A stretch of 59,771 nucleotides of DNA. Origin: an uncultured archaeon (lineage in GTDB: Archaea > EX4484-52 > LFW-46). Below, piece after piece: positions 1 to 59,771 of this stretch; positions within the stretch are counted from its first letter, which is position 1, and each line of letters begins with the position of its first letter. The stretch spans positions 1-59,771 of the forward strand of contig CABMCT010000029.1 of the NCBI GenBank assembly GCA_902384675.1. The letters are read 5' to 3'. The notes under the pieces were generated by a model. The model had not been told where the DNA came from. It saw nothing but the letters and a program-made list of their open reading frames with translations, and did not search any database. Position numbers and translations under genes: made by a program.

Positions 1-2152
1 GTATTGCTTCGACAGTTCCTACAGCGCTGTAATATCCCACGATCCTGCTGTTCACCACGAGGTCCTTTGGCCCCGCACCGCATGAGCAGTGCGAAACAAC
101 GCCGCTGTGCGATGTCTTGCAGTTGTTGCAGACAGTTATCTCTCTTGTGTATGCAAAGTATGTTGTAAGTGATTTATCAAGGATTTTCTTTGTCATGTCC
201 CAGAGCGCATCGGGATCAGGAGATGCCTCGCCAAGCCAGATGTGCAGCAGGTTTGACGGGGAGAGTGCATGGAACGGCGATTCGTTCTTTATCTTGTCAA
301 ATACAGACAGTCCCGAATTGACATTGACATGCGTGAAGTTCGAGTAGTACGCTGCTCCTGCTTTGGGGTTTCCCTGCAGCACTGCCCTGCCGTTGAATTT
401 CTTGTAGTCGTCCTGCGCGAATTTGCCGGGCATTGTTTCACCTGGCTGTCTCCATATTGCAAGGTTCAGGCCGGTTTCATCAGACAGCTTCTTTGTATAA
501 TCCATCATGTGCATGAGAAGCTTCATTGCGTAATTATGTGCCTCCTTGCTTTCATGAAGTTCGTATCCAGTATGGGCTTTTACAAATTCGTTCATTCCGC
601 AGAAGCTTAACAGGTAGCTTTCGTTTTCCAGGTCAAAATAAGGGTGCTCATCCTTGCCGCGAAGTCTTGGCTGTGTCAGGAATGGTGCAACTCCTGTTGC
701 AATAATCTTTTTCATGAATGATTTTTTTGCCTTCATTACTTCTGCAAGAAGGTTCATCCTGCTTTCAACCAGCTCATATACCTTTGCATCATCCCCGCCC
801 GCCAGGTATGCAATTCTTGGCAGGTTGAATGAGCCGCACTGCAAAGCCCCCATGCTAAGGGTTCCCTGTCGCGCAAGCTCGTAGTCCTCAGGGTTCTCTG
901 TTGCAAGAACAAGGGAGCAGCATGAAGTGCATGCAACTTCGTCGTCGCTCACATTCTTTACATTATAAATATACGGCCCGCCGAATTTTGCAACATATTT
1001 CATCATGGGCTCAAAGATGTACTGCTGGAGCTCGGGGTCCTTGAACCATGCGGGCTTTACTCCTATATCATCCTTCATCCAGTGGAACATTGCCCCGTTT
1101 GCATCCCCCTTTGTCGATTCGAAGAGATACGCGTACCAGAATTTGAGGACATACTCGCGGTAATCTTCGTAGGAGCCTTTTATAACCTGCCCTCCCGGAA
1201 GAACAATATCAGAATCCTCAGTAAGGTATTTGGGCGGTACAACGAAATTGCTAAGGGATGAGAATGCTGCCTGGCTGCCGCGGCCGACAAGTATATGGTT
1301 CGGCTCGTATCGCATCATCTGCGCAGCCTGCACTATTGCAGTCGGGATTTCCACGCCTCCGAGATTCTTTGTGCTTGAATTATTCTTTGCAGCAGCCTCA
1401 AGGAAAGGTCCGAGTTCCCAGAAAAGATTCCTGAAACTCTGTCCGCCGTTCCAGTTCCTGCTTGCAGCGCCAAGGAATTCGCACACCTGCCTGATTGCTA
1501 CTTCAAGATTCTTTGCAGGGCGCGAGACATTTACATGCCTGCCGTTGCCATCGATGTACAGCCCGTTTCTGAAAATAAAGCGTGCGCTGTGCTGGTGGCA
1601 AAACGGCCTGCCCACATAATCCCTGTCATGGATGTAAATATCCGCGTTCATGTGCGCATATGCAGGATTTCCCCATGGCGTGTTGAAATTATAAAGCGTT
1701 GAGAATGAGTATTGCTCGTTCATCACATCTGCCATTGCCTTGTGTATGAATTCCTCGGAAGGCACGTGGTTGCTGTTTTCTGAATTGTAATTAAAGAAAA
1801 GGTTTTCAACATCTTTTATCGGAAGGCCAACAACAGAAAGCTTGTTTCTTGTTGCAAAGTCTCCCTGCTGTATTGCGTGCGCACACATGAGCTCTCTTAG
1901 CATTCGTGTAGAAACCTCATGCAGCCGGTTCTGTATGTAAAGCTTGTTCAGGTCTGCCATGATTATTTGCGTGTAATATTCCGCGGTTTCGGGGTCTAGC
2001 CCGGCCTCGTTGACATAGACATCATAGATTTTTTTCGGGTTAAAATCGCTTAGCTCCTGGTTGCTTGTCCTTATCTTCGGAAGCTTAAGCTCGGTCCTAA
2101 GAAGCGTTTGTTGCTTTTCAATGTTTGCCGCACTTATTTCAATGTCACTCAT
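1..2152 (-). CDS. nrdD: Anaerobic (class III) ribonucleoside-triphosphate reductase, 3' end runs off the left edge
   Basis: Manual translation from ATG at 2152 stays open to base 1. It has an N-terminal ATP-cone-like segment (LPKIRTSNQELSDFNPKKI), PFCHQH and TSCCSL active-site cysteines, a CNNC...CSC Zn site and the glycyl-radical motif SRIVGYY. It is missing from the ORF track because no stop is in the window. Confidence 0.93.
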   Translation of the reverse strand, partial: MSDIEISAANIEKQQTLLRTELKLPKIRTSNQELSDFNPKKIYDVYVNEAGLDPETAEYYTQIIMADLNKLYIQNRLHEVSTRMLRELMCAHAIQQGDFATRNKLSVVGLPIKDVENLFFNYNSENSNHVPSEEFIHKAMADVMNEQYSFSTLYNFNTPWGNPAYAHMNADIYIHDRDYVGRPFCHQHSARFIFRNGLYIDGNGRHVNVSRPAKNLEVAIRQVCEFLGAASRNWNGGQSFRNLFWELGPFLEAAAKNNSSTKNLGGVEIPTAIVQAAQMMRYEPNHILVGRGSQAAFSSLSNFVVPPKYLTEDSDIVLPGGQVIKGSYEDYREYVLKFWYAYLFESTKGDANGAMFHWMKDDIGVKPAWFKDPELQQYIFEPMMKYVAKFGGPYIYNVKNVSDDEVACTSCCSLVLATENPEDYELARQGTLSMGALQCGSFNLPRIAYLAGGDDAKVYELVESRMNLLAEVMKAKKSFMKKIIATGVAPFLTQPRLRGKDEHPYFDLENESYLLSFCGMNEFVKAHTGYELHESKEAHNYAMKLLMHMMDYTKKLSDETGLNLAIWRQPGETMPGKFAQDDYKKFNGRAVLQGNPKAGAAYYSNFTHVNVNSGLSVFDKIKNESPFHALSPSNLLHIWLGEASPDPDALWDMTKKILDKSLTTYFAYTREITVCNNCKTSHSGVVSHCSCGAGPKDLVVNSRIVGYYSAVGTVEAI

Positions 2153-2220
2153 GTCATCCATCCTCATAAAAAATTTCAACACTACAAAATTATATTTTAA
2201 TCTTATATTCTTTTGCCTCA

Positions 2221-2670
2221 TTACAGCAACTTGTCGATTTCCTTTTTGAAAGACTCGACATCGGTAAATCTTTTGTAGACCGATGCAAATCTGATATATG
2301 CGACTTCGTCAAGCGATTTTAACTTGCGCATCACAACCTGACCTATTTCCGAGCTTTTTACCTCGTGGTCGTCTTCATGCTTCTGCCTTATCTCGGATTC
2401 TATGTCGTTGGCAAGCTTATCTATTGCCTCGTGAGTTATCGGCCTTTTCTCGCATGCGTGCATTATGCCTCGCTTTACCTTTTCCCTGTCAAACTCTTCC
2501 CGGTTCCCGTCCTTTTTAATGACAAGAAGCGACGGCAGTTCTATGCGCTCGTAAGTCGTAAAGCGCCTGCTGCATTTCTCGCACTCTCTTCGCCTTCGGT
2601 TTATGTTGTCTTCGGATTCGCGCGAGTCAAGGACTTTTGTTTCTGTATGCGAGCAAAAAGGGCATTTCAC
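2221..2670 (-). CDS. nrdR: NrdR transcriptional repressor (Zn ribbon + ATP cone)
   Basis: MKCPFC...DSR...RRRRECEKCSRRFTTYE, then ATP cone VIKKDGNREEFDREK and C-terminal LDEVAYIRFASVY. GTG start; directly upstream of nrdD. Confidence 0.97.
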   Translation of the reverse strand: MKCPFCSHTETKVLDSRESEDNINRRRRECEKCSRRFTTYERIELPSLLVIKKDGNREEFDREKVKRGIMHACEKRPITHEAIDKLANDIESEIRQKHEDDHEVKSSEIGQVVMRKLKSLDEVAYIRFASVYKRFTDVESFKKEIDKLL

Positions 2671-2840
2671 GATTTACCACCTTGTTGTTTTTGTAAATCG
2701 TGAAAGCCTTGAACTTCGCGCTCAATGGCTGATAAGGCGAAGCGAATGGATTTCCAACCATCAGCATTATGCAGTGGGTTGGAAAGCTTGGAATACTCAT
2801 CACATGATTTTTCGCCATTCAATGAATGCATTGGGCGAAA
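2665..2840 (+). repeat. Modular palindromic repeat array, copy in the nrdR leader
   Basis: Contains a 13-bp perfect IR (2665-2677/2693-2705), an AAAGCC...GAATGGATTT junction, TTTCCAACCA...TGGGTTGGAAA, AAAGCTTG...CATGATTTTT and TTTTCGCCA...TGGGCGAAA. It is collinear with the copy at 16455-16592. Confidence 0.88.
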
Positions 2841-2867
2841 CTTCTTTGAATAAAGGGGGCATTTCAT
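2667..2867 (-). other. Possible 66-aa upstream ORF (MKCPLYSKKF...) whose stop overlaps the nrdR GTG
   Basis: AAGGTGA ribosome site 5 nt before ATG 2867. The first codons duplicate the nrdR start, and TGA overlaps the nrdR start as GTGA. The body is repeat-derived, so coding function is unproven. Confidence 0.35.
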
Positions 2868-2903
2868 ATTAATCACCTTACACTACCAAGCGAGTGTAAA
2901 CAG

Positions 2904-2919
2904 TCACTAACACTTGGTT
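2904..2919. promoter_or_regulatory. Possible third, degenerate NrdR box
   Basis: TCACTAACACTTGGTT keeps C4, A6, T11 and G13 and lies exactly 31 bp from the 2935 box. Confidence 0.45.
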
Positions 2920-2934
2920 TTTAAAAATCCAAAT

Positions 2935-2981
2935 ATACTATATGTAGTGGTTATCCCCCTTCGCAACACTATTAGTAGTGT
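2935..2981. promoter_or_regulatory. Tandem NrdR boxes (2935-2950 and 2966-2981)
   Basis: ATACTATATGTAGTGG and ACACTATTAGTAGTGT fit the bacterial consensus acaCwAtATaTwGtgt. Start-to-start spacing is 31 bp, the known NrdR spacing. Confidence 0.88.
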
Positions 2982-2997
2982 TATTTAGAATCTCGTC

Positions 2998-3014
2998 TTT
3001 ATATATATTTTGGT
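2998..3014 (-). promoter_or_regulatory. BRE/TATA promoter of the nrdR-nrdD transcript
   Basis: The minus strand reads ACCAAAATATATATAAAG. The expected start is near 2975, inside the 2966-2981 NrdR box. Confidence 0.65.
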
Positions 3015-3058
3015 ACTTGAGCATATATTTTTCGACAGTTATTTCGAATTATATTTCT

Positions 3059-3211
3059 TTAATAAATTACTTCACTGTAATCGAATAATTGCTGTTGGCC
3101 GTAAACTCTTGACGCCGGCTTTATGTCTGAAACAGGATATTTCCTGCTCAGTTCCACTATTTTCTGCTTCATCCTGTGGCGCATGATGAAGCGCTCTGCT
3201 CTGTGGTTCAT
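3059..3211 (-). CDS. Putative 50-aa small protein (MNHRAERFIMRHRMKQKIVELSRKYPVSDIKPASRVYGQQQLFDYSEVIY)
   Basis: Found by manual translation, below the track cutoff. It fills an otherwise empty gap, and TTTATAAG begins 30 nt before the ATG (leaderless geometry). Confidence 0.5.
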   Translation of the reverse strand: MNHRAERFIMRHRMKQKIVELSRKYPVSDIKPASRVYGQQQLFDYSEVIY

Positions 3212-3280
3212 ACTAGAACTAAGTTTTGGGCGCCTTATAAATATGCCGCCTACATGTTGCCGATAGAATTTCAGGTGTGT

Positions 3281-3661
3281 TTATCCGAAGAGGTCTTTCT
3301 TTGTCCAGAGATACCAGACAATAACCCCGGATATAATTATGCCAAGAATGCTTAGTGAAGCAAGGCTTGAGAGCAATCCGATGCCTTCCAATATAAGCGT
3401 TACTGTCCATGCCCATTTTTTCATATTCCACAAGCCATAGTTTATTACAAACTCGACAATGCCCAGAACGAGAATAAAAATACCTGCAAATGCTCCAAGC
3501 CCGCCGAAGAGTACACCAAGCATTCCGGCATAGCTCATCATGCTACCGAGCCCAACCATTGCAATTCCGAGAAGCACAAGCAATCCTGCGCCGATAAATC
3601 CCAGAATGCTGAGTATTGTCACTCCCAAAGGCCTTTCCACGGTTTTATTGCTCTTAGCCAT
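3281..3661 (-). CDS. Small multi-pass membrane protein, unknown function
   Basis: 126 aa with about four Gly-rich hydrophobic segments and an RPLGVTIL N-terminus. Confidence 0.75.
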   Translation of the reverse strand: MAKSNKTVERPLGVTILSILGFIGAGLLVLLGIAMVGLGSMMSYAGMLGVLFGGLGAFAGIFILVLGIVEFVINYGLWNMKKWAWTVTLILEGIGLLSSLASLSILGIIISGVIVWYLWTKKDLFG

Positions 3662-3714
3662 ATCGTCACTATATCTATTATATCAAGTATTAGTATATAA
3701 AGCGATTTTTCGGC

Positions 3715-4230
3715 TTAAATGACCTTTTTTCCTCTTTCCTGCGATATAACGGTTAGTTTTGCCCCGCCGAATTTTTTTGTAAGCTCTTTTCCCTCGAAGA
3801 ATTCATGCAAAAAAACAGCAAGCGCAGCCACTTCAGAATGGGGTTGGCCGGTTACGGCAATGTTATAATCTGCAAGCTGATAGACTTCCCCGGGAACTTT
3901 TTCCCCGCCGACGATTATTAGCACGTCTTTTCCTTTTGATTTCTCTTTTATCTCGGAAATCTTGTCCTGTACCGGCATGCCGTACATCGTAAGATGAATT
4001 TTTATCCCTTTGAATTTCTCGATTATTTTTCTGGATTTTTCCTCGTATCTTATTTTGAATTTTCCACCCCATCTTTTTGCAACATCAGACACGGATTCAA
4101 GGACATTCTCGTCACGCTCCCCGGACAGTATTACTTCGTCTGCTCCAAGAGCACGCGCCGTAAGGCAGACATGGGTCGTAAGGCGCGCATCACGTACGCG
4201 GCGATGGGAAAGTCGGAGGATGGTGAGCAT
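3715..4230 (-). CDS. trm56: tRNA (cytidine-56 2'-O)-methyltransferase, SPOUT family
   Basis: [40 protein letters not shown] and [13 protein letters not shown] are archaeal aTrm56 motifs. Confidence 0.95.
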
Positions 4231-4333
4231 AGAATTTATTTAAAAAATGAGTTTAAAAAGAGCACACAAAACACATTATTTCTTTCAGTGATGATTTGTA
4301 ACCTATTTATGTATCGCACCCGAATATTATTGC

Positions 4334-6876
4334 ATGCATATCCAAAACGCCGACAGCAGTATGGCGGGGTATGCGTCAGAAGAGGTATCGTCTGTTCTAA
4401 GCCAGCTGGAATCCTCGCGTACTGGCTTGTCAACGCACGAGGCAAAAAGGCGGCTGCATGAATTCGGCCGCAATATTATTGCCGAAAAGGAAGGATTTAA
4501 TGTCCTCTTCAGATTCCTGTCGCATTTTACAAACCCTCTGATTCTGATTCTGCTGTTTGCATCAGCCATATCGGCATTTTTGGGAGAGCGCATGAATGCG
4601 GCTATAATAGGCATTATTGTTCTTTTCGGCGTGCTCCTGAATTTCTATCAGGAATATTCCGCAGATAAGGCGCTAAAAAAGCTAACCGATTCGGTTAAAA
4701 CTACGGTAGCGGTTATCCGGGACGGCAGGCAGGAGGAAATCAGGACCTCGGACATTGTTGCAGGCGACGTGATTTCCTTAAGTTCCGGGGATATGGTTCC
4801 TGCGGATGCCCGGATTATCGAGGCAAAAGATTTCTATGTGAACCAGTCGGCAATAACCGGCGAGGCATTCCCGTGCGAGAAAACAGAGCTTAGGATTAGC
4901 GATGCAAACGCATCTATCAGTTCCATGATTAATGTTGTGTTCTCGGGCACAAATGTCGTAAGCGGCTCGGCAATTGCAGTTGTTGTCAAGACCGGCAAAG
5001 ACACGGAGTTCGGAAAAATTTCCTCAAAGCTTGCAGAATCTCCGGCCAGAAGCGAATTTGAGGCAGGAATTAATAACTTCGGAATTTTCATTATGAAGCT
5101 GACATTTGTCCTTGTTATTTTTATCTTTCTTTTTAATTCGCTGGCAAAGCACAATTATTTTGAGTCTTTTATGTTCGCTATTGCAATTGCAGTCGGCCTG
5201 ACACCCGAACTTTTGCCTATGATCATGTCGACAACAATGATAGCGGGCTCAAAGAAAATGGAGAAAAAAGGGGTTATTGTAAAGCGGCTTTCTTCTATTC
5301 CTAATTTTGGCAGCATGAACATACTATGTACCGATAAAACAGGCACCCTGACAGAAAACAGGATTGAGTTGGTAAAATATACTGATTATGCAGGGAAAGA
5401 TAATGAACGTGTTCTGTTTCTTACGTATCTGAACAGCTCTTTTCAGACAGGTATCAGGAATCCGCTGGATGAGGCCGTCTTGAATTTCAGGAAAGTCGAT
5501 ACAAGGTCATACAAAAAATAGATGAAATTCCTTACGATTTCTTCAGAAAAAGAATGAGTGTTGTAGCAGGCAATTCAAAAGGATATATCATGATTACCAA
5601 GGGAGCGCCGGAGGAGATATTAAAATTATGCAATTATTATGTTGCCGGCTCAAAAAAGGCTAAACTCAATAAAAAAGTTGCGGCAAAAGCGTTGCAGGTC
5701 TACCACGATTTAAGCAACGACGGCTATCGTGTTCTTGCAGTTGCAGAAAAGAAAGTATCAAAGAAGCCCAATTACTCCAAAGACGATGAATCGGATATGA
5801 ACTTTGCGGGGTTTGTATCATTTCTTGACCCGCCAAAAAGAGATATCAAAAGCGTGATTAAAGAGCTGGAGGGGCTCGGCATAGAGGTCAAGGTTATTAC
5901 CGGGGATAATGAACTGGTAACGAAAAAAATATGCGACGAGGTGGGGCTCCGGGTAAATGGCGTTATGCTTGGAGAGCAGATTAGCCGCCTGACCGACAGT
6001 GCGCTAAGAGTCAAGGCGCAAAGCACTACGTTATTTGCCAAATGTTCTCCGACAGATAAAAGCAGGGTAATTTCGGCTCTCCGCTCAGGCGGCGATGTAG
6101 TCGGTTATCTGGGCGACGGTATCAATGACGCCCCGTCTCTTAAGGCTGCGGATGTCGGTATATCTGTCAATAATGCCGTGGATGTTGCAAAAGAGTCTGC
6201 GGATCTGGTCCTGACAAAGAAAAGCCTGCATGACTTAAAAGAAGGTATTATAGAGGGCAGGAAGACATTCGGGAACACGATGAAATATATAATGATGGCA
6301 TTGAGCTCTAATTTCGGAACCATGTTCAGTGCAACGGGAGCAGTGCTTTTTCTCCCGTACTTGCCTATGCTGCCGATACAAATACTCCTGAATAATCTTA
6401 TTTACGATGTCTCGCAGACAGCAATCCCCACGGACAATGTAGATGAGGAATGGACGCAAAAACCGAAGCGCTGGAACATGGATTTTGTCAAAAAGTTCAT
6501 GTATGTGTTCGGCCCGCTGAGTTCTGTGTTTGACTTTATCACATTCTTTATATTGTTTTTAGTTATCAGGGCATCCGCCCCGGTTTTCCAGACAGGTTGG
6601 TTCATAGAATCCCTTGCAACACAAACGCTTGTGATACATATAATCAGGACAAAGGATACCCCGTTTATCAAAAGCACTTCAAGCAGATTATTGGTTTTGA
6701 GCAGCGTGATATGCCTGGCTCTTGGAGTAATATTGCCCTATACTTCACTGGGGAAAGTATTCGGGTTTGAGCCTTTGCCCGGGAATATTTTATTTATCCT
6801 GGCAATAATAGTCCTGGCTTATTTATCTGCTGTGGAGATTGTTAAGAAGTGGTTTTATACTAAATTCAATCTTTGA
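4334..6876 (+). pseudogene. mgtA: Mg2+-importing P-type ATPase split by a 1-nt frameshift at about 5513-5521 (track ORFs 4334-5521 and 5554-6876)
   Basis: TGE, PELLPMI and DKTGTLT lie in part 1; KGAPEE, TGDN, GDGIND and NNLIYDVSQ lie in part 2. Adding one A to the A6 run restores YKKIDEIPYDFFRKRMSVV. The span of 2543 nt equals 3n-1. Confidence 0.85.
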
Positions 6877-6884
6877 TTAATAAT

Positions 6885-7979
6885 TTATAACACTTTCAAA
6901 AGGATATGTTCCAGTTTCAGTCCTTCCTTTTTTCCTATTTCAATAATTTTCTTTGCATCCTTGAAATCTTTATTCACGATAAATGCAAGCCCATCCCAAC
7001 CGCCTGCTCCGGGGCATCGTCCTGCGATAACTCCTGCAATTTTCTCGCTTTCGTCTATGATTCTTGTAAGCGGCTCCGGCTCTATCGGGTCGAAATCAGG
7101 CACTAATGATGCAGTTTCTTTTTGAAGTAGCTTGTGGGCGTCTCTAGCTTCGTGCGTGTATTTCCTGATGTCTGTATCATTCATTTTTGAAAGCGCGTCT
7201 ATTGCTTTTTCCTCTGCTTCTTTTTGCATGTTTATTATTTCAGCGTATTTTGCAGGATTCTTTGCCTTGAATTGAATTACTGCCTTCACGCTGCCGATTG
7301 TGGATGTTTTAGCGCCTTTGATGTTGAAAAAAAGAACGTTGTACTTTGACGGAAACGCAAATGTTTCTGCTTTTATCCATCCCCACGGCTTTTCCACGCT
7401 TTGTATTATTGCTTTCAGTAATTCTGCGTTATTTGTTGGGGGCAGCACTATTTCCTGCGGATTATATCTATGGTATGTAATGGTTTTGCCGAACGAACTT
7501 GTCGCAATATCAAAACCAGAGCCCACTTTTTGGCTAAAAAGCGCATAGCTGAACTGCGAAAGTTTGTGTATAGTGTCGATGTTTTCTTCTGAATTCAATC
7601 CATTTGCTTCAAACAGTGCTTTTACCACAGAAACTGTTGCTGCAGCAGAACTTCCCAAACCAGTTTTCTCGTCTTTGTTTCCGAATATCGGGCTGTTTGT
7701 AACTTTGACTTTAACGTCATTTTTCCATTTTCCTTTTGCTTTGAGATATACTTCGGTTACGATATAAGGATAAACAATAAGCACTTTATTTTCCAGGGAA
7801 GGGGTTATATCAATTTTAAACTGCGGAGATATTATTCTTCTTTTTCCTTTTTCGTATTTTGCAGTTACGCCTTTATTTTGCTCATCAACTACTGCGATGC
7901 TTAAACTGATGTTTCCCTTTTCAAGTACACTATACCCGCCATAGAAGATAATTTTCCCCGGAACTGTTATTTCGCTCAT
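6885..7979 (-). CDS. Phosphomevalonate kinase, ERG8-like GHMP kinase
   Basis: PGKIIFYGGYSVLE, KTGLGSSAA, KVGSGFD and PGAGGWD; clustered with MVK and MVD. Confidence 0.85.
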   Translation of the reverse strand: MSEITVPGKIIFYGGYSVLEKGNISLSIAVVDEQNKGVTAKYEKGKRRIISPQFKIDITPSLENKVLIVYPYIVTEVYLKAKGKWKNDVKVKVTNSPIFGNKDEKTGLGSSAAATVSVVKALFEANGLNSEENIDTIHKLSQFSYALFSQKVGSGFDIATSSFGKTITYHRYNPQEIVLPPTNNAELLKAIIQSVEKPWGWIKAETFAFPSKYNVLFFNIKGAKTSTIGSVKAVIQFKAKNPAKYAEIINMQKEAEEKAIDALSKMNDTDIRKYTHEARDAHKLLQKETASLVPDFDPIEPEPLTRIIDESEKIAGVIAGRCPGAGGWDGLAFIVNKDFKDAKKIIEIGKKEGLKLEHILLKVL

Positions 7980-8758
7980 ATTTTCACCATAGTTTCAAAT
8001 TCTATAAATTTCTTGCCATTGATATAATCTAGAGCCTCTTGCTTATATTTCCGGTCTTCTTCTGAAATAGGTTTGTAATCCTCTACTGCTTTTTCTATGG
8101 ATTTGGCGTGCATCTTTCCGTTATTATACAGTTCTTTTGCTATCGATAATGCCCAAGCCTCTTTCTTTCTAAAAGCGCCTGAAAACTTTACCGACCATTC
8201 AAATTGTGTCTTGGCGAGTTTTGAGAAGTGCTCTGGAAACTCATCAGGTGCAAATTTTTTAATCCTCGTTTCAAAGTGAGTTTCAATATCTTCAAATTTA
8301 TTATAGTCTTTGCATTCTGCAACATACATAGAACGCCTGAATGCGATATAGGCACCCATCTGTTCTAAAATTTTGTCTGCAAGAAATACTGACTGGTGTA
8401 ATGGCGTTTTCCACGGATGTTTTGCGCGATGGGATCCGATTGCCTCGCAAATTTTTTTAATGTCTTCTTTTTTCACGTTAAAAGACAGGAGTATTTTTTC
8501 TGAAGCTCTCGAACTTTCTTTTGCGTGGTCGAGCTTTTCGGTAGATGGCCGTACAATATCATGGAGCAGCCCTGCGATATATGCAAGTTCCTGTTCTCTT
8601 TTATCTCCGCCCAGAACTTTCACAAACCATCTTGCTCCTATTGCGGTGAGCTTAAGATGATAAAAGTCGTGCGTAGCAAGTTCTATCTTTGTGGTTTTGT
8701 TTTTGACATATTCTTCAATTTCTTTTGTCGGAATGGCTAAAGCGGGCCTAATATTCAA
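7976..8758 (-). CDS. HD-domain phosphohydrolase
   Basis: HDFYH...AGLLHDI...SHR...FLADKILE. TTG start uncertain; overlaps both neighbours. Confidence 0.85.
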   Translation of the reverse strand: MNIRPALAIPTKEIEEYVKNKTTKIELATHDFYHLKLTAIGARWFVKVLGGDKREQELAYIAGLLHDIVRPSTEKLDHAKESSRASEKILLSFNVKKEDIKKICEAIGSHRAKHPWKTPLHQSVFLADKILEQMGAYIAFRRSMYVAECKDYNKFEDIETHFETRIKKFAPDEFPEHFSKLAKTQFEWSVKFSGAFRKKEAWALSIAKELYNNGKMHAKSIEKAVEDYKPISEEDRKYKQEALDYINGKKFIEFETMVKI

Positions 8759-9851
8759 TCACCAGCATATTTTTCTTTTCGTCAAAAGAATGCTTCCTTA
8801 TGTTCCCGTTCTCATCAATCAGGTGCTCTATTTCGTCTTTTAGGATTTTTGGCCCTGAACCGACATTGCTTACAAACATTTTCTTTATTCCTGCGTTTTC
8901 AAGAATCTTTTTGACTTCAGCAACGTGCTTGTCAAGAGTAAATATTGTCGGATTTGGCCCTGCATCAAAGCTGTATCCTGCCTTTATTCCGTTTTGGTTC
9001 AATTCATGAATTGCGTAGATTACCTCTTTTGATGCGTCGTTTAAGTACATTATCGGAGGCCATGTGTCATGCATTGTTGCGTGCATGTCATTGCTATCCC
9101 GCATAGCAATTTCAAAGAGACGCGATGCGTCTTTTTTAAGTATGGCATCCTTTGACTCTTTGAGCACTTTTGGCAGGTATTCAAGCCTCTTTGAATAAAG
9201 AATGCTGTTTGCCACAGTATGCTTCATTCCAGCGCGAGATTTCACCTTTTTCTCGCCCGATTCTGCAACACCGACAACAATGCGGAAGTCAGGCCAGTGT
9301 TTTTCGTCTGCAATCTGCACTGCAAAAGAATCCGAGCCGTCTGCCTTCTCACCGCGCTTCCATTCTGCAAATCCCCCGTAAACTGAGCGGCATGCAGAAC
9401 CCGAGCCGAGTCTGCATAAAACAGAAAGTTCTGATATAGAGAGATTCATTCCAAGAGCATTTGTTGCTGCATAAGCCACTGCGGCAAGCCCTGCTGCAGA
9501 GCCTGCAAGCCCTCCTGCCACGGGTGTGACGCTATAAGAAACTACTTTTGCTTTCAACCTGATCTTTGCCATTTCGCGGATTATGTTAAGCTGCGGCATT
9601 ACTTTTTCCAGCTCTTCAGGCGTTGTTAATTGCTTGTTGTTTATCCAGATTTCGTCCTGCCTGAACTTGTCTGAGAACATAACAGTTGTTCGCGTCTTAA
9701 GCTGCTCATCAAGCGTGACCGAATTGCTTCCCTGCATCGGCAAGATTAGCTTTTCATCTCTTTTTCCCCAGTATTTTATGATGGCGATATTCGGGTTGGC
9801 TTCTGCTGTTGCGCGCAGTATTTTTGGCATATTTAGGATATGCGAAAACAA
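8748..9851 (-). CDS. mvaD: Diphosphomevalonate decarboxylase
   Basis: NIAIIKYWGKRD, RLGSGSACRS, KVKSRAGM and YSFDAGPN. Confidence 0.93.
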   Translation of the reverse strand: MFSHILNMPKILRATAEANPNIAIIKYWGKRDEKLILPMQGSNSVTLDEQLKTRTTVMFSDKFRQDEIWINNKQLTTPEELEKVMPQLNIIREMAKIRLKAKVVSYSVTPVAGGLAGSAAGLAAVAYAATNALGMNLSISELSVLCRLGSGSACRSVYGGFAEWKRGEKADGSDSFAVQIADEKHWPDFRIVVGVAESGEKKVKSRAGMKHTVANSILYSKRLEYLPKVLKESKDAILKKDASRLFEIAMRDSNDMHATMHDTWPPIMYLNDASKEVIYAIHELNQNGIKAGYSFDAGPNPTIFTLDKHVAEVKKILENAGIKKMFVSNVGSGPKILKDEIEHLIDENGNIRKHSFDEKKNMLVIEY

Positions 9852-9878
9852 AGATTTAAATATGATATGGCTCCTGAT

Positions 9879-10658
9879 TTAATTATCGTTGGGCATTAAG
9901 CTATCGCACAACTCATTTAAATCCCTGAACACGAAATCCGGCTTCTCGGTACGAAGAACGTGCGCAAATCCCATTCCTGTCAATACTGCTGCTGATTTGC
10001 ACCCTGCATTTTTTGCTGCGAGTATGTCATGCGCCGAATCGCCGATGTAAAGCATTTCTTTGGGTTTCACACCAAGAGTTTTTGCAACCAAAAGCAGGCC
10101 TTCAGGATCCGGCTTTTTGTTTTTCAGTTCTTCCTCCCCGATAATGCACTTGAAATATTTCCTTATCCCTATATCTTGGAGCCATTTTTCAGTAAGAGAA
10201 AGCCTGCTGTCTGTAAGAACTGCCAGCGTGTATTTTTTGGGAAGCGCTTCAATTACTTCTTTGACATAAGGCATTATTTTCGTGTATTTGCGCGATTCCG
10301 GATTTTCATAGAACCAGTAAACATACCGCTGCGCCATTCTCTCGATTAGCGCATCATCATCCGGCTTCGTATATGCTTTGATAATATTATGGACATACTC
10401 TTCTGCATCCTTTCTTTTTATAATATCCGCAAGGTTCTCGCCTGAGCGCGAAATGCAGAGAAGCGCCCGTAAAATGGCACGCCTCGGGTTCAGGTCTCCG
10501 AATCCGCGCAAGTGCCAGACACCCAATGTTTTGAAAGAATATTTCAATCCGAACTCTTCAAACACCTTCCTGAATACGAAGTCAAACGTTTCGGAAGTGT
10601 TTCGCAAAACTCCGCCGACATCAAAAACAATTGCTTTAATCATACTTTCTTTTTTCAC
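9879..10658 (-). CDS. HAD-superfamily hydrolase (phosphoglycolate-phosphatase-like)
   Basis: FDVGGVL, KKPDPEG and YIGDSAHDILAAKNAG. Confidence 0.88.
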   Translation of the reverse strand: MKKESMIKAIVFDVGGVLRNTSETFDFVFRKVFEEFGLKYSFKTLGVWHLRGFGDLNPRRAILRALLCISRSGENLADIIKRKDAEEYVHNIIKAYTKPDDDALIERMAQRYVYWFYENPESRKYTKIMPYVKEVIEALPKKYTLAVLTDSRLSLTEKWLQDIGIRKYFKCIIGEEELKNKKPDPEGLLLVAKTLGVKPKEMLYIGDSAHDILAAKNAGCKSAAVLTGMGFAHVLRTEKPDFVFRDLNELCDSLMPNDN

Positions 10659-10667
10659 AAAATCATC

Positions 10668-11702
10668 TTACTTCGCTTCCGCGTTGTTCGAAGCTTTTGA
10701 ACTTTCGCTCAAAACTCCACGCCCCCCGATTTCTGCCTTGAATGCCTCAACTCCGGTTGATTCTATGGCTTTTAGAACCTTGCCGGCATCCTTTTCTTTT
10801 GCCAGTGCAAACATGATGCCGCCCCATCCGGAGCCGGAAAGCTTTGCTCCAAGGGCTCCTGCTTTTCTTGCCTCCTCGATACAGTCGTCAAGCTTCGGGT
10901 GAGAGACGCCCAAAGAGGATAAAAGTTCCTGGTTTTTGTTCATCAGCTTTCCGAGTTTTGCTTCGTCATTTTTTGCAATGGCGGATTCTGCGGCTTTGCA
11001 AATCTCCTCCATTTCGTCGAAAATGCCGAAAACAAAGTCTTTTTTCCGCGCAATAAGGCTTGGCAAATGGTATTTGACAGAAAGCGAGGTCGGGGATGAA
11101 ATTCTTGTGTTGCCTACAACAATCGAGAATTTATGCGTGCCCAGCTGCTGCCAGTCCAGGGATGTTTTCCCTTCTGCCTCAATCTTCTGTATTCTGTTGA
11201 ACCCGCCAAGCGCGCTTGAAATAATCTCGGCGCCCGACGCCCTTCCGCCGTGCACTTTAACCTGCATGGGATAAATATAATCGAAATATTTCTCCGGAGG
11301 GATTTGCTTTCCTGCAAAAGAGCTTACCGCTTTAAAGGCTGCACAAAGCAATGCGGTTGAGCTGCTCATTCCTGAATTTACAGGGACCTTTGAAGATATT
11401 TTCAGCTCAAGACCTTTTTTTATTCCGAGTTTTGGTACAAGCATTTCAAGAAAATCAAATGTTGTAGAAAGTTCAGAGGCTTCAAATCGTTTGTTTACAA
11501 GGGTGTTGCCTTTAATTTCCGAGCTTCCTTTGCCGAAGCTGTCCGAGTCCACAAGAACTTTTGTGTCATTTCTCTCTTTTACCTCTACATAAGTCCTTCT
11601 GTCGACCGCTGCGCAGATTGCAGGCTTCCCATAAGCTGCGGCGTATTCCCCGAAGAAAAAAATGTTTCCCGGCGCAGATGCCTCAAAAACTCTCTGTTCC
11701 AT
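10668..11702 (-). CDS. mvk: Mevalonate kinase-like GHMP kinase with divergent catalytic motifs
   Basis: SAPGNIFFFGEYAAAYGKPAI, PVNSGMSSSTA, SGAE and AKLSGSGWGG; first gene of the MVA cluster. Confidence 0.72.
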   Translation of the reverse strand: MEQRVFEASAPGNIFFFGEYAAAYGKPAICAAVDRRTYVEVKERNDTKVLVDSDSFGKGSSEIKGNTLVNKRFEASELSTTFDFLEMLVPKLGIKKGLELKISSKVPVNSGMSSSTALLCAAFKAVSSFAGKQIPPEKYFDYIYPMQVKVHGGRASGAEIISSALGGFNRIQKIEAEGKTSLDWQQLGTHKFSIVVGNTRISSPTSLSVKYHLPSLIARKKDFVFGIFDEMEEICKAAESAIAKNDEAKLGKLMNKNQELLSSLGVSHPKLDDCIEEARKAGALGAKLSGSGWGGIMFALAKEKDAGKVLKAIESTGVEAFKAEIGGRGVLSESSKASNNAEAK

Positions 11703-11760
11703 GAAACAAATTGGGAAATTAACAATTTATATACATTTTGCATTGCCACGAGAGGGACCC

Positions 11761-14478
11761 TTACCACCATTTAAGTGCGGAAAGAAAACCTTTCAGTGCA
11801 GAAAGATAGCCTTTGCGCAGGGCGTAATACCCTCCTGCCAGTATTGCTCCTATTGCGGTTGCTATCACGCCAGGGTTTTGAGCAGCTTTTAAAAGAAGAT
11901 TGCCTGTCGGCATCCCATCTGTGACTTCTATCTTTTTGAGCAAACTGTCCTCCCCGCCTTTTGTCTGCACCACGGCCCGAAGAGTTTTTGTGCCGGAGGA
12001 ATTGAACTTATAGACAAATGTGAAAACCGCGTCTCCGCTGATAAGCGTCTGCTTTCGCCCCACTTCTACATTATCTGCAAATAGGATCAATGATGCCTCG
12101 CCCGGCTTTAGCACCCTTACAGACACTCTTAACGCGACAGGGACATTCACACGCGCACTCTCATTAGGGGAGATATCAAGTATTTTTGCCCCGGCACCGC
12201 TATTGTCAGCAGCCTGCATCGATGCGCTTTCTTTTGTAACTACGTTTATTGATTTGCTGAAGTCCGAGCCGGAATCATTAAACCAGAGGTATACTAAATG
12301 ATTTCCTGCAGCTGAAAGCACCTGCGAATAATTGAAGCACGGCGCAGGTACGGTTACTGCCTCACTGCCCTTTAAAACTGTGTCAAGATATACATCGACT
12401 GTGCTGTTTTTATTGAGTTTTGCGACGCATCCGGATATGGCGAGCACATCTCCCGAATTTATGGAATCCGGGACGGACATATTTGAAAAGTATGCATTCT
12501 TGTTATCGCCGCTTGATGTGAGTGTGTAGCTTCCTCCACCGCCACCTCCTCCACCCCCGCCGCCGGAGCCAGATGAGCCCGTGCTTCCGGAGGGTGTTGA
12601 AACCTGCTGCTGGGCAGGGTCTATGCTAACATTTCCTGCTACGATATTGTCGCCTGGGAAAGAGTCATTTGTAAGGTTGGCGAAAAGTGTGAGGGTATGA
12701 TTTCCGGCTACTGCAGTCCAGTTAAAGCCGACTGTTTTGGTTTCCTGTGCCGAAAGGTTAAAGTATTTTGTTTCTGTGGTTGCATTATCCACCAGGAATA
12801 CTACAGGTACGTTTTCTTCGCTTGTAGATACCTTGTTCTTTAAATTTGTTGAAACCGAAGCGAGAGACCCGGCAGCAGATACATTAAGTGCAATCGATAT
12901 TCCGTTAAGCGAAACATCGTGCAAAGTTCCGTTCTGTGTTGTATTCGTTATATTGGTAGTATTGGAAGCGGAAGTGCTTGCGTTAACTGTTATTGATATT
13001 TCTTTGGAATTCCCGGAGGTATCGTTTGCCCTTGCATATATTGTGTTCAGGCCGGGCACAAGCGTTACCGGCATGCTCCATGAAGTTGTCCCTGAAACGC
13101 TTTGCCAGTCTCCTGTTCCAAGCCTTGCCTGTACCGTATCGAGGCCGGTATTATCCGAAGCGGTTCCGGTGACTGTGATGTTTCCGACAGGAAGCGCCTG
13201 GCCATCTGCCGGGTAGGTGATATTTACAACTGGAGGCGTTGTATCTGCCACGTTCTCCGAAACCCTAAGCGTTGTTGTGGCAGTTTCCTGCGGATTGCTG
13301 ACAGTAAAGCATCTCACATCATCTGCGGTTCCAGAAATCAAAGCAGTGTAATTTCCTGCAACAGCGGGCGTCCAGGTGAAATTGAATGTTGCCGGCGTGG
13401 AATTGTCCGGGTTTGCAGGTAGGCTGACTAAAGGCTGCACCATGACAGTGTCTCCTGTGCTGTTTGTTATCAAATATGTAGCCCGTGTTTTAACAGGCGC
13501 CAGATTATAATTCGGGTCCCAGATATCGTAGCTGTTTGCATAATTGCTGATTTTATTAAAAGTAAATGTTAGCGGTTCGTTTGCTTTTGGGTGCGGCGCA
13601 GAGTAAGATAATCCGTTGATTAATGTGTAGCAGGCATTTTTCGGGGCAGTTGCCCAGACCTTGAATACCTTTAGCTGCGTCTGCGGAATAACCGAATCCT
13701 GAACGCATTTTGCATCAGGAACGCCTGTTGTGACAGAGGCAGTATACGTTCCTTCGGTTGTCGGAGTCCAGATGAAGCGCACATGCTTTGAGCCGCTGTA
13801 CGGAATCAGCATATAAGTAGTATTGGTGTTGACCATATCGCCGTTGCCGTTTTTTATAACCAGAGTAACGCTTGTATTTACAGAATAGTGTGGATCAAGA
13901 AGCGGCGGGGCATATTCAAGAGGCCCGGCAGACTTTATGGCAGCAAAAGTATCTGCATCAAGGGTTGCGTTCATATCTATTACAAGAGGAATGTTCTTGT
14001 AAACATCATTTAAGACAGTGAAATTCATTATTGGCGCTGTGCAGGATTTTTTCTTTGCAAGATAATAAGTGCGCGCAGAAGCAGTTCCTGACCCGCTCCA
14101 GTTGGCCTTTACTTCATAAGGTATGTATCCGTCCTTATAGATATAGACACCGTAGCCAAAAGATGATTGCAACGTCGTGGGGTATGTAATATTCATGTTG
14201 CTTGAACTTCCTGCGGACAGCACCGGAGGATTACTTACGTCGGCGAGGCTTCCTGAAGAAATGTCCAGGCCGGAGCTTACTGTAGAGCAGTTTGCGGAGG
14301 AGCATAAAAATCCTATGGCACTTGCACCTGTAACAGGTATAGCAGTATCATTGACGACGCCTGATGATGATATTTCCCGGTACCTGATATTGGCAGGTAC
14401 AGTCACTGCTGCATGTGCTATTGAAACTGTTACAAAAAACGCTACTATGGCAAACAATACGATATTTTTTGATGACAT
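11761..14478 (-). CDS. Large secreted/surface glycoprotein with Ig/CARDB-like beta repeats, a Gly/Ser linker and a C-terminal membrane anchor
   Basis: Start reassigned to ATG 14478 (GGAGG site, MSSKNIVLFAIVAFF signal peptide). Has DTTPPVVNITYP, many N-X-S/T sequons and a C-terminal TM followed by a basic tail. Confidence 0.8.
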   Translation of the reverse strand: MSSKNIVLFAIVAFFVTVSIAHAAVTVPANIRYREISSSGVVNDTAIPVTGASAIGFLCSSANCSTVSSGLDISSGSLADVSNPPVLSAGSSSNMNITYPTTLQSSFGYGVYIYKDGYIPYEVKANWSGSGTASARTYYLAKKKSCTAPIMNFTVLNDVYKNIPLVIDMNATLDADTFAAIKSAGPLEYAPPLLDPHYSVNTSVTLVIKNGNGDMVNTNTTYMLIPYSGSKHVRFIWTPTTEGTYTASVTTGVPDAKCVQDSVIPQTQLKVFKVWATAPKNACYTLINGLSYSAPHPKANEPLTFTFNKISNYANSYDIWDPNYNLAPVKTRATYLITNSTGDTVMVQPLVSLPANPDNSTPATFNFTWTPAVAGNYTALISGTADDVRCFTVSNPQETATTTLRVSENVADTTPPVVNITYPADGQALPVGNITVTGTASDNTGLDTVQARLGTGDWQSVSGTTSWSMPVTLVPGLNTIYARANDTSGNSKEISITVNASTSASNTTNITNTTQNGTLHDVSLNGISIALNVSAAGSLASVSTNLKNKVSTSEENVPVVFLVDNATTETKYFNLSAQETKTVGFNWTAVAGNHTLTLFANLTNDSFPGDNIVAGNVSIDPAQQQVSTPSGSTGSSGSGGGGGGGGGGGSYTLTSSGDNKNAYFSNMSVPDSINSGDVLAISGCVAKLNKNSTVDVYLDTVLKGSEAVTVPAPCFNYSQVLSAAGNHLVYLWFNDSGSDFSKSINVVTKESASMQAADNSGAGAKILDISPNESARVNVPVALRVSVRVLKPGEASLILFADNVEVGRKQTLISGDAVFTFVYKFNSSGTKTLRAVVQTKGGEDSLLKKIEVTDGMPTGNLLLKAAQNPGVIATAIGAILAGGYYALRKGYLSALKGFLSALKWW

Positions 14479-14479
14479 T

Positions 14480-15784
14480 TTAACCTCCTCCGCTTCCACC
14501 TTCTTCTCCGCCGGATATTCCTCCGCCATCACTTCCCCCGGAAGATGGCGAACCTCCTCCGCTGCTTGAGCCCGAAGAGCTGCTACCACCGCCTCCCACC
14601 GAGCCGCTTCCGGTATACAGTCCCGCGTCTCCGATTATTTTTAGCATGTTATCGGCAGAATTATCTTCAAGGCGCCCCTTTGCAGTATTTATGCCAACCG
14701 CAATATAGTTATCGCCCTTTGATGTGGCGTGGTCTACAGCGACTTTTCCCTGATTTCTTAGAACAAGCGCAGGGGTTGGGGGGGTATAGTCTCCCTGAAT
14801 CTTTTTTACAATGTATACGTTTGAAGCGCTATCCTTTACGGCCTGGGCGTACATCGCTTCTAAGGCATCTGAGAAGTGCATGCTTGATGAAACATTAGCC
14901 TTCGCAGCGGCAGGGGATTTGCCAGAAGTATTAGGGACAATTTTGTAAAGAGCTCCGTAAGATGTTCTTTGGACTTCGGTAATTGTCTGCGTCGGCTCAA
15001 GAAATATGTCTACAGGAAGGTCCTGGAGAGAATATTTGCTGAAATTTTGCGGTACACCGCCCCATGCGTCGCTAAGTAATCCGTTAATTTTTGCGCGGTC
15101 TGTGTAATTGATTTTGTGTATGTGGTTATTGCCGTATATCGTAAGGATGCCGCTGCTTGCAGGGTTGGTTGGCGTTACAGAAGGCGCGTAAGCAGGGGTT
15201 TCAGTCGGAGTGATGACTGGAGTTTCCTGAGGGATTATGGCCGGTGTACTTGTAATATTATTGTCATTCGCCGTATGGTTGTCTCCCTGGCCGTTTACGT
15301 TGTGCCCCGTGCAGCCAGAAATTGTAACAATGGCACCGACTCCGAAAGCAAGCCCAAGTGCTTTTAGAATCCCATACGGAGACACGCTCGCTGCAATATT
15401 ATGTGAAAATGTGGGTCTGCTGGCCCTATCGATTGCTAGTTGTACATCGATATTCTCTGTATGCGTGTCTGGTGTGTCAGCCGATCTTTCATTTACCTGT
15501 GCTACTATTTCCTTAAAGCATAAATCATATTCTGCGTTCAGTTGCTGAATGTATTTCTCAAGTTCTATGCGGCGTTCTTGAGGATTAACACTACTCAATT
15601 CTTCTGCCTTTGTTTTAACCGCATTGAAATAGGTATTATTCAAATCACGGACTGGTCCATAAAAAAAGGAAAGAGATAAGCCATTTGTTGCAGGGTTTTT
15701 TAGCACAGATTTAGAAACTGTTGAGCCTACTTCATTGCATACCTTTGTCCAAATGGTGTCTCCTATTTCATAAAGCGTTCTCAT
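14480..15784 (-). CDS. Membrane-anchored/lipoprotein-like protein with a Pro/Thr linker and Gly/Ser tail, unknown function
   Basis: 434 aa. A hydrophobic helix ending ISGC lies about 140-158 aa in, followed by ETPVITPTETP repeats and a GGS tail. Confidence 0.7.
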   Translation of the reverse strand: MRTLYEIGDTIWTKVCNEVGSTVSKSVLKNPATNGLSLSFFYGPVRDLNNTYFNAVKTKAEELSSVNPQERRIELEKYIQQLNAEYDLCFKEIVAQVNERSADTPDTHTENIDVQLAIDRASRPTFSHNIAASVSPYGILKALGLAFGVGAIVTISGCTGHNVNGQGDNHTANDNNITSTPAIIPQETPVITPTETPAYAPSVTPTNPASSGILTIYGNNHIHKINYTDRAKINGLLSDAWGGVPQNFSKYSLQDLPVDIFLEPTQTITEVQRTSYGALYKIVPNTSGKSPAAAKANVSSSMHFSDALEAMYAQAVKDSASNVYIVKKIQGDYTPPTPALVLRNQGKVAVDHATSKGDNYIAVGINTAKGRLEDNSADNMLKIIGDAGLYTGSGSVGGGGSSSSGSSSGGGSPSSGGSDGGGISGGEEGGSGGG

Positions 15785-16099
15785 TTCATCACCATGAACT
15801 GTTATTTTTCTCTTCCAGCGCAGCGCTTATGCCACGGCAAATAAATTGAAGCAAAACCGACTTGCGCCGTAATTACTCCTTCCAAAACAGTATTTAAAGT
15901 TTTAGGCAGTTTTATGAGGGATTACGACACCTGTCGGTCATGAGAAATCGTCTGGAATCTAAATGCCACTAACAGAAGAAGCAGTTTTAACAAGTCCAGA
16001 ATCTATTATGGGCTTTGCAAGATGGCAATTGTCGAGAGCAAAGCCTATTCCGGATAGAAAGTCCAGGGAACTGAAGGATGGGTTCCAAGAAAACAGGAT

Positions 16100-16375
16100 T
16101 TATTCCTGCACGCCTTCAGCCATTGGAGCGGATATGTGCTTTATTATAATGATATCGTTTATTGCCTTTATCAGTGGGTAAGGAACAATAACGCCGCGCT
16201 TTCCGCCGACGACTTCAGAAAGATACGAGCCTTTTGCCACGTTTACGACAACCGCATGCACCCTGAATTTTGTCAGGTCGAGAATCACATCCTCGGTTTT
16301 GCCGCAATACAGACCTTTGTCCGTGAAAATATCTTTCCCTCTTATGTCGCTTACGACTCGTTCATTTACAACCAT
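16100..16375 (-). CDS. PRC-barrel protein, similar to archaeal CdpB cell-division proteins
   Basis: GKDIFTDKGLYCGKTEDVILD...GKRGVIVPYPLIKAINDIIII is a single PRC-barrel pattern. Confidence 0.8.
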   Translation of the reverse strand: MVVNERVVSDIRGKDIFTDKGLYCGKTEDVILDLTKFRVHAVVVNVAKGSYLSEVVGGKRGVIVPYPLIKAINDIIIIKHISAPMAEGVQE

Positions 16376-16402
16376 TTTTTATCATCTCTTTAAGCATTAG
16401 AT

Positions 16403-16650
16403 AAAAATCCTGCCACTTACGTGGCAAGCTTTTGGGGATTTTTCAGCTTCGCTGAAAAAGCCTAGAGCGCAACGCCTTATGGTTAACAAGGCGAAGCGAA
16501 CGGATTTTGAACCATTGACTTAATGCATTGGGTTCAAAAGCTTGGAACTTAGTTCCATGATTTTTCGCCATCAATCTATGCTGTGGGCGAAAACAGCTTG
16601 ACACAAAGTGTCATGATTTTGAACCATATAAATTATGCACTGGGTTAAAT
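16403..16650 (+). repeat. Modular palindromic repeat array (longest collinear copy)
   Basis: Alternating hairpins: three CCA...ATGC..TGGG stems, two (A)AGCTTG-stem-CATGATTTT modules, one AAAAGCC...GAACGGATTTT module and one inverted module at 16403-16434. Confidence 0.9.
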
Positions 16651-16698
16651 GATTCCACCACTTAATATACTATTTAAATGTTATTTAAAGCTTAAATA

Positions 16699-16710
16699 CT
16701 TTATATAAAT
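16699..16710 (+). promoter_or_regulatory. TATA box of tRNA-Ser
   Basis: CTTTATATAAAT ending about 22 nt before the tRNA 5' end. Confidence 0.7.
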
Positions 16711-16731
16711 CGGTTAATTGCACATTTAAAT

Positions 16732-16929
16732 GCTGGGATCGCCTAGTGGTATGGCGCTAGCCTGCTAAGCTAGTGGGTTCTGCCCGCGTGAGTTCAAACC
16801 GGTTTTTCGGATAAAAGAGATTTATTCCGCCCTCGCGAAGCGAGGTCGGTGGTTCTTTCTTTTCTACCCGGATTTGTCTATTCTTTCTTACAAGAAAGAA
16901 AAGAAACCGTGAAAATCTCACTCCCAGCG
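16732..16929 (+). tRNA. tRNA-Ser(GCT), intron-containing, CCA not encoded
   Basis: Acceptor GCTGGGA/TCCCAGC, discriminator G, anticodon arm CTAGC-CTGCTAA-GCTAG (GCT at 16764-16766), long variable arm and T stem GTGAG/CTCAC. Confidence 0.95.
16799..16915 (+). other. 117-nt tRNA intron at position 59/60 (T loop)
   Basis: Strict BHB: GTGAG-TTCA-AA|C-CGGTTT pairs with AAACCG-TGAA-AA|T-CTCAC. Removal restores the TTCAAAT T loop. Confidence 0.92.
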
Positions 16930-16961
16930 CTTATATACTTTATCTAAAAAATAGTATCATG

Positions 16962-17022
16962 AAAATCATCTCGTTCGCTGCCCGCGAACTCCAAGCTTTT
17001 TATTTTTGCGATGCACGAGGTG
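16962..17022 (-). repeat. Repeat-family module in the alg14-like leader
   Basis: AAAATCATCTCGTTCGC-tgccc-GCGAACTCCAAGCTTTT, then ATGCA and GAGGTG. Near-identical to 30692-30750. Confidence 0.8.
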
Positions 17023-17029
17023 GGCAAAA

Positions 17030-17470
17030 ATGAAAATTTGTCTCGCATGCTCTGCAGGAGGACACTTGGCCGAACTGCTGCAGGTAAAAGCCGCATTCAG
17101 GGGGCACGATACTTTTTTTGTTACCTTTCTTCGCGAGGATTCAAAGGAGCTCAAAAATGCATATTTTATCGAGGACCCGAGAAGAAATCCTTTGCGCCTG
17201 ATTAAGACTATTTTTTCGTCGCTTTCTATACTGAAAAAAGAAAACCCTGACGTGATACTCACAACAGGGGCAGGTGTTGCGGTTCCTATCTGCTGGCTGG
17301 CAAAAATCATGGGCAAAAAAGTGGCTTATCTTGAATCTTTTTGCAGGGTGAAGGAGCCTTCACTTTCGGGAAAGCTGGTTTATCCGATAGCGGATTTGTT
17401 TTTAGTGCAGTGGGAAGGCATGCTTTCAAAGTATGGCAAAAAGGCGAAATATTGGGGGGCTGTATTTTAG
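17030..17470 (+). CDS. Alg14/PssD-like glycosyltransferase acceptor subunit
   Basis: MKICLACSAGGHLAEL, PDVILTTGAGVAVP and YLESFCR...LSGKL. GAGGTG site upstream of ATG 17030. Confidence 0.9.
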   Translation: MKICLACSAGGHLAELLQVKAAFRGHDTFFVTFLREDSKELKNAYFIEDPRRNPLRLIKTIFSSLSILKKENPDVILTTGAGVAVPICWLAKIMGKKVAYLESFCRVKEPSLSGKLVYPIADLFLVQWEGMLSKYGKKAKYWGAVF

Positions 17471-17520
17471 CGCGAAGCGCTAAAAGCCGAGAGTGAACGC
17501 AAGTGAACGAACGGATTTTG
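17465..17520 (+). repeat. Repeat-family copy between the alg14- and alg13-like genes
   Basis: TTTTAGCGC-GAA-GCGCTAAAA perfect stem, followed by an AAAAGCC...GAACGGATTTT junction. Confidence 0.8.
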
Positions 17521-17540
17521 ATTTTAAGGAGGAGTTACCA

Positions 17541-18020
17541 ATGATTTTTGTTACTGTAGGAACTCATACGCAGGGGTTTGAGAGGCTCATTAAAGCAGTG
17601 GACGAGCTTGTTGGAGGAGGCAAAATAAAGGAAAAAGTAGTGATGCAGATAGGGAACACGAAGTACGAGCCGGAAAACTGCGAATACTTCCGCTTTGAGC
17701 GCTTTAAAAAAATCCTTGAATTGAATAAAAATGCACGAGTAATAATAACGCATGCGGGTGCGGGATGCGTCATAACCGCGCTGCAATTTAGAAAGCCGCT
17801 GGTTATTGTCCCAAGGTATAAAAAGTTCGGCGAGCATGTTAATGATCATCAGTGCGACCTTGCAGCGGCGCTTGAGCGGGAGAAGAAGGCAATCAATGTG
17901 AGCGATATAAGCGGCCTTGAAGCGGCGTTAAAAAACATTGGCAAACTGGCAAAAAAGAGAAAAAATGGCGCATTGGTAAGCAAATTAGCTGCATATTTAA
18001 ATCAACAGGCGGGTCTATGA
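17541..18020 (+). CDS. Alg13/PssE-like glycosyltransferase (GT28 C-terminal domain)
   Basis: [16 protein letters not shown] and IVPR...[14 protein letters not shown] site before ATG 17541. Confidence 0.9.
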
Positions 18021-19066
18021 AAGGCAAAAGCGCATTAATAACAGGGATAACAGGACAGGACGGCTCTTATCTGGCAGAACTTCTTTTAAGCAAAGGATAT
18101 ATCGTGCACGGAATAATCCGCAGGGCAAGCACATTCAATACCGCAAGGGTTGACCATATTTATTCGGACATCCATGACCCAAAAACGAGATTGTTTATGT
18201 ACTATGGCGACCTGTCCGATGCAGAGCAGATATCCAACATAATCTATAATGTAAAGCCGGACGAGGTTTATCATCTCGGTGCACAGAGCCACGTGCGCGT
18301 AAGCTTTGATATCCCCGAATATACAGGAAACATAACTGCTCTTGGAACAACGCGCATTCTTGAGGCAATGCGCAGGAGCGGCAACCACATAAAATTCTAC
18401 CAGGCATCGTCAAGCGAGATGTTCGGCGCAGCGCTTCCGCCGCAAAGCGAGACAACGCCCTTTATGCCGAGAAGCCCTTACGCGGCAGCAAAGGTTTATG
18501 CATACTGGATGGCGGTCAATTATCGCAACGGCTACAATATGTTTGCGTCAAACGGCATTCTTTTCAACCACGAAAGCCCCCGGCGCGGGGAGACATTTGT
18601 CACAAGAAAAATCACCCGTGCAATAGCCGCGATACTTACCAAAAAGCAAAATCAGCTGTACCTTGGAAATCTTGATGCAGAAAGGGACTGGGGATTTGCG
18701 CCAGAATATGTGGAAGGCATGTGGAAAATTCTGCAGGAAAAGTTGCCGGGAGATTATGTTCTCGGTACGGGAGAGACGCACAGCGTAAGGGAATTTGTTA
18801 ACGAGACGTTCAAATACGCCGGGCTGGATTCCGAAAAATACGTTGCAATAGACCCGAGATATTTCAGGCCCACAGAGGTTGAGAAATTGAGGGCGGCTCC
18901 GTCAAAGGCACGAAACCAGCTTGGCTGGACGCCGAAGATAACATTCAGAGACCTTGTCAAAATCATGGTCGATGCCGACATGCGTGCTGCAGGGCTGGCA
19001 CCGATCGGGGAAGGCGACGAAATTCTTGCCAAAAAATTCCCGCAAAGATGGTGGACAAAAGACTGA
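18017..19066 (+). CDS. gmd: GDP-mannose 4,6-dehydratase (intein-free copy)
   Basis: [36 protein letters not shown] and RDWG. Confidence 0.96.
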
Positions 19067-19093
19067 TTTTTGGATTTTGGAAAGTGATATATA

Positions 19094-20056
19094 ATGTCAT
19101 TCTGGAAAGGCAAGCAGATTCTTGTAACCGGGGGCGCAGGGTTCCTGGGACATTTTGTTGTGGAGGAGCTTAAGCGCAAAGGTGCAAAGGATATATTCGT
19201 GCCCCGCAGCAAAGAATTTGATTTAAGAAAACGCGAAAATTGTGCAAAAGTTGTAAAGGGAATAGATATTGTTTTTCACCTTGCTGCTTCTGTCGGGGGA
19301 ATCGGGGCAAACATGAACAATCCGGGAAAATTCTTTTACGACAACGCAATCATGGGCATTCAATTAATGGAGGAAGCGCGGCTTGCCGGGGTGAAAAAAT
19401 TCGTAACAGTAGGTACTGTCTGCGCTTATCCAAAATTTACTCCTGTGCCGTTCAGGGAAGAGGATTTATGGAACGGCTATCCCGAGGAAACAAATGCACC
19501 GTACGGCATTGCCAAAAAAGCCCTTCTTGTAATGTCGCAGGGCTACAGGCAGCAGTATGGCTTTAACAGCATTTTCCTTCTTCCGACAAACATGTACGGC
19601 CCGCGGGATAATTTTAACGAGGACTCGTCCCATGTTATCCCCGCGCTCATAAAAAAATGCATTGATGCAATCCGGAATAATGAAAACGAAATCGTGGTGT
19701 GGGGTACAGGAAAACCCAGCAGGGATTTTCTTTATGTAAAGGACTGCGCAGAAGCCCTTGTTCTTGCCGCAGAAGTCTACAACAAGCCCGAGCCTATGAA
19801 TATAGGGACCGGTGTTGAAGTTTCTATAAAGGACCTTGTTTCGATTATAGCAAAGCACACCGGGTTTAAAGGAAAAATTATCTGGGATGCAACAAAACCC
19901 GACGGCCAGCCAAGAAGATGCCTTAACACTTCCAGGGCAAAAAAAGAGCTTGGATTTTTTACAAAGACTTCTTTTGAAGACGGTTTAAGGGAAACAATTG
20001 ACGGGTATATTCAATCTCGAATACAACATAATTCAAAAGAGAAATTGAATAGATAG
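19094..20056 (+). CDS. fcl: GDP-L-fucose synthase
   Basis: [36 protein letters not shown] and PDGQPRR; follows gmd. Confidence 0.93.
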
Positions 20057-20118
20057 CGAATCGCTTAAAAATATTGGATTCGCTGTATAAAGGAACTCTA
20101 AATGCCAAGTGATCAATC

Positions 20119-21009
20119 ATGAAAGATGCTACAGTCATAATCCCTACGCGAAACGAGGAAAAAAACATGAACGAGTGCCTCGCAGCATATTCTAATCAGG
20201 ATTACAACAAGAAGAAATTCGGCATCCTTGTGATTGATGACTGTTCCACGGACAGAACGGCCGATGTTGTTAAAAAATACGCCAAAAAAGACGCGGGGTT
20301 TATAGAGTACATAAAAACTCCGTCGCGCCTTGGCCGCGTAAAATCCCTGAATCTTGGAATAGCAAAGTGCGATACTCCAGTCTTTATAGAGATGAACGCG
20401 GATTGCATCCCCGAAAAAAACTGGTTTCGTGTGCTTATGAACGGATTTTCCGACAAAAAAATTGCTGTGGTAAAAACCACAAGCCTCGGCGAGGGAGCAA
20501 GCAGCGCATACCGTACAGACGTAGTGAAAAAGCTTGGCATGTTTGACGAAAGGTATAATGAAATGGGCTCGGGTTTCCGGATGGATACCGACCTGATGTT
20601 CAGTATTCTTGATGCAGGCTATGAAATAAAGCGGATATCAGGAACCGGCTATGAGCACAAGCATCCTGCGCCGGCAACTTTTAAAGGGAAAATAAAGTAT
20701 GCAATATCGCGCGTCAAAGTGCACCGTTTCGATCCGCTTCTTTATAAAAACCACCCCCAAAGAACAAAGGAAATGCTTGACATACGGTGGGGTTTTTTGA
20801 GGAACCCTGCTCTTGATTTTAAGACAGCGACAGGGCTCTGGAGGGGAACAGGAAGTCTTGAGCTGTCAAGCCCCCAGGGAATAAAAATAATAGAAAACAA
20901 AACGCCGCTTCATGGATTAGTCATAGTTATTCTTGGAATCAGTTATGTTTTTGCGGTAAAGCTTGCGCGGCTTTATGGAAGCATCAAGTTTGGGAAGCTT
21001 CTGGTTTGA
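20119..21009 (+). CDS. GT2 glycosyltransferase
   Basis: VIIPTRNEE, VIDDCSTD and MNAD. Confidence 0.88.
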   Translation: MKDATVIIPTRNEEKNMNECLAAYSNQDYNKKKFGILVIDDCSTDRTADVVKKYAKKDAGFIEYIKTPSRLGRVKSLNLGIAKCDTPVFIEMNADCIPEKNWFRVLMNGFSDKKIAVVKTTSLGEGASSAYRTDVVKKLGMFDERYNEMGSGFRMDTDLMFSILDAGYEIKRISGTGYEHKHPAPATFKGKIKYAISRVKVHRFDPLLYKNHPQRTKEMLDIRWGFLRNPALDFKTATGLWRGTGSLELSSPQGIKIIENKTPLHGLVIVILGISYVFAVKLARLYGSIKFGKLLV

Positions 21010-21055
21010 TTGTACGATATCATTAAGGATATAAACTTAATTTCCAAAAACAATA

Positions 21056-21736
21056 GTGATGAAAACAACCCTGGTTCTCCTGACACTAAACGAAATTGAC
21101 GCTCTTAACAAACAGTTTTTAAAAATACCGATAAAGGCCGCTGACGAGGTTATTGCAGTCGACGGCGGCTCCACAGACGGGACAATAGAATTCTTCAAAA
21201 AAAACGGCGTAACGACAATAGTCCAGAAAGAGCGCGGGCGCGGAAGGGCATTTATATACGGCATGGATAATGCAAAAGGCGATTACATCCTGTATTTCAG
21301 CCCTGATGGGAACGAGAATCCTGCAGATATTCCGCGGCTTATAGAAGAAGCGAAAAAGGGACATGATATCATAACCGCTTCAAGGTTTATGGCAAGGGGG
21401 AAAAGCGATGACAGTGACGACCCGATGCTTGTAAGGAATATGGGAAACCGGTTCTTTACTGCATTGATCAATCTTTTCTACAGGTCAAAATACACCGATG
21501 CAATCAACGGCTTTAGAATAGTGAAAAAATCCGCCTTAAAGAACCTGAATCTTGATGCAACCGAGCACGAAATAGAGTTCCAGATGTCCATACGCGCGGC
21601 AAAAAAGAAGCTTACGGTCGCTGAAATTCCAACAATTGAGATGGAGCGAATCGGGGGGGCCCGGAAAGCTAACACATGGAGGATGGGTTGGCGTTTCTCT
21701 GTATTTTTTCTTCGCGAACTCTTTAAAAAATCCTAG
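21056..21736 (+). CDS. GT2 glycosyltransferase, Dol-P-Man synthase-like
   Basis: VDGGSTDGT, FSPDGNENP, ASRF and DAINGFR. Confidence 0.88.
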   Translation: MMKTTLVLLTLNEIDALNKQFLKIPIKAADEVIAVDGGSTDGTIEFFKKNGVTTIVQKERGRGRAFIYGMDNAKGDYILYFSPDGNENPADIPRLIEEAKKGHDIITASRFMARGKSDDSDDPMLVRNMGNRFFTALINLFYRSKYTDAINGFRIVKKSALKNLNLDATEHEIEFQMSIRAAKKKLTVAEIPTIEMERIGGARKANTWRMGWRFSVFFLRELFKKS

Positions 21737-21753
21737 GCATCAAAGGTTAAGTT

Positions 21754-23415
21754 ATGCAGGAAGATGTGATTAAAGACAATAAGAAACTTTTTGAAGCAGG
21801 AGTTATTGCCTTATTCATTGTTCTTTTCTTATTCGTAAAGCTCGCCCAGCCATGGCAATATTCATTAGCACACCAATACCCTTCTTTTTATAACGCGAAC
21901 GATAATTTCATAAACGGCTATGTCATTCCGCAGGACATAAAAGAAACAGGAAACTATATGTACGAGCCGTCTTATCTTGTAGGTGGATATAAGAACCTCG
22001 TAGGTTTTTTTCCGCCAATATTTTACCAGCTGACCGCTGAATTTTCAGCAGTAACCGTCCTGCAGACTTATGATGCATCCTACATTCTGGCCATCTTCAT
22101 TTCGATTACCACCGCACTTATAGCTTATTTTATCATACGCAAGTATTCGCCGGAACTGGCTTTGCTGAGCCTGCCGTTCATGCTAGGAGCATTTAATTTT
22201 GATTTCGAAATTGCACGTGCATTCGGTCTGTGGATGTATCTCACAGGAACGCTTTTCTTTGTGTCCATGGTGTGGATTATCGACAGGATTTCATCGAAAT
22301 ATTCTTTCCTGTTTTTCGCAATATTTTTTTCCGGTGCGATACTTGGGCATCCGCCTGAGGCAATTTTCTCAATAGGTTTTCTGGTATTCTATCTGCTTAT
22401 TCGGTACTTAAAAGAGAAAAAGCTACCAAGAGAAACCTTAAAGAACTTGGGTATCGGGATGGCAATCGCGCTCCTTATTTCATCATATTACCTACTTATT
22501 TTTAGATATGCTCTTATGCACGGGGCAACTAACCAGTATAAGCTATTCAGCGTTATGACGGCTCCTGATTTTGCGCCAAATCTCGGAGTGAAACTCTGGG
22601 ATTTTGGTATTATTTTCCCTGTTCTGATAATAGGCCTCTTAATAGCGATTAAAAAATTAGTATTCAGAAAAAAAGAAGAAATTCCATTCATACCCCTACT
22701 TGCCGGAGTTTTTGCCCTTATAGTAGGATACTCCAACTACTTGGGTATGGGAATACGTGCATGGCAGACACGAACCAGCTGGCCGTTCATGCTTGCCATT
22801 TTCTCAGGGATAGTGCTCTTCTACATATGGCAACGCTTTGCAAAAGACAAAAATACAATATATATTCCTGTAATAAGTTTGGCTCTTTTACTCATGTTTG
22901 CAACATTACACGTGGGGCAGCTTCAGGGCATGGGCATCGTAGATAAGCAATCTTGGGGCGCCCTGATGTGGATAAAGAACAATACACCGCAGAATGCAAA
23001 AGTGTATTACTACCCCATGCCACTTGCGACACAGCAATTTGCACTATGGTCGGCAGGCAGGGTGCCATATATTATCGATACTGACGACTATGTTAACGCC
23101 GCGAAGCAAGGTATTGTTAAAGACGATTACAAAGCATACATATTTGCCGCTGATGGCTCCAATTCCAATTTTGCTTACCGCGCGTCATTGACCCAGTATT
23201 ATTACCTTGCAGATAACGCCTCGGTTATGAACGGCTTCCTTAACAAGTCTTCCAGAAACGCCGATTATCACGTGCTCCAGATTGGAGGGCCACTGAACAA
23301 CCCTTATATATCGCAGTATAATCAGGCAATAAGGGCAAGATTATTGAATAGCAGCAGAGACATCAGCGAGGTATTTAATAACGGCGTGATCTCGATATTG
23401 AAAAAGAATGAATAG
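21754..23415 (+). CDS. Polytopic GT-C/STT3-like membrane protein lacking WWDYG (paralog A)
   Basis: Many TM helices, ANDNF in the first loop and a C-terminal soluble domain opening WGALMWIKNNT. Confidence 0.65.
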   Translation: MQEDVIKDNKKLFEAGVIALFIVLFLFVKLAQPWQYSLAHQYPSFYNANDNFINGYVIPQDIKETGNYMYEPSYLVGGYKNLVGFFPPIFYQLTAEFSAVTVLQTYDASYILAIFISITTALIAYFIIRKYSPELALLSLPFMLGAFNFDFEIARAFGLWMYLTGTLFFVSMVWIIDRISSKYSFLFFAIFFSGAILGHPPEAIFSIGFLVFYLLIRYLKEKKLPRETLKNLGIGMAIALLISSYYLLIFRYALMHGATNQYKLFSVMTAPDFAPNLGVKLWDFGIIFPVLIIGLLIAIKKLVFRKKEEIPFIPLLAGVFALIVGYSNYLGMGIRAWQTRTSWPFMLAIFSGIVLFYIWQRFAKDKNTIYIPVISLALLLMFATLHVGQLQGMGIVDKQSWGALMWIKNNTPQNAKVYYYPMPLATQQFALWSAGRVPYIIDTDDYVNAAKQGIVKDDYKAYIFAADGSNSNFAYRASLTQYYYLADNASVMNGFLNKSSRNADYHVLQIGGPLNNPYISQYNQAIRARLLNSSRDISEVFNNGVISILKKNE

Positions 23416-23427
23416 GTGCTTGTTGAT

Positions 23428-23802
23428 ATGGATAATAATGCAGTTAGCTCTAAAATAAAGTCAGACATAAAGACTCTTGGCATAAGCTTTGTAGCCTTAT
23501 TTATTATCCTAAAGCTTGTCTTCTTTAATGAGTCAATTACTAATACGCTTCTTTCAACCGTCGGGCTTTACTGGATATTAATACTGCCGGCATTCGGATT
23601 AACGTATTTAATTGAGGATATCGAGTTTTTGGAACGCCTTGTGATAAGCATACCACTAAGTGCGTCCATTGTCGGAATCTCTTCGTATTATCTTGGTATC
23701 TTGGGTGTCCCTGCGGTCCGCTCGGCATATTATGTACCTGCGCTATTTGTATTGCTTTCTGCCGCGGTAGCCTATTTTAAACTAAAAGGATTCAAAGAAT
23801 AA
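23428..23802 (+). CDS. Small membrane protein (DUF1616-like N-terminal module), partner of paralog A
   Basis: LILPAFGL...FLERLVISIPLS; about four TM segments; AGGTG site. Confidence 0.7.
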   Translation: MDNNAVSSKIKSDIKTLGISFVALFIILKLVFFNESITNTLLSTVGLYWILILPAFGLTYLIEDIEFLERLVISIPLSASIVGISSYYLGILGVPAVRSAYYVPALFVLLSAAVAYFKLKGFKE

Positions 23803-23957
23803 AGATTTTAACTAAGGTTATTTTAAATCCATTCAACCCTCTTCGGCAACAAACTTGTTAAAATTCAGTATCTACGGATTCTTTAAACTGACCGAAGGCA
23901 TGCTTTCGCTGCTAATAATTTCATCAGATGCTCTTATACGTTAATCCTAAGAGAAGA

Positions 23958-24317
23958 TTAAGTATTCACTGTAGGCTTTGAATAAGACAGCCAAATAGAA
24001 ACCGCAATAAACACTGGCGGCAGGATTATTGCAGAATACCTGACATGAAATCCGATAATACCAAGGTAATATGCACTTATTCCGACAAGTGCCCCGCCCA
24101 GAAGAATGCCGATAATTAACCGCTCGAAAAATTCGTTGATGCCAAAAACATCGGCCATGAAAAATCCCGGAAGCACAAACAGCCAGAAAAATGCGGATAC
24201 TGCCAGAGCAGTATTTGAAATGCTTTCGTTTATGAACAATAATTTGAACAGCACTAGAGCTATCAAATACAAATATGCCAGATTTTTGCAGTCCGATAAA
24301 ATCTTATCCGTATTCAT
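23958..24317 (-). CDS. Small membrane protein, paralog of 23428-23802
   Basis: Aligns by eye: KLLFINESISNT, FVLPG, ERLIIGI and GISAYYLGIIG. Confidence 0.72.
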   Translation of the reverse strand: MNTDKILSDCKNLAYLYLIALVLFKLLFINESISNTALAVSAFFWLFVLPGFFMADVFGINEFFERLIIGILLGGALVGISAYYLGIIGFHVRYSAIILPPVFIAVSIWLSYSKPTVNT

Positions 24318-24332
24318 TCACTCACCAGATTA

Positions 24333-24482
24333 TTTCCAATCGCCGAAGGCTATTGGAAAGCTTGAAACTCATTTTGAATATTTTCGCTCCACAATATGTA
24401 AAGCGAAAATTTCGAAAGCTTGAAAATCTGCATGATTGCATAATGATTTTCATGACATGTTTTGCAAGCGAGTTTCATGATT
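24333..24482 (+). repeat. Nested repeat-family copy
   Basis: Outer AAAGCTTGAAACTC (24357-24370)...GAGTTTCATGATT (24470-24482) encloses inner AAAGCTTGAAAATC (24415-24428)...GATTTTCATGA (24445-24455). Confidence 0.88.
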
Positions 24483-26135
24483 CTTTAAAATCGATATGCG
24501 CCCGTTGTTGTAAACTTCTGTCATATTTTTTGAAAGGAAATCCTCGCGTATCGCAAGGTTGTACTGTATCAGTGCCGGGTGGTCGCCAAGGGCAGATACC
24601 GTGAAAATATAATAGCTCATGTTGAAATACCCCGGCTGCTCAATCGGCTGGAGCACTTCCGTCGGATACGTTTCAAAGCCGAACCAGCCTGTGCGGTGCA
24701 GGCCGCCGTTATATTCCGAAGCAAGTTCGTACTTATATTCCTGCTTCAGCTTCTGGTTTTTTATTCCGTCGACGAGGTCATCAAAATTAACAGCGTACGA
24801 CATTCTTTCAGTATGATAGAGGGATTGTTTGGTAAAAAGAAGCGGCGTGTAAAAATAAAATACCTTGTCATTTTGCATTGTGTTATTTCGTATCCATTCG
24901 ATGCCACCCCATGTTCCTTTGTCCATTACTCCCTGCGGCGAAAGCTTTCCAATATGCATGCTGAAGAAAAAGGCAACAAGTAACGCGCTTATCAGGAATA
25001 TATGAGTTGTACTTATGTTGCGTTTTGCCTTCTTTACCAGGAAAAAAGCTCCTAATGCAAAAAGCGGAGAAAGATACAACGGCCACATTGCGCGCAACTG
25101 CCATGCACGCTCGGCGAACCCTATATAATTCGTATAGCCGACAAATAAAAAGAATATTGCAACCAGCATAGGAAACATGCTTTTTCCTTTTAGCTCAAGA
25201 AAATCTGACAGGGAGCTGTCGCTTTTGTTGCGCGAAAGAATGCTTATTGCAAAAAGAGCCATGCCAAGAACAAGAAACGCTATTGTGTAATCGAAATACC
25301 AGATAGATACACCCTTTCCCGGTGCCATGCTGAAATCAGTTGAAACCGTGAATGCCTGCATGTTTTTGTACCTGAAGTAAAGCCTCATTATGTTCAGGTA
25401 ATATGCAGAAAGAACAAACATTATTGCATACGCTCCGGCGATTTTTGACAGGAGCACCTTCTCCACTTTTTTGTCCTGGAAGAACTTCAGTATAAGGTAA
25501 ACTGCGATGAAACCTGTCACAAAAAACATCTGCACTGTATGGGCAAGAGCGCTTCCTGCCAGGAGCAACCCCAAAAGTATTGTCGGATGTTTTATCGTAT
25601 TGATATTACCCAGCACAAATAATGCTCCAAGCGCAAAGAATGTCCCGCTGACAAACCACCATATCCCGAAAGGATAAATAAGATCGAACGAGTAGTTAAA
25701 AACCCCGAGCATAAAAGGCAGGCTTAGTAGCGCAAGATTCTGGCTTTGCCTGCGTATTATCAGGTACATCGCAAGCATTGCAAGAACCGAAAATATAGCA
25801 GTAATGAAATATATTGAATCATATACCGCTATTCCTGTGATAGATGAGAACATTGCGGCGTATATGGGCAACAGCGGCGGCCCGATGTTTATTGATTTTT
25901 CAAACCCGTCGGAAATATATGTCGGAGAGAAAACAGGGGTGCCGGACGCCTTTGTTTCGTCCGTAAGAATAATGCTCTGGAATGCATCGTTTGCAACGTA
26001 AAATTGCGGATAAGTATGCGAAATTCTTCCGTCAAAAGGCTGGACGAGCCGCACGTAAAGAACCATGCAGAAAAAAATCGCAAGGAAAATTTTTTCGAGT
26101 AATTCGCGATTATCCTGATTTAATTCCGGTGCCAT
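24450..26135 (-). CDS. Polytopic GT-C/STT3-like membrane protein lacking WWDYG (paralog B)
   Basis: Shares ANDAF, LALLSLPFMLG, W..IRNNT and QYN.AIR..L with 21754-23415. Confidence 0.65.
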   Translation of the reverse strand: MAPELNQDNRELLEKIFLAIFFCMVLYVRLVQPFDGRISHTYPQFYVANDAFQSIILTDETKASGTPVFSPTYISDGFEKSINIGPPLLPIYAAMFSSITGIAVYDSIYFITAIFSVLAMLAMYLIIRRQSQNLALLSLPFMLGVFNYSFDLIYPFGIWWFVSGTFFALGALFVLGNINTIKHPTILLGLLLAGSALAHTVQMFFVTGFIAVYLILKFFQDKKVEKVLLSKIAGAYAIMFVLSAYYLNIMRLYFRYKNMQAFTVSTDFSMAPGKGVSIWYFDYTIAFLVLGMALFAISILSRNKSDSSLSDFLELKGKSMFPMLVAIFFLFVGYTNYIGFAERAWQLRAMWPLYLSPLFALGAFFLVKKAKRNISTTHIFLISALLVAFFFSMHIGKLSPQGVMDKGTWGGIEWIRNNTMQNDKVFYFYTPLLFTKQSLYHTERMSYAVNFDDLVDGIKNQKLKQEYKYELASEYNGGLHRTGWFGFETYPTEVLQPIEQPGYFNMSYYIFTVSALGDHPALIQYNLAIREDFLSKNMTEVYNNGRISILKNHETRLQNMS

Positions 26136-26157
26136 TACACATCACTTTGAATATTTG

Positions 26158-26258
26158 AAGTCATCTCGTTTGCTACTGCAAACTTGAAGCTTTTGAGGAT
26201 TTACGAGCGAAGCTTCGAAAGCTTGAAACTCAACAGGTATGCACAAGAGTTTTATGAC
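26158..26258 (+). repeat. Repeat-family copy
   Basis: TCATCTCGTTTGC...GCAAACTTGAAGCTTTTGAGGATTT, GCGAAGC and TTCGAAAGCTTGAAACTC...GAGTTTTATGAC. Confidence 0.85.
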
Positions 26259-26281
26259 AGGTATATTTTATCAATTATCTA

Positions 26282-26852
26282 TTAAAATGCCTGTTTTTTT
26301 ACAATAAACCGGTATTCTACTTCTTCAAATACCCCACACAAAAACACCACAGCCTCGAGCACAGGAAAGACGACAGGAGTGCAAAAAAATCAAATATTGT
26401 GCCCAGGAAATATCCTGCATAGTATGCCGGCTTTGACAGGACGGTTTTTTAAGATATTTTTGTGCAAACCATGAAAGCTTCATTTTTTTAATCTTAAGTT
26501 CGAATCCCTGATATCCTCCCTTAAACGATGGATTAAAATAGTACGGAAGGGAAACATCAAAACCCCTTTTATGCTCAGGGTGCGTGAATCCTCTTGAGAA
26601 ATGCGGTACCTTTATTATTATCAGGCCGCCGTCCTGCGAAATCCTATGCATCTCTTTGATGACCATAAACGGATTCTCCAGGTGCTCCAGTACATGGTCT
26701 GCCTCAATCAGCCCGAATTCATTGTCGCTGAACGGATATGGAAATTTGTTCAAATCATGCTTTACATCAGGCTTTGATACAGAGTAGTAGTCGACATTGA
26801 CATAGCCTTCCTTCCTGAATTCCCCGCAGCCAAGATTTAGTTTTTTTGCCAT
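26282..26852 (-). pseudogene. Class I SAM-dependent methyltransferase with two apparent 1-nt deletions in the 3' third
   Basis: LNLGCG...DVKHDL...HVLEHL. The frame becomes Cys-rich after an A6 run; successive shifted frames read LKKTVLSKPAYYAGYFLG...LWCF and FEEVEYRFIVKK. The span of 571 nt equals 3n-2. Confidence 0.6.
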
Positions 26853-26870
26853 AATCCTCAATTCTATCGG

Positions 26871-27812
26871 TTATTTTCTCTTTCCCTTTTGTATCCATTC
26901 AATATATTCCTTTATTCCTGCTTCTATGGTGTATTTTGGCTCATATCCTAAAATGTGCCTTGCTTTTGATATGTCTGCAAGCGTATGGGCGACGTCACCG
27001 CTTTGGGAATTGACGTAGTTCAGATGTGCCTTCTTATCCAGGCATGCCTCTATAATCCTTATAATCTCTGATAAGGATACTCTCTGGCCCGAGCCTATAT
27101 TGAATATCTCTCCGCCAGATTTGCTGTTTGCCGAAAGAATAATTCCACGGACAGCATCTTTAACATAGGTAAAATCCCGTGTCTGCTGCCCGTTTCCATA
27201 AACGTCTATCGGCTCGCTGTTTAATATTTTATTGGCAAACTTGCATATCGCCTCATCAGGCCTTTGCCTCAGCCCGTAGACTGTAAAATATCTCAGGGCT
27301 ACAGTAGGCATGCCGTATGCCCTGTAGAAATTCATGCAATACTCTTCTGCTGCAAGTTTGCTGCATCCGTAAGGAGATATCGGGGCGCATTTTCGTTCCT
27401 CGTTTACCGGCAGCAGGTTTTCAGGCACGTTCCCATAAACAGAGGAGGAGGAGGCATAAACGAATTTCCTGATGTTTGAGGATAAGCATTTTTCCAGCAA
27501 TAAAAACGTGGCTGCCGCGTTCAGCTCAAAGTATTTTTTCGGGTTTTCAATTGAATATCTTACGCCGCCTATGCCCGCCTGGTGATATATTACATCAGCA
27601 TCCTTTATTATGTCCTTGTTTATTTTTCTTACATCCTGCTTTAAGAATTTGAAATTTTTGTATTTCTTTAATTCGGATAAATTCTTCTTCTTTATGCCTA
27701 CATCATAATAATCGTCAAAACAATCAATTCCAATCACCTGTTCGTTGTTTTTCAGCAGCTCCTCTGCCAGGTTGGAACCTATGAAACCGGCGCAGCCCGT
27801 CACGATTATCAT
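26871..27812 (-). CDS. NAD-dependent nucleotide-sugar epimerase (UDP-glucuronate 4-epimerase-like)
   Basis: GCAGFIG, ASSSSVYG, PYGCSK, LRYFTVYG.RQRPD and QTRDFTY. Confidence 0.88.
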   Translation of the reverse strand: MIIVTGCAGFIGSNLAEELLKNNEQVIGIDCFDDYYDVGIKKKNLSELKKYKNFKFLKQDVRKINKDIIKDADVIYHQAGIGGVRYSIENPKKYFELNAAATFLLLEKCLSSNIRKFVYASSSSVYGNVPENLLPVNEERKCAPISPYGCSKLAAEEYCMNFYRAYGMPTVALRYFTVYGLRQRPDEAICKFANKILNSEPIDVYGNGQQTRDFTYVKDAVRGIILSANSKSGGEIFNIGSGQRVSLSEIIRIIEACLDKKAHLNYVNSQSGDVAHTLADISKARHILGYEPKYTIEAGIKEYIEWIQKGKRK

Positions 27813-27865
27813 GCTTGTTTTTAGAATACAAACTCATATAAAGGTTAATTCATGAACTATACATC

Positions 27866-28789
27866 ATGATTTCTGTCATTGTGCCGCTATATAACGAAGA
27901 GGAAAATGCGGAACTTCTTTACAAGGAGCTGGCAGATGTCCTCAAAAAACTTAAAGACGGCTATGAAATCATTTTTATCGACGACGGCAGCAGGGACAGA
28001 ACCTGCGAAATCCTGGAAAAAATCTCCAAATCCGACAAAAAAGCAAAGGTCATCCAGTTCAGGAGAAACTTCGGACAGACAGCGGCGGTTCAGGCAGGAA
28101 TAGACAATGCTTCCGGCGATATAATAATTACAATGGACGGGGATTTGCAGAACGACCCCCAGGATATTCCAAAGCTCCTTGAAAAAATCAACGAAGGATA
28201 TGATATTGTCAGCGGGTGGAGATATAACCGCAATGACTCATTTCAGAAAAAGATTTTCTCCAGGTTCTCCAACCGGCTTGCAAGATACCTTACAGGAATA
28301 GGGCTTCACGATTTCGGGTGCAGCCTCAAAGCCTACAGGAAAGATGTGATAAAGGACATAAGGCTTTACGGGGAAATGCACCGGTATATTCCCGCTGTTG
28401 CTTTTAAAGACGGGGCAAAAATTGCCGAAATAAAAGTAGAGCACCGCAGAAGAAAATTCGGCAAATCAAAATACGGTATGGGCAGGTTGATGAGGGGCTT
28501 TCTGGATTTGCTCTATATCAAATTTTGGATGGACTATTCGGCAAGGCCTCTGCACCTCTTCGGGTTTTTTGGCACGGCCCAGATACTGCTTGGAATCCTG
28601 TTCGCGGCCTATAATCTTGCCAGGTACGGATTACTGCTTCAGGTAGGGCCGCTGCTTCTTTTATCCATATTCCTGGTTTCAAACGGCGTGTTGTTTGTGA
28701 TGTTCGGCTTTATGGGCGAAATCATCGTGCGGACATATTATGCTTCAAAAGGCGAGACATACTATAAGATTAAAAAAGTCGTAAACTAA
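27866..28789 (+). CDS. GT2 polyprenol-phosphate glycosyltransferase (ArnC/GtrB-like) with C-terminal TMs
   Basis: IDDGSRD, RNFGQTAA, MDGDLQNDP, DFGCSLKAYR and EMHRYIP. Confidence 0.9.
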   Translation: MISVIVPLYNEEENAELLYKELADVLKKLKDGYEIIFIDDGSRDRTCEILEKISKSDKKAKVIQFRRNFGQTAAVQAGIDNASGDIIITMDGDLQNDPQDIPKLLEKINEGYDIVSGWRYNRNDSFQKKIFSRFSNRLARYLTGIGLHDFGCSLKAYRKDVIKDIRLYGEMHRYIPAVAFKDGAKIAEIKVEHRRRKFGKSKYGMGRLMRGFLDLLYIKFWMDYSARPLHLFGFFGTAQILLGILFAAYNLARYGLLLQVGPLLLLSIFLVSNGVLFVMFGFMGEIIVRTYYASKGETYYKIKKVVN

Positions 28790-28798
28790 GGTATTCTG

Positions 28799-30658
28799 AT
28801 GTGTGGTATCTGCGGGTTTACTTTCGAGGACAAAACGCTTCTGAAGAACATGTGCAGGCTAATTGCCCACCGCGGGAATGATGCACGCGGGTTCTATTAT
28901 GATAAAAACATAAGCCTGGGGCACCAGAGACTGAGTATAATTGACCTTGAAGGCGGAAAGCAGCCAATATATAACGAGAATAAAGACATTTGCGTTGTTT
29001 ACAATGGCGAAATATACAATTTTGCCGAATTAAAGGAAGAGCTCCAAAATCTGGGGCACAAATTTTATACAAATACGGATACGGAAGTTATAGTTCACGC
29101 ATATGAGGAATGGGGCACTGATTGCGTCAGGAAGTTTAACGGCATGTATGCATTTGCGCTCTGGAATTCAAAGGATAAAGAGCTTTTCCTTGCGCGCGAC
29201 AGGCTCGGGATAAAGCCGCTTTATTACACAATCATAAACGGGAGCCTGGCATTTGCCTCCGAATCAAAAGCTTTGATGATCCTGCCGGGGTTTGACAAGA
29301 CCCTGAACAAAAATGCAATCGATATGTACCTGACATTCAGGGCAGTTCTTGGCCAGGAGTGTATGTTTTCTTCTGTCAAAAAGCTTCTTCCGGGGCATAC
29401 GCTTTTGTGGAAAAGCAAAAAAACCAGGATAGAAAAATACTGGGGTGTGGAGGAAAAATTCCTGGAGCCGACAGAAAAAGAAATTATCCAAAACCTCAGG
29501 AGCCTGCTTGAAGACTCCGTGAAACGGCATATGATTGCCGACGTTCCTGTCGGTGCGTTTTTATCGGGAGGCCTTGATTCTAGTGCGGTCGTTGCCCTGA
29601 TGAGCAAATACGGGACCGTGAAAACGTTTTCCGTCGGTTTTGGAGGCGAATTTGACGAGCTCAAATACGCAAAAACAGTGTCCGAGAAATTCCGGACAGA
29701 CCACCATGAAATATACGTAAAAGAGGATGCTCTTTCGCTTTTGCCAAAAATCGTATGGCATTTTGACGAGCCTGTCGCTGACCCTGCGGCAGTGCCGACA
29801 TATGTTTTGTCAAGGGAAACAAGGAAAAAATGCAAAGTGGTGCTCACAGGCGAAGGAGGGGATGAGATTTTCGCGGGGTATGAGCAGTACAAGTTCATGA
29901 CACTAAAGGAGCGGTTTAAGGGCGCCTCAAAAGCCGCAGGTTCGGTGATTGGTGCGGTTCCACCATCCCTGCTTTCATATGCATTTCCTTATGCGAGCCG
30001 GCTTGGAATGAAGGGAATAAGGAGAGCCAGGGGATTTTTAAGAGAGGATGGGTTCGAGAAAGCGTATATGGAAATAACTTCTGTTTTTAACGAGGATGAT
30101 TTGAATGCAATTTGCGGCAGCAGCGGGTATTCGCTTGAATTTCTTAAATCGGCAATGTCGCGATACAAGCACCCCCTGAACAAGATGCAGCTGTTTGAGC
30201 TTGAAAACATACTCCCTGATAACCTGCTTATGAAGGTTGACCGAATGACCATGGCGCACTCGCTTGAAGCACGCGTCCCGCTTCTTGACCACCGGATAGC
30301 AGAATATTCCTTTTCACTGCATCCATCCATAAGGTTCAGGAACTCGGAGCCAAAGTATCTGTTCAAGAAGTCTGTAAAAGATATCCTTCCAAAAGAAATA
30401 CTAAACAGGCGAAAGCAGCGATTTTTTGTCCCGATAGATGAGTGGCTCCAGAAACGCGAAGCAAAGAATTATATTGAAAATTTCTACTTATCCGGAGATA
30501 CGCACGCGGGCTTGAAAGTGAACCCGAAATACATACATAATATTTTCCAGAATTACGACAATTCAAAGTTGTTCTATGCCCGCCAGCTATGGAGCCTGCT
30601 GAATATGGCGATGTGGTATGAGACATTTGTAGATAAGGATGCGGGAAATGCTTTATAA
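28799..30658 (+). CDS. asnB: Asparagine-synthetase-like glutamine amidotransferase, probably acting on a sugar
   Basis: MCGICG, HRG.D, NGEIYN, LSGGLDSS, LTGEGGDE and DRMTMAHSLEARVP. Confidence 0.92.
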   Translation: MCGICGFTFEDKTLLKNMCRLIAHRGNDARGFYYDKNISLGHQRLSIIDLEGGKQPIYNENKDICVVYNGEIYNFAELKEELQNLGHKFYTNTDTEVIVHAYEEWGTDCVRKFNGMYAFALWNSKDKELFLARDRLGIKPLYYTIINGSLAFASESKALMILPGFDKTLNKNAIDMYLTFRAVLGQECMFSSVKKLLPGHTLLWKSKKTRIEKYWGVEEKFLEPTEKEIIQNLRSLLEDSVKRHMIADVPVGAFLSGGLDSSAVVALMSKYGTVKTFSVGFGGEFDELKYAKTVSEKFRTDHHEIYVKEDALSLLPKIVWHFDEPVADPAAVPTYVLSRETRKKCKVVLTGEGGDEIFAGYEQYKFMTLKERFKGASKAAGSVIGAVPPSLLSYAFPYASRLGMKGIRRARGFLREDGFEKAYMEITSVFNEDDLNAICGSSGYSLEFLKSAMSRYKHPLNKMQLFELENILPDNLLMKVDRMTMAHSLEARVPLLDHRIAEYSFSLHPSIRFRNSEPKYLFKKSVKDILPKEILNRRKQRFFVPIDEWLQKREAKNYIENFYLSGDTHAGLKVNPKYIHNIFQNYDNSKLFYARQLWSLLNMAMWYETFVDKDAGNAL

Positions 30659-30683
30659 AAGTTAAATCCCTTTTATCTTTATG

Positions 30684-30750
30684 AAAATGAAAGTCATCTC
30701 GTTCGCGAGCAGCGAACTCGAAGCTTTTCATTTTTTAATGCATGAGGTGA
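30684..30750 (-). repeat. Repeat-family module in the radical SAM leader
   Basis: AAAATGAAA-GTCATCTCGTTCGC-gagca-GCGAACTCGAAGCT-TTTCATTTT, then ATGCA and GAGGTG. Confidence 0.8.
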
Positions 30751-30757
30751 TTAAAAA

Positions 30758-32182
30758 ATGAAAATTTTACTGTTGAATCCGCCATATTTGCCGAGATTCT
30801 CCCGCCAGAGCAGGTCGCCGTGCGTCACAAAGAGCGGAACACTTTACATGCCCTACTTTCTATCGTATATGGTGGGCGTTCTTGAAAAAGAAGGCTTTGA
30901 TGTAACGCTCCTTGATGCGGTTGCAAAAAACATGTCGCGCGAGCAAACAGTAGAATTTGCAAAAAGCCAGAATCCTGATTTGGTTGTTATTGATACAAGC
31001 ACGCCAAGCATATTTAATGATGCGGCTGTTGCAACTGCAATAAAGGAAGCAGTCCCACATGCGCACATAAACCTTGTCGGTACGCATCCGACAGCATTGC
31101 CGCATGAAACTATCGCGCTTGGAAAAATCGATTCTGTATGTCGCGGAGAATATGATTACACTGTAAGAGACCTTGCGCATGCCATTGAGGCAGGAAAAAA
31201 ATTGGATACTGTTGCAGGCTTATCGTTTAAGGAAGGAAAAAAGATTATTGACAACAAGCCGCGCGCAAGAATAGAAAATCTTGACGAATTGCCTTTTGTT
31301 TCTCAAGTCTACAAAAAGCACCTGAATATCCGAGATTATTTTTATGCGTCACTTACTTTTCCACAAATTACCATACTTTCTGCAAGGGGATGCCCGTATA
31401 ACTGCAGTTTTTGCAATTCCCCCTTTAAAGCATCATATCGCCCGCGCTCAATAGAAAACGTTGTTGAGGAACTCGAATATATCCAAAAAGAAATGCCCGA
31501 AGTCAAGGAGATAATGTTTGAGGACGAAACATTCCCGGCTGTCAAAAAAAGAACACTGGAACTTTGCGAGCTGATGAAAAAGCGCGGCATAAAAATAAAA
31601 TGGTCATGCAACGCGCGCGTAAATACTGACATAGAAACACTTGATGCAATGAAATCCGCAGGCTGCCGGCTTATGTGTGTCGGATTCGAGAGCCCGAATG
31701 CAAGGGTGCTTGAGTCAATACATAAAAGAACAACACGAGATATGCAGCTTGAATTCATGCGAAATGCAAGAAATGCAGGCCTGCTTGTGAACGGCTGCTT
31801 TGTCCTGGGTCTTGACAGCGACACAAGGGAAAGCATAAAAGAGACTGTCGAATTTGCAAAAGAATTGAATCCAGACACTGCGCAATTCTATCCTTTGATG
31901 GTTTATCCGGGAACAGAGGATTACAAGCGGGCAAAAGAAAAGGGTTATTTGACAACGGATGATTATTCAAAGTGGCTGACTCCTGAAGGCTTGCATAATT
32001 GCGTTGTCGACAGGCCGGGTTTGAACGGAGCAGACCTTGTAAGGCTTTGCGATGAGGCGCGCAGGCAGTTTTATTTGAGGCCGAAATATATCGGCTCAAA
32101 GCTTGCGCAGGGAATAAAAAATCCTTCGGAAATGATGCGTATATTGAAAGCAGGCGCAACATTTTTCAGGCATTTAAAATGA
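30758..32182 (+). CDS. Cobalamin-binding radical SAM protein
   Basis: N-terminal B12-binding-like domain (LLNPP, LVVIDTST, VGTH.TALP), RGCPYNCSFC, FEDETF and VGFES. Confidence 0.9.
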   Translation: MKILLLNPPYLPRFSRQSRSPCVTKSGTLYMPYFLSYMVGVLEKEGFDVTLLDAVAKNMSREQTVEFAKSQNPDLVVIDTSTPSIFNDAAVATAIKEAVPHAHINLVGTHPTALPHETIALGKIDSVCRGEYDYTVRDLAHAIEAGKKLDTVAGLSFKEGKKIIDNKPRARIENLDELPFVSQVYKKHLNIRDYFYASLTFPQITILSARGCPYNCSFCNSPFKASYRPRSIENVVEELEYIQKEMPEVKEIMFEDETFPAVKKRTLELCELMKKRGIKIKWSCNARVNTDIETLDAMKSAGCRLMCVGFESPNARVLESIHKRTTRDMQLEFMRNARNAGLLVNGCFVLGLDSDTRESIKETVEFAKELNPDTAQFYPLMVYPGTEDYKRAKEKGYLTTDDYSKWLTPEGLHNCVVDRPGLNGADLVRLCDEARRQFYLRPKYIGSKLAQGIKNPSEMMRILKAGATFFRHLK

Positions 32183-32199
32183 TGTTTAACGTGAGGAAG

Positions 32200-32487
32200 G
32201 GCATGGGTTCCAACTCATTGCATAATGTTAATCCTTTCGCTTGCGTTCTAGGCTTTTCAGCCCCCAAGCAATTGGCGAATTGTTGAAAATCCTCAAAAGC
32301 TTGCCATTTCGAACCTTGTGTTCGAAAGCTTGAAAATCTCTGAGATTTTCATGACGCAAGTGGCATGATTTTTATCCAAGTAAAATCATGACACCTCCAG
32401 CTTTTCAAGCTGGAAGCCTTCGAGATTTATCGGGATGGCTTCGTGTCAAGCTTTTCAACCCAATAATAATTGTGAATGGTTAAAAAT
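32200..32487. repeat. Largest repeat array, with modules in both orientations
   Basis: Plus strand: AAAAGCTTGCCA (32295)...TGGCATGATTTTT (32373) enclosing AAAGCTTGAAAATC...GATTTTCATGA. Minus strand: AAAATCATGACAC (32382)...GTGTCAAGCTTTT (32455), plus reversed CCA...TGGG and AAAAGCCTAGA modules. Confidence 0.9.
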
Positions 32488-32502
32488 GGAGAATGATAAA
32501 AA

Positions 32503-33474
32503 ATGATTTCAGTTATAATTCCGGCATATAATTCTGAAAAAACAATAAGGGGCTGCCTCCAAGCCCTTCAGTCTCAAAGCATCAAGGATATCGAAGTCAT
32601 TGTTGTGGACGACGGCTCAAGTGACGATACAGCGTCGATTGTCAAATCGTTCAAAAATGTAAAATTTTTCAAAAGACAGCACAAAGGCCCTGCATCGGAG
32701 CGGAATTTTGGCGCTAAAATGGCCAAGGGAGAAATACTTCTTTTTACGGATTCCGATTGCGAGCCGGACAAAAACTGGGTTTCTGAAATGGTTGCCCCGT
32801 TTAAGAGTGATAAGTCGGTTGTCGGCGTTTCAGGGACATACAGGACGCGCCAGAAAGAGCTGATTGCAAGATTCGCGCAGTACGAAATCGAGGAGCGGCA
32901 CGAGAAAATGGCAAAGGCGGGTTCCATTGATTTCATCGGGACGTTTTCGGCAGGATACAGGAAAGAAATATTTGACAAATTCGGCGGGTTTGACGAATCA
33001 TTTTCAACATCTGCAGGCGAGGACCCTGAGCTATCATTCAGAATCGCAGAAGCAGGTTATAAAATGGTCTTTGCGCCGAAAGCGTTTGTTTATCATACGC
33101 ATCCGAATACACTCCGGAAATATTTGAAGCAGAAATACAGGAATGCTTTTTGGAGGGTTGCTGTCTATGCAAAGAGAAAAAAGACTTTCAGGAAAGGGCA
33201 TTCTTATACACCGACAAGCGCGTTAATAGAAGCAATATGTGTCGCTGGATTTTTAATATCTTTGTTTTTGTATTTGATCTACCCGACCGCAGGATATAAA
33301 GCCATAACGCGAGGATTTTTGTTATTCACTTTCCTTCCATCGGCATTGCTTACATATCATATAGCTGAAAAAGATATCGCTGTTGGGATGGCTTCACCAT
33401 TCATAATAATTCTTCGCGCGTTTGTAACTGCGTTTGGAATTACGCGCGGCTTTCTTAAGAGGTACGTCGTATGA
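32503..33474 (+). CDS. GT2 glycosyltransferase with C-terminal TMs
   Basis: SVIIPAYN, VDDGSSD, FTDSDC and AGEDPEL. Confidence 0.9.
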   Translation: MISVIIPAYNSEKTIRGCLQALQSQSIKDIEVIVVDDGSSDDTASIVKSFKNVKFFKRQHKGPASERNFGAKMAKGEILLFTDSDCEPDKNWVSEMVAPFKSDKSVVGVSGTYRTRQKELIARFAQYEIEERHEKMAKAGSIDFIGTFSAGYRKEIFDKFGGFDESFSTSAGEDPELSFRIAEAGYKMVFAPKAFVYHTHPNTLRKYLKQKYRNAFWRVAVYAKRKKTFRKGHSYTPTSALIEAICVAGFLISLFLYLIYPTAGYKAITRGFLLFTFLPSALLTYHIAEKDIAVGMASPFIIILRAFVTAFGITRGFLKRYVV

Positions 33475-34610
33475 AAGTCACTTCGCAAGACCAAAAGCAT
33501 CCAGGCAGAAAACTCAAAGTTCTTCATGTCACAAATCACTTCTATCCATGCATCGGGGGAATCGAGACATACATTTTAAACCTGTCAAAAGGCCTGATAA
33601 AGCAGGGGCACACAAGTGATGTCTTATGCCTTAATACGTGCTCGAAAAGCAGGGAAAAGCTGCCAGCATCCGGGAATTACTGCGGGATTAATATTTATCG
33701 CGTTCCATATACGGATTTTAAGTACTACAAAGTCACGGGTATGATAGGGAAATACCTGAAGTCTTATGACATCATACACATACATGGGCTTGGGTTTTTT
33801 GCAGATTATCTTTCGATTACAAAGATGCTGCACAAAAAGCCCATGATTCTTTCGACATACGGCGGTATGTTCCATACGCAGCGCCTGATATCATTGAAGA
33901 AGGCGTACTTCTTTGGCTGGTGCCGCGTTGTGGCAAGAAGCTTTTCCAAAATAATTGCAATCAGCCCGGAAGACGAGAAAGTGGCGCGCCAATTATCGGG
34001 AAACGTCCAGCTTGTTGAGGCAGGCATTGATTATGAGCGGTTTTCATCTGCGAAAAAGAAGCTGGACAAGAACCTGCTTCTTTACGTCGGCCGCATATCC
34101 AGGAACAAGCGGGTTGATAACCTCATCAGGACCGTTTCTTACCTGAAGAAAGACTTAAAAGATATTAAGCTTTATATTATCGGAGAGGATTGGGAAAACC
34201 TCAAAACAGGACTCCAAAAACTTGCCGTAGAGAGAGATGTTGAAAAAAATATTGTATTTACGGGAAAAGTTTCCGACGAAAAACTGCTTGAATATTTGTC
34301 ACGGGCAAACTTTTTTGTCTCTGCATCAGAATACGAAAGCTTTGGGCTGTCTGTTGTGGAGTCGATGGCCGCTGGGTGCATACCGATTCTGAATGATATC
34401 GGGATTTTCAGGAACCTGATTGCTGACGGGAAAGAAGGCTTTATTGTCGATTTTAACAATCCTGAATCTGCGGCAAAGAAAATAAGCGCGATTTTCGGGA
34501 AGAACATCGAGCCCATAAGGAAAAGAAGCAGGCTGTTTTCAAAAAAATACTCGTGGGATAAAAAAGTATTGCTTGTAGAAAAAATCTACAATGACTCGAT
34601 AGGAATATGA
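33471..34610 (+). CDS. GT4 glycosyltransferase
   Basis: FYPCIGGIE, YVGRISRNKR and ESFGLSVVESMA. Confidence 0.9.
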   Translation: MKVTSQDQKHPGRKLKVLHVTNHFYPCIGGIETYILNLSKGLIKQGHTSDVLCLNTCSKSREKLPASGNYCGINIYRVPYTDFKYYKVTGMIGKYLKSYDIIHIHGLGFFADYLSITKMLHKKPMILSTYGGMFHTQRLISLKKAYFFGWCRVVARSFSKIIAISPEDEKVARQLSGNVQLVEAGIDYERFSSAKKKLDKNLLLYVGRISRNKRVDNLIRTVSYLKKDLKDIKLYIIGEDWENLKTGLQKLAVERDVEKNIVFTGKVSDEKLLEYLSRANFFVSASEYESFGLSVVESMAAGCIPILNDIGIFRNLIADGKEGFIVDFNNPESAAKKISAIFGKNIEPIRKRSRLFSKKYSWDKKVLLVEKIYNDSIGI

Positions 34611-36559
34611 TGATTGATATGGGAAAAACTGCCCTCATAACAGGCATTAGCGGCCAGGACGGGTCTTACCTGGCAGAGCTTTTGCTCCAGAAAAAATACA
34701 CTGTATTTGGCACACTGAAGCAGGAATCAGACAAATCCAGAATAACCCCTCTTCTTGACAGGATTACTGTTATAGATGCAGACATGTCCCGCGAGGAGTC
34801 TCTTGCAAATGCAATAAAGAAATCAGGGGCGGAAGAGGTCTATAATTTTGCGGCGCATTCTTTTCCGCAGTCATCGTGGGGCAGCCCGGTTGCAGTGGCA
34901 GAAGTCACTGCTATGGGGGTTGTTCGCCTGCTTGAGGCGATAAGAAAAACAAACCCTGCTATAAGGTTTTACCAGGCATCCACAAGCGAATTGTTCGGCA
35001 AAGCAACTACCCCGGTTCAAAACGAGAACACCCCGTTCCATCCAAGAAATCCATACGGAGTTGCAAAATTGTACGGGTACTGGGCAACCGTAAATTATCG
35101 CGAGCAGTATCATCTTCATGCATCAAACGGGATTGCATTCAACCACGAATCGCCCCAGCGCGGGCTCGAATACGTGACGCGGAAAATCACGCGTGGCGTT
35201 GCGCTGATACATGCCGGGCTTTCAGGAGAAATTGAGCTGGGCAGCCTTGATGCAAGAAGGGACTGGGGATTTGCAGGCGATTATTGTGTTGATTTAGATA
35301 CAAGCATTCTAACCAATGAAGGTTTCAAATATTACGACGAGATTAAGACTGGAGACACAGTTTTAAATTATAATACTAAAACAAACTGCTTGGAGCAAGA
35401 TAAAGTTATAAAAAAAGTTTTAATAAAAAACAAAGATAAAATGTACACTTTTCAAGGCAGGGGGTTAAAGTTGCGATGCTCCGCTAATCACCGAATATAC
35501 TACCAGAGGAAGTCTAAATCAAGTAAAGGCGGTTGGAGTAATTGGAAAATTTGTGATGCTAAAGATTTTTATAGTATCATAAAAAATTTGAAATTAAGAA
35601 CTAAATATGAGTTTAGATTGCCTCATGTGCAGGGTTATAAGAATAGGGGTCTAGAAATAAAAGATGATTGGTTCAAATTGATTGGTTATCTATTAAGTGA
35701 GGGGGTGTTATACGATGGTAATAGGAGTTTCCGAATTTCAGTGTCACAATCTAAAATTATAAACAAAGACGTATATGAAGATATTAATCGCACTTTAAAA
35801 AATCTGGGTCTTGTTCACAGAGTTAGAGAAAGAAGTGATGGTGTCGTTGAATTTATTTTTAATACCGCGAGTTCAGAAAAAATAATATCTTATTTTGATA
35901 GTTTTGATATACACTTAATGCCGAAATGGATATATAAGGCAGGGGATGGACAGTTAAAGCTATTATTTAAGGCAATGATGGATGGAGATGGCTGCTGGGG
36001 TACGATGAGGTATGTTTCCAAAAGAAAAGACTTAATTTCAAGTTTTCAAACTATCGCTACTATTTTAGGATACCGAACTACAATCCATCAAAGAAAATCA
36101 GGCATATGGGAATGTACCTTGATTGCTTTGAGAAAAAAATATATGTACATAACAGACTGTACTGAAGAAGACCATAATGAAAATGTATGGTGTGTTACTA
36201 CAGAAAATGGGACAATAGTAACCAACAAAGATAATGGAATTGCAGTTAGCGGAAATTGCAAAGCAATGTGGCTGATGCTGCAGCAGAAAAATCCTGACGA
36301 TTACGTGATTGCAACAGGAGAGACGCATTCTGTAAAGGACGTTGTCCAAACTGCGTTTGAAGCCGCCGGAATAAAAGACTGGGAGAAATATGTAAAAATA
36401 GACAAATCCCTTCTAAGGCCTCCTGAAAAATATACCTTATGCGGCGACAGCTCGAAGGCAAGAAAAGTGCTTGACTGGAAGCCTGAAGTCTCATTCAAAG
36501 AACTGATTAAGATGATGGTCGAGGCGGATATAAAGCTGGTAGAGAGTAAAGGAAACTAA
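34607..36559 (+). CDS. gmd: GDP-mannose 4,6-dehydratase interrupted by an intein (326-aa extein)
   Basis: GISGQDGSYL, PRNPYGVAK and FNHESP, then DWGFAGDY|324-aa insert|CKAMWLMLQQ...DDYVIATG. Confidence 0.93.
   Translation: MMIDMGKTALITGISGQDGSYLAELLLQKKYTVFGTLKQESDKSRITPLLDRITVIDADMSREESLANAIKKSGAEEVYNFAAHSFPQSSWGSPVAVAEVTAMGVVRLLEAIRKTNPAIRFYQASTSELFGKATTPVQNENTPFHPRNPYGVAKLYGYWATVNYREQYHLHASNGIAFNHESPQRGLEYVTRKITRGVALIHAGLSGEIELGSLDARRDWGFAGDYCVDLDTSILTNEGFKYYDEIKTGDTVLNYNTKTNCLEQDKVIKKVLIKNKDKMYTFQGRGLKLRCSANHRIYYQRKSKSSKGGWSNWKICDAKDFYSIIKNLKLRTKYEFRLPHVQGYKNRGLEIKDDWFKLIGYLLSEGVLYDGNRSFRISVSQSKIINKDVYEDINRTLKNLGLVHRVRERSDGVVEFIFNTASSEKIISYFDSFDIHLMPKWIYKAGDGQLKLLFKAMMDGDGCWGTMRYVSKRKDLISSFQTIATILGYRTTIHQRKSGIWECTLIALRKKYMYITDCTEEDHNENVWCVTTENGTIVTNKDNGIAVSGNCKAMWLMLQQKNPDDYVIATGETHSVKDVVQTAFEAAGIKDWEKYVKIDKSLLRPPEKYTLCGDSSKARKVLDWKPEVSFKELIKMMVEADIKLVESKGN
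35285..36256 (+). mobile_element. Class 1 intein with LAGLIDADG homing endonuclease
   Basis: Starts CVDLDTSILT; block B CSANHRI; LIGYLLSEG and FKAMMDGDG motifs; VWCVTT...SGN|C end; much more AT-rich than the exteins. Confidence 0.93.
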
Positions 36560-36569
36560 ATACAATCCC

Positions 36570-37655
36570 TTATTTTTCAGACTCAAAATACAGGTTTACT
36601 TTTTCACAAACTTCTTCGATTTCTTTTTTCTCAAGTCCGGGGTAGATTGGGAGTGATAGTATTTCCTTTGCAAACCGCTCTGTATTTTTCAGCGGTGCGG
36701 AGTATTTGGAGAATATCGGCTGCAGATGTATCGGAACAGGGTAATGGACATCAGAAGCAATCTCGTTCTTTAAAAGATACTCTTTTAATTCTTCCCTGTT
36801 TTTAGCCCGTATAACATACAGATGATAGACGTGCTTTCTGTGCTCGAATTCGCGGGGTTTTTCGATTTTGCCTGACAGCAATTGGTTGTATATTTTTGCG
36901 ATTTCTCTTCTTTTTGCATCCCATTCATCAAGATGCTTTAATTGCTCCATACCTATTGCAGCAGAGATTTCTGACATCCTGAAATTCATGCTTAAAATAT
37001 GGTGCAGGTATTTGTCGGTCCTGCCGTGGTCCCTAAGCATTTTCAGTTTTTCATAAAGGCCTGAATCCGAAGTGATTGCCATTCCCCCGTCTCCGCAGAC
37101 AGTCATGTTTTTTGACGGGAAAAAGGAAAATGCCGAGATGTCCCCGAAGCTTCCGGCTTTTTTGCCCCTGAATTCTGCCCCGTGGGCCTGCGCGCAGTCT
37201 TCTATAAGCACAAAGCCGTATTTTTCTTTTAGCGCCATTATTTCGTCCATGTTGCACATCTGCCCGTAAAGATGCACGCAGATTATTGCTTTCGTTTTGC
37301 CCGAAATTTTCTTCTTCAGGTCATTTATATCAATGCAGTATGACTCGTCGACATCAACGAATTTCGGCGTCGCACCCACCATAAGAATGGGTGACGCCGA
37401 CGCGATAAAACTAAGGGAAGGAACAATAACCTCGTCCCCGCTTTTTATATCAAGCGCCCTTAATGCAAGATATATTGCCGCAGTGCCGCTGCTTACTCCT
37501 ACGCCGTATTTTGCGCCGCAGTATTTTGAGAATTCCGACTCGAATTTTTCAAGAACCGGGCCTTTGACAAACCTGCTGCTGTCCAGAACTTTGAGAACTG
37601 CGTCCTTCATTTCCTCGGTAATTGTCGGCTTGCTTAATGGAATTTTAATATTCAT
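36570..37655 (-). CDS. DegT/DnrJ sugar aminotransferase (WbpE-like), copy 1
   Basis: SSGTAA, VHLYG, EDCAQAHG, SFFPSKN and GDGG. Confidence 0.9.
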   Translation of the reverse strand: MNIKIPLSKPTITEEMKDAVLKVLDSSRFVKGPVLEKFESEFSKYCGAKYGVGVSSGTAAIYLALRALDIKSGDEVIVPSLSFIASASPILMVGATPKFVDVDESYCIDINDLKKKISGKTKAIICVHLYGQMCNMDEIMALKEKYGFVLIEDCAQAHGAEFRGKKAGSFGDISAFSFFPSKNMTVCGDGGMAITSDSGLYEKLKMLRDHGRTDKYLHHILSMNFRMSEISAAIGMEQLKHLDEWDAKRREIAKIYNQLLSGKIEKPREFEHRKHVYHLYVIRAKNREELKEYLLKNEIASDVHYPVPIHLQPIFSKYSAPLKNTERFAKEILSLPIYPGLEKKEIEEVCEKVNLYFESEK

Positions 37656-37665
37656 AATATCTCCT

Positions 37666-38619
37666 TTATTTTACAACTATTTCTTTGTGAAGCTCTGCGG
37701 ATTTGGCCGCAAGATCGCACAATTTAACTGCCTTTAATCCTTCTGTCCCGCTGTTTACAGGAGTTTTTCCTGATGATGCAGAGGATACAAATGCGCGCAA
37801 TTCGTCTTTTAGCGGCTCGTTTTTATCCACAGAGATTTCAAAAGCAGGAAGCGCGGTTGTTTTTTCGAGCGTAATATCAATCGGATAGCAGGTTATTTTC
37901 TGCTCTTCCATATCAACATAAAACTTTTTCTTTGAGCAGATAACCCACACATCGCGCTTTTTTAGCGGATGGAGCCAGCTCAGTTCCACGTTTGCCATGA
38001 ACTTTCCGTAATCAAGCATAGCCACCGCGTAATCTTCCCGTTCCTCCGACAAGAAGTTTGATTTTTCGCAAAATATTTTTTTTGGAGCTCTATCCAGCAA
38101 AAAATCCAGCGTATCAAACATATGCGAGCCGAAATTAAAAATCACTCCCATGTCTTTTCTCGGGGGCTTTGTCGAATGTATGTGCCTCATGCTTATGAAC
38201 TGGATTTCTCCCGCGTCGCTAAGAAGTTCTTTTAGTTTCACAACAGCGTTGCAGAACCTGTACAGGTGCCCTACAGCCAATACCTGGTTTTTCTTTTCAG
38301 CAAGCCTGACAAGTGTGGCACCCTCTTTTTCTGAAATCGTAAGCGGCTTTTCCACTATGACGTGCTTCCCGCTCTGTAGGCAGAATTTTGCAAGCTCATA
38401 ATGCAGGTTTGTAGGGGCGACAATGGAAACTGCATCAACAAACGGGAGCATTTCCCGATAATCCTTAAAATACCTGATTTTGTATTTCTCAGAAAGCGCT
38501 TTCTTGCTTTCATCAACATCCGCAAGCCCTACAAGAGTGCAGGCATCCGAAAGCTCCGAGAAGCATCTTACGTGGTTTGCTCCCCATGCCCCGCCTCCGA
38601 TTACACCAATTCGTATCAT
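37666..38619 (-). CDS. Gfo/Idh/MocA oxidoreductase (WbpB-like), copy 1
   Basis: GGGAWGANH, VEKPL, VGHLYRF and HMFD. Confidence 0.87.
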   Translation of the reverse strand: MIRIGVIGGGAWGANHVRCFSELSDACTLVGLADVDESKKALSEKYKIRYFKDYREMLPFVDAVSIVAPTNLHYELAKFCLQSGKHVIVEKPLTISEKEGATLVRLAEKKNQVLAVGHLYRFCNAVVKLKELLSDAGEIQFISMRHIHSTKPPRKDMGVIFNFGSHMFDTLDFLLDRAPKKIFCEKSNFLSEEREDYAVAMLDYGKFMANVELSWLHPLKKRDVWVICSKKKFYVDMEEQKITCYPIDITLEKTTALPAFEISVDKNEPLKDELRAFVSSASSGKTPVNSGTEGLKAVKLCDLAAKSAELHKEIVVK

Positions 38620-39560
38620 TTCTTTTCCACCACTCTGTTAATATATTCCAGATATTTGTCTCCTATTTCGTTCCATGAATATGTTTTTATCCTGCTCACA
38701 TTCTTTTGAAGCGCGCCTCGCAAGCTATTATTGGTTACCAGCTCTTTTAACCCTTCGCGCAGGTCGTCTGTAAGATACGCTTCTTCCTTGTGCCTCAAGA
38801 GATATGCGATTCTCCCATTAAGCGCAACTATAGGCTTTTTAGCCGCGATATATTCGTATATTTTCAGTGTGCTGTCATCGTTTGGCGTATGGATTAATAT
38901 ATCCGCTGCCTTGAGGTATCTTGGCACGTCCCTGCTTGGAACCGCGCCGATGTGGTGCACGTTTTTCGGCAGGCTTGTCAGTTCCTTGTCTGATTTTCCG
39001 ACAAGATACATCTCGCAGGGAAGCCCTGCCGCGGCATCTATTATTTTCTGCGTCTGCTTATATTGATTCAGGCTGCCGACATACACTGCCTTTAGTTTTC
39101 CTTCAAGTTCTATAGGCTCTGCCCTGAATGCCTCTGTATCAATGCCGTGCGGAATATACTCCGCAGTTTTTCCGAATAATTCGCATTTTCTGACAAGCGC
39201 CTTGCTCGGGGTGCTTATATTTGGAGTGTTTTTTATTATAAAGTATTCCAGGAATGCAATCCTGTCAATCCCGTATTTTTTTCCCATGACCTCTGTGTAC
39301 TGGTCGGTCCAGTCATGCACTATGGGCTTTCTTATCAGGCCGAGCTTTTTAAGCAATGCAGGCAAAAAGCCGATTATGCCCACGCTTATGACAACATCCG
39401 GGTTGAATTTCAGGTAATGGTAATAGAACGACGCCCAATTGCCCTTTAGCACCCGCTTCACTTCATGTTTCTTCTCGAAATATGCCGGGAGCCTGTCCCA
39501 GCGCATGATGGCTGTGGTCGGGGATTTCTCTTTTCCATGCGTGAGTATCAAAATGCGCAT
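38616..39560 (-). CDS. GT4-like glycosyltransferase
   Basis: IPHGID, YVGSLNQYK and LKIYEYIAAKKPIV. Confidence 0.8.
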   Translation of the reverse strand: MRILILTHGKEKSPTTAIMRWDRLPAYFEKKHEVKRVLKGNWASFYYHYLKFNPDVVISVGIIGFLPALLKKLGLIRKPIVHDWTDQYTEVMGKKYGIDRIAFLEYFIIKNTPNISTPSKALVRKCELFGKTAEYIPHGIDTEAFRAEPIELEGKLKAVYVGSLNQYKQTQKIIDAAAGLPCEMYLVGKSDKELTSLPKNVHHIGAVPSRDVPRYLKAADILIHTPNDDSTLKIYEYIAAKKPIVALNGRIAYLLRHKEEAYLTDDLREGLKELVTNNSLRGALQKNVSRIKTYSWNEIGDKYLEYINRVVEKK

Positions 39561-39580
39561 ATGTTTAACAGTATTATGAG

Positions 39581-39614
39581 AGCTTAAATAATTAACTAAG
39601 GCAATATTTCATGA
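39581..39614 (+). repeat. Degenerate repeat-family module
   Basis: AGCTT-AAATA...TATTT-CATGA. Confidence 0.55.
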
Positions 39615-39673
39615 ATGCTAAAGAACATACGGAATGTTCTTTAACCAGAAAACTCAAAAGACTTAGAGGGCTT

Positions 39674-41581
39674 ATGTGCGGCATAACAGGATTCGTTGGA
39701 TTTGAAGACAAGTCGCTTATTCATAAAATGACAGACATGATAGCCCACAGGGGACCTGACGACAGCGGCTATTTTATCGGCAAAAACATTTGTCTCGGGC
39801 ACAGGCGGCTGAGCATAATCGATGTAAGTGCTGGAAAGCAGCCCATGTACAACGAAGACGATTCCATATGCATTGTTTTTAACGGGGAGATTTACAATTA
39901 TTCCGCACTAAGTGAGGAGCTCAAAAGAAAAGGGCATAAGTTTCGCACAAATTCCGACACAGAAACAATTATCCACGCGTATGAGGAATACGGGGATAAT
40001 TGTGTTAAGCATCTGCGGGGAATGTTTGCATTTGCAATATGGGACAACAGCACCAGAAAGAAACTTTTTCTTGCCCGCGATAGGCTCGGAATAAAGCCGC
40101 TCTATTATGCGCTTATAAACGGCTCAATCGTATTTGCTTCAGAGATAAAAGCAATACTGTTGCATCCTGACATAAAGCGAAAGGTCGACAATGAAGCGCT
40201 TTACAGCTATCTGACATTCGGTTATGTGCCTGCGCCAAGGACTATGTTTTCGGGAATCTGCAAGTTACCCCCGGCAAGCACGCTTTCTTTCAAGGATGGC
40301 AGATACGAGATAAAACAATACTGGGATGTAACATTTAAAGAAACAGAGGGAAGTGAGGAGCGACAGCTCGGCAATTCAGGCTCGAGATGGAGCGACGATG
40401 AGGAGCACTATAAGGCAGAATTGCTTCGCATTCTTAAAGAATCAGTACGTTCGCATTTAATGAGCGAGGTGCCGCTTGGCGCATTTCTTTCAGGCGGGCT
40501 TGATTCAAGCACTGTCGTTGCTCTTATGAGCTCTGCGGCAGAGGAGCCTATCAAAACCATCTCAGCAGGCTTTGAAAGCGGAGGCTATTATGACGAGCTC
40601 AAATACGCACGGATAGTTGCAGAGCATTTCAATACAGACCATCACGAGGTTGTGCTTAAGGCGAATGACCTCAAAATTCTTCCAAAAATAGTATGGCACT
40701 TTGACGAGCCTGTACCGGACCCGTCTTCTGTTCCGGAATATCTGATATCGCAGAAAGCCAAAAAGTATGTGACAGTAGCCCTTGTCGGGGAGGGGTCTGA
40801 TGAACTGTTCATGGGATACAGGCAGTACAAGATTATGTCTATGGCATACGCTCCGGTAATCAGAAATATGCTTATGCATGCTCCGGTAGGCAAGGTTGCC
40901 TCGTTATTCGGCAGGGCACCTGTTCCCAGAATTGCAAAGCGATATATGGAAGTGGCAGCAGGCATTTCAAAATCCATAAACTCTCCCAAAGATTGCTACA
41001 TGGGGCTCGTTAGCTCTTTTAGCCCGGAGGAGAGAAGCAGCATACTGGCTAATCCCAAAAGCGGATTTAGCGAATCGATACTTGGAGGATACTTTGCAGG
41101 AAATGGCACAATATTTGATAAGATGAGTAAATTCGAGCTGTCTGTTCCTCTTGCAGATATGCTTCTTATGAATGTCGATAAAATGACAATGGCAAATGCT
41201 ATAGAGGCGCGCGTGCCGTTCCTTGACCATAAGCTCGTGGAATTTTCTGCCAACATCCCGTGCTCATTAAAGTTATATAGGTTTAACGAAAAATATCTGC
41301 TTAAGAAGGCAATGTCAGGAATCCTGCCGAAAGAAATACTGAAGCGAAAGAAGCATCCTTTTGCAGTTCCGGTAAGAAACTGGCTTGAGGGCGAGTTAAA
41401 AGACCGGATGCTGGACGTATTATCCAGGGAGAGAATAGAAAAGCAGGGGTATTTCAAATACCCGTATATTAAAAAGCTGATTGACGGGAAGAAGTACAAT
41501 CAATTATGGCCGCTGACATTTTTTGAGATGTGGCACGAAATTTTTATTGAAGATTCTAAATTTAACAGAGGAACGATATGA
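39674..41581 (+). CDS. asnB: Asparagine-synthetase-like amidotransferase, copy 2
   Basis: Start reassigned to MCGITG (Cys must be N-terminal). HRGPD, NGEIYN, LSGGLDSS and GEGSDE. Confidence 0.92.
   Translation: MCGITGFVGFEDKSLIHKMTDMIAHRGPDDSGYFIGKNICLGHRRLSIIDVSAGKQPMYNEDDSICIVFNGEIYNYSALSEELKRKGHKFRTNSDTETIIHAYEEYGDNCVKHLRGMFAFAIWDNSTRKKLFLARDRLGIKPLYYALINGSIVFASEIKAILLHPDIKRKVDNEALYSYLTFGYVPAPRTMFSGICKLPPASTLSFKDGRYEIKQYWDVTFKETEGSEERQLGNSGSRWSDDEEHYKAELLRILKESVRSHLMSEVPLGAFLSGGLDSSTVVALMSSAAEEPIKTISAGFESGGYYDELKYARIVAEHFNTDHHEVVLKANDLKILPKIVWHFDEPVPDPSSVPEYLISQKAKKYVTVALVGEGSDELFMGYRQYKIMSMAYAPVIRNMLMHAPVGKVASLFGRAPVPRIAKRYMEVAAGISKSINSPKDCYMGLVSSFSPEERSSILANPKSGFSESILGGYFAGNGTIFDKMSKFELSVPLADMLLMNVDKMTMANAIEARVPFLDHKLVEFSANIPCSLKLYRFNEKYLLKKAMSGILPKEILKRKKHPFAVPVRNWLEGELKDRMLDVLSRERIEKQGYFKYPYIKKLIDGKKYNQLWPLTFFEMWHEIFIEDSKFNRGTI
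40354..40406 (+). repeat. 45-bp in-frame insertion flanked by an 8-bp direct repeat (TGAGGAGC)
   Basis: The repeat lies at 40354-40361 and 40399-40406. Removing 15 aa makes the segment the same length as in asnB copy 1. Confidence 0.75.
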
Positions 41582-42747
41582 GCGTACTAATCACAGACGC
41601 CGGTGCTAAACATAGTTTAGCAGCTATACGATCGATAGGCAGCAGAAATATTGATGTTGGTGCCATTGAAACAACGCGATTAAATATGGGGTTCTTATCC
41701 AGATATGTTAAAAAAAGGTTTCTCTGCCCTCATTCTAAAGGAGAACTGTTCGTAAATCATATAATCAAAATATTGGAAAAGCACAAGTACGACGTATTTT
41801 TACCCGTTATAGATACCTCGTATGAGGCGGCTTCTAAGTACAAGGCCAGATTAGAAAAATATGTCCGAATGCCAGTTGCAAATTACGACTCTATGTCAAT
41901 TGCTTTGAATAAGAGGAGGACAATGATGCTTGCTGAGAAAAAAGGCGTACCAGTACCTGCAACAGTCTACCCTATTAGATTAAGTGATATAAGAGACAAT
42001 GCTAAAAAAATCACATACCCTGCGGTAATTAAAACTGCTGACGGAGCGGGTTCAGGCGGAATAGCGTTTGTAAATTCTGAAGCCGAGTTACTATTAAAAT
42101 ACCCTAAAATGGTTACTGATAAGAGCAATCTTCCGATGATACAGGAATATATCCCGGGAAAAGGACAAGGGTTCTTTGCCCTCTATAATAACGGAAAGCC
42201 GCGAGCAATTTTTATGCATGAAAGGATAAGGGAGTATCCAGTCACAGGTGGTCCGAGTACAATGGCAAAAAGCATATATAGCGACTCGTTAAAAAAAGAG
42301 GGCCTAAAGATGCTAAATGCTCTAGATTGGCATGGCGTTGCCATGGTGGAGTTTAAATTAGATTCAAGGGACAATACCTTAAAACTCATGGAAGTGAACC
42401 CAAAATTTTGGGGCTCGCTGGACCTTGCAATATCTTCAGGGGTGGATTTTCCTTATCTGGCGTATAAGATGGCTCTTGACGGCGATGTTAAGCCCGTTAT
42501 GAAATATAACGAAAGCATGAAGTTTCGGTGGATATTCCCTGGAGAGATACTGCATTTTCTATCCTCAGAAGATAAAATAAAGGCGCTTAAAGATTTTATG
42601 GAGTTTGATAAGAATATAAAATCAGATATTAGATTGAAAGACCCTTTGCCAAACATATTTCAAATAATGTTGACTGCACGTATGGCAGTATCTTTATCTT
42701 TGAAAGGAAAGCTAAGGCACCCTTGTGGTGTTGCGAAGGTGAACTGA
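41578..42747 (+). CDS. ATP-grasp carboxylate-amine ligase
   Basis: YPAVIK...GAGSGG, MIQEYIPG, GVAMVEFK and LMEVNPKFWGS. Confidence 0.88.
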   Translation: MSVLITDAGAKHSLAAIRSIGSRNIDVGAIETTRLNMGFLSRYVKKRFLCPHSKGELFVNHIIKILEKHKYDVFLPVIDTSYEAASKYKARLEKYVRMPVANYDSMSIALNKRRTMMLAEKKGVPVPATVYPIRLSDIRDNAKKITYPAVIKTADGAGSGGIAFVNSEAELLLKYPKMVTDKSNLPMIQEYIPGKGQGFFALYNNGKPRAIFMHERIREYPVTGGPSTMAKSIYSDSLKKEGLKMLNALDWHGVAMVEFKLDSRDNTLKLMEVNPKFWGSLDLAISSGVDFPYLAYKMALDGDVKPVMKYNESMKFRWIFPGEILHFLSSEDKIKALKDFMEFDKNIKSDIRLKDPLPNIFQIMLTARMAVSLSLKGKLRHPCGVAKVN

Positions 42748-43439
42748 TGGCATGTGCATTTGATTTCCATATACACTCAAAATATTCTTTTGATTCTACC
42801 CTCGAACCATATAAAATCCTGGAAATTGCAAAAAGAAAAGGATTAAGCGGAATAGCCATAACTGACCATAATACAATCAAAGGCGGACTAGAAGCCAAAA
42901 GACTCAATGAGGATAAGGATTTTTCAGTAGTCGTAGGGAGTGAAATATGTACAGAAATCGGAGATATCGTGGGACTGTTTCTTAGTGAAGAGGTAAAATC
43001 CAGAAATAGCGAGGATGTTATCGAGGAGATAAGAAGCCAGGGGGGCATTGTCGTGCTCCCACATCCCTTTAAATATCACCGTGGAATAAATAAGGTGCTT
43101 AAAAAAATAAATCTTATCGAGAGCTTTAATGCTAGGGCAGACAAGAAGGCTAACCTCCTCGCCCATCAGTTGGCGATAAAGAATAAGATTCCCATGATTG
43201 GAGGAAGCGATGCGCATTTTTTATCAGAAATCGGACTCGGGAAGACTATTTTTGACGATTTCACCGATGCAGGGGATGTTAAAAAAAACTTGTTATGCAA
43301 TAAGCGCAAAATCGAAGGGAGATATTCAAGTAAATATAGCGAAATAATAAGTGATGCAATTAAATCAATAAATACCGACAAGGCGTATAAACTTGTATTT
43401 GTGCCATATCGGCTTATCAAAGCCTTTTTCGGACGATAG
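42747..43439 (+). CDS. PHP-domain phosphoesterase
   Basis: DFHIHSKYS.D, ITDHN, GSEI, PHPF and GGSDAH. Start overlaps the upstream stop (TGATG). Confidence 0.9.
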   Translation: MACAFDFHIHSKYSFDSTLEPYKILEIAKRKGLSGIAITDHNTIKGGLEAKRLNEDKDFSVVVGSEICTEIGDIVGLFLSEEVKSRNSEDVIEEIRSQGGIVVLPHPFKYHRGINKVLKKINLIESFNARADKKANLLAHQLAIKNKIPMIGGSDAHFLSEIGLGKTIFDDFTDAGDVKKNLLCNKRKIEGRYSSKYSEIISDAIKSINTDKAYKLVFVPYRLIKAFFGR

Positions 43440-43567
43440 TCTGCTGTGCTAATGCATATCAGCGATGGCTTTTGTACTTTTTCAGAATTTCTAAACCTGG
43501 TTCGGTGTTAAATATTCGCAAGAAGAAAAAACAAGGAAGGTACGGATTCAACTCTACTGTAAAGGAC

Positions 43568-44347
43568 TCATGAATATTGTCGATAAGTCGCATTGTTTCT
43601 GAGTTTCTTCTTTCTTATATGCCACGTAATTGCGACAATTAGTAATATCACAGCAACAGCACCAACATTATTAAGCGTAACTGACAAGAAGCGACCTGTC
43701 AGTCTATTCGGCTGCTCCAAGCCCTTGTTCGTTGTTTCAGGAGCCTTTGATGACGTACTCTTCTCTTCGGATACTACAGGCTTAGCGCAATCTTGGCTTA
43801 AGACAGGCTTACTTGTCGAAGTTGTGCAGTGATTAATATCTACGCAGTTTCTAGTCTGGACATTGCTAGAGCAAGAAGACCAGTCGCTGCAATACCAAGT
43901 GGAAGTACAGGGCTTATTTGAGGTGCTTCCTCCTGTATTTCCAGAAAGCGAATTGGTTACCTGCTGATTTACCTTCAAGTTTTTGTTAATATAATCATTT
44001 ACGGCCAGATTCAGCTCAGAAGCCTTGCCATTCGTAAATGTGGCAGTTTCACCAGTATCTATTCCATTTACAAAAAATGATATTGTCTTTCCGGCCAGAT
44101 TATTATTCAGGTCATTTATATCTAAAATGTTGGGAATATGGCCGTATTTTCCACCAGTGGTTGTGGCCATCGCAATAGATACACCATCTATTTTTGCCTC
44201 TATTACCGAGCCATCAGGTGCCGGGCCATCAATAAAATTCACGGTTCCATGGAACCTGTTGGGAATTCCCGGCACAGCAAAGGCTACACTAGTGAGGATG
44301 AGTAAAAGTATTGCTGCTGTAAATGGAACTCTTCTCATTTTACCCAC
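43568..44347 (-). CDS. Secreted, C-terminally anchored protein with a thrombospondin-like Cys/Trp module
   Basis: Signal peptide, CTSTWYCSDWSSCSSNVQTRNCVDINHC, C-terminal TM and basic tail. Confidence 0.75.
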   Translation of the reverse strand: MGKMRRVPFTAAILLLILTSVAFAVPGIPNRFHGTVNFIDGPAPDGSVIEAKIDGVSIAMATTTGGKYGHIPNILDINDLNNNLAGKTISFFVNGIDTGETATFTNGKASELNLAVNDYINKNLKVNQQVTNSLSGNTGGSTSNKPCTSTWYCSDWSSCSSNVQTRNCVDINHCTTSTSKPVLSQDCAKPVVSEEKSTSSKAPETTNKGLEQPNRLTGRFLSVTLNNVGAVAVILLIVAITWHIRKKKLRNNATYRQYS

Positions 44348-46663
44348 CTAGATGCAGTCAGTTGTAGTTGCGTTCTTTGCGCCTAAGCCAGGAGCGTACA
44401 TATGCGCAGATTTCATGAATATCCAGTACCCCCGTCCTGGCCACACAAGGTCGGTATAGTATACTTCTGTAAATGTCTTGCCGGTATTATCGTAGCCTAT
44501 AATAGGACTCTGCCACCATGCCTGAGTCCAGTCATTAATGTTTGGGGTAAGCATTGAAAGAGCGCATTTTGACTGTATTTCATTTGTGTTTCCGCGCTGA
44601 TAATATCCTATGAGATTCCAGCCTTCTTTAAGCGCTATTGAGGGAGGAACACTTGCTCCTTCCAAATACAGGCTTCCTGAACCAGTTATAGCCTTAGGAG
44701 TGCTGCCATTATAGTTTATCCAATAGCCATAACCGGCAGTCATATCATTCAAATTAGTTACATTAGGATTGTTTGGAACGTATAATGTCCAGCTGACACC
44801 ATCATATCTCCACGCCTCTGTAATATCGCTTTTCACGCCTGAAAGCACATAACCTACGCTCGTATTTGTCGGCACAACAGGCAGTGAGATAAGATTCCAG
44901 CCATTTGCACCATTCTTTGACAAGGTTATATTGTAAGATGTTGCAGTTGTGAATGACCAGAATTTACTTGGCAACGTATTTCCAGCTAAATCAGTTAATC
45001 CAGTTAAAGTTACTGTATATCCTTTGTTGCTACCAAGAATTGTTGAAGGCTTGAACACTGCAGTGTATGTTGCATTATTGTAGGGTTGTTGCGATATTGA
45101 AACGCTATTATTGCTTGAGTCTTTTAATGTAGTTCTGTTGAGTGTTGATTGGTTCATATCTTTGCTAAAGACAAGGGTTATTGTGGTGTTTGTATCAATA
45201 CCGACTGCGCCGGTTGATGGTGTGTACGAAACAAGCGATGGAGATACTGTATCTATCTTTATCGTTCTATTGGTTGCTGAGAAGTTGCTTAACGGAGGAT
45301 TTCCGCTATCGTAGCATTGGACATTCCATGAATAGGTACCGTCTGCAGGATATGTTATAGATATATTGTTTACGCTGTTATTCATCACTGCCGAAGCATT
45401 CGTCTGATTCAAAGCCCACATACCGGTTGCATTATTCCATACGGAACAGTTGCTGAACCCATCATCTGTCAGTGGTGTAAACTGATGGTTTACTGTTCTT
45501 GAGTTCGTCCAACTTGCATCTGATGGAGAATCTAGTGCGATTGTTGGTGCAGTGTTTGTTGATTGTGTTTGTTCAGCACCGAGAGAAATTATTGGGTCTG
45601 AACCCATATACGTCCTAATCTTAAGGTTATCAATATAACCCGACCTTGTATAACCCACCCCATCACCGGCTGATGTTCCCTGAATGTAGCTGATGTTCAT
45701 TTTATCCGAAACTGCAGCAATCTGCTGATTTAACCGGTTTGTTCTTGCGGAATCCGAATACACTTCAAAAACTACATTTGTATCGTTTTTAGACAGCCTA
45801 AGATAATATAGTGTCCCATAAGCTCCAGCATATACCCCTCCTGAAGTTGATATTGAAGTTCCGTTATCAAAAATTACAAGACCATATTCGTTAGTTGAAT
45901 GGTGGCGGTATATAAGGATGGCATCTTGCGTAACGCTTGCTGAATTTACCTGCTGTTCATAAAGACCAAAGTCATATCTCGAAAAATCTGCTCCAGAGGT
46001 TCCTTTATCTTCCCATTCCATTGTCCAATTATTTGTTGCATTTATCCCCCCATAAACGATGTAGCTTTGGACATTGCTATTCCTTATCACATTGTTGAAA
46101 TTCAAGTACGAATTAGCAGTATCTACATATATTGCGGCACTTGTATCTGTCCATTTGTCCGAATCAAAATTATCAAAGAACTTAAATACATTACCTGCGT
46201 TGCTTTGGCTTGTTGCAGAAGGATTACCATAGTACACTTTAATCTGTCCGTATCCACCATTTACAGTTGAAATATTGGTAATATTTGCCTTCACCCATAC
46301 ACTTGCTGTATTTGCAGTAGAATTCCAGCTTTCAATCCAATAAGATAAAGTTTTGCTTGTATCTTCTGCCCCGTTTGAGGAAAATCCAGTGAACCTTAAA
46401 TCGTTTCCATTATTGCTCCAATTCCAGTGTGCCCCAACATTTGTGGAATTATATCTAATATTAATTTGATAATCCGTAAGATTGTTAGGTGTGCTTATGT
46501 TGTGCAACATTGAATAAGACCATGAAGGGTTCCACCAAGATTCTGCGTTTACTGGAGTGCTGCCAACAACAAAAAGCAACACCGTTGCAATGAGACAAGA
46601 ACTAATCGCCAAAAGTTTGGCATCTTCAGTCTTTTTAGCCCGGAATTGCAGCCCACCTTTCAT
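44348..46663 (-). CDS. Large secreted surface protein: DUF2341-like N-domain, Ig-like (Big_5-like) domain and GWNL repeats
   Basis: WWNPSWSY...DLRFT...LSYWIE...VWVK...VYYGNP; PSLVSYTP...ITLVFSKDMN; two GWNLIS/G motifs. Confidence 0.78.
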   Translation of the reverse strand: MKGGLQFRAKKTEDAKLLAISSCLIATVLLFVVGSTPVNAESWWNPSWSYSMLHNISTPNNLTDYQINIRYNSTNVGAHWNWSNNGNDLRFTGFSSNGAEDTSKTLSYWIESWNSTANTASVWVKANITNISTVNGGYGQIKVYYGNPSATSQSNAGNVFKFFDNFDSDKWTDTSAAIYVDTANSYLNFNNVIRNSNVQSYIVYGGINATNNWTMEWEDKGTSGADFSRYDFGLYEQQVNSASVTQDAILIYRHHSTNEYGLVIFDNGTSISTSGGVYAGAYGTLYYLRLSKNDTNVVFEVYSDSARTNRLNQQIAAVSDKMNISYIQGTSAGDGVGYTRSGYIDNLKIRTYMGSDPIISLGAEQTQSTNTAPTIALDSPSDASWTNSRTVNHQFTPLTDDGFSNCSVWNNATGMWALNQTNASAVMNNSVNNISITYPADGTYSWNVQCYDSGNPPLSNFSATNRTIKIDTVSPSLVSYTPSTGAVGIDTNTTITLVFSKDMNQSTLNRTTLKDSSNNSVSISQQPYNNATYTAVFKPSTILGSNKGYTVTLTGLTDLAGNTLPSKFWSFTTATSYNITLSKNGANGWNLISLPVVPTNTSVGYVLSGVKSDITEAWRYDGVSWTLYVPNNPNVTNLNDMTAGYGYWINYNGSTPKAITGSGSLYLEGASVPPSIALKEGWNLIGYYQRGNTNEIQSKCALSMLTPNINDWTQAWWQSPIIGYDNTGKTFTEVYYTDLVWPGRGYWIFMKSAHMYAPGLGAKNATTTDCI

Positions 46664-46938
46664 CGCATCAACCTTCTATGCTTAGTTAAAATTTAATGAA
46701 TAAAAGCTAACCTTATGTCTATTAAGTTTAAACTTTTATATATATATGCGTAAAATGGAACAAAGCTTATTTTAAATTTTGGTAAGAATAATCTGTATTC
46801 AAAAGAACTTTGTAAATTATAAAACCAAAAATAAAATATTTGCGCACCCTTTTTATAGCTGTTAACAGAATAAATACTTCCGAGATAGAGAAATTGCAGA
46901 GCAAGAAGGTTGTGTTGAGAATCCCTGCAAGTGATTGA

Positions 46939-47859
46939 ATGAAGATACTCCATGTTAAAAATACTGCCAATATAGCATCCATTCTGGCCAAGGAGCAAAG
47001 GAAATTAGGCCATACAAGCGATGTTTTTGTTTACAACCGTGTTTTCAACCATCCGGCAGATTTTAATCTCAATATCTCTCAGCACGAAAGTAGGTTGTCA
47101 AAATTCTCAAAATTTATAAATTCGTTTGTAGATAATAAGCTCTACGATTATGACTTATATCATTTTCATTTTGGGTCGTTTTTTCCACATAACCTAGACC
47201 TTCCTTTTTTCAAATTGCTCGGGAAAAAGATAGTCCTGCATTATCATGGAGACGATATCCGCGGAAGAAAAGAGACATTTTTTGCAAGGCATTTGTGCCA
47301 TACAAAATTTGTGGCAACACCAGATCTTTTGAAATATGTTCCTGGTGCTGTTTGGATACCGAATCCCGTGGATCTTGAGGAACTGCCTTATGTTGGGTGC
47401 AAACGGAACCGAGATAAAGTAAAAATAGTGCACGCTCCATCAAGCAGAGCGAAGAAAGGTACTGAGCACATAATAAATGCATGCGATCAACTAAAAAAAG
47501 AAGGATATAAAATTGAGCTATGCTTAATTGAGAACACGCCTCATAAAGAGGCTATTGACTTATACAAACAGGGCGATATTGTTGTTGACCAATTATTGTT
47601 GGGCGTTGGATGCGGGGTTTTCGGCTTTGAGTGCATGGCTCTTGGCAAGCCCGTATGTGTCTATGTAAACGAGGAATATCTGCAGTATTTTAAATCCATG
47701 CCTTTTGTTAACACTCCGCCTTCAAATATCAAGGAAAGTCTTAGAATGCTGATAGAAGATGCTTCCCTGCGCGCAAAATTAGGAAAAATGGGGAGGCGGT
47801 ATATAGAGTCAAAACATAATCCTGCAAGTGTGGCGCGAGAAGTTCTTAAATTTTATTGA
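46939..47859 (+). CDS. GT4-like glycosyltransferase
   Basis: [19 protein letters not shown] and [10 protein letters not shown]. Confidence 0.82.
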
Positions 47860-47867
47860 GTGATTGC

Positions 47868-48437
47868 ATGAATAAAAAAGCAATAACATATGGCAAAGTT
47901 AATCTGGGAAGCAATGAATCAATAGGGGATAATGTCATTCTTGGAAACAAGGACAACGGTTTTCTGGAAATAGGAGAAAATGCAACAATACGCTCCGGGA
48001 CTGTGATTTATTCGGATGTAAAAATAGGAAACAACCTCAAGACCGGCCATAATGTGCTTATAAGGGAAAATACAAAGCTAGGGGATAATGTTTTAATCGG
48101 AACTAATGCTGTTGTGGATGGTAGCTGCACTATCGGAAATAATGTCAGCGTCCAGACCGGGGCATACATAACGAAAAATACCGAAGTGGAGGATAATGTT
48201 TTTCTGGGCCCGTTTTGCGTAACAACCAACGATAAATATATGAAATACGGCGCAGAGCTAAAGGGTCCGATAATTAAAACAGGCGCAAGAATAGGAGCCA
48301 ATGCAACGATTCTTCCAGGCGTAATTATTGGCAAAAATGCAATCGTGGGTGCGGGAGCAGTTGTTACCAAAAATGTCAAGGAAGGAGATACTGTCGCGGG
48401 CAATCCTGCAAGGAGCATCAAAAAGGTGGCTAAATAA
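47868..48437 (+). CDS. Hexapeptide-repeat N-acetyltransferase (WbpD-like)
   Basis: LbH hexapeptide repeats, [15 protein letters not shown] and VGAGAVVTK...GNPAR. Confidence 0.88.
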
Positions 48438-49345
48438 TGAAAGTCGGCGTTATCGGAGTAGGAGTAATGGGACAGAATCATGTAAGAGTTTATTCGGAAT
48501 TGCCTGATGTCAAACTCGTCGGCGTGGCGGATGTAAACAAGGAAGCTGCATCGGCTATTGCCAAAAAATACAGCACAAAAGCATTTACTGATTATAGAGA
48601 GCTTTTCAAAGAGAAGCCGGATGCAGTAAGCATAGTTGTTCCCACATCAATGCATAAGCAGGTCGCAATAGAGGCTGCAAATGCCGGGATAAATATTTTG
48701 GTAGAAAAACCAGTTGCAGACACAATCGAGAATGCACAAGCAATAATTGATGCATGCAGGAAAAATAACGTTAAGCTGATGGTCGGTCATATCGAACGCT
48801 TCAATCCTGTGATTTCTGCCATAAAAGAGAATATTAAAGATGATAAAGTAGTCTCCATCAATATTACGCGGGTCGGTCCGCTTCCTCCAAGGATAAAGGA
48901 TGTCGGGATTGTGATTGATTTGGCAGTACATGATATCGACCTTATAAGGTATCTTATAGGCTCTGATTTCAAAAAGGTCTACGGCCTGACATCAAAAAAC
49001 TTTTCCGAAAAAGAAGATGTTGCAATATTATCATTTGAGATGAAAAACGGCGTTCTCGCCCACATAACCACCGACTGGCTGACTCCTTTTAAGGTCAGGG
49101 AAATAAACATTTCATCAACCAATAAATATATAAGAGGCAATCTCCTTGAACAAAAAGCAGTTGAGTACAGCTGTTATAAAGAAGATGGCTCATATATCAC
49201 AAAGGACTTAAAAGTTCCTATCGGCGAGCCATTGAAGCTGGAGCTACAGTCATTTATTGAATGTGTTAAGAAGAACAGCACACCGCCAGTATCAGGTTGT
49301 GACGGCCTAAAAGCGCTTCAAATAGCTTTGGATTGTATAAAGTAA
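48437..49345 (+). CDS. Gfo/Idh/MocA oxidoreductase (WbpB-like), copy 2
   Basis: GVGVMGQNH, VEKPVA, VGHIERFNP and DLAVHDID. Confidence 0.9.
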   Translation: MKVGVIGVGVMGQNHVRVYSELPDVKLVGVADVNKEAASAIAKKYSTKAFTDYRELFKEKPDAVSIVVPTSMHKQVAIEAANAGINILVEKPVADTIENAQAIIDACRKNNVKLMVGHIERFNPVISAIKENIKDDKVVSINITRVGPLPPRIKDVGIVIDLAVHDIDLIRYLIGSDFKKVYGLTSKNFSEKEDVAILSFEMKNGVLAHITTDWLTPFKVREINISSTNKYIRGNLLEQKAVEYSCYKEDGSYITKDLKVPIGEPLKLELQSFIECVKKNSTPPVSGCDGLKALQIALDCIK

Positions 49346-49357
49346 GATGGGTGGTTT

Positions 49358-50410
49358 ATGATTCCTATATCAAAGCCAATTATAGGCAAAGAAGAGAAGC
49401 GTGCGATCTTAGATGTTTTATCCTCTGGAATGCTTGCGCAGGGCGAGAAAACAGCACAGTTTGAGGAAAATTTTGCAAGATACGTAGGAGCTGATTATGC
49501 AGTTGCAACAAACAACGGAACTACTGCGCTTTTTCTGGCACTCAACGCACTAAACATAAAAGGAGAAGTTCTTCTGCCTTCTTTTACATTCATAGCAAGC
49601 GCGACAAGTGTTTTATTCAACAACGCAAAGCCTGTTTTTGTGGATGTCGACCCGCAAACATTCAATATAGATACAAGGGATTTGGAAAAAAAAATTACCA
49701 ATAAGACCGAGGCAATAATGTCGGTTCATCTATACGGCCATGCATGCGATATGGATGCCATAAGGGAAATTGCAAAAAAGCACAACCTAAAGATTATCGA
49801 GGATGCGTGCCAGGCGCATGGGGCAGAATACAATGGAAAAAAGGCAGGGGCTCTTGGCGATGCAGCGGCATTCTCGTTTTATCCGACCAAAAATATGACC
49901 ACGGGAGAAGGAGGAATTGTTACAACAAACGATTTGAAGGAGGCGGAAACAATGCGCCTCTTCAGGAATCACGGCCAGGCAAAGAGGTATATTCATAACA
50001 CACTCGGCTACAATTTCAGGATGACTGACATACAGGCAGCAATAGGTATCGAGCAGCTGAAGAAACTTGATTCGTTCAATGAAAAGCGCATAAGCAATGC
50101 GAGTTATTACGATAAACATCTTGAAAATGTTGAGATCCCTTCTGCAGCAAAGAATGTAAAGCACGTATACCATCAATACACATTAAAGTCAGAAAGCCGC
50201 GATTCTTTAAAAGAAAGGCTTGAAAAAAATAACATCGGCTACGGAATATATTACCCAATACCTGCTCATATGCAGGAAGTCATGGTAGCGTATAAAACAG
50301 CACTGCCTATAACTGAAGGATTGTGCAAAAAAGTCATATCTATACCAATACATCCGTCTTTGAAAAAAAGTGATTTAAAGCAGGTAGTTTCTGTAATAAA
50401 TAATAACTGA
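49358..50410 (+). CDS. DegT/DnrJ sugar aminotransferase (WbpE-like), copy 2
   Basis: NNGTTAL, VHLYG, EDACQAHG and SFYPTKNMTTGEGG. Confidence 0.92.
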   Translation: MIPISKPIIGKEEKRAILDVLSSGMLAQGEKTAQFEENFARYVGADYAVATNNGTTALFLALNALNIKGEVLLPSFTFIASATSVLFNNAKPVFVDVDPQTFNIDTRDLEKKITNKTEAIMSVHLYGHACDMDAIREIAKKHNLKIIEDACQAHGAEYNGKKAGALGDAAAFSFYPTKNMTTGEGGIVTTNDLKEAETMRLFRNHGQAKRYIHNTLGYNFRMTDIQAAIGIEQLKKLDSFNEKRISNASYYDKHLENVEIPSAAKNVKHVYHQYTLKSESRDSLKERLEKNNIGYGIYYPIPAHMQEVMVAYKTALPITEGLCKKVISIPIHPSLKKSDLKQVVSVINNN

Positions 50411-50420
50411 GGAAATACTT

Positions 50421-51134
50421 ATGAATTTTGATTATGATAAATTCTGGGAAGTCCAGGATAAAGATACGCGGGCTCCTGCACTGGAATGGATTGCCGAAAA
50501 TATCCTTGCAGTCATGCCGGACAAAAAATTCCAGAGCATTATCGATATAGGATGCGGCGATGGAGCCTTACTCAGCAGGCTCTCGGGGGAATTAAAACCA
50601 AAAAAGATATTCGGGGCAGATATTTCAAACAAGGCCTTATCTGCTGCAAGAGCCCGAATAAAAGGAGGCGTCTTTCTTCGTGTAGACCTTCAAAAGAAGC
50701 TTCCTTTCAAAGGTAAAGAATTTGACCTTTCAATTCTATGCGATATACTGGAGCATGTCAGGAACCCAAAAGAACTTGCAAAAGAAGCGCAAAGAATCTC
50801 AAAGTATACGTTATTTAAAATCCCACTGGAAAACGCGCATTACTGGAATTTGCTTGAGAAGATGGGCCGATACGAATCGGTAGGGGAAAACCACGGTTCA
50901 GGACATCTGTACAAATGGAACAAGAGGCAGGCGCGCTCTTTAATTGAAGCAGGCATCATTAAGAAAGAGATTGCGAAGAGCCCGTTGCCGATGAACTTGA
51001 AAATAAAAACCAAAAAGGGTATCATGCGGGAAATAATAACTTTGGTTGAGCGGATAACTTATAATATTTCCGAGCCCTTATCAATAGAGATATTCAGCGG
51101 CAGTTTGTTTTTATTTGTCGAGAATGAAAAATAA
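50421..51134 (+). CDS. Class I SAM-dependent methyltransferase
   Basis: IDIGCGDG, GADIS and DILEHV. Confidence 0.85.
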   Translation: MNFDYDKFWEVQDKDTRAPALEWIAENILAVMPDKKFQSIIDIGCGDGALLSRLSGELKPKKIFGADISNKALSAARARIKGGVFLRVDLQKKLPFKGKEFDLSILCDILEHVRNPKELAKEAQRISKYTLFKIPLENAHYWNLLEKMGRYESVGENHGSGHLYKWNKRQARSLIEAGIIKKEIAKSPLPMNLKIKTKKGIMREIITLVERITYNISEPLSIEIFSGSLFLFVENEK

Positions 51135-51171
51135 TCGCAATTCACGATGCGATCAAATTAGGTTGGTTCAT

Positions 51172-51885
51172 ATGAAAAAATCAGGCGACGATTTCAAAAA
51201 GAAATTCAATACGCTTAAGTATAATTGTCGGTCTGATGATGCAACATCAAACATAGACACTAAAGTCAGGATTCAATCAGTTCTTGATTTGATTGGACGA
51301 GGCAGAAAAGTCCTCGATATCGGCTGCTATGACGGCTACATTTCCGAAAAAATAAAAGAGAATGGGAATGACGTCATTGGCATCGATATTTCCAAGGAAG
51401 GGGCGCGCCTCTGTAACGAGCGCGGAATAAAATGCATTGAGCAAGATATAGAAAAAAAATTCCCGTTTCCTGCCGATAGCTTTGATGTAGTATTCGGAGG
51501 AGAAATAATAGAGCATGTGTTTGATACTGATGCATTGCTGCAGGAGATTCAGCGGGTGCTAAAACCCGGAGGATTTCTGGTTTTGACAACGCCCAATATA
51601 GCCTCCTTAACGAAAAGAATACATTTTTTATTCGGCAATACTCCGAGTATTGAAATTGGCTTGATATCCCCCGACGGGAAGGAGAAAGGCGCAGGACACA
51701 TAAGGTACTTCACTATAAATAGCTTGGAAAAACTATTAAATCGGAACGGATTTTTTATCGAAATATGGAAAACCGATTTTATTACGTTGCATAAGCTCAA
51801 GCTTGTAACGCTCGGCAGAATGCTTCCGTCATTCGGATATGAGTTAATTGTAAAGGCAAAAGTTGAAAAAACGTCGGATAAATAA
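51172..51885 (+). CDS. Class I SAM-dependent methyltransferase
   Basis: VLDIGCYDG, GEIIEHV and LKPGGFLVLTTPN. Start uncertain (51124 or 51172). Confidence 0.87.
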   Translation: MKKSGDDFKKKFNTLKYNCRSDDATSNIDTKVRIQSVLDLIGRGRKVLDIGCYDGYISEKIKENGNDVIGIDISKEGARLCNERGIKCIEQDIEKKFPFPADSFDVVFGGEIIEHVFDTDALLQEIQRVLKPGGFLVLTTPNIASLTKRIHFLFGNTPSIEIGLISPDGKEKGAGHIRYFTINSLEKLLNRNGFFIEIWKTDFITLHKLKLVTLGRMLPSFGYELIVKAKVEKTSDK

Positions 51886-51921
51886 GCCACATAATAAATG
51901 CACTTTCCGGAGGTATAAATT

Positions 51922-53001
51922 ATGAAAATATGTATAATTCTGGGCACCCGGCCGGAAATTATCAAAATGGCACCAATTATCAGGGAATGTGAAAAAAAAC
52001 ATGCGGATTATTTCGTTCTTCACACGGGCCAGCATTACTCAATAAACATGGACAAGATATTTTTTGACGAACTGAAACTTCCGCAGCCGGGATATAATCT
52101 TGATGTTGGTTCTGGGACCCATGCAAAACAGACTGCGGATATGCTCGTCGGCATAGAAAATGTTTTGTTAAAGGAAAAGCCGGATATTGTTCTTGTAGAA
52201 GGAGATACAAACACGGTTCTTGCAGGATCTTTGGCAGCATCTAAACTTCATATTCTTGTGGGGCACGTGGAAGCAGGGCTTAGGTCTTATGACAGGAATA
52301 TGCCCGAGGAGATAAACAGGATTTTATCGGACCACGTTTCCGATTATCTTTTTGCACCTACGGAAAAAGCAAAAAGCAACCTTCTCTCCGAGGGAATACC
52401 CGCAAATAAAATTTTCGTGACAGGCAATACAATTGTTGATTCTGTATTGCAGCATATAAAACTGGTAAAGGAAAAATCAGATGTGCTGAAGAATATGAAC
52501 TTAAAGAAAGATGGCTATATTCTCATGACGGCACACAGGCAGGAAAATGTGGATGTCAAGAACAGGTTAAAAGGCATCTTTGACGGGCTGAAGATAATTT
52601 GTAAAGAATATCGTTTGCCGGTAATATTTCCAATACATCCCAGGACCCGGAAGCGTATGGAAGCGTTCGGCTTAAAGGAAACAGAAGGCATAGTGTTTAC
52701 AGAGCCTGTGGGATTCCTGGATTTCCTGGAGCTTGAATCCAATGCCCGGCTCGTGCTGACTGATTCCGGTGGAGTGCAGGAAGAAACATGCATTTTAAAT
52801 GTCCCTTGTGTTACTTTGCGGGACAATACCGAGCGCCCTGAGACAATAGATGTTGGCTCAAATATGCTTGCAGGTACCACCCCTGAAAAAATAAGGGACT
52901 CTGTAAGGCATATGATTAGCAAAAAAACCAACTGGAAAAACCCTTTTGGGGATGGGAAAGCCGCACTCAGGATATTATCCATTCTGGATAAAATGTCATG
53001 A
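51922..53001 (+). CDS. wecB: Non-hydrolysing UDP-GlcNAc 2-epimerase (WecB/WbpI family)
   Basis: GTRPEIIK, HTGQH, GDTNT, HVEAGLRS, TDSGGVQEE and NPFGDG. Confidence 0.95.
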   Translation: MKICIILGTRPEIIKMAPIIRECEKKHADYFVLHTGQHYSINMDKIFFDELKLPQPGYNLDVGSGTHAKQTADMLVGIENVLLKEKPDIVLVEGDTNTVLAGSLAASKLHILVGHVEAGLRSYDRNMPEEINRILSDHVSDYLFAPTEKAKSNLLSEGIPANKIFVTGNTIVDSVLQHIKLVKEKSDVLKNMNLKKDGYILMTAHRQENVDVKNRLKGIFDGLKIICKEYRLPVIFPIHPRTRKRMEAFGLKETEGIVFTEPVGFLDFLELESNARLVLTDSGGVQEETCILNVPCVTLRDNTERPETIDVGSNMLAGTTPEKIRDSVRHMISKKTNWKNPFGDGKAALRILSILDKMS

Positions 53002-53050
53002 ACTGAGAGCGCCGGCGAACAGATTTCAGCGCCTTCGGCGATTGAAAGTA
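52997..53050 (+). repeat. Degenerate repeat-family copy overlapping the wecB stop
   Basis: TCATGA, then GAGAGCG...GCGAACAGATTTC (compare 17482-17519) and the reverse complement of CAATCGCCGAAGGC (compare 24337-24350). Confidence 0.7.
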
Positions 53051-53091
53051 AGTATATTAATATTTGCGCCAAAATAGGCGAGTGGTATTGA

Positions 53092-53841
53092 ATGCAATCT
53101 TTAAGCAATGACACAAAGAAATATTTTGCAGCAGAGAAGACGGTTTCAAAGTGGTGGAATCCCACCGAAGGCACTTACAGGTTCCATTACGAGAAGGAAC
53201 TGCAGGTGCTTAACGAGCAGTTCCCGGTAAATAAGGACTGGAAAATACTGGATGTAGGCACAGGAAAGGGGCGATTTGCGATTTATTTTGCCAAGAACGG
53301 CTGCAAGGTTACTGCGCTTGATATCAGCGAGGAAATGCTGGATATCGCCAGGCAGAACGCAAAAAAAGAAGGCGTGGCAGACAAGATAACATTTGTCCTT
53401 GGGGATGCAGAAGACCTGTCGAATATAAAGCAAAAATACGACGCGGTCTGTTGCATGGAAGCCCTGGACCACATACCTGATGTCGAGAAAGCCCTTAGTA
53501 AGATGAGCGCTAAAATCAGGCTTGGAGGATATTTTTTATTTACATACGTACCTGAAACATCGCTTTATTGGAAGCTTTACTACAATCTGTTTATCGGGAA
53601 GAAAATAGGAATTGCGCGCGCATATCCTGATAACTATGCAGCAGAGTTGTTTAAAAAAAACGATATTGCTATCAAAAAACTTTTTGGAATCGGCGTCGTT
53701 TTCCCGACAGGTCCAAAGGTTTTGAAAATACCGTTATATGCGTTAGCCAGGTTAGAAAAATTGATAAAGCCGTATTATAGAAATCCTTCTTTTATCAGGC
53801 GTTGTACGCATGTTATTGGCTGGGGCACAAAAGAAAATTAA
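53092..53841 (+). CDS. Class I SAM-dependent methyltransferase (UbiG-like)
   Basis: ILDVGTGKG, ALDISEEML and EALDHIPD. Confidence 0.87.
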   Translation: MQSLSNDTKKYFAAEKTVSKWWNPTEGTYRFHYEKELQVLNEQFPVNKDWKILDVGTGKGRFAIYFAKNGCKVTALDISEEMLDIARQNAKKEGVADKITFVLGDAEDLSNIKQKYDAVCCMEALDHIPDVEKALSKMSAKIRLGGYFLFTYVPETSLYWKLYYNLFIGKKIGIARAYPDNYAAELFKKNDIAIKKLFGIGVVFPTGPKVLKIPLYALARLEKLIKPYYRNPSFIRRCTHVIGWGTKEN

Positions 53842-53861
53842 TTGCCGGAGGCAGAGGTTAA

Positions 53862-54908
53862 ATGGACGTCGACTTGATAATCCCGCCAAGAAAGGGCTTG
53901 GCTAAAGGCGAGTACGAATCTTTATTGATTAGCGAAGAAACCAACGTTATACAAGCGGAGCCCAAGCAGGTGTCGGGCCTGATAAGTAAACTGGATTATA
54001 TCAGGTTCGTCAGGTCCAAACTTGGCAGCGGCGTTAAGCACATTACAGACGATGGCCTGGGGTATCTTCTTTACTTCATTCCTACTGAAAAATCAATAGT
54101 TACATGTCATGGAATAAACATCCCGTATCTGGATTATTTCAGCGCCCGGACAAAGTTAATCTATGGTTTTTGTTTGAAATGCATGAGCAGGGCAACACGG
54201 GTTCACGCTGTTTCAAATTGGGCAAAGCGGGATATACTTACGTATACCAAAGTGCCTGCCGACAGAATAGATGTTGTCCGGTTCGGGTTGAACTCCAAGA
54301 TTTTCAGGCCGCGCAACGGAAGCTATATCAGGGATACATTTGGCATTCCGGAAAAAAATAAAATCGTGCTTTATGTCGGCTCCGAGCAGCCCCGAAAGAA
54401 TGTTCCAACACTCATAGAGGCATTCTATAGGCTTAAGAAAAAAATGCCAAATGTTACGCTTGTCAAGGTAGGTACTGATGGCTGGCCTGGAATGCGGGAA
54501 CGCGTGTTAAAGCAAATAGAATCCTTAGGTTTGCAGAAGGATGTCATATTCGCCGGATGGTACCCGAACAACGAACTTCCTAAGCTGTATAACTCGGCGG
54601 ATGTATTTGTATTTCCTTCGTATTCTGAAGGGTTCGGAGTTCCTCCGCTTGAAGCCCTAGCATGCGGATTGCCTGTGATAACAACAGATAAAACATCGCT
54701 TCCTGAGATAGTTGGCGATGCAGCAATAAAATTATCAGACCCATTTGATTCCAAACTTTTGGCTGATGCTATGGAAAAAGTCCTGACAAATAATGGCCTA
54801 AAACAGGACATGATTAAAAAAGGGCTAAAGCAGGCAAAAGAATTTACATGGGAGAAATATACTAAAGGAGTGTATAAGATTTACGAAGAAGTTTGGAATT
54901 CTAAATAA
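53862..54908 (+). CDS. GT4 glycosyltransferase
   Basis: YVGSEQPRKN and EGFGVPPLEALACG. Confidence 0.92.
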   Translation: MDVDLIIPPRKGLAKGEYESLLISEETNVIQAEPKQVSGLISKLDYIRFVRSKLGSGVKHITDDGLGYLLYFIPTEKSIVTCHGINIPYLDYFSARTKLIYGFCLKCMSRATRVHAVSNWAKRDILTYTKVPADRIDVVRFGLNSKIFRPRNGSYIRDTFGIPEKNKIVLYVGSEQPRKNVPTLIEAFYRLKKKMPNVTLVKVGTDGWPGMRERVLKQIESLGLQKDVIFAGWYPNNELPKLYNSADVFVFPSYSEGFGVPPLEALACGLPVITTDKTSLPEIVGDAAIKLSDPFDSKLLADAMEKVLTNNGLKQDMIKKGLKQAKEFTWEKYTKGVYKIYEEVWNSK

Positions 54909-54918
54909 CCCAGTTCAA

Positions 54919-56388
54919 TCAGCGGATAACTGAGATGATCTGTCGTATTTCTTCCTTGGTAATGCCTTTGAGGAGTAGCATCAGCGAGAAATACATCAAA
55001 ATGGCAATGCCCCCTGAAATTATGAAATGCACAAGTGTTATTTCCCTGAATACTTGCGGAAGGGCAAAATCAAGAAGGACATAAACAATAAACGATGCCA
55101 GCATCGGCTTCCAGACGATATCCAGCGGAAGCCTTATTTTTTCTTTAAAGAACAGAAGGTAGGAAAAAATAAGCATCTCCAGAATTTTGATAAAAAGCAT
55201 GCCGTATGCGGCACCCACTATCCCATAAGTAGGTATTAGCACCAGGTCAAGTATGAAAAGAATTATGGTCAGAGGGATAAACACCTTCGTCTGTATTTCG
55301 GGTTTATTAATGCTGATAAAATAATTCAGAAAAAATGCTGCAAATAGCATCGGAGAAACAGTAAGCGATAAGACCTTTAGCGCCCCGGCTGCCGGAAGAT
55401 AGCTTGTACCATAAAGAAATATTATGAATGCTCCGGAAAATGCCGAAAGAAGGAACGAGAAAGGAAATGATAAGAGCCCGGTATATTTTATTGAATCGGA
55501 AAGCATTTTTGTAAGCTTCTCTTTTGAAGCATTGCTGTTGGAATAATACACAAACATGACCTGATACGACATCGGTACAAGATAAATTATTGCGAATACC
55601 CAGCTATAGGCCAGTTGATAAAAGCCGACATTCTCTACAGGAAGCATTTTTGAAATCAACAGCTTGTCTGTCATGCCGTATATCGTTCCTATAATAACGC
55701 CCGTAGTGCTCCATACACCGAACGCACGAAGCTTGCTGTAATCGAGGGCTTTTGTGCCTGATTCGAATATTTTCGGGTAGCTTTTCAGGGTAGAGTAGCC
55801 CATGATTAAAGCTAACAATATGTAAGAAGCTGCATTGCCTATTAGCGCCCCGTAAGCCTTGAATCCGAGAAGAAGGAATACCAGAATCATGGCAGCTTTC
55901 AACAATTGCTCGACAATCCTGAAAACACTCTGGTTTTTAAACGACTTCATCATCAGGAACATAGAAAACAAGTACTCTGAAATCGTTGTGGCAAAGAGAA
56001 TTATGCTTGATAGGACAATGACCTCTGTTACCTGTGATTTGCCGAAAAATAACGCTATTTTGCCTGGGAAAAGAGCAAGCGCGCCACAGACCAGCAATAG
56101 CAGAATCAATTTATATTTGAACGTTAGACTGATAAGACTTTTTAGCAAGGGACGGTCCTTTTGGTACCGCTCCTCAGAGCCGAATTTAAACAGGATGTTA
56201 TTTATTCCAAAATCAGTAAACAGTGCGGCTGCACCTATAATGACCATCGCAAAAGAATAAAGCCCGAATTCGTACGGCTGCAGGAGCTTTGCAAGATATA
56301 TGTTCAAAAAAAATGCAACTGCGGCAGAGGCCACCTTACCTATTGAAAATATCATATTTGCGCGACCGATTTCTTTTTTCAGGCTCAT
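54919..56388 (-). CDS. MOP/Wzx-family flippase
   Basis: About 13-14 TMs, LAKLLQPYEFGLYS and DKLLI...VGFYQLA. Start set at 56388 because the track ATG at 56475 lies within a repeat. Confidence 0.88.
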   Translation of the reverse strand: MSLKKEIGRANMIFSIGKVASAAVAFFLNIYLAKLLQPYEFGLYSFAMVIIGAAALFTDFGINNILFKFGSEERYQKDRPLLKSLISLTFKYKLILLLLVCGALALFPGKIALFFGKSQVTEVIVLSSIILFATTISEYLFSMFLMMKSFKNQSVFRIVEQLLKAAMILVFLLLGFKAYGALIGNAASYILLALIMGYSTLKSYPKIFESGTKALDYSKLRAFGVWSTTGVIIGTIYGMTDKLLISKMLPVENVGFYQLAYSWVFAIIYLVPMSYQVMFVYYSNSNASKEKLTKMLSDSIKYTGLLSFPFSFLLSAFSGAFIIFLYGTSYLPAAGALKVLSLTVSPMLFAAFFLNYFISINKPEIQTKVFIPLTIILFILDLVLIPTYGIVGAAYGMLFIKILEMLIFSYLLFFKEKIRLPLDIVWKPMLASFIVYVLLDFALPQVFREITLVHFIISGGIAILMYFSLMLLLKGITKEEIRQIISVIR

Positions 56389-56462
56389 ATGAGTAATAAA
56401 AGACGCATACTTTTTTATAGGTATGGCGGATTGCCTTTCGGGCTGTTTCGGCGTATGGTTTG

Positions 56463-56521
56463 AAAGGCTTGGCATTTCATGCCATGATTTTCAATATGCA
56501 TTGAAGCGATTCACTTTCGCT
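56463..56521 (+). repeat. Repeat-family copy between aglB and the flippase
   Basis: AAAGGCTTGGCA-tttca-TGCCATGATTTT, then CAAT-ATGC-ATTG. Confidence 0.78.
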
Positions 56522-56543
56522 ATAGTTATTTCTGCGAGAATCC

Positions 56544-58970
56544 TTAACATGTCTTGATGTCGTTTCCACTAATGCAGAACTTCTTTAGCGCCTGTACAGA
56601 ATTATACGCGAATGTGTCGTCTTTTGAAACATTTTCCTTCCACCAGTTAAGCAGTTCCTCACGTGTCTGTCGCGGCAGCTCCACTTCGTAAATCTTGACT
56701 TCAGGATTGTCGTAAACCTTCTTCACATAGTCAACGCCTTTTCCGTCAAAGAAGAAAAGCTTTGCGAAAACAGAGGTTCCCGTAGCAGTGCTTGGAACGC
56801 CGCGGGTCCCGTCAACAGGGAAAAACACGCCGTATTTAGTAACCAGCAGGCATGCGTCAATCGCTGGGTCCTTGGGCTTGAGGTCCACCAGGCCGTCTTC
56901 GGTGCACAGGTATTTCAGGTTTGCGTCTCCCCTGGGAGTCGAGAACGTTATCTGCTGTATCTGGGTATCGATGCTTGTGCCGTTCGGATTCACTGATACG
57001 TAAAATGCGCTTGAGCCCAGCGGGAAAACAAGGATGGGCTTTCCGCTTTTCTGCAGCTGCTGCGGATTGCCCAGCGGTACGTACTGGTCTATTTCCTGCG
57101 AATCAGTTCCTATGCTGGTCATTGCAGAGTACTTTCCAATCATAGAGGCATCAACGATAATATGCGTAATTCCATAGTGCGAAAGATAATCTTTCTGTTC
57201 GCTTTCATTCATTCTCCCGCTGAAATACCTGCCTGCAAGCTGGTCCCCGTAATAATAGTTATTTCCTCCGTCAAGCGCGCTTGCCCGTTCGCCCATTGCC
57301 TGGAACCAGTAGCCATAGTCCCACCAGGAAAGTATCACTGAATCTGTTGATGTGTTATTTTTCATGAAATTCATCGCACCGTCCCAGTTATCATTATAAA
57401 GCGGCCCCAGGCTGCTTCCAAGAGCGTACCCCGACGCAAGACTTGCTACAAGAACTAACGCGATAAGCCCTCCTGCCCCAACGCTGTATATGTTTATCTT
57501 TTCCTCAAGCGTCTTTGCATTTTTAACTGCATCCATATTCCTAATGCGGGAAATTGCTTCTGATATGAAATATCCTGCAAAAATAGCCATGTACGGGCCA
57601 GCAAGAAACCCTGCCTGCGTGATGCTTAAGAATTCAAGTATCGCTGTGAACAGCAGTATTGCAATCAATGCCGGCTCATGCTGTCCTGCTTTTGCAAACA
57701 AAAAGACGGATGCAAAAAAAGAGACAATGTATATTGTCTGAAGGGCGTCGCTCGGATTTTCAACGAACATTATGAACGATAAAAGCGCTGCAGCCACCAG
57801 AACAGGATGCAGCCATTTGGGATTATTGCCTGATTTGTATGCAAGATATATCAGCGCGATAAATGCGAAAACCCACGAACCTATGTATAACAAAATCGGC
57901 TGCAAAACCGGGATGACTCCTGCTGCGTAAGGCGCCCCGAACTGGGAATTAAATGTCCCGAAATCAGGCCTTTGGTACTCTGCAACCGTGTTCCCGAAGA
58001 CCCCTTTGTTAAAGAAAAGAAAATGGCTCGCAGTATTCAGGAATCCTGCGATAGGCGACGAGAATGTGGATGCTATCAGTACGATTATTAATCCGATAAC
58101 AGAAAGCGCCGGAATGAAGTATTTAAGAGACCCTTTTTCGACCAGGTTAAACCGCTCCACAGCTCCTCTTGCAATAATTGCCAAAAGCGTGAAATATGTC
58201 ATTAAATGGGTTGCTTCAAGATACGAACCCTGCGTGATGAATGCTCCCAGGGTTATCGCGATTGTTATAAAAATATAATTTTTCATTAACGCTTTCTGGT
58301 GTCTGTTGGCAAAAAGGAGTGCGAATGCAAGTATTGCATAGCCAACGTAAAGGTGCTTTGCCCCTCCCCAGCCTGCATCAACAAGGGCAAGGCACATTCC
58401 CATAAGGGCTGCAGAAAGCCACGAATCTTTTTTCATGGTCCTTATGAAGAAGTAAACCGACAGCATCATAAAAACAAGGGTTGCCGGCTCTTTTCCGATG
58501 TATCCGGAAGAATTTCTCATGAGCAGCGCAGGCATAACCGCGAAAAAGAATGCAGAAAAAATTCCTGTCCATTTGTCTTTCAGTTCTTTTCCGATTAGAT
58601 ACATCGGGATTGCAGTAAGCGCGGTTATAATTGGCGGATAATACATTACAAGAGACCTGTATGGCAGGCTTGAAAAAATACTTGCGATTTTATAGAATAT
58701 GACCGGCAGATAAAATGGAAGCGGCTGCTCTGTAGCGGTGCTTAGGCCGAAAGGATAGTTTCTAAGAGCATCCCATGCTATCATGTGGAAATTGTTATTC
58801 AGAATATATACAGACATTCTATAAAAAAGATGTATGTCTATATCGGGTATATACTTTTGAACTAGCGGAAGCGAAAGAAGCCGTATATAAAGCGCCAAAA
58901 CAAAAACTCCAGCTACTGCAAAGAGCGACCAGTTTTTTTTCAGCAGGTTGTTGAAGCCTTCTTCGTTCAT
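56544..58970 (-). CDS. aglB: Archaeal oligosaccharyltransferase (STT3/AglB)
   Basis: DID in EL1, TVAE, WWDYGYW, DASMIGK and about 13 TMs. Confidence 0.96.
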   Translation of the reverse strand: MNEEGFNNLLKKNWSLFAVAGVFVLALYIRLLSLPLVQKYIPDIDIHLFYRMSVYILNNNFHMIAWDALRNYPFGLSTATEQPLPFYLPVIFYKIASIFSSLPYRSLVMYYPPIITALTAIPMYLIGKELKDKWTGIFSAFFFAVMPALLMRNSSGYIGKEPATLVFMMLSVYFFIRTMKKDSWLSAALMGMCLALVDAGWGGAKHLYVGYAILAFALLFANRHQKALMKNYIFITIAITLGAFITQGSYLEATHLMTYFTLLAIIARGAVERFNLVEKGSLKYFIPALSVIGLIIVLIASTFSSPIAGFLNTASHFLFFNKGVFGNTVAEYQRPDFGTFNSQFGAPYAAGVIPVLQPILLYIGSWVFAFIALIYLAYKSGNNPKWLHPVLVAAALLSFIMFVENPSDALQTIYIVSFFASVFLFAKAGQHEPALIAILLFTAILEFLSITQAGFLAGPYMAIFAGYFISEAISRIRNMDAVKNAKTLEEKINIYSVGAGGLIALVLVASLASGYALGSSLGPLYNDNWDGAMNFMKNNTSTDSVILSWWDYGYWFQAMGERASALDGGNNYYYGDQLAGRYFSGRMNESEQKDYLSHYGITHIIVDASMIGKYSAMTSIGTDSQEIDQYVPLGNPQQLQKSGKPILVFPLGSSAFYVSVNPNGTSIDTQIQQITFSTPRGDANLKYLCTEDGLVDLKPKDPAIDACLLVTKYGVFFPVDGTRGVPSTATGTSVFAKLFFFDGKGVDYVKKVYDNPEVKIYEVELPRQTREELLNWWKENVSKDDTFAYNSVQALKKFCISGNDIKTC

Positions 58971-59075
58971 AATTAGAACTGTATGTAAAGGTTTTTATAG
59001 TTATAGTCAATCCAATAATTTTGAATTCTTCATAACTGATAGTGTTTGTATTCCAATTATTTCATGCAACAAATA

Positions 59076-59771
59076 TCATAATACTTTGTGCTTAAAAGAC
59101 CCTATTGTTTTTTTAATTCCCTCTTCAAAAGACACTTTCGGTTCCCACAAAAGAAGTTTTTTGGCTTTGCTTATGTCAGGATTTCTCCGGTGCGGGTCGT
59201 CTTCCGGCAAATCACCAAAAATAATCTCTGACTGGCTGCCGGCCATTTCCCTGACAATTTCAGCAGTTTGGAGAATCGTGTATTCTTCGGGGTTTCCGAG
59301 ATTAATAGCTTCCCCTTTAAGCGATTCGGAAAACATGAATTTTTTTAAGCCTTCCACAAGGTCGGAAACATAACAGAAGCTTCTTGTCTGGTTGCCTTTC
59401 CCGTAAACCGTTATCGGCTTGTTTTGGAGTGCCTGCGAAATGAAATTAGGTATCACGCGGCCGTCGTTCTCCCTCATCCTGGGACCGTATGTGTTAAAAA
59501 TGCGAGCAATCCGGATGTCAAGCCCGTGTTCTTTAGAGTAGCTCATGGCAAGAGCTTCTGCAAACCTTTTTGATTCGTCATAGCAGCTTCTTGGCCCTGT
59601 CGGATTGACGTTGCCCCAGTAAGTCTCTTTTTGCGGATGCTCTTTTGGGTCCCCATAGATCTCTGATGTCGACGCAAGAAGGATGCGGGCTTTTTTTTCC
59701 TTCGCAAGCTCAAGCATGTTGTACGTGCCAAAATAGTTTGCAAGCATTGTTTCGATGGGGCGCAACTGGTA
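59076..59771 (-). CDS. UDP-glucuronate decarboxylase (UXS-like), 5' part beyond the right edge
   Basis: ASTSEIYGDP, YWGNVNP.GPRSCYDESKR, RIFNTYGPRM and QTRSFCYVSD. Confidence 0.9.
   Translation of the reverse strand, partial: YQLRPIETMLANYFGTYNMLELAKEKKARILLASTSEIYGDPKEHPQKETYWGNVNPTGPRSCYDESKRFAEALAMSYSKEHGLDIRIARIFNTYGPRMRENDGRVIPNFISQALQNKPITVYGKGNQTRSFCYVSDLVEGLKKFMFSESLKGEAINLGNPEEYTILQTAEIVREMAGSQSEIIFGDLPEDDPHRRNPDISKAKKLLLWEPKVSFEEGIKKTIGSFKHKVL

Follow-up and report, generated by a model that had tools for sequence, protein, structure and literature searches.

A modular family of very short, probably insertional hairpin repeats in a DPANN archaeal genome

Small hairpin repeats of the REP, BIME and RPE kind are well known from bacteria and organelles. 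In the BIMEs of E. coli, successive palindromic units alternate in orientation, and the PATEs of haloarchaea are non-autonomous derivatives of IS200/605 elements. The REP, BIME and REPIN sequences of Proteobacteria are palindromes tagged with GTAG and CGTC (PMC3733652). The RPEs of Rickettsia measure ~150 bp, each family encoding a conserved peptide, and only a few archaeal MITEs appear in the same 2024 review (PMC10969869). Among mitochondrial hairpin repeats are the double-hairpin elements of Allomyces, the GC clusters of yeast and the RHEs of sponges (PMC2800124, PMC4478555). Our literature search found no description of such small hairpin repeats for DPANN archaea.

Here we analyze a 59,771-nt contig of an uncultured DPANN archaeon (the window, meaning this whole stretch of DNA), which holds at least 11 sites (about a dozen) of a modular hairpin family. 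We conclude, with a probability of roughly 75%, that these hairpins form a family of insertional DNA repeats that are very short, non-coding and non-autonomous.

Abundance and anatomy of the repeat

Family copies were present on 39 of the 76 contigs of the genome. The sequence AAAGCTTG and its reverse complement occurred 175 and 155 times genome-wide, against ~22 expected for each, and the 12-mers AAAAGCCGAGAG and CGAACGGATTTT 37 and 39 times. The pattern AAAGCTTG-N8..38-CATGAYT was found 74 times and its backwards reading, used as a control, not once. A covariance model built on the short module detected 77 copies in this genome and 58 in a sister species, and the repeat is also abundant in another family of this small DPANN phylum (f7; 6-46 copies in every genome). 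Three other families of the same order (f2, f3 and f6) are nearly repeat-free, with counts of 0-1. Distant MAGs follow the same module grammar, and exact matches came almost exclusively from DPANN MAGs of cold seeps and vents. The first-pass annotation had proposed a dispersed, modular, non-autonomous family that inserts into itself; the genome-wide and nested copies bear this out, with a spread that extends across the phylum.

The working unit, which measures ~39-48 nt if its hairpins are small, consists of two hairpins joined by fixed linkers, in the order hpX-AAAAGC(TT/C)-hpY-(AT/G)GATTT(T), the top strand being preceded by (A)TTT. Stems differ freely among copies while complementarity is kept, and the linkers are nearly invariant, even across two taxonomic families. 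The closing helix of hpY is always A-T, A-T, A-T, G.A, C-G; the AAGCTT type adds T.T and T-A, and in one further subtype G.A pairs occur in tandem (CGAG/CGAG). Read on the other strand, these positions give C.T and A.A, which makes the conserved fold a property of one strand. The conserved A-T/G.A/C-G junction noted on first pass is real and strand-specific.

Loose AAGCTT...ATGAY matches contained an internal Watson-Crick stem of 4 bp or more in 22% of cases, compared to 0.6% when their interiors were shuffled, and the 82 stem-bearing instances contained 48 distinct stem arms. In the alignment, 60 cells had changed on both sides, compared to 17.6 in shuffles, none of the 500 shuffles reaching 60. 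Pairing amounted to 91% versus 33-45% in slid controls, a percentage that is partly built in because the aligned sequences were picked for having a stem. The top strand folded slightly better than its complement in all tested modules except 16499-16545(+), where the minimum-energy fold was better by only 0.7 kcal/mol. The strand was clear at all 12 places in the window that the covariance model matched, as at 16534(+), with 45.8 bits versus 17.2 bits on the opposite strand. The ever-perfect stems could have arisen by palindrome-correcting template switching rather than by selection on a recognized fold.

The weight that the first-pass annotation had placed on the d(GCGAAGC) mini-hairpin was statistically unjustified. 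The heptamer is present where it had been noted, but it occurs at chance level in the window (9 matches versus 9.8 expected), and 20 of its 181 genome occurrences lie in family context.

Copies in the window

The first array, recognized from sequence (2667..2850, plus strand; repeat families D1, D2 and D16), runs on one strand from a hairpin with a 10-bp stem (2667-2705) through a C-type module AAAGCC...GGCGAAGCGAATGGATTT (2703-2755), a B-type hairpin with a CCAT..ATGCA.TGGG loop (2749-2790) and a degenerate A-type module AAAGCTTG..CATGATTTT (2780-2812; 25.9 bits in the covariance model) to a second B-type hairpin (2806-2842). An array of ~7 modules in mixed orientation, identified by sequence and covariance model, occupies 16403..16650. 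Its first module (16403-16435) is on the minus strand and all later ones are on the plus strand, comprising a C-type module (16457-16510), A-type modules (16534-16565 and 16590-16621) and B-type modules (16503-16545, 16560-16597 and 16615-16650).

Several shorter loci contain one or two modules. A D-type module, AAAGCTT-(C/G)GAG-stem-loop-stem-CGAG-ATGATTTT, lies at 16961..17002 on the minus strand (D11; 20.3 bits in the covariance model) and is common to the sister species at the same site. Another, upstream of a radical-SAM gene (30689..30730, minus strand; D11, covariance model), shows 86% identity to the copy at 16959. Between Alg14-like and GT28 genes, the hairpin TTTTAGCGC-GAA-GCGCTAAAA is followed by a C-type module AAAAGCCGAGAG...CGAACGGATTTT (17465..17525, plus strand; sequence). 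The locus 26160..26258 (D8, D18; covariance model) combines a D-type module on the minus strand (26160-26193) with a long-loop A-type module on the plus strand, AAAGCTT-GAAACTC-..TATGCA..-GAGTTTT-ATGAC (26218-26258). A single A-type module, AAAGGCTT-GGCAT-ttc-ATGCC-ATGATTTT, lies at 56461..56492 on the plus strand (D6; 40.8 bits); AAAATCATG, the complement within this module, contains the predicted start codon of ORF 54919..56475(-).

Two copies are nested. At 24353..24485 (plus strand; identified by its fold and a covariance-model match at 24412-24451), the outer module AAAGCTT-GAAACTC...GAGTTTC-ATGATT, whose un-nested counterpart is the A-type module at 26218-26258, holds within its loop, after CATTTT, a complete inner unit hpX-GAAAGCTT-GAAAATC..GATTTTC-ATGAC. 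This copy overlaps the final ~11 codons of ORF 24450..26135(-), and its DNA folds as a three-way junction (-27.2 kcal/mol, z -5.3). The second nested copy (32293-32373, plus strand) is part of a long array of mixed orientation (32203..32505; sequence, covariance model), in which it follows reversed C- and B-type modules (32231-32290). Here the loop of AAAAGCTT-GCCA..TGGC-ATGATTTT harbors an inner unit of 46 nt directly behind a CATTT, and the segment 32290-32376 again folds as a three-way junction (z -4.4). Further reversed modules follow (32381-32455), and the array ends in a reversed B-type hairpin plus a GGAGAATGATAAAAAATG piece, from which a GT2 gene takes its start codon. The nesting reported earlier for 24357-24482 and 32295-32373 is thus confirmed, with slightly wider limits.

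The copies described so far had all been listed on first pass and hold as family members. The copy listed at 52997 proved to be a degenerate C-type relic, ..GAGAGCG..CGAACAGATTT (52997..53060, plus strand), a weak assignment from sequence only that the A-type covariance model did not detect. At 39581, where a degenerate copy had been listed, we found no family signature.

Gain, loss and relation to genes

Comparison of orthologous sites with a nearly complete congeneric genome (G001) revealed 17 clean presence/absence indels of the family, in which a filled site in one species has an empty counterpart in the other. Note that the two genomes are ~75-83% identical in DNA, at which distance exact insertion boundaries and target-duplication length are ambiguous. 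Four window sites differ from G001. The site 10655-10712 is filled in the window and empty in G001; 16391-16656 contains 7 modules in the window compared to 1 inverted module (~45 nt) in G001; 17001-17025 is empty in the window and holds ~125 nt in G001; and at 32187-32503 both genomes have an array, with different modules. The filled site is a two-hairpin unit (10655..10712, minus strand) that the first reading had missed, identified by the covariance model, alignment to contig C7 of G001 and translation. The gap between the two BLAST matches there is 70 nt in the window versus 12 nt in G001. The unit extends ORF 10668..11702(-) by 13 C-terminal residues and pulls apart a stop codon and a start codon whose counterparts in the sister species overlap.

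The units follow a (G/C)ATTT(T) sequence and have GATTT(T) as their 3' terminus. Exact flanking repeats, read between genomes of this divergence, measure 0-7 nt and are usually (G)ATTT(T), and both nested copies of the window are placed after CATTT(T). Inserted units had no full-length donor in the same genome, and single modules recurred identically up to 5 times. These observations suggest that the family is mobile, a term we use in the sense of comparative genomics only because no enzyme was found. On the top strand, a unit lands directly 3' of a run of the form (G/C)ATTT(T), in either orientation, and recreates an ATTT-like run at its own 3' end. Arrays and nesting result because every unit ends in such a run, new ones landing beside old ones or in T-rich loops.

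By crude gene calls (longest ORFs), 10 of 11 family indels within genes were multiples of 3, the eleventh lying in a tRNA gene; thus all 10 indels in protein genes were multiples of 3, compared to only 2 of 6 between genes. In protein genes only multiple-of-three insertions survive, and these are translated. Overall, 73 of 116 modules were in spacers and 19 deep inside ORFs. The earlier description of the copies as intergenic is therefore incomplete: copies in the window overlap gene ends, and others elsewhere lie in frame inside genes. Convergent spacers are disfavored relative to divergent and tandem ones: they account for 18% of spacer length and contain only 6 of the 73 spacer modules. In tandem gene contexts, 16 modules run with the genes and 26 against, in agreement with the first-pass view that orientation is independent of transcription. 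Orientation showed no bias when compared with GC skew or with the strand of most neighboring genes, which served as weak stand-ins for the direction of replication. In some copies, the repeat itself provides a start codon or an SD-like piece.

With longer proteins, overlapping genes pulled apart, start codons provided and spacers filled, the repeats reshape what is a very small genome; they also mislead gene callers and tRNA finders. With copies beyond a single contig, empty orthologous sites and no strict strand bias, none of the three outcomes named beforehand as refuting a mobile family was observed.

Possible routes of spread and comparison with known systems

The first-pass annotation had suggested a HUH enzyme of the RAYT/TnpA type. 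The Y1_Tnp domain is encoded by one gene in this genome and by three in the sister genome, all in ordinary IS200/605 units (TnpA plus TnpB, or solo TnpA) with unrelated end hairpins of their own. No family modules flank these Y1 genes, and BLAST of the IS ends matched only the second IS copy, with no derivative copies in the genome. Across ~41-42 genomes (MAGs of 57-96% completeness, in which gene absence is weak evidence), the presence of Y1, reverse transcriptase or TnpB genes does not follow repeat load: most of the repeat-rich f7 genomes lack a Y1 match, and two repeat-poor genomes of family f4 have a full-length Y1. These findings, together with the missing GTAG/CGTC head and the unbiased orientation, make it improbable that the repeats are REP/REPIN- or PATE-like ssDNA hairpins moved by a Y1 enzyme whose gene lies elsewhere in the genome (RAYT or IS200/605 TnpA). 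This would fit the IS200/605-like junction, with insertion 3' of a run and a similar run at the element end, as well as the hairpin near each end, the mismatch conserved on a single strand and the very presence of Y1 genes in both genomes. We consider a functional RNA, for instance a hairpin of untranslated regions that binds a protein or serves in processing, a very unlikely reading. Covarying stems, conserved non-Watson-Crick pairs, the scarcity of modules in convergent spacers and the start codons and SD-like pieces are in its favor. However, modules occur in both orientations relative to neighboring genes and in frame within coding regions, arrays turn over rapidly between sister species, and the window has no match in Rfam 15 at the gathering score. 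By inspection, the junction is also not a K-turn, having no 3-nt bulge beside the tandem G.A, and a bulge-helix-bulge could not be drawn.

Linkers that stay constant in two families, stems that vary freely and the lack of a known transposase tracking the repeats point either to a novel enzyme or to repair-based spread. In repair-based spread, the repeats would be a by-product of replication or repair without a dedicated transposase: a nascent strand or broken end in an A/T run or linker switches template, copies 1-2 modules and returns, and palindrome correction perfects the stems. The two-hairpin insertions without full-length donor, the recurrence of single modules only, the short and variable ATTT-like junction repeats expected from microhomology, the near-identical adjacent units in f7 and the lack of any tracking enzyme gene are consistent with such a process. 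We nevertheless consider it doubtful. Linkers and the one-strand G.A are kept across two families although palindrome correction should erase the mismatch, whose survival argues for sequence-specific recognition. Moreover, units arise de novo at unrelated sites inside genes, and a general repair by-product fails to explain the near absence from f2, f3 and f6 of the same order. As part of our main reading of the repeats as insertional DNA, we infer that a sequence-specific trans-acting factor, conserved in both repeat-rich families, recognizes the junction as a folded single strand, and that single modules are the copied entity, reassorting at the linkers. A more tentative proposal, held at well below even odds, is that the AAAGC...GATTT junction with its one-strand G.A mismatch is the site of a structure- and sequence-specific DNA enzyme, neither Y1/HUH nor reverse transcriptase, that is conserved in two families and copies single hairpin modules into ATTT sites. 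If true, this would define a new class of hairpin-module mobile element. The question of enzyme or repair is common to the RPEs of Rickettsia and the mitochondrial hairpin elements, and the clean filled/empty pairs offer defined substrates for a biochemical test.

In accordance with the earlier view that the family matches no described one, we found no correspondence to Rfam, to the ends of either IS200/605 copy or to the GTAG/CGTC REP class. A MITE assignment finds no support in the two IS copies found (IS200/605, contigs C57 and C74), whose ends are unrelated to the repeats, and a PATE assignment was rejected, BLAST of the IS ends revealing no end hairpins in common. The family does resemble IS200/605 elements and PATEs in its subterminal hairpins, insertion 3' of a short specific run, no obvious fixed-length duplication and occurrence in archaea, but it is also present in genomes without detectable TnpA. 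Against integron attC sites, the hairpins abut without cassette ORFs, and no integrase was found beside the arrays whose neighbors were checked.

Like REP, BIME and REPIN sequences, the repeats are short imperfect hairpins of high copy number and strand-specific structure with mismatches, located mostly between genes (77 copies; 73 of 116 modules in spacers). They form BIME-like mosaics of palindromic units and few conserved linkers (AAAAGCTT and ATGATTTT in 16403-16650 and 32203-32505). Unlike in BIMEs, most array units point in the same direction, such as those of 16457-16650, which are all plus. Whereas the palindrome itself is conserved within a REP genome, the present repeats combine hypervariable stems with conserved linkers; the host is archaeal, and copies occur in frame inside genes too. 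No module has a GTAG/CGTC head, the flanks being AAAGC(TT/C) and (AT/G)GATTT instead, and no RAYT or other cognate Y1 was found, only the IS200/605 type, without flanking modules or co-occurrence.

The RPEs of Rickettsia are likewise palindromic, without known transposase, from small reduced genomes, and enter protein genes in frame to be translated, as in all 10 indels above and the 13-residue tail at 10655-10712. The units described here are modular and nesting, and given their length (~40 nt versus ~150 bp) and host, homology is unlikely. The mitochondrial elements are similar in being single or double hairpins without an encoded enzyme, clustered, lineage-confined and variable in number among close relatives. 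They belong to organelle genomes, have unrelated sequences and no described conserved mismatch junction, making the likeness one of analogy only. In conclusion, the family is akin to the small non-autonomous repeats of the REP/BIME/RPE kind, yet distinct from those described.

Architecture of the hairpin family

The window is contig C29 of a MAG of 1.20 Mb (76 contigs, 89% complete, 2% contamination). Direct reading of the sequence bears out the hairpins of the first-pass annotation and places two alternating linkers between them, linker 1 being AAAAGCTT (or AAAAGCC) and linker 2 ATGATTTT (or GGATTTT). A unit reads hpX-AAAAGC(TT/C)-hpY-(AT/G)GATTT(T) on the strand that we call top. In the genome, AAAGCTTG occurs 175 times and its reverse complement 155 times (expected ~22 each). 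The pattern AAAGCTTG-N8..38-CATGAYT was found 74 times and its backwards-read version 0 times. Of the loose AAGCTT...ATGAY matches, 22% contain a Watson-Crick stem of 4 bp or more, vs 0.6% after interior shuffling, and the 82 stem-enclosing copies have 48 different stem arms. When 39 distinct short modules were aligned, each of the five inner pairs had two-sided changes in 3-24 sequences, and the closing pairs C-G and T-A were invariant. Note that these modules were preselected for having a stem, so that the covariation counts are informative and the paired percentage is not. Also in this genome, a poly-G run of ~94 nt at a contig end (C75:37308-37401) is most probably an artefact of sequencing or assembly.

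A covariance model made from the 39-module alignment gave a clear strand call for 12 window modules. It also added a copy that had been overlooked, at 10655-10712(-). The supposed degenerate copy at 39581 has no family feature, and the copy at 52997 is a weak relic only. The motif GCGAAGC, proposed as a hallmark, is present where it had been located but occurs at chance level (9 matches in the window vs 9.8 expected); genome-wide, 20 of its 181 occurrences have family context.

Four recurrent module types share one common junction. Type A is AAAGCTT-G[stem-loop]C-ATGATTT, with loops that are short (3-4 nt) or long with TATGCA; type B is GATTTT-[stem]-CCAT..N8..ATGCA.TGGG-[stem]-AAAAGCTT; type C is AAAAGCC-GAGAGCG...CGAAC-GGATTTT; and type D is AAAGCTT-CGAG-[stem-loop]-CGAG-ATGATTT. 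The closing helix in A and C consists of three or four A-T pairs, then G.A, then C-G, and that of type D has tandem G.A pairs in addition. Since the mismatches turn into C.T and A.A on the opposite strand, the conserved fold is a property of one strand. In DNA folding of the tested modules, the top strand has a small advantage (e.g. -6.5 vs -4.8 and -27.2 vs -25.7 kcal/mol). The nesting of modules within loops was confirmed, both nested window copies folding as three-way junctions (z-scores -5.3 and -4.4). On inspection, a K-turn or L7Ae site does not fit: G.A and U.U pairs are present, but the 3-nt bulge beside the tandem G.A is missing. Integron attC sites were rejected as cassettes are missing. 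An origin of hpX by snap-back from flanking sequence has anecdotal resemblances only.

Insertion sites and copies within genes

Nearly all of the near-complete genome of a sister species was aligned to the MAG, and cleanly flanked indels of 18 nt or more were counted. The family signature was present in 17 of 48 such indels; all events come from this one genome pair (~75-83% DNA identity), with crude gene calls. The proposed comparison of orthologous sites did reveal filled and empty states, with four window sites differing from the sister species. The copy at 10655-10712(-) is filled in the window and empty in the relative; 16391-16656 holds seven modules vs one, in opposite orientation, in the relative; 17001-17025 is empty in the window where the relative has ~125 nt of modules; and 32187-32503 carries arrays that differ in composition between the two genomes. 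Upstream of 30689 synteny is broken, making this site uninformative.

In top-strand-oriented events, (G/C)ATTT(T) precedes the unit, which itself ends in GATTT(T), and empty sites have one ATTT-like run. Exact repeats at the flanks span 0-7 nt, a range that at this level of identity does not fix the length of a target duplication. For both nested window copies, CATTT(T) of the host loop precedes the insert. Every unit re-forms the target sequence at its 3' end, and this explains both arrays and nesting. A search for full-length donors of the inserted two-hairpin units within their own genome found none. Single modules (22-35 nt), by contrast, are present in up to five identical copies, suggesting that modules reassort.

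Ten of the 11 family indels inside gene calls are multiples of 3 (39, 42, 42, 42, 42, 60, 66, 102, 108 and 129; binomial p ~1e-4 by our own arithmetic, with one in three expected by chance), and the one exception is in a tRNA gene. Between genes, only 2 of 6 family indels have such lengths; unit length is thus not intrinsically a multiple of three. Frame-breaking copies are removed by selection, so that the surviving in-gene copies are translated. A reading of in-gene modules as bulge-helix-bulge introns was rejected, because insertions in multiples of 3 are translated, not spliced. Through the copy at 10655, ORF 10668..11702 gains 13 C-terminal residues, and stop and start codons that overlap in the sister species are set apart. 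Start codons are also provided by pieces of the repeat: at 32480-32505, GGAGAATGATAAAAAATG ends in the ATG of a GT2 gene, an arrangement common to the sister-species ortholog, and the 56461 module, read as its complement (AAAATCATG), carries the predicted start of ORF 54919..56475(-).

Modules occur in both orientations, as originally described: 16 with and 26 against the genes in tandem contexts, and 14 with and 29 against inside ORF calls. The skew within ORFs would be expected, because the with-gene orientation has TGA in one frame of ATGATT. Orientation showed no signal against GC skew or local gene-strand majority (Fisher p = 0.55 and 0.24, respectively). Convergent spacers hold fewer modules than their share of spacer length would predict (6 of 73 modules vs 18% of the length). 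The genes adjoining arrays are ordinary, encoding NrdR, a PRC-barrel protein, an Alg14-like protein with GT28, a radical-SAM enzyme and GT2. Separately, the paralogous segments at 29183-29900 and 40064-40840 (~75% DNA identity, 10.9 kb apart; ORFs 28799..30658 and 39611..41581, repeat families D3, D5, D7 and D19) represent a gene duplication inside the glycan cluster.

ARAGORN and Rfam returned no matches in the window. Both missed a tRNA-Ser(GCU)-like gene at 16731-16928 (+), with intact acceptor arms (GCTGGGA/TCCCAGC) and anticodon loop (CTGCTAA), whose T-loop is interrupted by ~120 nt (16797-16915). The gene is conserved in the sister species, insertion included. There, the T-loop of another tRNA (~C8:6947) contains a related 160-nt element, matching the window insertion in reverse-complement orientation and holding nested hairpin modules; the ortholog in our MAG (C25:39538) is uninterrupted. 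This has the appearance of a mobile, T-loop-targeting insertion or intron.

Distribution and candidate mobilising enzymes

Scanning with the covariance model, as had been suggested, detected copies genome-wide (77, and 58 in the sister species) and across families of the phylum, sampled as 42 species-level genomes of a single order: each family f7 genome has 6-46 copies, those of f4 have 0-8, and those of f2, f3 and f6 have 0-1. Arrays in f7-type MAGs have the same grammar, TTTT-hpX-AAAAGCTT-hpY-ATGATTTT, with different stems and loops; thus, the linkers stay constant from family to family and the hairpins vary freely. Exact repeat matches elsewhere come almost exclusively from cold-seep and hydrothermal-sediment MAGs whose titles read Nanohalarchaeota, Aenigmatarchaeota, Nanoarchaeota or 'archaeon'. 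The same DPANN-type modules occur on many contigs of MAGs titled 'Methanosarcinales archaeon' and 'Bathyarchaeota archaeon' (loci L127, L128, L159, L173, L178 and L190-L192, JAIWAJ01...; L163 and L193, JAIVYS01...), whose titles or binning are probably wrong. Four exact matches to a 23-base gapped pattern in the rumen Bacteroidales MAG RUG10906 (CACWTR01...; L117, L120, L134 and L172), with an estimated ~0.5 expected by chance over the whole collection, may belong to a different, similarly shaped repeat.

The supposed link to an HUH enzyme (RAYT/TnpA) found no support. The only Y1_Tnp gene of the MAG lies within a standard IS200/605 element (TnpA 129 aa, TnpB 403 aa), and neither it nor any of the three Y1 genes of the sister species is flanked by modules. 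The ends of both copies of this element are unrelated to the modules, with no derivative copies in the genome, and across the phylum the presence of Y1 (7 of 41 genomes) does not follow repeat load. A RAYT or PATE identity was rejected on these grounds. Two copies of the element are seen in the MAG, at C57:2400-4087, running into the contig end, and C74:~3050-4400. A retro-element fares no better, RVT_1 being found in 3 of 42 genomes, none of them of this genus, and not matching repeat load; TnpB (12 of 42 genomes) is likewise unrelated to repeat load. These absences carry less weight because the MAGs are incomplete, but incompleteness does not account for the pattern.

Comparison with known repeat families

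By the features that define them, the family does not belong to REP/RAYT, PATE or classical MITE, and in the literature searched on DPANN archaea such repeats are not described. In grammar, with hairpins and fixed linkers, it resembles BIMEs; in its behaviour inside genes it is similar to the Rickettsia RPEs (PMC10969869); and as enzyme-less double hairpins its units are like the mitochondrial hairpin elements (PMC2800124).

Follow-up and report, generated by a model that had tools for sequence, protein, structure and literature searches.

The nrdR-nrdD locus and its leader

The gene for NrdR, a nucleotide-sensing repressor, lies on the minus strand of the window, by which we mean the whole stretch of 59,771 nt analysed here. 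It is followed by nrdD, whose ATG overlaps the nrdR stop codon in the sequence TAATG (Table 1). The protein has the domain order of NrdR: a Zn ribbon (Zn_ribbon_NrdR, PF22811, 4.5e-18) and then an ATP-cone (PF03477, 9.9e-24), as found by Pfam. The Zn-ribbon cysteines C3, C6, C31 and C34 are present in the translation. A TAA is found in frame two codons upstream of the GTG at 2670; as Cys3 of the Zn ribbon is also needed, this GTG is the sole usable start of the gene.

Two NrdR boxes separated by a 15-bp linker are found upstream of the gene, the pair of boxes that characterizes NrdR operons; their consensus positions were taken from PMC13584703. Both boxes, and an element similar to the TATA-like one, are also found in the sister genome, the only other genome in this genus and family. 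The TATA-like element would most likely put the transcription start in or near box 1, with a predicted leader of about 300 nt before nrdR. In the model we favour, transcription of nrdR would be autoregulated through these two boxes. Just 5' of the promoter there is a 50-codon ORF (3059-3211, minus strand, MNHRAERFIMRHRMKQKIVELSRKYPVSDIKP...) without any Pfam match, whose sequence and position are kept in the sister genome. Elsewhere in the window, a P-type cation ATPase is split in two ORFs on the plus strand, 33 nt apart: The first one (4334-5521) contains the N-terminal and E1-E2 domains, and the second one (5554-6876) the hydrolase and C-terminal domains. The split may be real, or it may reflect a broken gene or a sequencing error.

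Table 1. Features of the nrdR locus, and of the corresponding region in the sister genome.
Feature	Position	Strand	Sequence	Remarks
nrdR	2221..2670	-		149 codons, GTG start 2670-2668; nrdD downstream
nrdD (anaerobic ribonucleotide reductase)	2..2221	-		gene cut by contig end; Pfam NRDD 4.9e-100
Direct repeat, downstream copy	2660..2669	.	TGAAATGCCC	10 bp, exact
Direct repeat, upstream copy	2857..2866	.	TGAAATGCCC	10 bp, exact
Hairpin (module D), 13 bp, perfect	2665..2705	-	5' arm TTTCACGATTTAC; 3' arm GTAAATCGTGAAA	5' arm 2705-2693; loop 2692-2678 (15 nt); 3' arm 2677-2665
nrdR Shine-Dalgarno	2676..2683	-	AAGGTGGT	Mostly in hairpin loop; 5-6 nt spacing to GTG
uORF	2667..2867	-	MKCPLYS...GGKS*	66 codons; ancestral-type ATG 2867-2865, stop TGA 2669-2667
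uORF Shine-Dalgarno	2872..2878	-	AGGTGAT	4 nt before ATG; perfect 7-nt complement of 16S 3' end
Inserted stretch	2670..2856	-		187 nt, one repeat copy; 49 blastn and 148 nhmmer matches in same genome
Module A	~2840-2810	-		Hairpin in MFE fold
Module B	2785-2751	-		Hairpin in MFE fold
Module C	~2746-2712	-		Hairpin in MFE fold
Module D (terminal)	2708-2661	-		13-bp hairpin plus closing extension
NrdR box 2	2935..2950	-	CCACTACATATAGTAT	All six conserved positions present; kept in sister genome
NrdR box 1	2966..2981	-	ACACTACTAATAGTGT	C4, A6, T11 and G13 present; kept in sister genome
TATA-like AT-rich element	2997..3010	-	AAATATATATAAAG	Read from sequence; similar element in sister genome
Sister nrdR start region	L032 (G001:C25:5400-7000) 930-1040			ATA at Met position

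The start region of nrdR is found twice. The two copies of TGAAATGCCC are 197 nt apart; by our arithmetic, the chance of a given 10-mer recurring within 300 nt is about 3e-4, and a test for flank duplication at nrdR gives p ~0.005. When the SD sequences are included, the initiation regions (AAGGTGATTAAT-ATGAAATGCCC and AAGGTGGTAAATCGTGAAATGCCC) can be aligned with a single gap and then agree at 20 of 24 positions. An extension of the duplication beyond the 10-bp core, suggested by the peptides MKCPLYS and MKCPFCS, was considered and discarded: Only five of the next ten bases match, in a T-rich sequence, which is not significant.

The added length is 197 nt (3n+2), so that the old SD and ATG now open a frame of 66 codons, the uORF. 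The ORF listed at this place runs from 2876 to 2667, and we count the uORF from the ATG at 2867. Its protein does not belong to any Pfam family. The uORF ends in the sequence GTGA (2670-2667), where its TGA (2669-2667) overlaps the nrdR GTG (2670-2668): a co-directional overlap of four nucleotides, of the -4 class. Such an overlap arises in only one of the three possible insert phases. The open frame itself is unlikely to have arisen by chance: It is found through the full element in only two of about 17 full-length copies of the repeat, the nrdR copy included, and it is closed in 98.3% of shuffled sequences (open in 1.7%).

The anti-SD was taken from the 16S rRNA of the sister genome, whose 3' end is ...GGATCACCTCC; the 16S gene of the genome under study is absent from its assembly. 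With this anti-SD, AGGTGAT is a perfect SD for the uORF, and the nrdR sequence AGGTGGT pairs through one G.U wobble. An imperfect hairpin, GUGUUAGUGACUGUUUACAC/GUAGUGUAAGGUGAUUAAUAU (2880-2915, minus strand), is predicted to pair the SD of the uORF and the AU of its AUG; the 91-nt segment which contains it has -18.9 kcal/mol with z = -2.05, which makes it a weak prediction.

The nrdR start itself lies in a much stronger structure. The two 13-nt arms of the hairpin shown in Table 1 are 100% complementary, and GGC (2708-2706) lengthens the stem by pairing with GCC (2663-2661). The RNA 5'-UUUCACGAUUUAC-loop-GUAAAUCGUGAAA-3' with this GGC/GCC extension has -20.2 kcal/mol, compared with a mean of -7.1 in shuffled sequences (z = -5.4); none of 200 shuffles was as stable. 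In the predicted fold the GTG is fully paired within the 3' arm, as are the next six bases, and AAGGUGG is exposed in the loop. Both arms are within the uORF, so that the predicted structure would sequester the downstream initiation region inside the upstream ORF.

These features were the core of the original prediction, and they are found as it described them: a perfect 13-bp hairpin which sequesters the GTG with AAGGTG in its loop, a start region duplicated 197 bp upstream with a 10-bp core, and a 66-aa uORF which opens in the upstream copy and stops on the GTGA at the nrdR start. It also placed a repeat array between both starts. A repeat is indeed present, but "array" is the wrong word, since TRF finds no tandem repeat in 2400-3300. 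What lies between the starts is a single copy of a dispersed repeat, with three hairpins in addition to the 13-bp one.

A family of dispersed hairpin repeats

The genome is of the DPANN type, 1.2 Mb in 76 contigs, 89% complete. The 49 blastn matches were obtained with 2703-2847 as a query; 70 of the 148 matches found by nhmmer in two rounds have E < 1e-10, which corresponds to about 70 strong copies. They are intergenic; 50 of 66 share the orientation of the gene which follows, and very often they end 25-33 nt 5' of its start. The closest paralogous copy is only 82% identical to the nrdR insert, too little to date the insertion event.

The repeat is formed by separate hairpin modules. An alignment of nine copies shows compensating changes in the stems, for example TTTCCAACC/GGTTGGAAA, TTTTGAACC/GGTTCAAAA and TTTACAGCC/GGCTGTAAA. 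The MFE fold of the nrdR leader consists of exactly four hairpins, A, B, C and D (z = -4.8). A search of Rfam with permissive E-values in 2000-4000 gave only a chance-level match to rncO, with 17 bits against a cut-off of 43 bits.

The terminal module D has a characteristic structure in other copies: It follows the GGCTTT which ends module C, with a short stem, a loop of about 16 nt which starts with CAA and contains GGAG, the return stem and AAATG. A genome-wide regex search found 42 instances, whose 6-bp stems fall into 17 variants; in 32 instances an ORF of 60 codons or more begins at the terminal ATG. The other D modules have a median predicted energy of -7.5 kcal/mol (range -5 to -13.5), and their ATG is placed at the foot of the stem. 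We also counted 32 of the 42 hairpins in which a TAA or TGA ends the 3' arm, 2-4 nt before the ATG; a ribosome entering from upstream in that frame would stop right before the start.

The hairpin at the nrdR start is a module D by its position after GGCTTT, by the SD in its loop and by its terminal AAATG. It is atypical in three features: The stem has 13 bp, GGTGG replaces GGAG, and its own terminal ATG (2665-2663) is out of frame, so that the real start, GTG, falls inside the 3' arm. In the predicted folds, nrdR has its start locked in the strongest D-type stem of the genome.

About a dozen copies of the repeat abut the CCA end of a tRNA gene on the opposite strand, for example C75:15401-15531, C36:23291-23402, C23:5978-6110 and C65:26898-26979. 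These copies have longer terminal stems (10-11 bp), with A/T runs on their flanks, and may act as tRNA terminators.

We have compared the family with known types of mobile repeats. A MITE of the DDE type does not fit: No inverted repeat joins the ends of the insert and there is no regular target duplication. A duplication of the flanks is found in the nrdR copy (10 nt) and in one other copy (12 nt); it is absent at most copies. A REP/RAYT system was also rejected. The only match to PF01797 (Y1) is at C57:3642-3992 (minus strand), on a 4-kb contig without any copy of the repeat, and it is followed by a TnpB-like ORF, which indicates the IS200/IS605 type rather than a solitary RAYT; in a genome which is 89% complete, this does not prove that a RAYT is absent. 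The sister genome has three Y1 genes and very few repeats.

The insert might be absent from the mature message, for example as a bulge-helix-bulge intron, or it might be an artefact of the assembly. Non-canonical introns do occur in DPANN archaea, and the 10-nt flanking repeat would permit an exact restoration of ATGAAATGCCC-TTTTTGC. On the other hand, the predicted folds of the nrdR leader contain no bulge-helix-bulge arrangement. A misjoin induced by repeats is also unlikely, as every other copy shows a divergence of at least 18% from the one at nrdR, and assemblers work with words much longer than 10 nt. In addition, the other copies of the family sit in ordinary intergenic DNA. We consider both possibilities highly improbable.

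A weak version of the nrdR layout is found in an L24e-like ribosomal protein gene (MKCSFCGREVPAGTGK...), which begins with ATGAAATG and lies on the minus strand of another contig of the same genome (C36, start codon at 20656..20654 of the plus strand). A D-type hairpin, TTTCATATA/TATATGAAA, with GGTGA in the loop, holds its ATG within the 3' arm. The predicted energy is only -5.2 kcal/mol, and there is no uORF. A weak stem over a start codon, without a uORF, indicates that the module is not inhibitory by itself and does not by itself require coupling.

These genes suggest that nrdR might also be translated directly. In that case the SD in the 15-nt loop would be shown to a standby 30S subunit, the stem would breathe enough for the GUG to be used, and the uORF would be an incidental scar which contributes little. 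The hairpins with an SD in the loop reach the ATG of at least 32 ORFs, and most of these have an upstream gene which stops before the repeat, so that they cannot be coupled; the L24e-like gene has its start codon in a stem and no uORF. The nrdR GUG is also at the same aligned distance from its SD as the ATGs of the family. But the stem at nrdR has 13 perfect bp and about -20 kcal/mol, compared with a median of -7.5, and it buries the three bases of the start codon and the next six. According to de Smit and van Duin, initiation is reportedly inversely related to the stability of the start site; on this relation, such a difference should cost orders of magnitude in initiation. An open frame of 66 codons with a GTGA stop would also be improbable if it were irrelevant. 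Direct initiation is possible, although we consider it rather unlikely.

The nrdR start in related genomes

The NrdR protein of the sister genome is 92% identical. Exact-protein look-up gave no further relatives of this NrdR, and scans of genome and metagenome collections gave none above 60% identity. The repeat family is barely present in the sister genome and absent from other families of the order. Modules A-C are missing from the sister nrdR leader, which is a single-copy sequence in its genome. The initiation region there (ATGGTGATTGATATAAAATGCCCC) agrees with the upstream copy of the genome under study at 21 of 24 positions and with the downstream copy at 16 of 24, so the upstream copy looks like the ancestral start.

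In the sister genome, the nrdR frame extends without a stop as far as an ATG at 937 of the region given in Table 1, which would give a protein of 178 aa. An 11-nt direct repeat (TAAAAAATGCC/TATAAAATGCC, 92 nt apart) is found at the same site as the duplication described here. A second motif GGTGATT...ATGAAAT opens a 13-codon uORF (MKLRKSRQYCPIC*) from about 953, and a weak D-like hairpin, TTTCATATC/GATATAAAA, with -4.2 kcal/mol, lies over the start. The two species differ in both partners of the base pair formed by the first start-codon base: TTTCAT goes with the putative ancestral ATG (now ATA in the sister), and TTTCAC with GTG. In seven relatives, which belong to five other families, nrdR has only one start (GTG, TTG or ATG), preceded by a plain SD, and the start region is not duplicated.

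According to the original prediction, the insert had arrived together with a duplication of the nrdR start, and the leaders of close relatives should show a single start without insert. The first part stands insofar as the insert is a family copy which is absent from the sister genome, and single plain starts are indeed found in the seven distant relatives. However, the only close relative is not a clean empty site: It carries a short uORF and a duplication of its own, distinct from the one described here, in the same place, so that the history is more complex than one insertion. A recurrent insertion at the AAATGCC site, or an older duplication, is possible. As dS is saturated (about 2), a 10-mer which is still exact and an upstream SD and ATG which are still intact argue that, in the genome under study, the event would be younger than the species split.

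Judging from the comparison with the sister gene, nrdR is under strong purifying selection, with a dN/dS of 0.03, a long-term average that says little about the time elapsed since the insertion. A stretch near its 5' end (nt 24-74, 2597-2647) is identical in both species at 50 of 51 positions, in spite of the dS of the whole gene. Third positions match in 16 of the first 20 codons, compared with about 10 of 20 elsewhere, and the stretch includes the near-palindrome GACTCGCGCGAATC. This suggests an additional constraint on the RNA or DNA of the 5' coding region.

The insertion might also have largely shut off NrdR translation, which the cell would tolerate, or the gene would be heading to loss; the uORF and the position of its stop would then be due to chance. 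The nrdR gene appears to be dispensable in this group, as 18 of the 41 sampled genomes of the order (about half) have no nrdR match. This reading does not agree with an intact nrdR ORF, whose product is so similar to the sister protein and whose dN/dS is so low, nor with two intact NrdR boxes at the correct spacing. Silencing nrdR would also weaken nrdD, whose start overlaps the nrdR stop, and an open uORF frame is unlikely by chance. Given an intact, strongly constrained gene and operator, silencing or a neutral scar is less likely, and we give it little credit. In some relatives (L015-L018, L023, L024, L026 and L029, of family f7 except one of f4) the NrdR frame is open for 814-841 codons: NrdR appears to be fused to NrdD in them.

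Translation of nrdR and comparison with known systems

The best explanation for this locus, with a probability of roughly 0.55, is that a repeat was inserted at the nrdR start and that translation of NrdR now depends on the uORF. A repeat copy, with hairpins A-C and the SD-in-loop hairpin D, would have been placed between codon 4 of the ancestral-type start and the present nrdR start, flanked by TGAAATGCCC. The old SD and ATG would persist upstream and open a frame which crosses the four hairpins and ends at the UGA within GUGA. Free 30S subunits would rarely open a stem of about -20 kcal/mol. Ribosomes starting at the strong upstream site, on the other hand, would unwind it; they might then reinitiate at the overlapping GUG (termination-reinitiation), or the site might be exposed to fresh initiation. 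NrdR output would follow translation of the uORF, and so would part of the NrdD output, through the TAATG overlap. Both routes, termination-reinitiation at a 4-nt overlap and unfolding of a sequestered site by an upstream ribosome, are established in archaea and bacteria (PMC6728339). The synthesis of NrdR probably depends on translation of its leader, and such coupling is the mechanism with the best support. The anatomy of the locus, its membership in the repeat family, the lack of the insert in relatives and the folding energies are results given above; we infer in what order the events took place and that NrdR depends on the uORF.

A broader proposal, which we regard as doubtful, is that the terminal hairpin is a mobile translation-initiation cassette which targets A-rich/ATG junctions at gene starts. 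In nrdR, the docking site would have been the AAATG inside ATGAAATG, which is out of register by five bases, and the docking would have taken place separately in the two sister species. Selection would have kept only those arrangements which rescue NrdR: a coupled uORF in the genome under study and an in-frame upstream start in the sister. If this is true, the locus would be a natural record of a selfish repeat rewiring the translation of a regulator.

In the reading we favour, a selfish hairpin repeat has landed within the first codons of a conserved regulator without killing the gene. [quoted passage not shown] If coupling is true, the cell would depend on translation of a leader encoded by the repeat for its level of NrdR and, in part, for that of the anaerobic ribonucleotide reductase, in a reduced genome of the DPANN type. 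The strong version at nrdR and the weak one at the L24e-like gene provide a simple test bed for the SD-in-loop module present on about 30 other gene starts. There is also a warning for annotation: In leaders of this kind, gene callers may choose the wrong start or predict junk ORFs.

Autoregulated nrdR-nrd operons with paired NrdR boxes have been described (PMC9110341, PMC13584703). The locus studied here resembles them in having two 16-bp boxes, 15 bp apart, with C4, A6, T11 and G13, upstream of nrdR-nrdD. It differs in that the boxes lie over a putative archaeal promoter of the TATA type, with a predicted leader of about 300 nt before nrdR.

Classic cases of translational coupling are mok/hok, the MS2 coat and replicase genes, and infC-rpmI-rplT. 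The nrdR arrangement shares several features with coupled genes (PMC6728339): co-directional ORFs, a 4-nt stop/start overlap, a downstream SD inside the upstream ORF, and a downstream site predicted to be locked by a structure which the upstream ribosome would have to unwind. Unlike the known cases, the upstream ORF is not a gene, it would be the old nrdR start reading through a selfish repeat, and the locking hairpin is a repeat module instead of an evolved operon element.

Mycobacterial interspersed repetitive units (MIRU), described by Supply and colleagues in 1997, are reportedly dispersed intergenic repeats found in operons, with short ORFs which overlap the flanking genes at both their start and their stop; coupling is said to have been proposed for them. 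They are 40-100-bp tandem units without hairpin modules, and ORFs are a property of the family. In contrast, the uORF frame of the nrdR repeat is open only in the nrdR copy and in one other.

REP/BIME, the pneumococcal BOX, ERIC and the Correia elements of Neisseria are short, abundant, intergenic repeats, with modular, covarying hairpins which alter the expression of neighbouring genes. The nrdR repeat is similar to them in being short, abundant, intergenic and modular, with covarying stems. It has neither terminal inverted repeats nor regular target duplications. To our knowledge, no element of these four types ends in a hairpin with an SD in its loop placed exactly on start codons.

Finally, the palindromic elements of Rickettsia (RPE) are also selfish palindromic repeats which land in genes without destroying them. 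RPE are tolerated as in-frame insertions in proteins; the nrdR insert, on the other hand, breaks the frame at codon 4 (3n+2), and survival of the gene would be due to its rebuilt start.

Follow-up and report, generated by a model that had tools for sequence, protein, structure and literature searches.

Covarying hairpins of an uncultured archaeon as modules of a dispersed family of small DNA repeats

The hairpin family and its host

The covarying hairpins described here are one module type, termed "H", of a larger modular family of small hairpin-forming DNA repeats, present in about 75 copies in the genome of an uncultured archaeon. The window, which is the whole analysed stretch of 59,771 nucleotides, is contig C29 of an assembly comprising 76 contigs and 1.2 Mb, with a completeness of 89% and a G+C content of 43.7%. 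The assignment of the host to Archaea is based on the gene of the archaeal tRNA C56 2'-O-methyltransferase, encoded in the window at 3715-4230, and on the introns predicted by ARAGORN in six of the tRNA genes of the genome. Genome sizes of relatives from this order range from 0.5 to 1.6 Mb.

Five H hairpins occur in the window, all of them on the plus strand (Table 1). They have a common form, in which a T-run is followed by a variable stem, the segment CCA-T...ATGC..TGGG, the complement of the stem and an A-run. The pattern CCAT-N6-9-ATGC-N1-3-TGGG is found five times in the window; the mean for shuffled sequences is 0.08, and five matches were reached in none of the 100 shuffles. The original prediction described a double compensatory change from TG/CA to CC/GG between the hairpins at 16505 and 2751. 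This change is exact, and all of the sequences and coordinates given with it are correct. The additional ATGCA sites listed in the prediction are also located in hairpin loops or at the centres of palindromes (Table 1).

Modular anatomy of the repeat

The architecture of the element was found by extending the copies upstream of the H hairpins. The modules follow each other in a constant order: an A hairpin, AGCCGAGAGC, a B hairpin, GCGAACGGATTT and an H hairpin, after which further 56-nt units composed of H and S can optionally be added. The A hairpin has the same T-run...CCAT...TGGG...A-run design as H, and the B hairpin consists of a 7-bp stem with the loop nnnnnATGGTTnATAAG. The H module, 33-35 nt in length, starts with a T-run, followed by 4-5 freely varying base pairs and a constant CC/GG top with an unpaired A/G, and ends with the closing A-run. 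Its loop of 14-16 nt contains an invariant T, and the ATGC motif is placed at a set distance from TGGG. The S hairpin is built of AAAGCyTG, a variable stem and CATGATTT; the pattern of the S junction is present at 57 sites in the genome, 39 of which have at least 6 consecutive pairs, with 17 stem variants.

The H modules alternate with the S hairpins or with the longer B hairpin. The A-run closing an H hairpin is at the same time the A-run opening the next S or B, and the T-run closing an S hairpin opens the next H. As the runs are common to neighbouring modules, the arrays can be described as interlocked palindromes with a 56-nt period, e.g., at 16505, 16561 and 16617. Within one array, the H modules are direct repeats with a period of 56-57 nt. 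Both strands of the element fold far better than shuffled sequences, with z scores of -5.0 for RNA and -6.4 for DNA.

Table 1. Modules of the three repeat arrays and hairpins around further ATGCA sites in the window
Feature	Position	Strand	Remarks
A-type hairpin of nrdR copy, perfect 13-bp stem TTTCACGATTTAC / GTAAATCGTGAAA (gene strand)	2665..2705	+	GTG start of nrdR inside the gene-strand 3' arm; AAGGTG in the loop
B hairpin of nrdR copy, stem CTTCGC / GCGAAG, loop ATGGCTGATAAG	2714..2742	+	
H (TTTCCAACCA / TGGGTTGGAAA), S linker, second H (TTTTTCGCCA / TGGGCGAAA)	2751..2840	+	period 57 nt; H hairpins at 2751-2785 and 2808-2840
Distal copy of duplicated nrdR ribosome-binding site and start, AAGGTGATTAATATGAAATGCCCCC	2855..2879	-	proximal copy at 2660-2683
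A-type hairpin TTTTTTATCA...AGATAAAAA	16375..16407	+	abuts start codon of minus-strand ORF 16100-16375; R1 match 16374-16408
Two small accessory hairpins, CTGCCAC-TTAC-GTGGCAG-like and TTTTTCAGC-TTCG-GCTGAAAAA	16410..16460	+	between A hairpin and linker
Linker AGCCTAGAGC, B hairpin (loop ATGGTTAACAAGG), linker GCGAACGGA	16459..16504	+	
H hairpin C1, TTTTGAACCA / TGGGTTCAAAA, loop ...ATGCAT	16505..16539	+	
S hairpin S1, AAAGCTTG-GAAC-TTA-GTTC-CATGATTT	16537..16563	+	A-run and T-run in common with neighbouring H hairpins
H hairpin C2, TTTTTCGCCA / TGGGCGAAAA, loop ...ATGCTG	16561..16593	+	
S hairpin S2, AAACAGCTTG-ACAC-AAA-GTGT-CATGATTT	16591..16619	+	
H hairpin C3, TTTTGAACCA / TGGGTTAAA, degenerate 3' arm	16617..16649	+	lineage-specific unit
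Hairpin or palindrome centre, reversed ATGCA at about 24437	24422..24451		
Hairpin or palindrome centre, ATGCA at 26239	26226..26252		
Hairpin or palindrome centre, reversed ATGCA at about 32219	32205..32234		
Degenerate array of the repeat family, opposite orientation	32205..32505	-	two tandem A-type hairpins (..TTTTCAACCC..ATGGTTAAAAATGGAGAATGATAAAAAATG) at its end, immediately ahead of ATG of plus-strand gene 32503-33474
Hairpin or palindrome centre, ATGCA at 56496	56488..56505		

Conservation of pairing and of the loop

The covariation of the stems was assessed in an alignment of 59 full copies from the genome (A1), in which the B and H stems were counted together and comprised 17 pairs. 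The stem cells are paired in 89.0% of cases, compared with 74.7% after shuffling, and double-sided changes are found in 163 cells, compared with 49.7 expected. The covariation score of 0.438 (0.170 for shuffled alignments) was equalled by none of the 500 shuffles, and sliding of the partners gave scores of only 0.05-0.14. Double changes affect all seven pairs of the B stem and five of the ten pairs of the H stem. Among metagenome relatives, a set of 18 copies, selected by pattern and fitted to the model, which favours structure, has 94% of the cells paired and a score of 0.518 vs 0.149. The S hairpins with their stem variants constitute the third helix class.

The second part of the original prediction concerned the loop, and here as well the expectation agrees with the alignment. 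The T following CCA carries 2.0 bits of information, and the A, T, G and C of the motif carry 1.1, 2.0, 1.9 and 1.5 bits, respectively, compared with 0.3-0.8 bits at other loop positions. The register of ATGC, described as common to the loops, is constant with respect to the 3' side, 2 nt before TGGG, and its distance to CCAT is variable. The loop consensus also mirrors the 3' arm, forming an inner palindrome TTAACCCAATGCATTGGGTTAA. This inner palindrome was considered as a maintained helix and rejected, as its copy-specific pairing reaches 71.7% vs 69.3% in shuffled copies and its covariation is weak. The inner pairing comes mostly from the consensus, and therefore the outer stem is the maintained helix.

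The same behavior is seen between copies that occupy one locus in both genomes of the genus. In such orthologous copies, whose flanking genes are about 70-80% identical, 16 double-sided changes keep the pairs. The B stems contribute six of these changes and three breaks, and the H stems contribute ten, together with two single pair-keeping changes and nine breaks, five of which fall on the two end pairs. The unpaired positions differ between orthologous copies in 32% of cases. The A hairpins likewise change both arms, as read by eye in the alignment rather than counted by script. An example is the copy after tRNA-Val, where the T-rich 5' arms differ between the two species and each is accompanied by its own matching 3' arm.

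According to the original prediction, both the pairing and the loop are under selection. The pairing and the loop motif are indeed kept far beyond chance, within the genome, in the relatives and in orthologous copies. The prediction did not cover the context, in which the hairpins belong to a larger dispersed element that relatives gain and lose and that grows by single units. Mobile-element biology or correction from arm to arm could therefore give rise to covariation with no function for the host. Recognition or cleavage of the hairpin by a protein, proposed on the same grounds, is a plausible hypothesis; no partner protein was found.

Copy number, range and age

The profile of the B+H core gives 94 matches in 72 clusters of the 1.2-Mb genome, 63 of them of full length. 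With the covariance model, 75 matches are obtained in this genome and 23 in G001, the only further genome of the genus, compared with none in 39 genomes from seven other families of the order. In metagenomes, the specific pattern of the repeat was found at 15 loci of additional lineages, and for 12 of them an alignment with this genome shows an identity of 74-91%; the same pattern gave no matches in the viral contigs searched. The pattern CGAACGGATTTNNNNCCAT, with 15 fixed bases, proved too loose and produced 117 single chance matches in unrelated bacteria.

The copies within the genome show a mutual identity of only 70-82% and still pair, indicating that the family is old and does not come from a recent burst. 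No near-identical copies were found within the genome, hence there is no sign of recent transposition. No description of this repeat family was found in the literature searched. For some DPANN genomes, large numbers of MITEs are known from surveys (PMC11602168).

Gain, loss and accretion between relatives

At collinear sites, the relatives differ in the presence of whole elements as well as of single 56-nt H+S units. An example of such a difference is the element upstream of nrdR (2665-2880 of the window), which is absent from the orthologous site of G001. The repeat entered nrdR after codon 4 (2660-2880, minus strand), and the ribosome-binding site and the start were duplicated, so that a diverged copy of about 28 nt, comprising the ribosome-binding site and the first nrdR codons, lies on either side of the element. 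The old start now opens an ORF of 69 codons through the repeat, and the TGA of this ORF overlaps the new GTG start in the sequence GTGA, an arrangement that suggests coupling by termination and reinitiation.

The opposite situation is found at sites that are filled in G001 and empty in the studied genome. Two filled sites of G001 are empty at C53, and additional cases are found at C72 and C69. The spacers here are 13 nt and 43 nt at two of the empty sites and about 15 nt at a third; at the C53 site, the 13-nt spacer corresponds to about 120 nt in G001. At one G001 site, a complete H-B-A element is placed exactly between the stop codon and the next ATG. The flanking duplications are inconsistent: nrdR has one of about 28 nt, and the C53 site lacks one.

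The array at 16375-16649 can be compared with its counterpart on L148, a metagenome contig of 321 kb. This locus has A, B and a single H, whose stem TTTTTCGCC/GGGCGAAAA is the stem of C2; C2 is therefore probably the ancestral copy. C1+S1 and S2+C3 are missing from the L148 locus and, judged from this comparison, are lineage-specific additions. The two accessory hairpins at 16410-16460 are missing from the L148 element as well. The C1+S1 unit is exactly 56 nt long and is located at a GA|TTTT junction; the end of S2+C3 could not be aligned precisely. Additions and losses occur at (G/T)GA|TTTT junctions. The elements are found between stop and start codons, at the 5' ends of genes and after tRNA genes, and in G001 the loop of an A hairpin contains H+S units as well.

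Position of the repeats relative to genes

The repeats are strongly intergenic, with 8% of the core bases falling within ORFs of at least 120 codons, compared with an ORF coverage of 89% for the genome. One copy is located inside an ORF of 571 aa, near its 5' end. In 46 of 62 cases, the A end is directed toward a gene start located on the opposite strand (p = 1.8e-4), and in 16 it is turned the other way; six times it is found at the 3' end of a tRNA. In 31 of the 72 clusters, both flanking genes run in the direction of the reverse complement of the reported strand. The A loops carry a GGAG-like sequence or AAGGTG, and the 3' arm on the gene strand ends at the start codon or includes it.

Several observations were made in the neighborhood of the repeats. 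A tRNA-Ser(GCU) gene at 16732-16929 is missed by ARAGORN and by Rfam (28.4 bits, at a cut-off of 29). Its T-loop is interrupted by about 117 nt, and the removal of 16797-16913 results in a clean tRNA-Ser call. The ortholog on L148 has only about 41 nt at the same position, which shows that the T-loop intron is expanded here; the CTACCCGGATTT segment of the insert resembles a sequence in a repeat array of G001. Repeats also directly flank the genes of tRNA-Ala(UGC) and tRNA-Phe, with ARAGORN introns of 235 nt and 122 nt, respectively (C13:6580-6900 and C65:26683-26881).

Two minus-strand ORFs of 942 and 434 aa (11761-15784) have no NCBIfam match, and the latter has no homologue in G001. They adjoin a polysaccharide cluster with PssD, PssE and GDP-mannose dehydratase (17006-19066), and so the region looks like a variable surface-glycan locus. 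The most under-represented 6-mers of the whole genome are the palindromes CTCGAG (83 observed vs 177 expected) and CGGCCG (75 vs 141), which may be restriction targets. ATGCAT was rejected as such a target, as its 515 occurrences vs 498 expected indicate neither avoidance nor enrichment.

Search for a mobilising enzyme and for known classes

No mobilising enzyme for the repeats was identified in the genome. The single match to the Y1 transposase family (PF01797) is the tnpA of an ordinary tnpA-tnpB insertion sequence of the IS200/IS605 type, located on a contig with no repeats. This copy (C57:2-4087) includes a tnpB of 404 aa, and a second tnpB, 82% identical, is found at C74:3175-4383. About 1.8 kb downstream of the C57 insertion sequence, the end of the contig carries an ORF that begins with a PLMP motif resembling that of IscB (...MRGQPLMPTTPRKARILLK...). 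No repeats were found on or beside the Y1 loci of G001, G030 and G032, and Y1 genes are present in repeat-free relatives too. No parent insertion sequence was found for the repeats, and no element-wide terminal inverted repeats were seen by inspection of the alignments. The search for reverse transcriptases (RVT_1) gave no match, and a retroelement origin was rejected; so was a viral origin, given the lack of matches in the viral contigs.

The known classes of RNA and of signals were considered in the same way. In the window, Rfam 15 gives no matches at the gathering thresholds, and at E <= 1 only the neighbouring tRNA-Ser gene is reported. An intrinsic terminator of the rho-independent type, in which a U-tract comes after a G+C-rich stem, does not fit, because on both strands the T-run precedes as the 5' arm and the A-run follows. 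A box C/D sRNA or K-turn, which CATGATTT and AGCTTGA could bring to mind, was rejected as well: archaeal box C/D sRNAs have RUGAUGA and CUGA boxes at a guide spacing of 12 nt, but the linkers read CATGATTTT and AGCTTGA, so that the C and D boxes are not intact, and there is no Rfam snoRNA match. For the B loop TTATAAAC read as a TATA box, no BRE stood out by eye, and the motif lies inside a covarying hairpin.

Possible origins of the repeats

On balance, the hairpins are probably the H modules of a genus-restricted, non-autonomous and modular family of hairpin repeats, i.e., mobile DNA in which the hairpin and its conserved apex are recognised by a putative factor. The units would be copied or kept through a single-stranded hairpin form, and the conserved top with the ATGC apex would be the recognition site of a trans-acting protein. 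The stems would covary because only the pairing matters and not the sequence of the stem. After insertion, 5' leaders and intercistronic spacers would carry the units, with the A variant placing a ribosome-binding site and a start codon. Against this reading stand the failure to find a mobilising enzyme or a reverse transcriptase, the Y1 genes of repeat-free relatives, the inconsistent flanking duplications and the lack of near-identical copies. A minority share of the probability is given to arrays that are cis-acting RNA structures under host selection. Read on the strand opposite to the reported one, they would serve as stabilisers, sites of processing or cassettes for translation start, located in 5' leaders and intercistronic spacers. 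Such a role is consistent with the co-directional flanking genes and the A ends at start codons, with the GGAG or AAGGTG of the A loops and the 3' arm reaching the start codon, with the strong folding of both strands and with the compensatory changes in orthologous copies. In addition, one copy is located between two genes which in the sister genome are only 13 nt apart, and it must therefore be co-transcribed. Against such a role, the wobble signature is not consistent: G:T and A:C mismatches number 13 vs 21 in the 59 copies and 27 vs 10 in 114 H hairpins, which implies opposite strands. The six copies lying in the other orientation directly after tRNA 3' ends, and the 16 of 62 facing the other way, also argue against it, and the presence or absence of the element between close relatives means that the neighbouring genes work without it. 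Orthologous copies that stay in place over a divergence of about 25% agree equally well with retention at the level of the host and with selfish persistence.

It is rather unlikely that the covariation is a by-product of DNA mechanics. An extruded hairpin in which one arm is the template for correcting the other, through gene conversion or mismatch repair, or an arm newly copied from its partner, would keep the stems perfect with no selection on function. Such a mechanism would account for stem sequences that drift freely and stay complementary, with G:T not preferred over other mismatches. It would also account for the A-type stems, which are idiosyncratic perfect inverted copies of the local flanks, differing between the species and matching within each, e.g., the stem over the nrdR start with 13 of 13 bp and the tRNA-Val trailer with its T-run and complement. 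The invariance of the unpaired T, of ATGC and of the stem-top A/G across lineages, despite a change of about 32% at other unpaired positions, is left unexplained by this mechanism, as is the dispersal to more than 70 sites. An origin of the repeats as cut-down derivatives of the resident IS200/IS605, mobilised by its TnpA in the manner of the haloarchaeal PATEs, is quite improbable. Members of the IS200/IS605 family (IS608/ISDra2) recognise imperfect single-stranded DNA hairpins with unpaired bases and insert beside a short fixed sequence with no duplication. The units are apparently added at the fixed GA|TTTT junction, and a tnpA-tnpB element as well as a second tnpB are present. Nevertheless, the ends of the insertion sequence, CTCCCGCC-TTAA-GGCGTGGAG and GGAGATGAATTGCC... 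(C57, C74), are unlike the H, S and B hairpins, the three Y1 loci are devoid of repeats and Y1 genes occur in relatives that lack the family. Chance inverted repeats in AT-rich spacers, against which the original prediction had already argued, have only the low G+C of the spacers in their favor; this origin is refuted for practical purposes by five pattern matches vs 0.08, the 94 profile hits and the covariation found in none of the 500 shuffles.

Within the preferred reading, that of mobile hairpin repeats, a more specific proposal can be put forward tentatively. The 56-nt H+S unit could be the substrate of an undescribed archaeal system of mobilisation or maintenance, in which a putative protein, neither RAYT nor the resident TnpA, would read the invariant unpaired bases of the extruded single-stranded hairpin (the T that follows CCA, the apex ATGC and the additional G). 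Such a system would add units at GA|TTTT, also inside the loops of existing copies, and would create a new inverted copy of the target beside it. This last step would account for the perfect A stems that differ from locus to locus and lie over start codons and tRNA trailers.

Implications

Strong pressure toward compactness is generally assumed for the genomes of small-genome (DPANN-type) archaea. Even so, structured repeats of one old family, whose turnover continues, make up about 1% of this genome by a rough estimate (72 clusters of about 150 nt). They account for odd gene calls, such as spurious small ORFs, duplicated starts and the nearby tRNA gene missed by the finders. Its three covarying helix classes, together with filled and empty sites, provide a natural test of the origin of stem covariation by function, selfish propagation or DNA repair. 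The partner protein, if one exists, would be a new archaeal enzyme recognising single-stranded hairpins. The A variant, read from its sequence, suggests how a gene could receive its ribosome-binding site and start codon from a repeat.

Comparison with known repeat systems

Miniature elements of haloarchaea derived from IS200/IS605, termed PATEs, were reportedly described by Dyall-Smith et al. in 2011. The present repeats resemble them in being archaeal, hairpin-ended, non-autonomous and small, and recognition of a single-stranded DNA hairpin would fit the conserved bulge and loop. In contrast to PATEs, the repeat modules bear no resemblance to the hairpins at the ends of the resident IS200/IS605 copies. 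Among archaea, Haloquadratum walsbyi is listed as a carrier of MITEs (PMC10969869).

The BOX element of Streptococcus pneumoniae, boxA-boxB(n)-boxC (PMC10969869), is likewise modular, with a variable number of the internal module, a stable predicted secondary structure, mutual insertion of elements and no known parent insertion sequence. The modules of BOX are not interlocked hairpins with common A- and T-runs, however, BOX is bacterial, and a sequence relation is not expected. The Rickettsia palindromic elements (RPE; PMC10969869) share the genus-level range, the palindromic families of about 100-150 bp, the reduced host genome and the lack of a known transposase. As in RPE, an insertion can reach into a coding sequence without killing the gene, here nrdR after its fourth codon. 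Unlike RPE, the copies are overwhelmingly intergenic, with the low share of core bases in ORFs given above, the nrdR insertion is rescued by a duplicated start rather than by in-frame read-through, and the element is modular and accretes units.

REP palindromes have a GTAG or CGTC tetranucleotide conserved at one end (PMC3733652). No such head is present in the 59-copy alignment, where the feet of the hairpins are GGATTT with a T-run on the 5' side and an A-run on the 3' side. The modules are direct repeats with a 56-nt period, unlike REPIN and BIME, whose orientation alternates; there is also no RAYT gene flanked by repeats, and the host is an archaeon, whereas REP/RAYT systems belong to Enterobacteria and Pseudomonas. 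What is shared with REP/BIME and REPINs (PMC2817692, PMC3116915, PMC3733652) are the short imperfect palindromes (20-40 nt in REP systems, 33-35 nt for H) in high copy number with a strongly extragenic location, the clustered composite arrays with fixed linkers, the stems that vary between classes while conserved unpaired bases persist, and the long vertical persistence. By analogy, the element would work most like the REP/BIME arrays, the Rickettsia palindromic elements and the pneumococcal BOX (PMC2817692, PMC3733652, PMC10969869).

Follow-up and report, generated by a model that had tools for sequence, protein, structure and literature searches.

Two co-duplicated pairs of a GT-C fold glycosyltransferase and a small four-helix membrane protein in an uncultured archaeon

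Gene order and glycosylation genes at the locus

The window, by which we mean the whole 59,771-nt stretch of DNA that was analysed, comes from an uncultured archaeon and carries two large genes, L1 and L2, each followed by a small gene, S1 and S2. The features considered here are:

20119..21009, + strand: GT2 glycosyltransferase, 296 aa, ending in a hydrophobic C-terminal tail (Pfam Glycos_transf_2, E 6.8e-26)
21056..21736, + strand: short GT2, 226 aa, polyprenyl-phosphate sugar synthase type
21754..23415, + strand: L1, GT-C fold glycosyltransferase, 553 aa
23416..23802, + strand: S1, four-helix membrane protein, abutting the L1 stop codon
23803..23957, no strand: convergent intergenic region of 155 nt between S1 and S2, read from sequence
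23958..24317, - strand: S2, 119 aa, paralogue of S1
24318..24449, - strand: structured spacer of 132 nt between L2 and S2
24450..26135, - strand: L2, GT-C fold glycosyltransferase, 561 aa, paralogue of L1
26325..26861, - strand: small SAM methyltransferase, 178 aa (Pfam Methyltransf_11)
26871..27812, - strand: NAD-dependent sugar epimerase/dehydratase, 313 aa (Pfam Epimerase and GDP_Man_Dehyd, E 1e-57 to 1e-59)
27866..28789, + strand: GT2, 307 aa, ArnC/GtrB/DPMS type, with a hydrophobic C-terminal part
56544..58970, - strand: AglB, the canonical oligosaccharyltransferase, taken as comparison standard (Pfam STT3, E 1.7e-17; WWDYG at residues 549-553)

The initial annotation had described two paralogous large-small pairs converging on each other, and the open reading frames were found at the positions it gave. 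L1 and L2 share 32% identity over their full length (E 8e-101) and S1 and S2 share 40% (E 1e-26). S1 would comprise 128 aa if read from GTG 23416 and 124 aa from ATG 23428; the ATG is the more likely start, because an AGGTG sequence (23413-17) that overlaps the L1 TAG stop codon lies ∼10 nt upstream of it. The same convergent arrangement was present in 12 other loci, where the second large gene, in the loci checked, belongs to a related family that we call L′. L2 orthologues stand in tandem with L1-type genes in loci L004 and L009.

The spacer separating L2 from S2 is the sole large gap between an L and an S gene among 29 pairs. It contains pieces of the hairpin-leader repeat of this genome, with TCATGAAAATCAT...CAAGCTTT common to the spacer and to the repeats at 16962 and 30694, and it folds with an energy of -38.3 kcal/mol (z = -3.46). 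Its 3′ end, GGTGAGTGAATG, comprises the S2 start together with its ribosome site.

Three GT2 genes surround the pairs. The 296-aa protein, which matched generic GT2 enzymes in the PDB, is an ordinary GT-A member of the cluster. For the 226-aa protein, the dolichol monophosphate mannose synthase of Pyrococcus furiosus was the best sequence match in the PDB (5mlz, E 1.8e-10), with GtrB and ArnC ranking next. At 374 aa the solved Dol-P-Man synthase is longer than this protein, which aligns to its catalytic part only and apparently lacks the transmembrane part; we propose that the 226-aa protein makes the Dol-P-sugar donor of L1. Most related loci have a homologue of 223-240 aa no more than 6 kb from the L/S pair, sometimes abutting L, and its position and orientation vary by up to several kb. 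The 307-aa protein matched ArnC (1.7e-52), GtrB (sll0501; 7.5e-37) and Dol-P-Man synthase (2.2e-25) over its full length, and is a candidate donor supplier for L2. The presence of these Dol-P-sugar-synthase-like genes beside the pairs makes the earlier suggestion of lipid-linked donors plausible. The methyltransferase is also a conserved L/S neighbour, a 182-aa homologue following the pair in loci L002 and L003.

Fold, homology and conserved residues of the large proteins

None of L1, L2, S1 and S2 matched any Pfam, NCBIfam or PDB sequence. L1 has ∼11-12 transmembrane helices, after which a soluble domain makes up the C-terminal part from about residue 395; L2 was matched by the L-family profile at 1.1e-166. 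For L1, AF2 gave a model of medium confidence (pLDDT 69, pTM 0.69), with poorly modelled external loops, that adopted the GT-C fold. Its 13 best Foldseek matches were STT3, AglB and PglB structures (E 8e-8 to 6e-6), DPY19, AftA, ArnT and Pmt4 came next, and only GT-C enzymes were retrieved at E<1e-3.

Profile comparisons placed the L family closest to the L′ family, which is annotated as DUF6541 (PF20176) or 'glycosyltransferase family 39' (PMT_2). The two align along their whole length (hhalign Prob 99.5, E 3.4e-22, 477 columns), have the first-loop Asp in common and open their soluble domains alike (W..N.P...V), and L′ genes are followed by a small gene of their own, S′. Against AglB (25 sequences from the same phylum, where 38 of 42 genomes have the gene) the hhalign probability was 96.8 (E 2.9e-10); residues 7-418 of L1 paired with 8-547 of AglB, and Asp50 fell on the first-loop Asp of AglB. 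The initial annotation had called the large proteins STT3-like enzymes without WWDYG. That description is fair, because the homology with AglB takes in the Asp of the first loop, reaches into the opening of the soluble domain and stops where WWDYG would be; however, the nearest named relatives are the DUF6541/'glycosyltransferase family 39' proteins, and the STT3 Pfam model fails on both L1 and L2. Judged by sequence, L1 and L2 belong to an unnamed archaeal family, mostly of DPANN, whose kin are DUF6541/'GT39-like' proteins and, at a greater distance, AglB/STT3.

The motifs singled out earlier proved to be real. The acidic 'AND' motif of the first external loop reads NANDNF in L1 and VANDAF in L2; among 76 family members Asp50 is invariant, as is P43, and Ala48 is kept in 71. 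Positions conserved in more than 90% of these sequences include H40, A48, D107, H199, R340, W343, P344 and W401, and a loop of the form RAWQxRxxWP in L1 carries R335, R340, W343 and P344. The opening of the soluble domain (W401..W406-I-K-N-N-T..V417 in L1) aligns with W..NFMKNNT..VIL of AglB, a segment that directly precedes SWWDYG (AglB residues 548-553). There the residues are YYYPMP in L1 and FYFYTP in L2, in line with the YYY and FYF of the initial annotation, and the wider L-family consensus is F-Y-G-D-x-Y-x-Q. Thus the L family shares with AglB/STT3/PglB (GT66) the GT-C(A) fold, the aligned Asp and the W..[IM]KNNT....V strand, and differs from it in having FYGD.Y.Q instead of WWDYG, a soluble domain of ∼160 aa (vs ∼280 aa in the AglB of this window) and a separate four-helix partner.

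The small proteins and their coupling to the large ones

The AF2 model of S1 was a confident four-helix bundle (pLDDT 93.3, pTM 0.81; helices 7-35, 41-65, 71-95 and 100-125), and conserved residues include P58, E73-R74 and Y91. Every one of the 29 L genes whose downstream DNA is available has an S gene after it on its own strand, so that the small gene accompanied the large one in every pair found, and the two overlap or are separated by at most 7 nt in 27 of the 29 pairs. This near-universal overlap of start and stop codons suggests a 1:1 subunit stoichiometry. The L and S distance matrices correlate (r = 0.78, a value reached in 0 of 2000 Mantel permutations), and the protein closest to S2 is partnered with the one closest to L2 (72% identity). 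Because L and S nearest neighbours coincide, the pairs were duplicated as units.

Relatives of S occur fused to other proteins. In Pfam DUF6541, the small proteins match positions 3-67 in one register and the large proteins positions ∼95 to 540; the matches of the small proteins are sub-threshold (best E 3.2e-5, 9 of 39 at E<1). Full-length DUF6541 proteins thus carry an S-like segment N-terminally, whereas here it is encoded by a separate downstream gene. A second family of fusions, termed F (∼680 aa), has an S-like N-terminus with an EDFLER motif. Its first 125 residues show moderate homology to the S family (hhalign Prob 81.9, E 1.1e-5), and the L body aligns downstream of this part (Prob 98.5). 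No significant separate S gene was found at four F-family loci, each of which keeps a DPMS-like GT2. These fusions, in which an S-like module forms the N-terminus of a GT-C protein, lend support to the earlier claim of a two-component system. Since the order is L then S in the window and S-like part then body in the fusions, simple gene fission does not account for the pairs.

A similar module is found in DUF1616 (PF07760) proteins. Positions 4-109 of this profile, an N-terminal four-helix region, are matched by 13 of 39 S proteins (best E 5e-4), and the S profile finds true DUF1616 proteins of the phylum; S1 and S2 themselves did not match PF07760 even at E<=1. In DUF1616 proteins large extracellular domains follow (one Wzt_C-like) and the genes adjoin an exosortase/archaeosortase gene, whereas S is the module alone. 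By these profile matches S resembles the N-terminal membrane module of both single-chain GT-C proteins and DUF1616 proteins, and since the latter are surface proteins without a glycosyltransferase, the module is not specific to GT-C enzymes.

Proposed function of the L/S pairs

Our preferred reading, to which we give a probability of about 60%, is that L1 and L2 are polyprenyl(dolichyl)-phosphate-sugar-dependent GT-C(A) transferases, each forming a two-subunit enzyme with its own S and acting outside the cell. A comparable logic is known from Haloferax volcanii, where the last mannose of the N-glycan is added outside the cell by AglD (Dol-P-mannose synthase), AglR (flippase factor) and AglS (external Dol-P-Man mannosyltransferase) (PMC3871713). 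There too dolichol phosphate is charged by a GT2, and a transferase with many membrane spans adds the sugar outside after AglB (PMC3871713), a likeness in pathway roles beside AglB. AglR, in contrast, is a large Wzx-like protein, unlike the ∼120-aa four-helix S, and AglS has no obligate small partner described.

Bacterial three-component systems of extracytoplasmic glycosylation (GtrA/GtrB/Gtr*, ArnC/ArnE-F/ArnT and Citrobacter GT136; PMC11127046) also encode a GtrB/ArnC-class synthase together with a GT-C transferase, and in Gtr and Arn a small four-helix membrane protein alongside (PMC11127046). By analogy with GtrA, ArnE/F or Rv3789, S might be a small flippase, and no enzyme subunit, that carries the GT2-made Dol-P-sugar through the membrane to the GT-C enzyme. 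Four helices and ∼120 aa are the size and topology of GtrA/SMR flippases, their hallmark triad of GT2, small membrane protein and GT-C (PMC11127046) is conserved here, the module holds no other flippase candidate, and co-duplication with L would also fit a donor-specific flippase. We nevertheless regard this as rather unlikely. Sequence and fold searches do not place S in the GtrA, SMR or MATE families: none of the 39 S proteins had GtrA (PF04138) or SMR among its top families at E<=1, and Foldseek gave S1 no match with E<1, EmrE/SMR included. S is instead a homologue of the module found fused at the N-terminus of GT-C transferases and at the head of DUF1616 proteins, and the codon overlap points to a subunit. 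The roles of flippase and enzyme subunit are not mutually exclusive.

It is more doubtful that L1 and L2 are alternative oligosaccharyltransferases moving a whole Dol-PP-glycan en bloc onto lipids, O-sites or protein sites other than N-x-S/T, instead of adding single sugars from Dol-P donors. The structural matches to STT3/AglB/PglB and the extension of AglB homology into the start of the soluble domain agree with this, as does the F-Y-G-D of most family members, whose Asp is in register with that of WWDYG. However, WWDYG is absent and L1 and L2 have Pro at the Asp position, the STT3 Pfam model fails, the soluble domain is short, the nearest named relatives are PMT_2/GT39-like, and GT2 genes resembling Dol-P-monosaccharide synthases flank each pair.

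Least probable of all is that S anchors the short GT2 in the membrane, as DPM2/DPM3 do for eukaryotic DPM1, and is tied to L through operon organisation alone: the GT2 corresponds to just the catalytic part of the Pyrococcus enzyme, its 226 aa and the ∼120 aa of S together approximate the synthase length, and the synthase 5mm1 ranked fourth, non-significantly (E 3.3), in the Foldseek search with S, but S always abuts L while the GT2 moves about, the fusions join the S-like module to GT-C bodies and not to GT2, and the S profile found no DPMS in the PDB.

We return to the split transferase, in favour of which speaks the fusion of an S-like protein onto the enzyme in related families. At the cytoplasmic face, the 226-aa and 307-aa DPMS/ArnC-like GT2 enzymes would load a sugar onto dolichol phosphate, and the lipid-linked sugar would then arrive at the outer face of the membrane. 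There L would transfer it to an acceptor outside the cell, with Asp50 as the putative catalytic residue and R335 and R340 as likely phosphate ligands, and S would contact L as the counterpart of the membrane module that single-chain GT-C proteins carry N-terminally to the catalytic body. The likeliest acceptor would be an already exported N-glycan or surface glycan, as with Haloferax AglS, and may thus be of the non-sequon class put forward in the initial annotation. Each L/S pair is thus probably one split enzyme decorating cell-surface glycans, and the two co-duplicated pairs may provide this archaeon with two donor or linkage specificities.

Two convergent gene pairs within a glycosylation cluster

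The window encodes two paralogous large membrane proteins, L1 and L2, and their small four-helix partners, S1 and S2, at exactly the positions that the initial annotation had assigned to these four genes. Both L/S pairs lie within a large glycosylation cluster.

Genes of the L/S pairs and of the surrounding cluster
21754-23415, + strand, L1, 553 aa
23416-23802, + strand, S1, 128 aa counted from GTG
23958-24317, - strand, S2, 119 aa
24450-26135, - strand, L2, 561 aa
17493-18020, Alg13-type GT28 C-terminal-domain gene, in the glycosylation cluster
56544-58970, AglB, in the glycosylation cluster
Sugar enzymes of the cluster: dehydratases and epimerases
Glycosyltransferases of the cluster: three GT2 genes and two GT4 genes
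Further cluster genes: a B12-radical SAM gene, an aminotransferase and a small methyltransferase near the L/S pairs

The proposed paralogy of the two pairs was borne out, with 32% identity over the full length for L1 and L2 (E 8e-101) and 40% identity for S1 and S2 (E 1e-26). Translation of S1 more likely starts at ATG 23428 (124 aa) than at the GTG, because an AGGTG that overlaps the L1 TAG stop sits ~10 nt upstream; S2 shows a matching start arrangement, GGTGAGTGAATG. None of the four proteins matched a Pfam or NCBIfam model, and L1 had no match among PDB sequences. The source genome is 1.2 Mb and 89% complete, the window being one 59.8-kb contig of it. Its phylum comprises only 42 species genomes, all of 0.5-2.2 Mb and all from one order, which indicates a DPANN-type archaeon; a homologue with 40% identity came from a MAG labelled Aenigmarchaeota.

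Counterparts of both Alg13 and Alg14 are present in related clusters, and an alg14-like gene had been read from sequence directly upstream of the Alg13-type gene of the window. Two asparagine-synthase (glutamine-hydrolysing) paralogues (28799-30658 and 39611-41581, + strand) adjoin the B12-radical SAM gene and an ATP-grasp gene in the glycan cluster, an arrangement that suggests that the cluster sugars are amidated or otherwise modified. The cluster is flanked by two proteins with Ig-like domains, one of 942 aa with Glucodextran_B/Big_7 domains (11761-14589, - strand) and one of 771 aa with DUF2341/Big_5 domains (44348-46663, - strand), which are candidate glycoprotein acceptors. A Glucodextran_B/Big_7 protein also adjoins the related cluster in the comparison locus L004. 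The same L004 cluster holds an intein-bearing epimerase/dehydratase-type gene (676 aa), and in the window a GDP-mannose-4,6-dehydratase-like gene (34607-36559, + strand, 650 aa) has a LAGLIDADG match. Elsewhere in the window, two ORFs in different frames, separated by 33 nt (4334-5521 and 5554-6876, + strand), together encode a P-type cation ATPase: the first, of 395 aa, carries the E1-E2_ATPase and N-terminal domains and the second, of 440 aa, the hydrolase and C-terminal domains. Either this gene is frameshifted or a pseudogene, or the assembly is in error here.

The large proteins and their relation to AglB

The AF2 model of L1 (pLDDT 69, pTM 0.69) comprises ~11-12 transmembrane helices, a long first external loop (residues 32-88) and, starting near residue 395, a soluble domain of alpha/beta type. 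Foldseek comparison of this model with the PDB returned exclusively GT-C proteins at E<=1e-3, in agreement with the fold proposed in the initial annotation. Among these 20 matches, the best 13 were STT3, AglB and PglB (E 8e-8 to 6e-6, TM 0.40-0.53), followed by DPY19 and AftA; ArnT, Pmt4, AftD and ALG3 ranked just below the E 1e-3 mark. The conserved acidic residue of the first external loop, Asp50, was present in 76/76 L-family sequences. Together with P43 it is invariant in these diverse members, and H40, A48, D107, H199, R340, W343, P344 and W401 are each conserved in more than 90% of them. Taken together, the modelled topology, the first-loop acidic residue and the structural similarity identify L1 and L2 as probable GT-C enzymes of the GT-C_A fold.

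The L family was then compared with 25 AglB sequences from the phylum of the window. The two profiles aligned by hhalign with a probability of 96.8% (E 2.9e-10), residues 7-418 of L1 lying on AglB 8-547. This similarity is significant only when deeper alignments are used on both sides, a 12-sequence L alignment against a single AglB being insignificant. In the alignment, Asp50 of L1 pairs with the first-loop Asp of AglB (IPDIDI), and the L1 stretch W401-x4-W-I-K-N-N-T-x5-V417 pairs with W-x5-F-M-K-N-N-T-x4-V-I-L of AglB. It stops at AglB residue 547, directly before S-WWDYG (548-553). At the WWDYG position the L family has the consensus F-Y-G-D-x-Y-x-Q (Y in 65, G in 46, D in 48 and Q in 66 of 76 sequences), and the Asp of FYGD is in register with that of WWD; L1 and L2 carry YYYPMP and FYFYTP respectively, with Pro where the Asp would be. 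The STT3 model PF02516 matches AglB of the window, whereas L1 and L2 have no Pfam match to it at E<=1. Unlike the GT66 enzymes STT3, AglB and PglB, L1 and L2 thus lack both a family-model match and WWDYG, and the kinship is one of remote profile homology only. Describing them as STT3-like proteins without WWDYG is fair in that the AglB homology ends immediately before that motif, which is replaced; the proteins do not pass the tests that define GT66, and the nearest named kin are DUF6541/PMT_2-like. The L family is a case of an AglB relative from which the sequon-reading WWDYG has been lost, and is useful for tracing the relationship between oligosaccharyltransferases and other GT-C enzymes.

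These named kin are encoded close by in many related loci, where a second large gene, L', is annotated as DUF6541 or 'glycosyltransferase family 39 protein' (PF20176, PF13231). L and L' aligned by hhalign over 477 columns with a probability of 99.5% (E 3.4e-22) and with their invariant Asp residues matched. The L' proteins pass the curated DUF6541 cut-off of 29 bits, scoring up to 46 bits, while L1, L2, S1 and S2 give no match to the model; the best S relative reaches 22.8 bits, at positions 3-67. Against PDB sequences, the 76-sequence L profile retrieved only noise, e.g. Na/K-ATPase and RyR.

By an exhaustive profile search the L family comprises 456 clusters at 50% identity, of which 253 score E<1e-30, and nearly all members are 520-580 aa long. 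Its genome loci were recovered from Aenigmarchaeota, Woesearchaeota and Nanoarchaeia, as well as from MAGs labelled 'uncultured Methanosarcinales'. We did not take this last label, found among loci L012-L031, as a guide to taxonomy, as the five such MAGs that were sized are DPANN-like at 0.9-1.4 Mb. The distribution is patchy, since within the phylum of the window the family occurs in only 2/42 genomes, both of the window's own genus. The source genome also encodes two remoter GT-C-like membrane proteins, one of 489 aa on contig C66 (7161-8630, + strand) and one of 452 aa on C32 (6134-7492, + strand), which score 6e-17 and 7e-12 with the L profile; neither has an S-like partner, because the only S genes of this genome are the two in the window.

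The small partner and its coupling to the large protein

To determine how regularly the small gene accompanies the large one, all retrieved loci were surveyed with HMM searches of their six-frame ORFs. Wherever DNA downstream of L is present, the next gene on that strand is S, two loci being cut by contig ends; the co-occurrence implied by the initial annotation therefore holds across 29 non-redundant pairs. In 27 of these the genes overlap or are at most 7 nt apart. The only pair neither overlapping nor within 14 nt is L2-S2, whose 132-nt spacer (24318-24449, - strand), scored as 133 nt in the pair survey, is the sole large gap. This spacer is structured (-38.3 kcal/mol, z = -3.46), has TCATGAAAATCAT...CAAGCTTT in common with the hairpin-leader repeats at ~16962 and ~30694, and ends by supplying S2 with a fresh GGTG ribosome site. 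Distances among the L proteins are correlated with those among the S proteins (r = 0.78), a value reached in 0/2000 Mantel permutations. Nearest relatives match up pair by pair: the protein closest to a given S partners the protein closest to the corresponding L (L1/S1 with Lb/Sb of L004, L2/S2 with La/Sa of the comparison locus L009), and this coincidence indicates that the L/S pairs duplicated as units. A convergent layout recurs in 12 loci, where a second small gene, S', follows L and S on the opposite strand; beyond it, in the convergent loci examined, lies the DUF6541-type L' gene.

S1 is modelled by AF2, with very high confidence, as a four-helix bundle (pLDDT 93.3, pTM 0.81) with helices at 7-35, 41-65, 71-95 and 100-125. 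Basic residues of S are grouped at the C-terminus and acidic ones in the short loops, and the conserved positions are P58, a [DE]-F-x-E-R motif (E73, R74) and Y91. A possible origin of S as an internal duplicate of part of L or L' was rejected, as the hhalign probabilities were only 5% and 0.6%.

The main rival to a subunit role is that S acts as the flippase of a GT2/S/GT-C triad. With four transmembrane helices, ~110-130 aa and genes for a GT2 and a GT-C enzyme near its own, S has flippase-like traits; it fits the role in size and context and is the sole candidate by size and position. Against this, no flippase family resembles S in sequence or fold. Foldseek gave no match to S1 with E<1, and EmrE/SMR was absent from the 17 matches listed; the S profile had no significant match among PDB sequences, and neither GtrA (PF04138) nor the SMR Pfam models were among the matches of 39 S proteins at E<=1. 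S also appears to be homologous to modules fused to transferases, for which the argument draws on the register of a Pfam profile and on the F family, single-chain GT-C proteins with an S-like N-terminus. On the 646-position DUF6541 profile, 9/39 S proteins match positions 3-67 in one constant register, at sub-threshold E-values (best 3.2e-5, 0.0046 and 0.018), and L-type and L'-type proteins match positions ~95 to 540. No full-length DUF6541 protein over the cut-off was found in the window's own genome or phylum; genomes that do encode such proteins include those of Methanosarcina acetivorans and Corynebacterium glutamicum. A 697-aa GT-C protein of Woesearchaeota (locus L042) begins with an S-like segment containing EDFLER (residues 15-89, hmmsearch domain E 3.2e-5). 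The F family, to which this protein belongs, has members of ~680 aa and numbers 447 matches; hhalign aligned the S family with its first 125 residues (probability 81.9%, E 1.1e-5) and the L family with the body downstream (98.5%, E 2.4e-15; L 50-297 on F 146-395). Four F-family loci had no significant separate S gene and each kept a GT2 resembling Dol-P-Man synthase within ~1 kb. The order of the separate genes, L then S, is the opposite of the domain order of the fusion, S-like then body. Given Pfam matches below threshold and an hhalign probability of 82%, we consider the homology of S to the fused module to be moderately supported. The two roles, subunit and flippase, could coexist.

The N-terminal positions 4-109 of DUF1616 (PF07760) likewise drew sub-threshold matches from 13/39 S proteins, whereas S1 and S2 had no match. 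The curated cut-off is 31.6 bits, which genuine DUF1616 proteins of the phylum exceed with scores of 44 and 36 bits; the S profile recognises the N-termini of these proteins. The DUF1616 loci of the phylum are L073 (147-1670 and 2862-3809), L074 (907-2802), L075 and L076. Their proteins, up to 507 and 631 aa, combine an S-like four-helix N-terminus with large extracellular parts, and one carries a Wzt_C-like glycan-binding domain. An exosortase/archaeosortase-type gene, which in L073 matches PF09721, adjoins the DUF1616 gene in the three loci containing the neighbour (L073, L075 and L076). In the literature searched, DUF6541 was not mentioned and DUF1616 appeared in a single paper, only as an N-glycosylated Haloferax protein.

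Proposed donor supply and function

Immediately upstream of L1 lies a GT2 of 226 aa (21056-21736, + strand) whose closest match is the Pyrococcus furiosus Dol-P-Man synthase 5mlz (E 1.8e-10), followed by GtrB and ArnC. On the far side of L2, a 307-aa GT2 (27866-28789, + strand) gives full-length matches to ArnC (1.7e-52), GtrB and Dol-P-Man synthase. As in three-component modules, putative polyprenyl-phosphate sugar synthases are encoded with the GT-C enzymes. In most of 23 genome loci, a Dol-P-Man synthase-like GT2 of ~225-240 aa lies no further than 6 kb from L/S, abutting L in some, and two such genes flank one L/S pair in the sister genome.

The best-supported reading of these sequence data is that L1 and L2 would be Dol-P-sugar-dependent GT-C transferases working at the outer face of the membrane, each forming a two-subunit enzyme with its S and supplied by the neighbouring Dol-P-sugar synthases. 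The two pairs may then add two different sugars or linkages onto exported glycans. Known analogues are the AglD/AglR/AglS step in Haloferax (PMC3871713) and the bacterial Gtr and Arn three-component systems (PMC11127046). Less likely are an alternative oligosaccharyltransferase, in which L would transfer whole glycans, and a membrane anchor, in which S would merely hold the short GT2. The gene layout described in the initial annotation stands, and most of its interpretation as a two-component GT-C system holds. L/S is best described as an apparently unnamed GT-C family, related to AglB, whose four-helix module is obligate and detached.

It is conceivable, if improbable, that the S-type module is a previously unrecognised dolichol-phosphate-glycan handling unit that at this locus would physically link the short, apparently anchorless Dol-P-sugar synthase to the GT-C enzyme, receiving or flipping the donor. 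If so, this unit would exist as a separate protein (S), as a fusion to GT-C enzymes (in DUF6541 and the F family) or at the head of DUF1616 surface proteins, and synthesis, translocation and transfer of the donor would take place within one channelled complex.

GT-C enzymes make N-glycans, O-mannose, cell-wall arabinan and lipid A modifications. To our knowledge, their partner subunits and the route by which lipid-linked donors reach them are poorly understood. The locus defines what appears to be an unnamed archaeal GT-C family, lacking a Pfam model, with a strictly conserved and co-evolving four-helix partner. The fusion relatives may tie S to the N-terminal regions, so far unexplained, of DUF6541 and DUF1616, giving a concrete hypothesis for two 'domains of unknown function'. 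The surfaces of DPANN archaea mediate host attachment, and the family may bear on how these small-genome organisms diversify their surface glycans, which two pairs per cluster would fit.

Follow-up and report, generated by a model that had tools for sequence, protein, structure and literature searches.

A mobile, probably class 1 intein in a GDP-mannose 4,6-dehydratase gene of an uncultured archaeon

One of the two GDP-mannose 4,6-dehydratase (gmd) genes on the archaeal contig analysed here (the window, 59,771 nucleotides in all) very probably carries a genuine mobile intein that the resident, syntenic gene gained within this lineage, that is expected to splice by the class 1 route, and that is best read as a selfish element. 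As an element it is of a known kind and a clean instance of it. Homing of an intein into a metabolic gene outside the replication machinery is well documented here: an occupied allele, empty syntenic orthologous alleles and a paralog from the same genome can all be compared.

Host gene and intein anatomy

The intein-bearing gmd lies directly downstream of a cluster of glycan genes, and a second, intein-free gmd is found elsewhere in the window. The features referred to throughout are as follows.

18017-19066, + strand: second gmd, intein-free, 349 aa, Val at the insertion position; 499.8 bits to TIGR01472, over the cut-off
19094-20056, + strand: GDP-L-fucose-synthase-like gene, next after the second gmd; Fcl model 1e-86, under the equivalog cut-off
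30758-32182, + strand: B12-binding radical SAM gene of the glycan cluster upstream of gmd (Pfam)
32503-33474, + strand: GT2 gene of the same cluster (Pfam)
33471-34610, + strand: GT4 gene of the same cluster, directly upstream of gmd (Pfam)
34607-36559, + strand: gmd precursor ORF, 650 aa including the intein
34607-35284, + strand: N-extein, 226 aa, C-terminus ...RRDWGFAGDY, with the Rossmann GxxGxxG, TSE and YxxxK catalytic motifs
35285-36256, + strand: intein, 324 aa, with a HINT domain (~1-112 and 289-324) and a nested LAGLIDADG homing endonuclease (~113-288)
35285-35287, + strand: Cys1 (TGT), N-terminal splicing nucleophile; Cys in 53/53 Gmd-family inteins and 161/161 of the wider clade
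35480-35491, + strand: block B S-A-N-H (Ser66 = B:7, His69 = B:10; B:12 is Ile71)
35666-35719, + strand: first LAGLIDADG motif (DWFKLIGYLLSEGVLYDG), predicted catalytic Glu139 at 35699-35701; Glu in 53/53; model helix 127-139
35957-36004, + strand: second LAGLIDADG motif (KLLFKAMMDGDGCWGT), predicted catalytic Asp235 at 35987-35989; Asp in 52/53; model helix 221-235
36188-36193, + strand: block F Trp302-Cys303 (F:3-F:4); W and C in 53/53 family members
36248-36256, + strand: block G end, Ser322-Gly323-Asn324 (AGC GGA AAT), Asn being the cyclising residue
36257-36259, + strand: +1 Cys codon (TGC), C-extein nucleophile; GTG (Val) at empty sites
36257-36559, + strand: C-extein, 100 aa plus stop, CKAMWLMLQQ..., the second Pfam/TIGR stretch

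When residues 227-550 (nt 35285-36256, 972 nt, 324 aa) are taken out of the ORF, a colinear 326-aa Gmd remains, in which the motifs GISGQDG, STSE and YGVAK can be read. The precursor matches Pfam GDP_Man_Dehyd (PF16363) at 1e-109 and TIGR01472 at 3e-104, although its 348.8 bits to the latter, spread over two stretches, stay under the cut-off of 415 because the match is split in two. On these motifs and profiles the host protein is identified as a GDP-mannose 4,6-dehydratase, and the intein sits within the conserved Gmd motif RDWGxAx[DE]Y|VxxMW. The host archaeon has a small genome; a 16S rRNA gene is absent from the MAG, and its archaeal identity was read from ribosomal protein S4e.

The insert itself is, by sequence and model, a genuine full-length intein for which splicing is predicted. 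Its AlphaFold (AF2) model reaches a pLDDT of 93.9, and the top Foldseek matches of that model are the TliVMA, PhoVMA, PI-SceI and PI-PfuI inteins (TM 0.67-0.75). Generic profiles are of little help: the Pfam Intein_splicing and TIGR intein (TIGR01445) models score under their cut-offs on the precursor, so that fold, family and anatomy carry the identification. A genome-wide scan with PF14890 returned no match, not even to the present intein, and searching the PDB by sequence with the C-terminal 49 residues brought up nothing beyond chance matches to fibronectin and lectin structures.

The features of a predicted class 1 intein are present, namely an in-frame insert, Cys1, SxxH, Asn|Cys+1 and a HINT fold. 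Cys1, SxxH, Asn324 and Cys+1 of the exactly in-frame insert are all invariant among 53 non-redundant family members, and the window's intein departs from the family at only two columns conserved at >=85%, both non-catalytic. Block B has its His in 53/53 family members and Ser or Thr at B:7 in 53/53, whereas B:12 is I in 38, M in 5, L in 5 and V in 5, and never W. At the block G end, Gly and Asn are each found in 53/53 and Ser in 50/53; position 5 of this block is Ser322 here, and Thr (61) or Ser (42) in much of the wider clade (n=161). Standard class 1 inteins have an aromatic-Asp pair in block F, and both this Asp and a penultimate His are typical of the class, not obligatory. In the present intein the penultimate residue is Gly323 and the block F Asp is replaced by Cys303; across the wider clade F:4 is Cys in 147 members, Asp in 8 and Ser in 6. 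The assignment of block F was inferred from the residue pattern and strand position, and the block B register was set by HMMER alignment to the gp41-1 intein (CSANH vs CSEEH), with gp41-1 numbering from PMC7664689. The initial annotation had described a 324-aa intein with Cys1, an SGN|C junction, no penultimate His and both LAGLIDADG acidic residues kept, and each of these details was borne out in the sequence.

The middle domain is a predicted, nested, two-motif LAGLIDADG homing endonuclease. Its motif letters, KLIGYLLSEG (Glu139) and AMMDGDG (Asp235), are of LAGLIDADG type, LAGLIDADG_3 (PF14528) scores 27.6-27.8 bits against a cut-off of 22.5, and in Foldseek comparison with the PDB the domain matches I-DmoI and I-Tsp061I with a probability of 1.0. 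Purifying selection is evident relative to the nearest relative, both in the endonuclease domain (pN 0.15, pS 0.69) and in the intein as a whole (pN 0.14, pS 0.71).

Same-site inteins and related systems

At this DY|C site a homologous intein is present in more than 60 Gmd genes, seen in 43 database proteins, 14 genome loci and 10 viral contigs. They stem from Omnitrophota, Patescibacteria and Campylobacterota, from DPANN and other archaea, and from contigs of large phages. They are part of a wider clade of hundreds of 50%-identity clusters, hosted by polymerases, reductases, helicases and Gmd, and marked by Cys1, [S/T]xxH, Trp/Tyr-Cys at F:3-F:4 and a Gly-Asn C-terminus. The inteins of this clade reside mostly in replication and nucleotide-metabolism proteins, and one branch has taken up residence in the Gmd of bacteria, archaea and large phages alike. 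To lack a penultimate His is normal in this large clade with its Cys1, Trp-Cys in block F and Gly-Asn end. A single intein allele has moved among Bacteria, Archaea and large phages that live together in ultra-small-cell, groundwater-type communities. The finding also bears on annotation, as intein-bearing genes of this kind are usually labelled plain 'GDP-mannose 4,6-dehydratase' and the insert is missed by generic intein models.

Among characterised inteins, a close parallel is the RDF intein of mycobacteriophage Bethlehem (phosphoesterase gp52, AY500153), which the clade HMM recognises with 161.7 bits (E 1.5e-51) and the Gmd-family HMM with 55 bits. It resembles the Gmd intein in size (~317-324 aa), in its nested LAGLIDADG endonuclease and in its anatomy (CSW...TANH...VWC...TGN|S), with Cys1, [S/T]xNH, an aliphatic B:12, Trp-Cys at F:3-F:4 and a Gly-Asn end. 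Unlike the Gmd intein, it is hosted by a phage recombination directionality factor/phosphoesterase, lies at another site and has Ser, not Cys, at +1. This relationship was found by the clade HMM and escapes single-sequence searches: when 50,697 phage genomes were searched by tblastn with the intein, no match exceeded 22-24%, the genes hit encoded helicases or hypothetical proteins, and Bethlehem was missed. Experiments on the Bethlehem intein found complete splicing with the native penultimate Gly and slower splicing in G316H (Kelley et al. 2016, PMC5050341).

The structural relatives TliVMA/PhoVMA (7qsu, 7qst), PI-SceI (1vde) and PI-PfuI (1dq3) share the two-domain architecture and fold (Foldseek E 1e-14 to 1e-11), the class 1 N-terminal Cys and the C-terminal Asn. 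They are, however, only 10-14% identical, have a penultimate His and reside in ATPase, polymerase or reductase hosts, whereas the Gmd intein is smaller and has a Gly-Asn end. The same host enzyme is also invaded at an NHE|SP(R/V)RG site (P0025, P0028, L012, P0180) by inteins that are likewise full-length with endonuclease domains and have a sporadic, strain-level distribution; that site is ~40 residues upstream, and its inteins are of another family, running from Ser/Thr1 to His-Asn|Ser. Thermosynechococcus strains have been reported to carry a gmd 'type II intein' (PMC9403480), which is alike in host enzyme, in being full-length with an endonuclease domain and in its sporadic, strain-level occurrence; the paper does not state the insertion site. 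Archaeal sugar-nucleotide enzymes have a precedent as hosts in the UDP-glucose dehydrogenase inteins of Euryarchaeota (Novikova et al. 2016, PMC4760082, Table 2), although these are different inteins in another enzyme family (COG1004).

Empty sites and lateral gain

A lateral gain after the split from the nearest sequenced relatives is well supported by the sequences, because the site is empty in syntenic orthologues, the intein and extein trees conflict, and GC3 is un-ameliorated; that the event was a gain here and not a loss in the relatives is a judgement from parsimony and composition. The closest orthologue, P0053/L049, is intein-free and shares 85% amino acid and 82.6% nucleotide identity with the extein. 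L049 and L050 are colinear with the locus over ~4.5 kb, including the upstream glycan genes (30758-34610, 73-83% nt identity), the last of which, the GT4 gene, is overlapped by the gmd start in an ATGA. The alignment breaks exactly at 35283|36260, such that the intein is an exact 972-nt indel relative to both, and the C-extein aligns to L049 10670-10960 directly past the break at 82% nt identity. At the empty sites L049 and L050 read GAT TAC|GTG AAG/AAA. Transfer of the whole gmd with its intein was rejected, as the intein-free relatives have orthologues of the exteins and of 4.5 kb of flanking DNA in the same order. In the extein tree the host extein groups with 4 intein-free orthologues at 100% support, whereas the sister of its intein (98%) belongs to an Omnitrophota bacterium whose extein falls elsewhere, and the present intein was found in none of 60 related genomes searched. 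Lateral acquisition, as proposed in the initial annotation, is thus upheld by conflicting trees, empty orthologous sites and GC3 alike.

Composition points in the same direction. The intein has a G+C content of 0.325, as against 0.494 for the N-extein and 0.436 for the C-extein, and the earlier hand counts (12/60 G+C at 35401-35460, 31/60 at 35101-35160) are exact. GC3 is 0.287 in the intein vs 0.49 in the exteins, which places the intein in the lowest ~1% among 507 long ORFs of the genome; equally AT-rich 972-nt windows make up 0.4% of the genome, so this composition is not due to chance.

The residue at the insertion position is informative as to how the site was occupied. Among 119 intein-free homologues it is Val in 116, Thr in 2, Ile in 1 and Cys in 0, whereas the +1 residue is Cys at every occupied site; the +1 Cys codon therefore arrives with the intein, and Val at an empty site is no barrier to invasion. 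Val does occupy the homologous position of the second gmd, as had been noted, but the notion of an 'intein-proof paralog' does not stand, since Val is usual at empty sites (116/119), including the orthologous site of the invaded gene, and since exteins 77% identical to the second gmd (P0013, P0015, L009) carry the intein. We envisage that the intein entered the resident, syntenic gmd following the split from its closest sequenced relatives, most likely by way of the endonuclease cutting the empty site and repair proceeding from an intein-bearing allele, and that the same repair would have swapped the Val codon (GTG) for the Cys+1 codon (TGC). Flank identity to intein-bearing vs empty alleles gave no significant signal of a co-conversion tract past the +1 codon.

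Two other histories deserve consideration. Perhaps the intein is old and vertically inherited in this Gmd lineage, with the orthologues (P0053-P0056 and others) having lost it by conversion from empty alleles. Repeated loss is indeed predicted by the homing-cycle model, and the nearest known intein (76% amino acid, 75% nucleotide identity), with its synonymous sites saturated (dS >1.8), diverged earlier than the host did from L049 (extein dS ~0.78). Low G+C alone also gives no date, since intein G+C is below extein G+C in 22/22 hosts. However, at least 2-4 independent losses would be required in a clade of 10 whose other members are all intein-free, no Cys footprint is seen in any of the 119 intein-free homologues, the sister of the intein lives in a bacterium of another phylum, and the GC3 gap of -0.21 is among the family's largest, in a family where GC3-matched hosts show that amelioration occurs (r = 0.84). 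We consider this history very unlikely. It was also as a site already widely catalogued, with a vertically inherited intein, that the initial annotation framed the case against its own proposal: public data do show the site occupied in many hosts, but vertical inheritance is not borne out. Its word 'recent' applies only when measured against the divergence from the nearest sequenced relative; neither the distance to the nearest intein nor low G+C bears it out. Delivery by a virus with an intein-bearing gmd is somewhat less improbable, though still unlikely. The same allele occupies the same site in 10 IMG/VR contigs, among them complete genomes of 86-200 kb that bear terminal repeats, and one giant-virus MAG (a search of the viral records for NCLDV capsids gave no signal, nor did its controls). 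All viral copies, however, fall in two distant intein clades (38-46% identity), the clade of the window's intein (n=19) comprises cellular MAGs only, and no viral genes adjoin the locus, whose flanks are syntenic host DNA.

Splicing route and state of the host gene

Under the favoured reading, that of a resident gene invaded by a splicing intein, the intein would excise itself after translation by the class 1 route, starting with an N-S acyl shift at Cys1 and continuing through transesterification to Cys+1, cyclisation of Asn324 and an S-N shift. Standard class 1 chemistry is an assumption here, as block F position 4 is Cys instead of the usual Asp. The outcome would be an active Gmd with a single Val-to-Cys scar, and the intein is best read as a selfish element. 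The intein-free gmd and its fcl-like neighbour would form a pair providing an independent supply of GDP-fucose.

Cys303 invites a different reading, in which this residue is used or gating, either as a second nucleophile in a class 1/class 3 hybrid or in a disulfide among Cys1, Cys303 and Cys+1 that makes Gmd maturation redox-dependent; the latter would amount to the conditional splicing suggested in the initial annotation. F:4 is Cys in 53/53 Gmd inteins and 147/161 of the clade, Cys303 forms with His B:10 and Ser/Thr G:5 a set that looks like the class 3 Cys-His-Thr triad (PMC2807308, PMC7664689), and other inteins are reported to be regulated by catalytic-cysteine disulfides (PMC6195587). 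Class 3 (WCT) inteins such as MP-Be DnaB and Msm DnaB-1 do share Cys F:4, His B:10 and a hydroxyl residue at G:5 (PMC2807308, PMC5222942), but in them a nucleophile at position 1 is absent or dispensable, Trp B:12 is essential and +1 is usually Ser/Thr, whereas the Gmd intein has an invariant Cys1, an aliphatic B:12 and Cys+1. A class 3 identity was rejected on the absence of Trp B:12 and the invariance of Cys1. The same observations tell against the hybrid: Cys1, at 161/161, is as invariant as expected of the initiating nucleophile, the B:12 Trp whose mutation blocks class 3 splicing is replaced by I/M/L/V, the Asp and Ser also found at F:4 in the clade fit an auxiliary, Asp-like role (PMC5222942), and Kelley et al. 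class their tested clade member as class 1 (PMC5050341). We regard a role of this sort for Cys303 as quite unlikely, and hold it equally doubtful that the whole Cys1/Trp-Cys/Gly-Asn clade uses a hybrid class 1/class 3 route or an active-site disulfide as an off-switch. Were Cys303 so used, redox state would decide in this archaeon whether one Gmd matures, and with it one branch of surface-glycan synthesis. The least probable reading, and one to which we give very little credence, is that the insert no longer splices and that this gmd copy is dead or dying, tolerated since the second gmd gives the activity. A functional paralog with an fcl-like partner is indeed present, scores to generic intein models are weak, and neither a penultimate His nor a block F Asp is present. 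Nevertheless, every family-invariant splicing residue is kept, the two departures at conserved columns being non-catalytic, and the Gly-Asn, Trp-Cys type does splice in the Bethlehem RDF intein (PMC5050341). The extein catalytic motifs are intact, and the extein evolves as slowly as its intein-free sister (dN/dS ~0.11 vs L049, with two equal terminal branches of 0.098 and 0.097), from which it follows that the host gene is still constrained.

For the study of inteins, this Gmd element adds a natural and compact member of the Gly-Asn/block-F-Cys clade (324 aa, with its endonuclease) in an enzyme host that is easily assayed.

Anatomy and identity of the gmd insert

The 650 aa encoded by the ORF at 34607-36559 (+) include an insert of 324 aa (residues 227-550, nt 35285-36256) that begins with CVDLDT and ends with AVSGN, followed by CKAMWLMLQQ; once it is removed, a colinear 326-aa GDP-mannose 4,6-dehydratase (Gmd) remains. 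Re-reading of the sequence bore out the junction residues named in the initial annotation (Cys1, Ser-Gly-Asn and Cys+1), as well as retention of both acidic residues, Glu139 and Asp235, in the two LAGLIDADG-type motifs. In profile searches of the precursor, Pfam GDP_Man_Dehyd matched in two stretches (1e-109) and LAGLIDADG_3 exceeded its cut-off, while generic intein models stayed below threshold. The top PDB matches of an AlphaFold2 model of the insert (alignment of 20 sequences; mean pLDDT 93.9) are the endonuclease-bearing inteins TliVMA, PhoVMA, PI-SceI and PI-PfuI (E 1e-14 to 1e-11, TM 0.67-0.75), and the central domain matches I-DmoI. The block B register (Ser66 = B:7, His69 = B:10, Ile71 = B:12) follows from alignment of the N-terminal splicing region to the AceL NrdHF-1 and gp41-1 inteins (gp41-1 numbering from PMC7664689). 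The insert is a genuine homing intein; its type is known and has been validated by experiment, and the enzyme that hosts it is an uncommon one.

With the insert alone as query, homologous inteins (42-73% identity) came up at the identical DY|C position of 43 other Gmd proteins. Hosts among species-representative genomes are Omnitrophota, Patescibacteria, Saccharibacteria, Anaerolineae, Campylobacterota (Sulfurospirillum, Nautiliaceae), Woesearchaeota, Micrarchaeota and one Methanosarcinales MAG. In addition, 10 IMG/VR contigs carry the intein in gmd; several of them are complete genomes of 86-200 kb bounded by terminal repeats, and one is a giant-virus MAG. One 'viral' contig, L023 (IMGVR_UViG_3300024262_006558), is a 388-kb record classed by IMG/VR as a provirus, whose content may be largely cellular DNA. 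Across 53 non-redundant family members, Cys1, His B:10, Trp-Cys F:3-F:4, the terminal Gly-Asn, Cys+1 and both endonuclease acidic residues are invariant or nearly so, and the window's intein deviates from well-conserved columns at two positions only, both non-catalytic. We found one literature mention of a gmd intein, in Thermosynechococcus strains and with no site given (PMC9403480); among archaeal enzymes of sugar-nucleotide metabolism, UDP-glucose dehydrogenase is listed as an intein host by Novikova et al. (PMC4760082).

A second Gmd site, LFNHE|[S/T]...HN|SP(V/L)RG, is occupied in the homologues P0025, P0028 and P0180 and in locus L012 (about 1800-2830) by an intein of a different family, which starts with Ser/Thr and ends with His-Asn. 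Some Gmd genes hold two inteins.

Catalytic residues and the wider clade

The Gly-Asn end and the Cys replacing the usual block F Asp are not peculiar to the window's intein. A profile search of 1.84 billion cluster representatives gave 283 matches at E<=1e-30 and 6,356 at E<=1e-10, with family B DNA polymerase, NrdD and helicase-like proteins among the hosts. All 161 full-span intein domains taken from the best 150 proteins begin with Cys1; 147 carry Cys at F:4 (8 have Asp and 6 have Ser), 157 have Gly next to last, and 143 have an aliphatic residue at B:12. The mycobacteriophage Bethlehem RDF/phosphoesterase intein has a similar layout (CSW...TANHRVV...VWC...TGN|S) and gives an end-to-end match to the clade HMM (161.7 bits; 55 bits for the Gmd-family HMM). 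Because the Bethlehem intein splices completely, with Gly316 -> His slowing the reaction (Kelley et al., PMC5050341), splicing competence of the window's intein type is backed by experiment, and the type is treated as class 1. The Bethlehem endonuclease is toxic in E. coli (Kelley et al., PMC5050341).

The class 3 signature (PMC2807308, PMC5222942) is partial in the window's intein: F:4 is Cys and G:5 carries a hydroxyl residue; Trp B:12 is absent, Cys1 is invariant, and other clade members can have Asp or Ser at F:4. Class 3 identity was set aside on these grounds, and a hybrid or redox-gated mechanism has a low probability. We read Cys303 instead as a putative Asp-like auxiliary residue.

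In an order-level relative, L033 (G017:C49:6031-6459) is a 143-aa mini-intein of this clade (CISQDT...IIWCPNTKNETVIARRNGKVFITGN|T) within an 815-aa ORF, and the Trp-Cys/Gly-Asn type therefore exists without an endonuclease too. Two IMG/VR contigs, L029 and L030 (about 4001-5014 and 1075-2088), carry a 24%-identical same-clade intein (CYDEDT...GRIAIQGN|T) in a 1028-aa protein without assigned identity.

Empty sites, phylogeny and the +1 codon

The intein-free orthologues nearest to the spliced extein are P0053 (85%) and P0054-P0056 (69-77%). The window and loci L049 and L050 have radical-SAM, GT2, GT4 and gmd in one and the same order, and L050 also shares the downstream DegT and Gfo/Idh/MocA genes. 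Window 30770-35283 aligns with L049 6420-10665 at 80-83% DNA identity, and 36260-36550 with 10670-10960 at 82%; the difference is therefore a clean 972-nt insertion plus the neighbouring codon. In the extein tree (64 sequences), the window's Gmd groups at 100% support with four proteins that lack the intein, and its terminal branch (0.098) is no longer than that of its sister (0.097). In the intein tree, its sister (98%) is the intein of an Omnitrophota bacterium (76% aa), within a clade of mixed bacterial and archaeal hosts. The intein was absent from 60/60 related genomes (1 of the same genus, 40 of the same order). On this evidence, neither whole-gene transfer of gmd nor vertical inheritance of the intein is likely. 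The best reading is that the intein homed into a resident gmd gene, which upholds the lateral acquisition initially proposed.

The empty site reads GAT TAC|GTG AAG/AAA and the occupied one GAT TAT|intein|TGC AAA, with all 3 bases of the +1 codon changed. The initial annotation had correctly noted Val at this position in the second, intein-free gmd (18017-19066), and had taken that paralog to be intein-proof. This is not supported: 119 intein-free homologues have Val (116), Thr (2) or Ile (1) and never Cys, and Val is thus the plain state of the uninvaded site, including the invaded orthologous one. Cys stands at +1 in every occupied allele; its codon travels in with the intein. Indeed, the paralog clusters with, and is 77% identical to, the exteins of P0013, P0015 and L009, all bearing the same-site intein. 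Around the site, paralog and L049 differ at 8/24 bases (hand count), and there was no significant signal of a co-conversion tract beyond the +1 codon. The two intein-free homologues P0059 and P0097 have Thr at the insertion position (DY-T-EAMW), which could act as a +1 nucleophile.

Composition, age and host context

Our re-count agrees with the earlier hand counts of G+C (12/60 vs 31/60) in two stretches, and the composition break at the intein is statistically real. The intein has G+C 0.325 and GC3 0.287 (exteins GC3 0.49; genome mean 0.476), ranking in the lowest ~1% for GC3 among 507 long ORFs; when the genome is cut into 972-nt windows, only 0.4% prove equally AT-rich. The invasion had been called recent. 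The GC3 gap of -0.21, among the largest in the family and like those of the Woesearchaeota and Methanosarcinales copies, fits, without proving, a comparatively young, low-G+C import. However, its age is bounded only by the divergence from L049 (dS about 0.78 and dN/dS about 0.11 for the exteins), and no donor was identified, because synonymous sites are saturated (pS 0.71) even against the closest intein sampled. Intein G+C is also below extein G+C in 22/22 hosts examined (mean -0.08), due partly to amino-acid composition. Intein GC3 follows the host (r = 0.84), so amelioration occurs.

The genome is an archaeal MAG (1.2 Mb, 76 contigs) with ribosomal protein S4e and no 16S gene found. A same-strand unit of B12-radical SAM, GT2 and GT4 genes ends with the intein-bearing gmd; the unit lies within a large glycan-synthesis island that also contains:

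26871-27812 (-), third Gmd/epimerase-family SDR
28799-30658 (+), asparagine-synthase (AsnB-type) paralog
39611-41581 (+), asparagine-synthase (AsnB-type) paralog

The two AsnB-type paralogs lie either side of the intein-bearing operon. A GDP-fucose-synthase-like gene is paired with the intein-free gmd, which gives the cell a separate, independent path to GDP-fucose. Nothing anywhere in the data indicates regulated splicing of the Gmd intein.

PF14890 detected no further inteins in this genome, and it also misses the Gmd intein. On another contig, a 325-aa ORF (G000:C55:6255-6746) that LAGLIDADG_3 matches twice, and in which no HINT domain was detected, is probably a homing endonuclease, free-standing or intron-encoded. 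In the host Gmd subclade (window 34700-34740, residues ~35-45; P0053-P0056), G-T-L-K-Q/P-x-S replaces the usual dinucleotide-binding motif G-x-x-R-R-x-S and is followed in the alignment by a two-residue deletion; these changes could affect how NADP(H) is bound or which cofactor is preferred.
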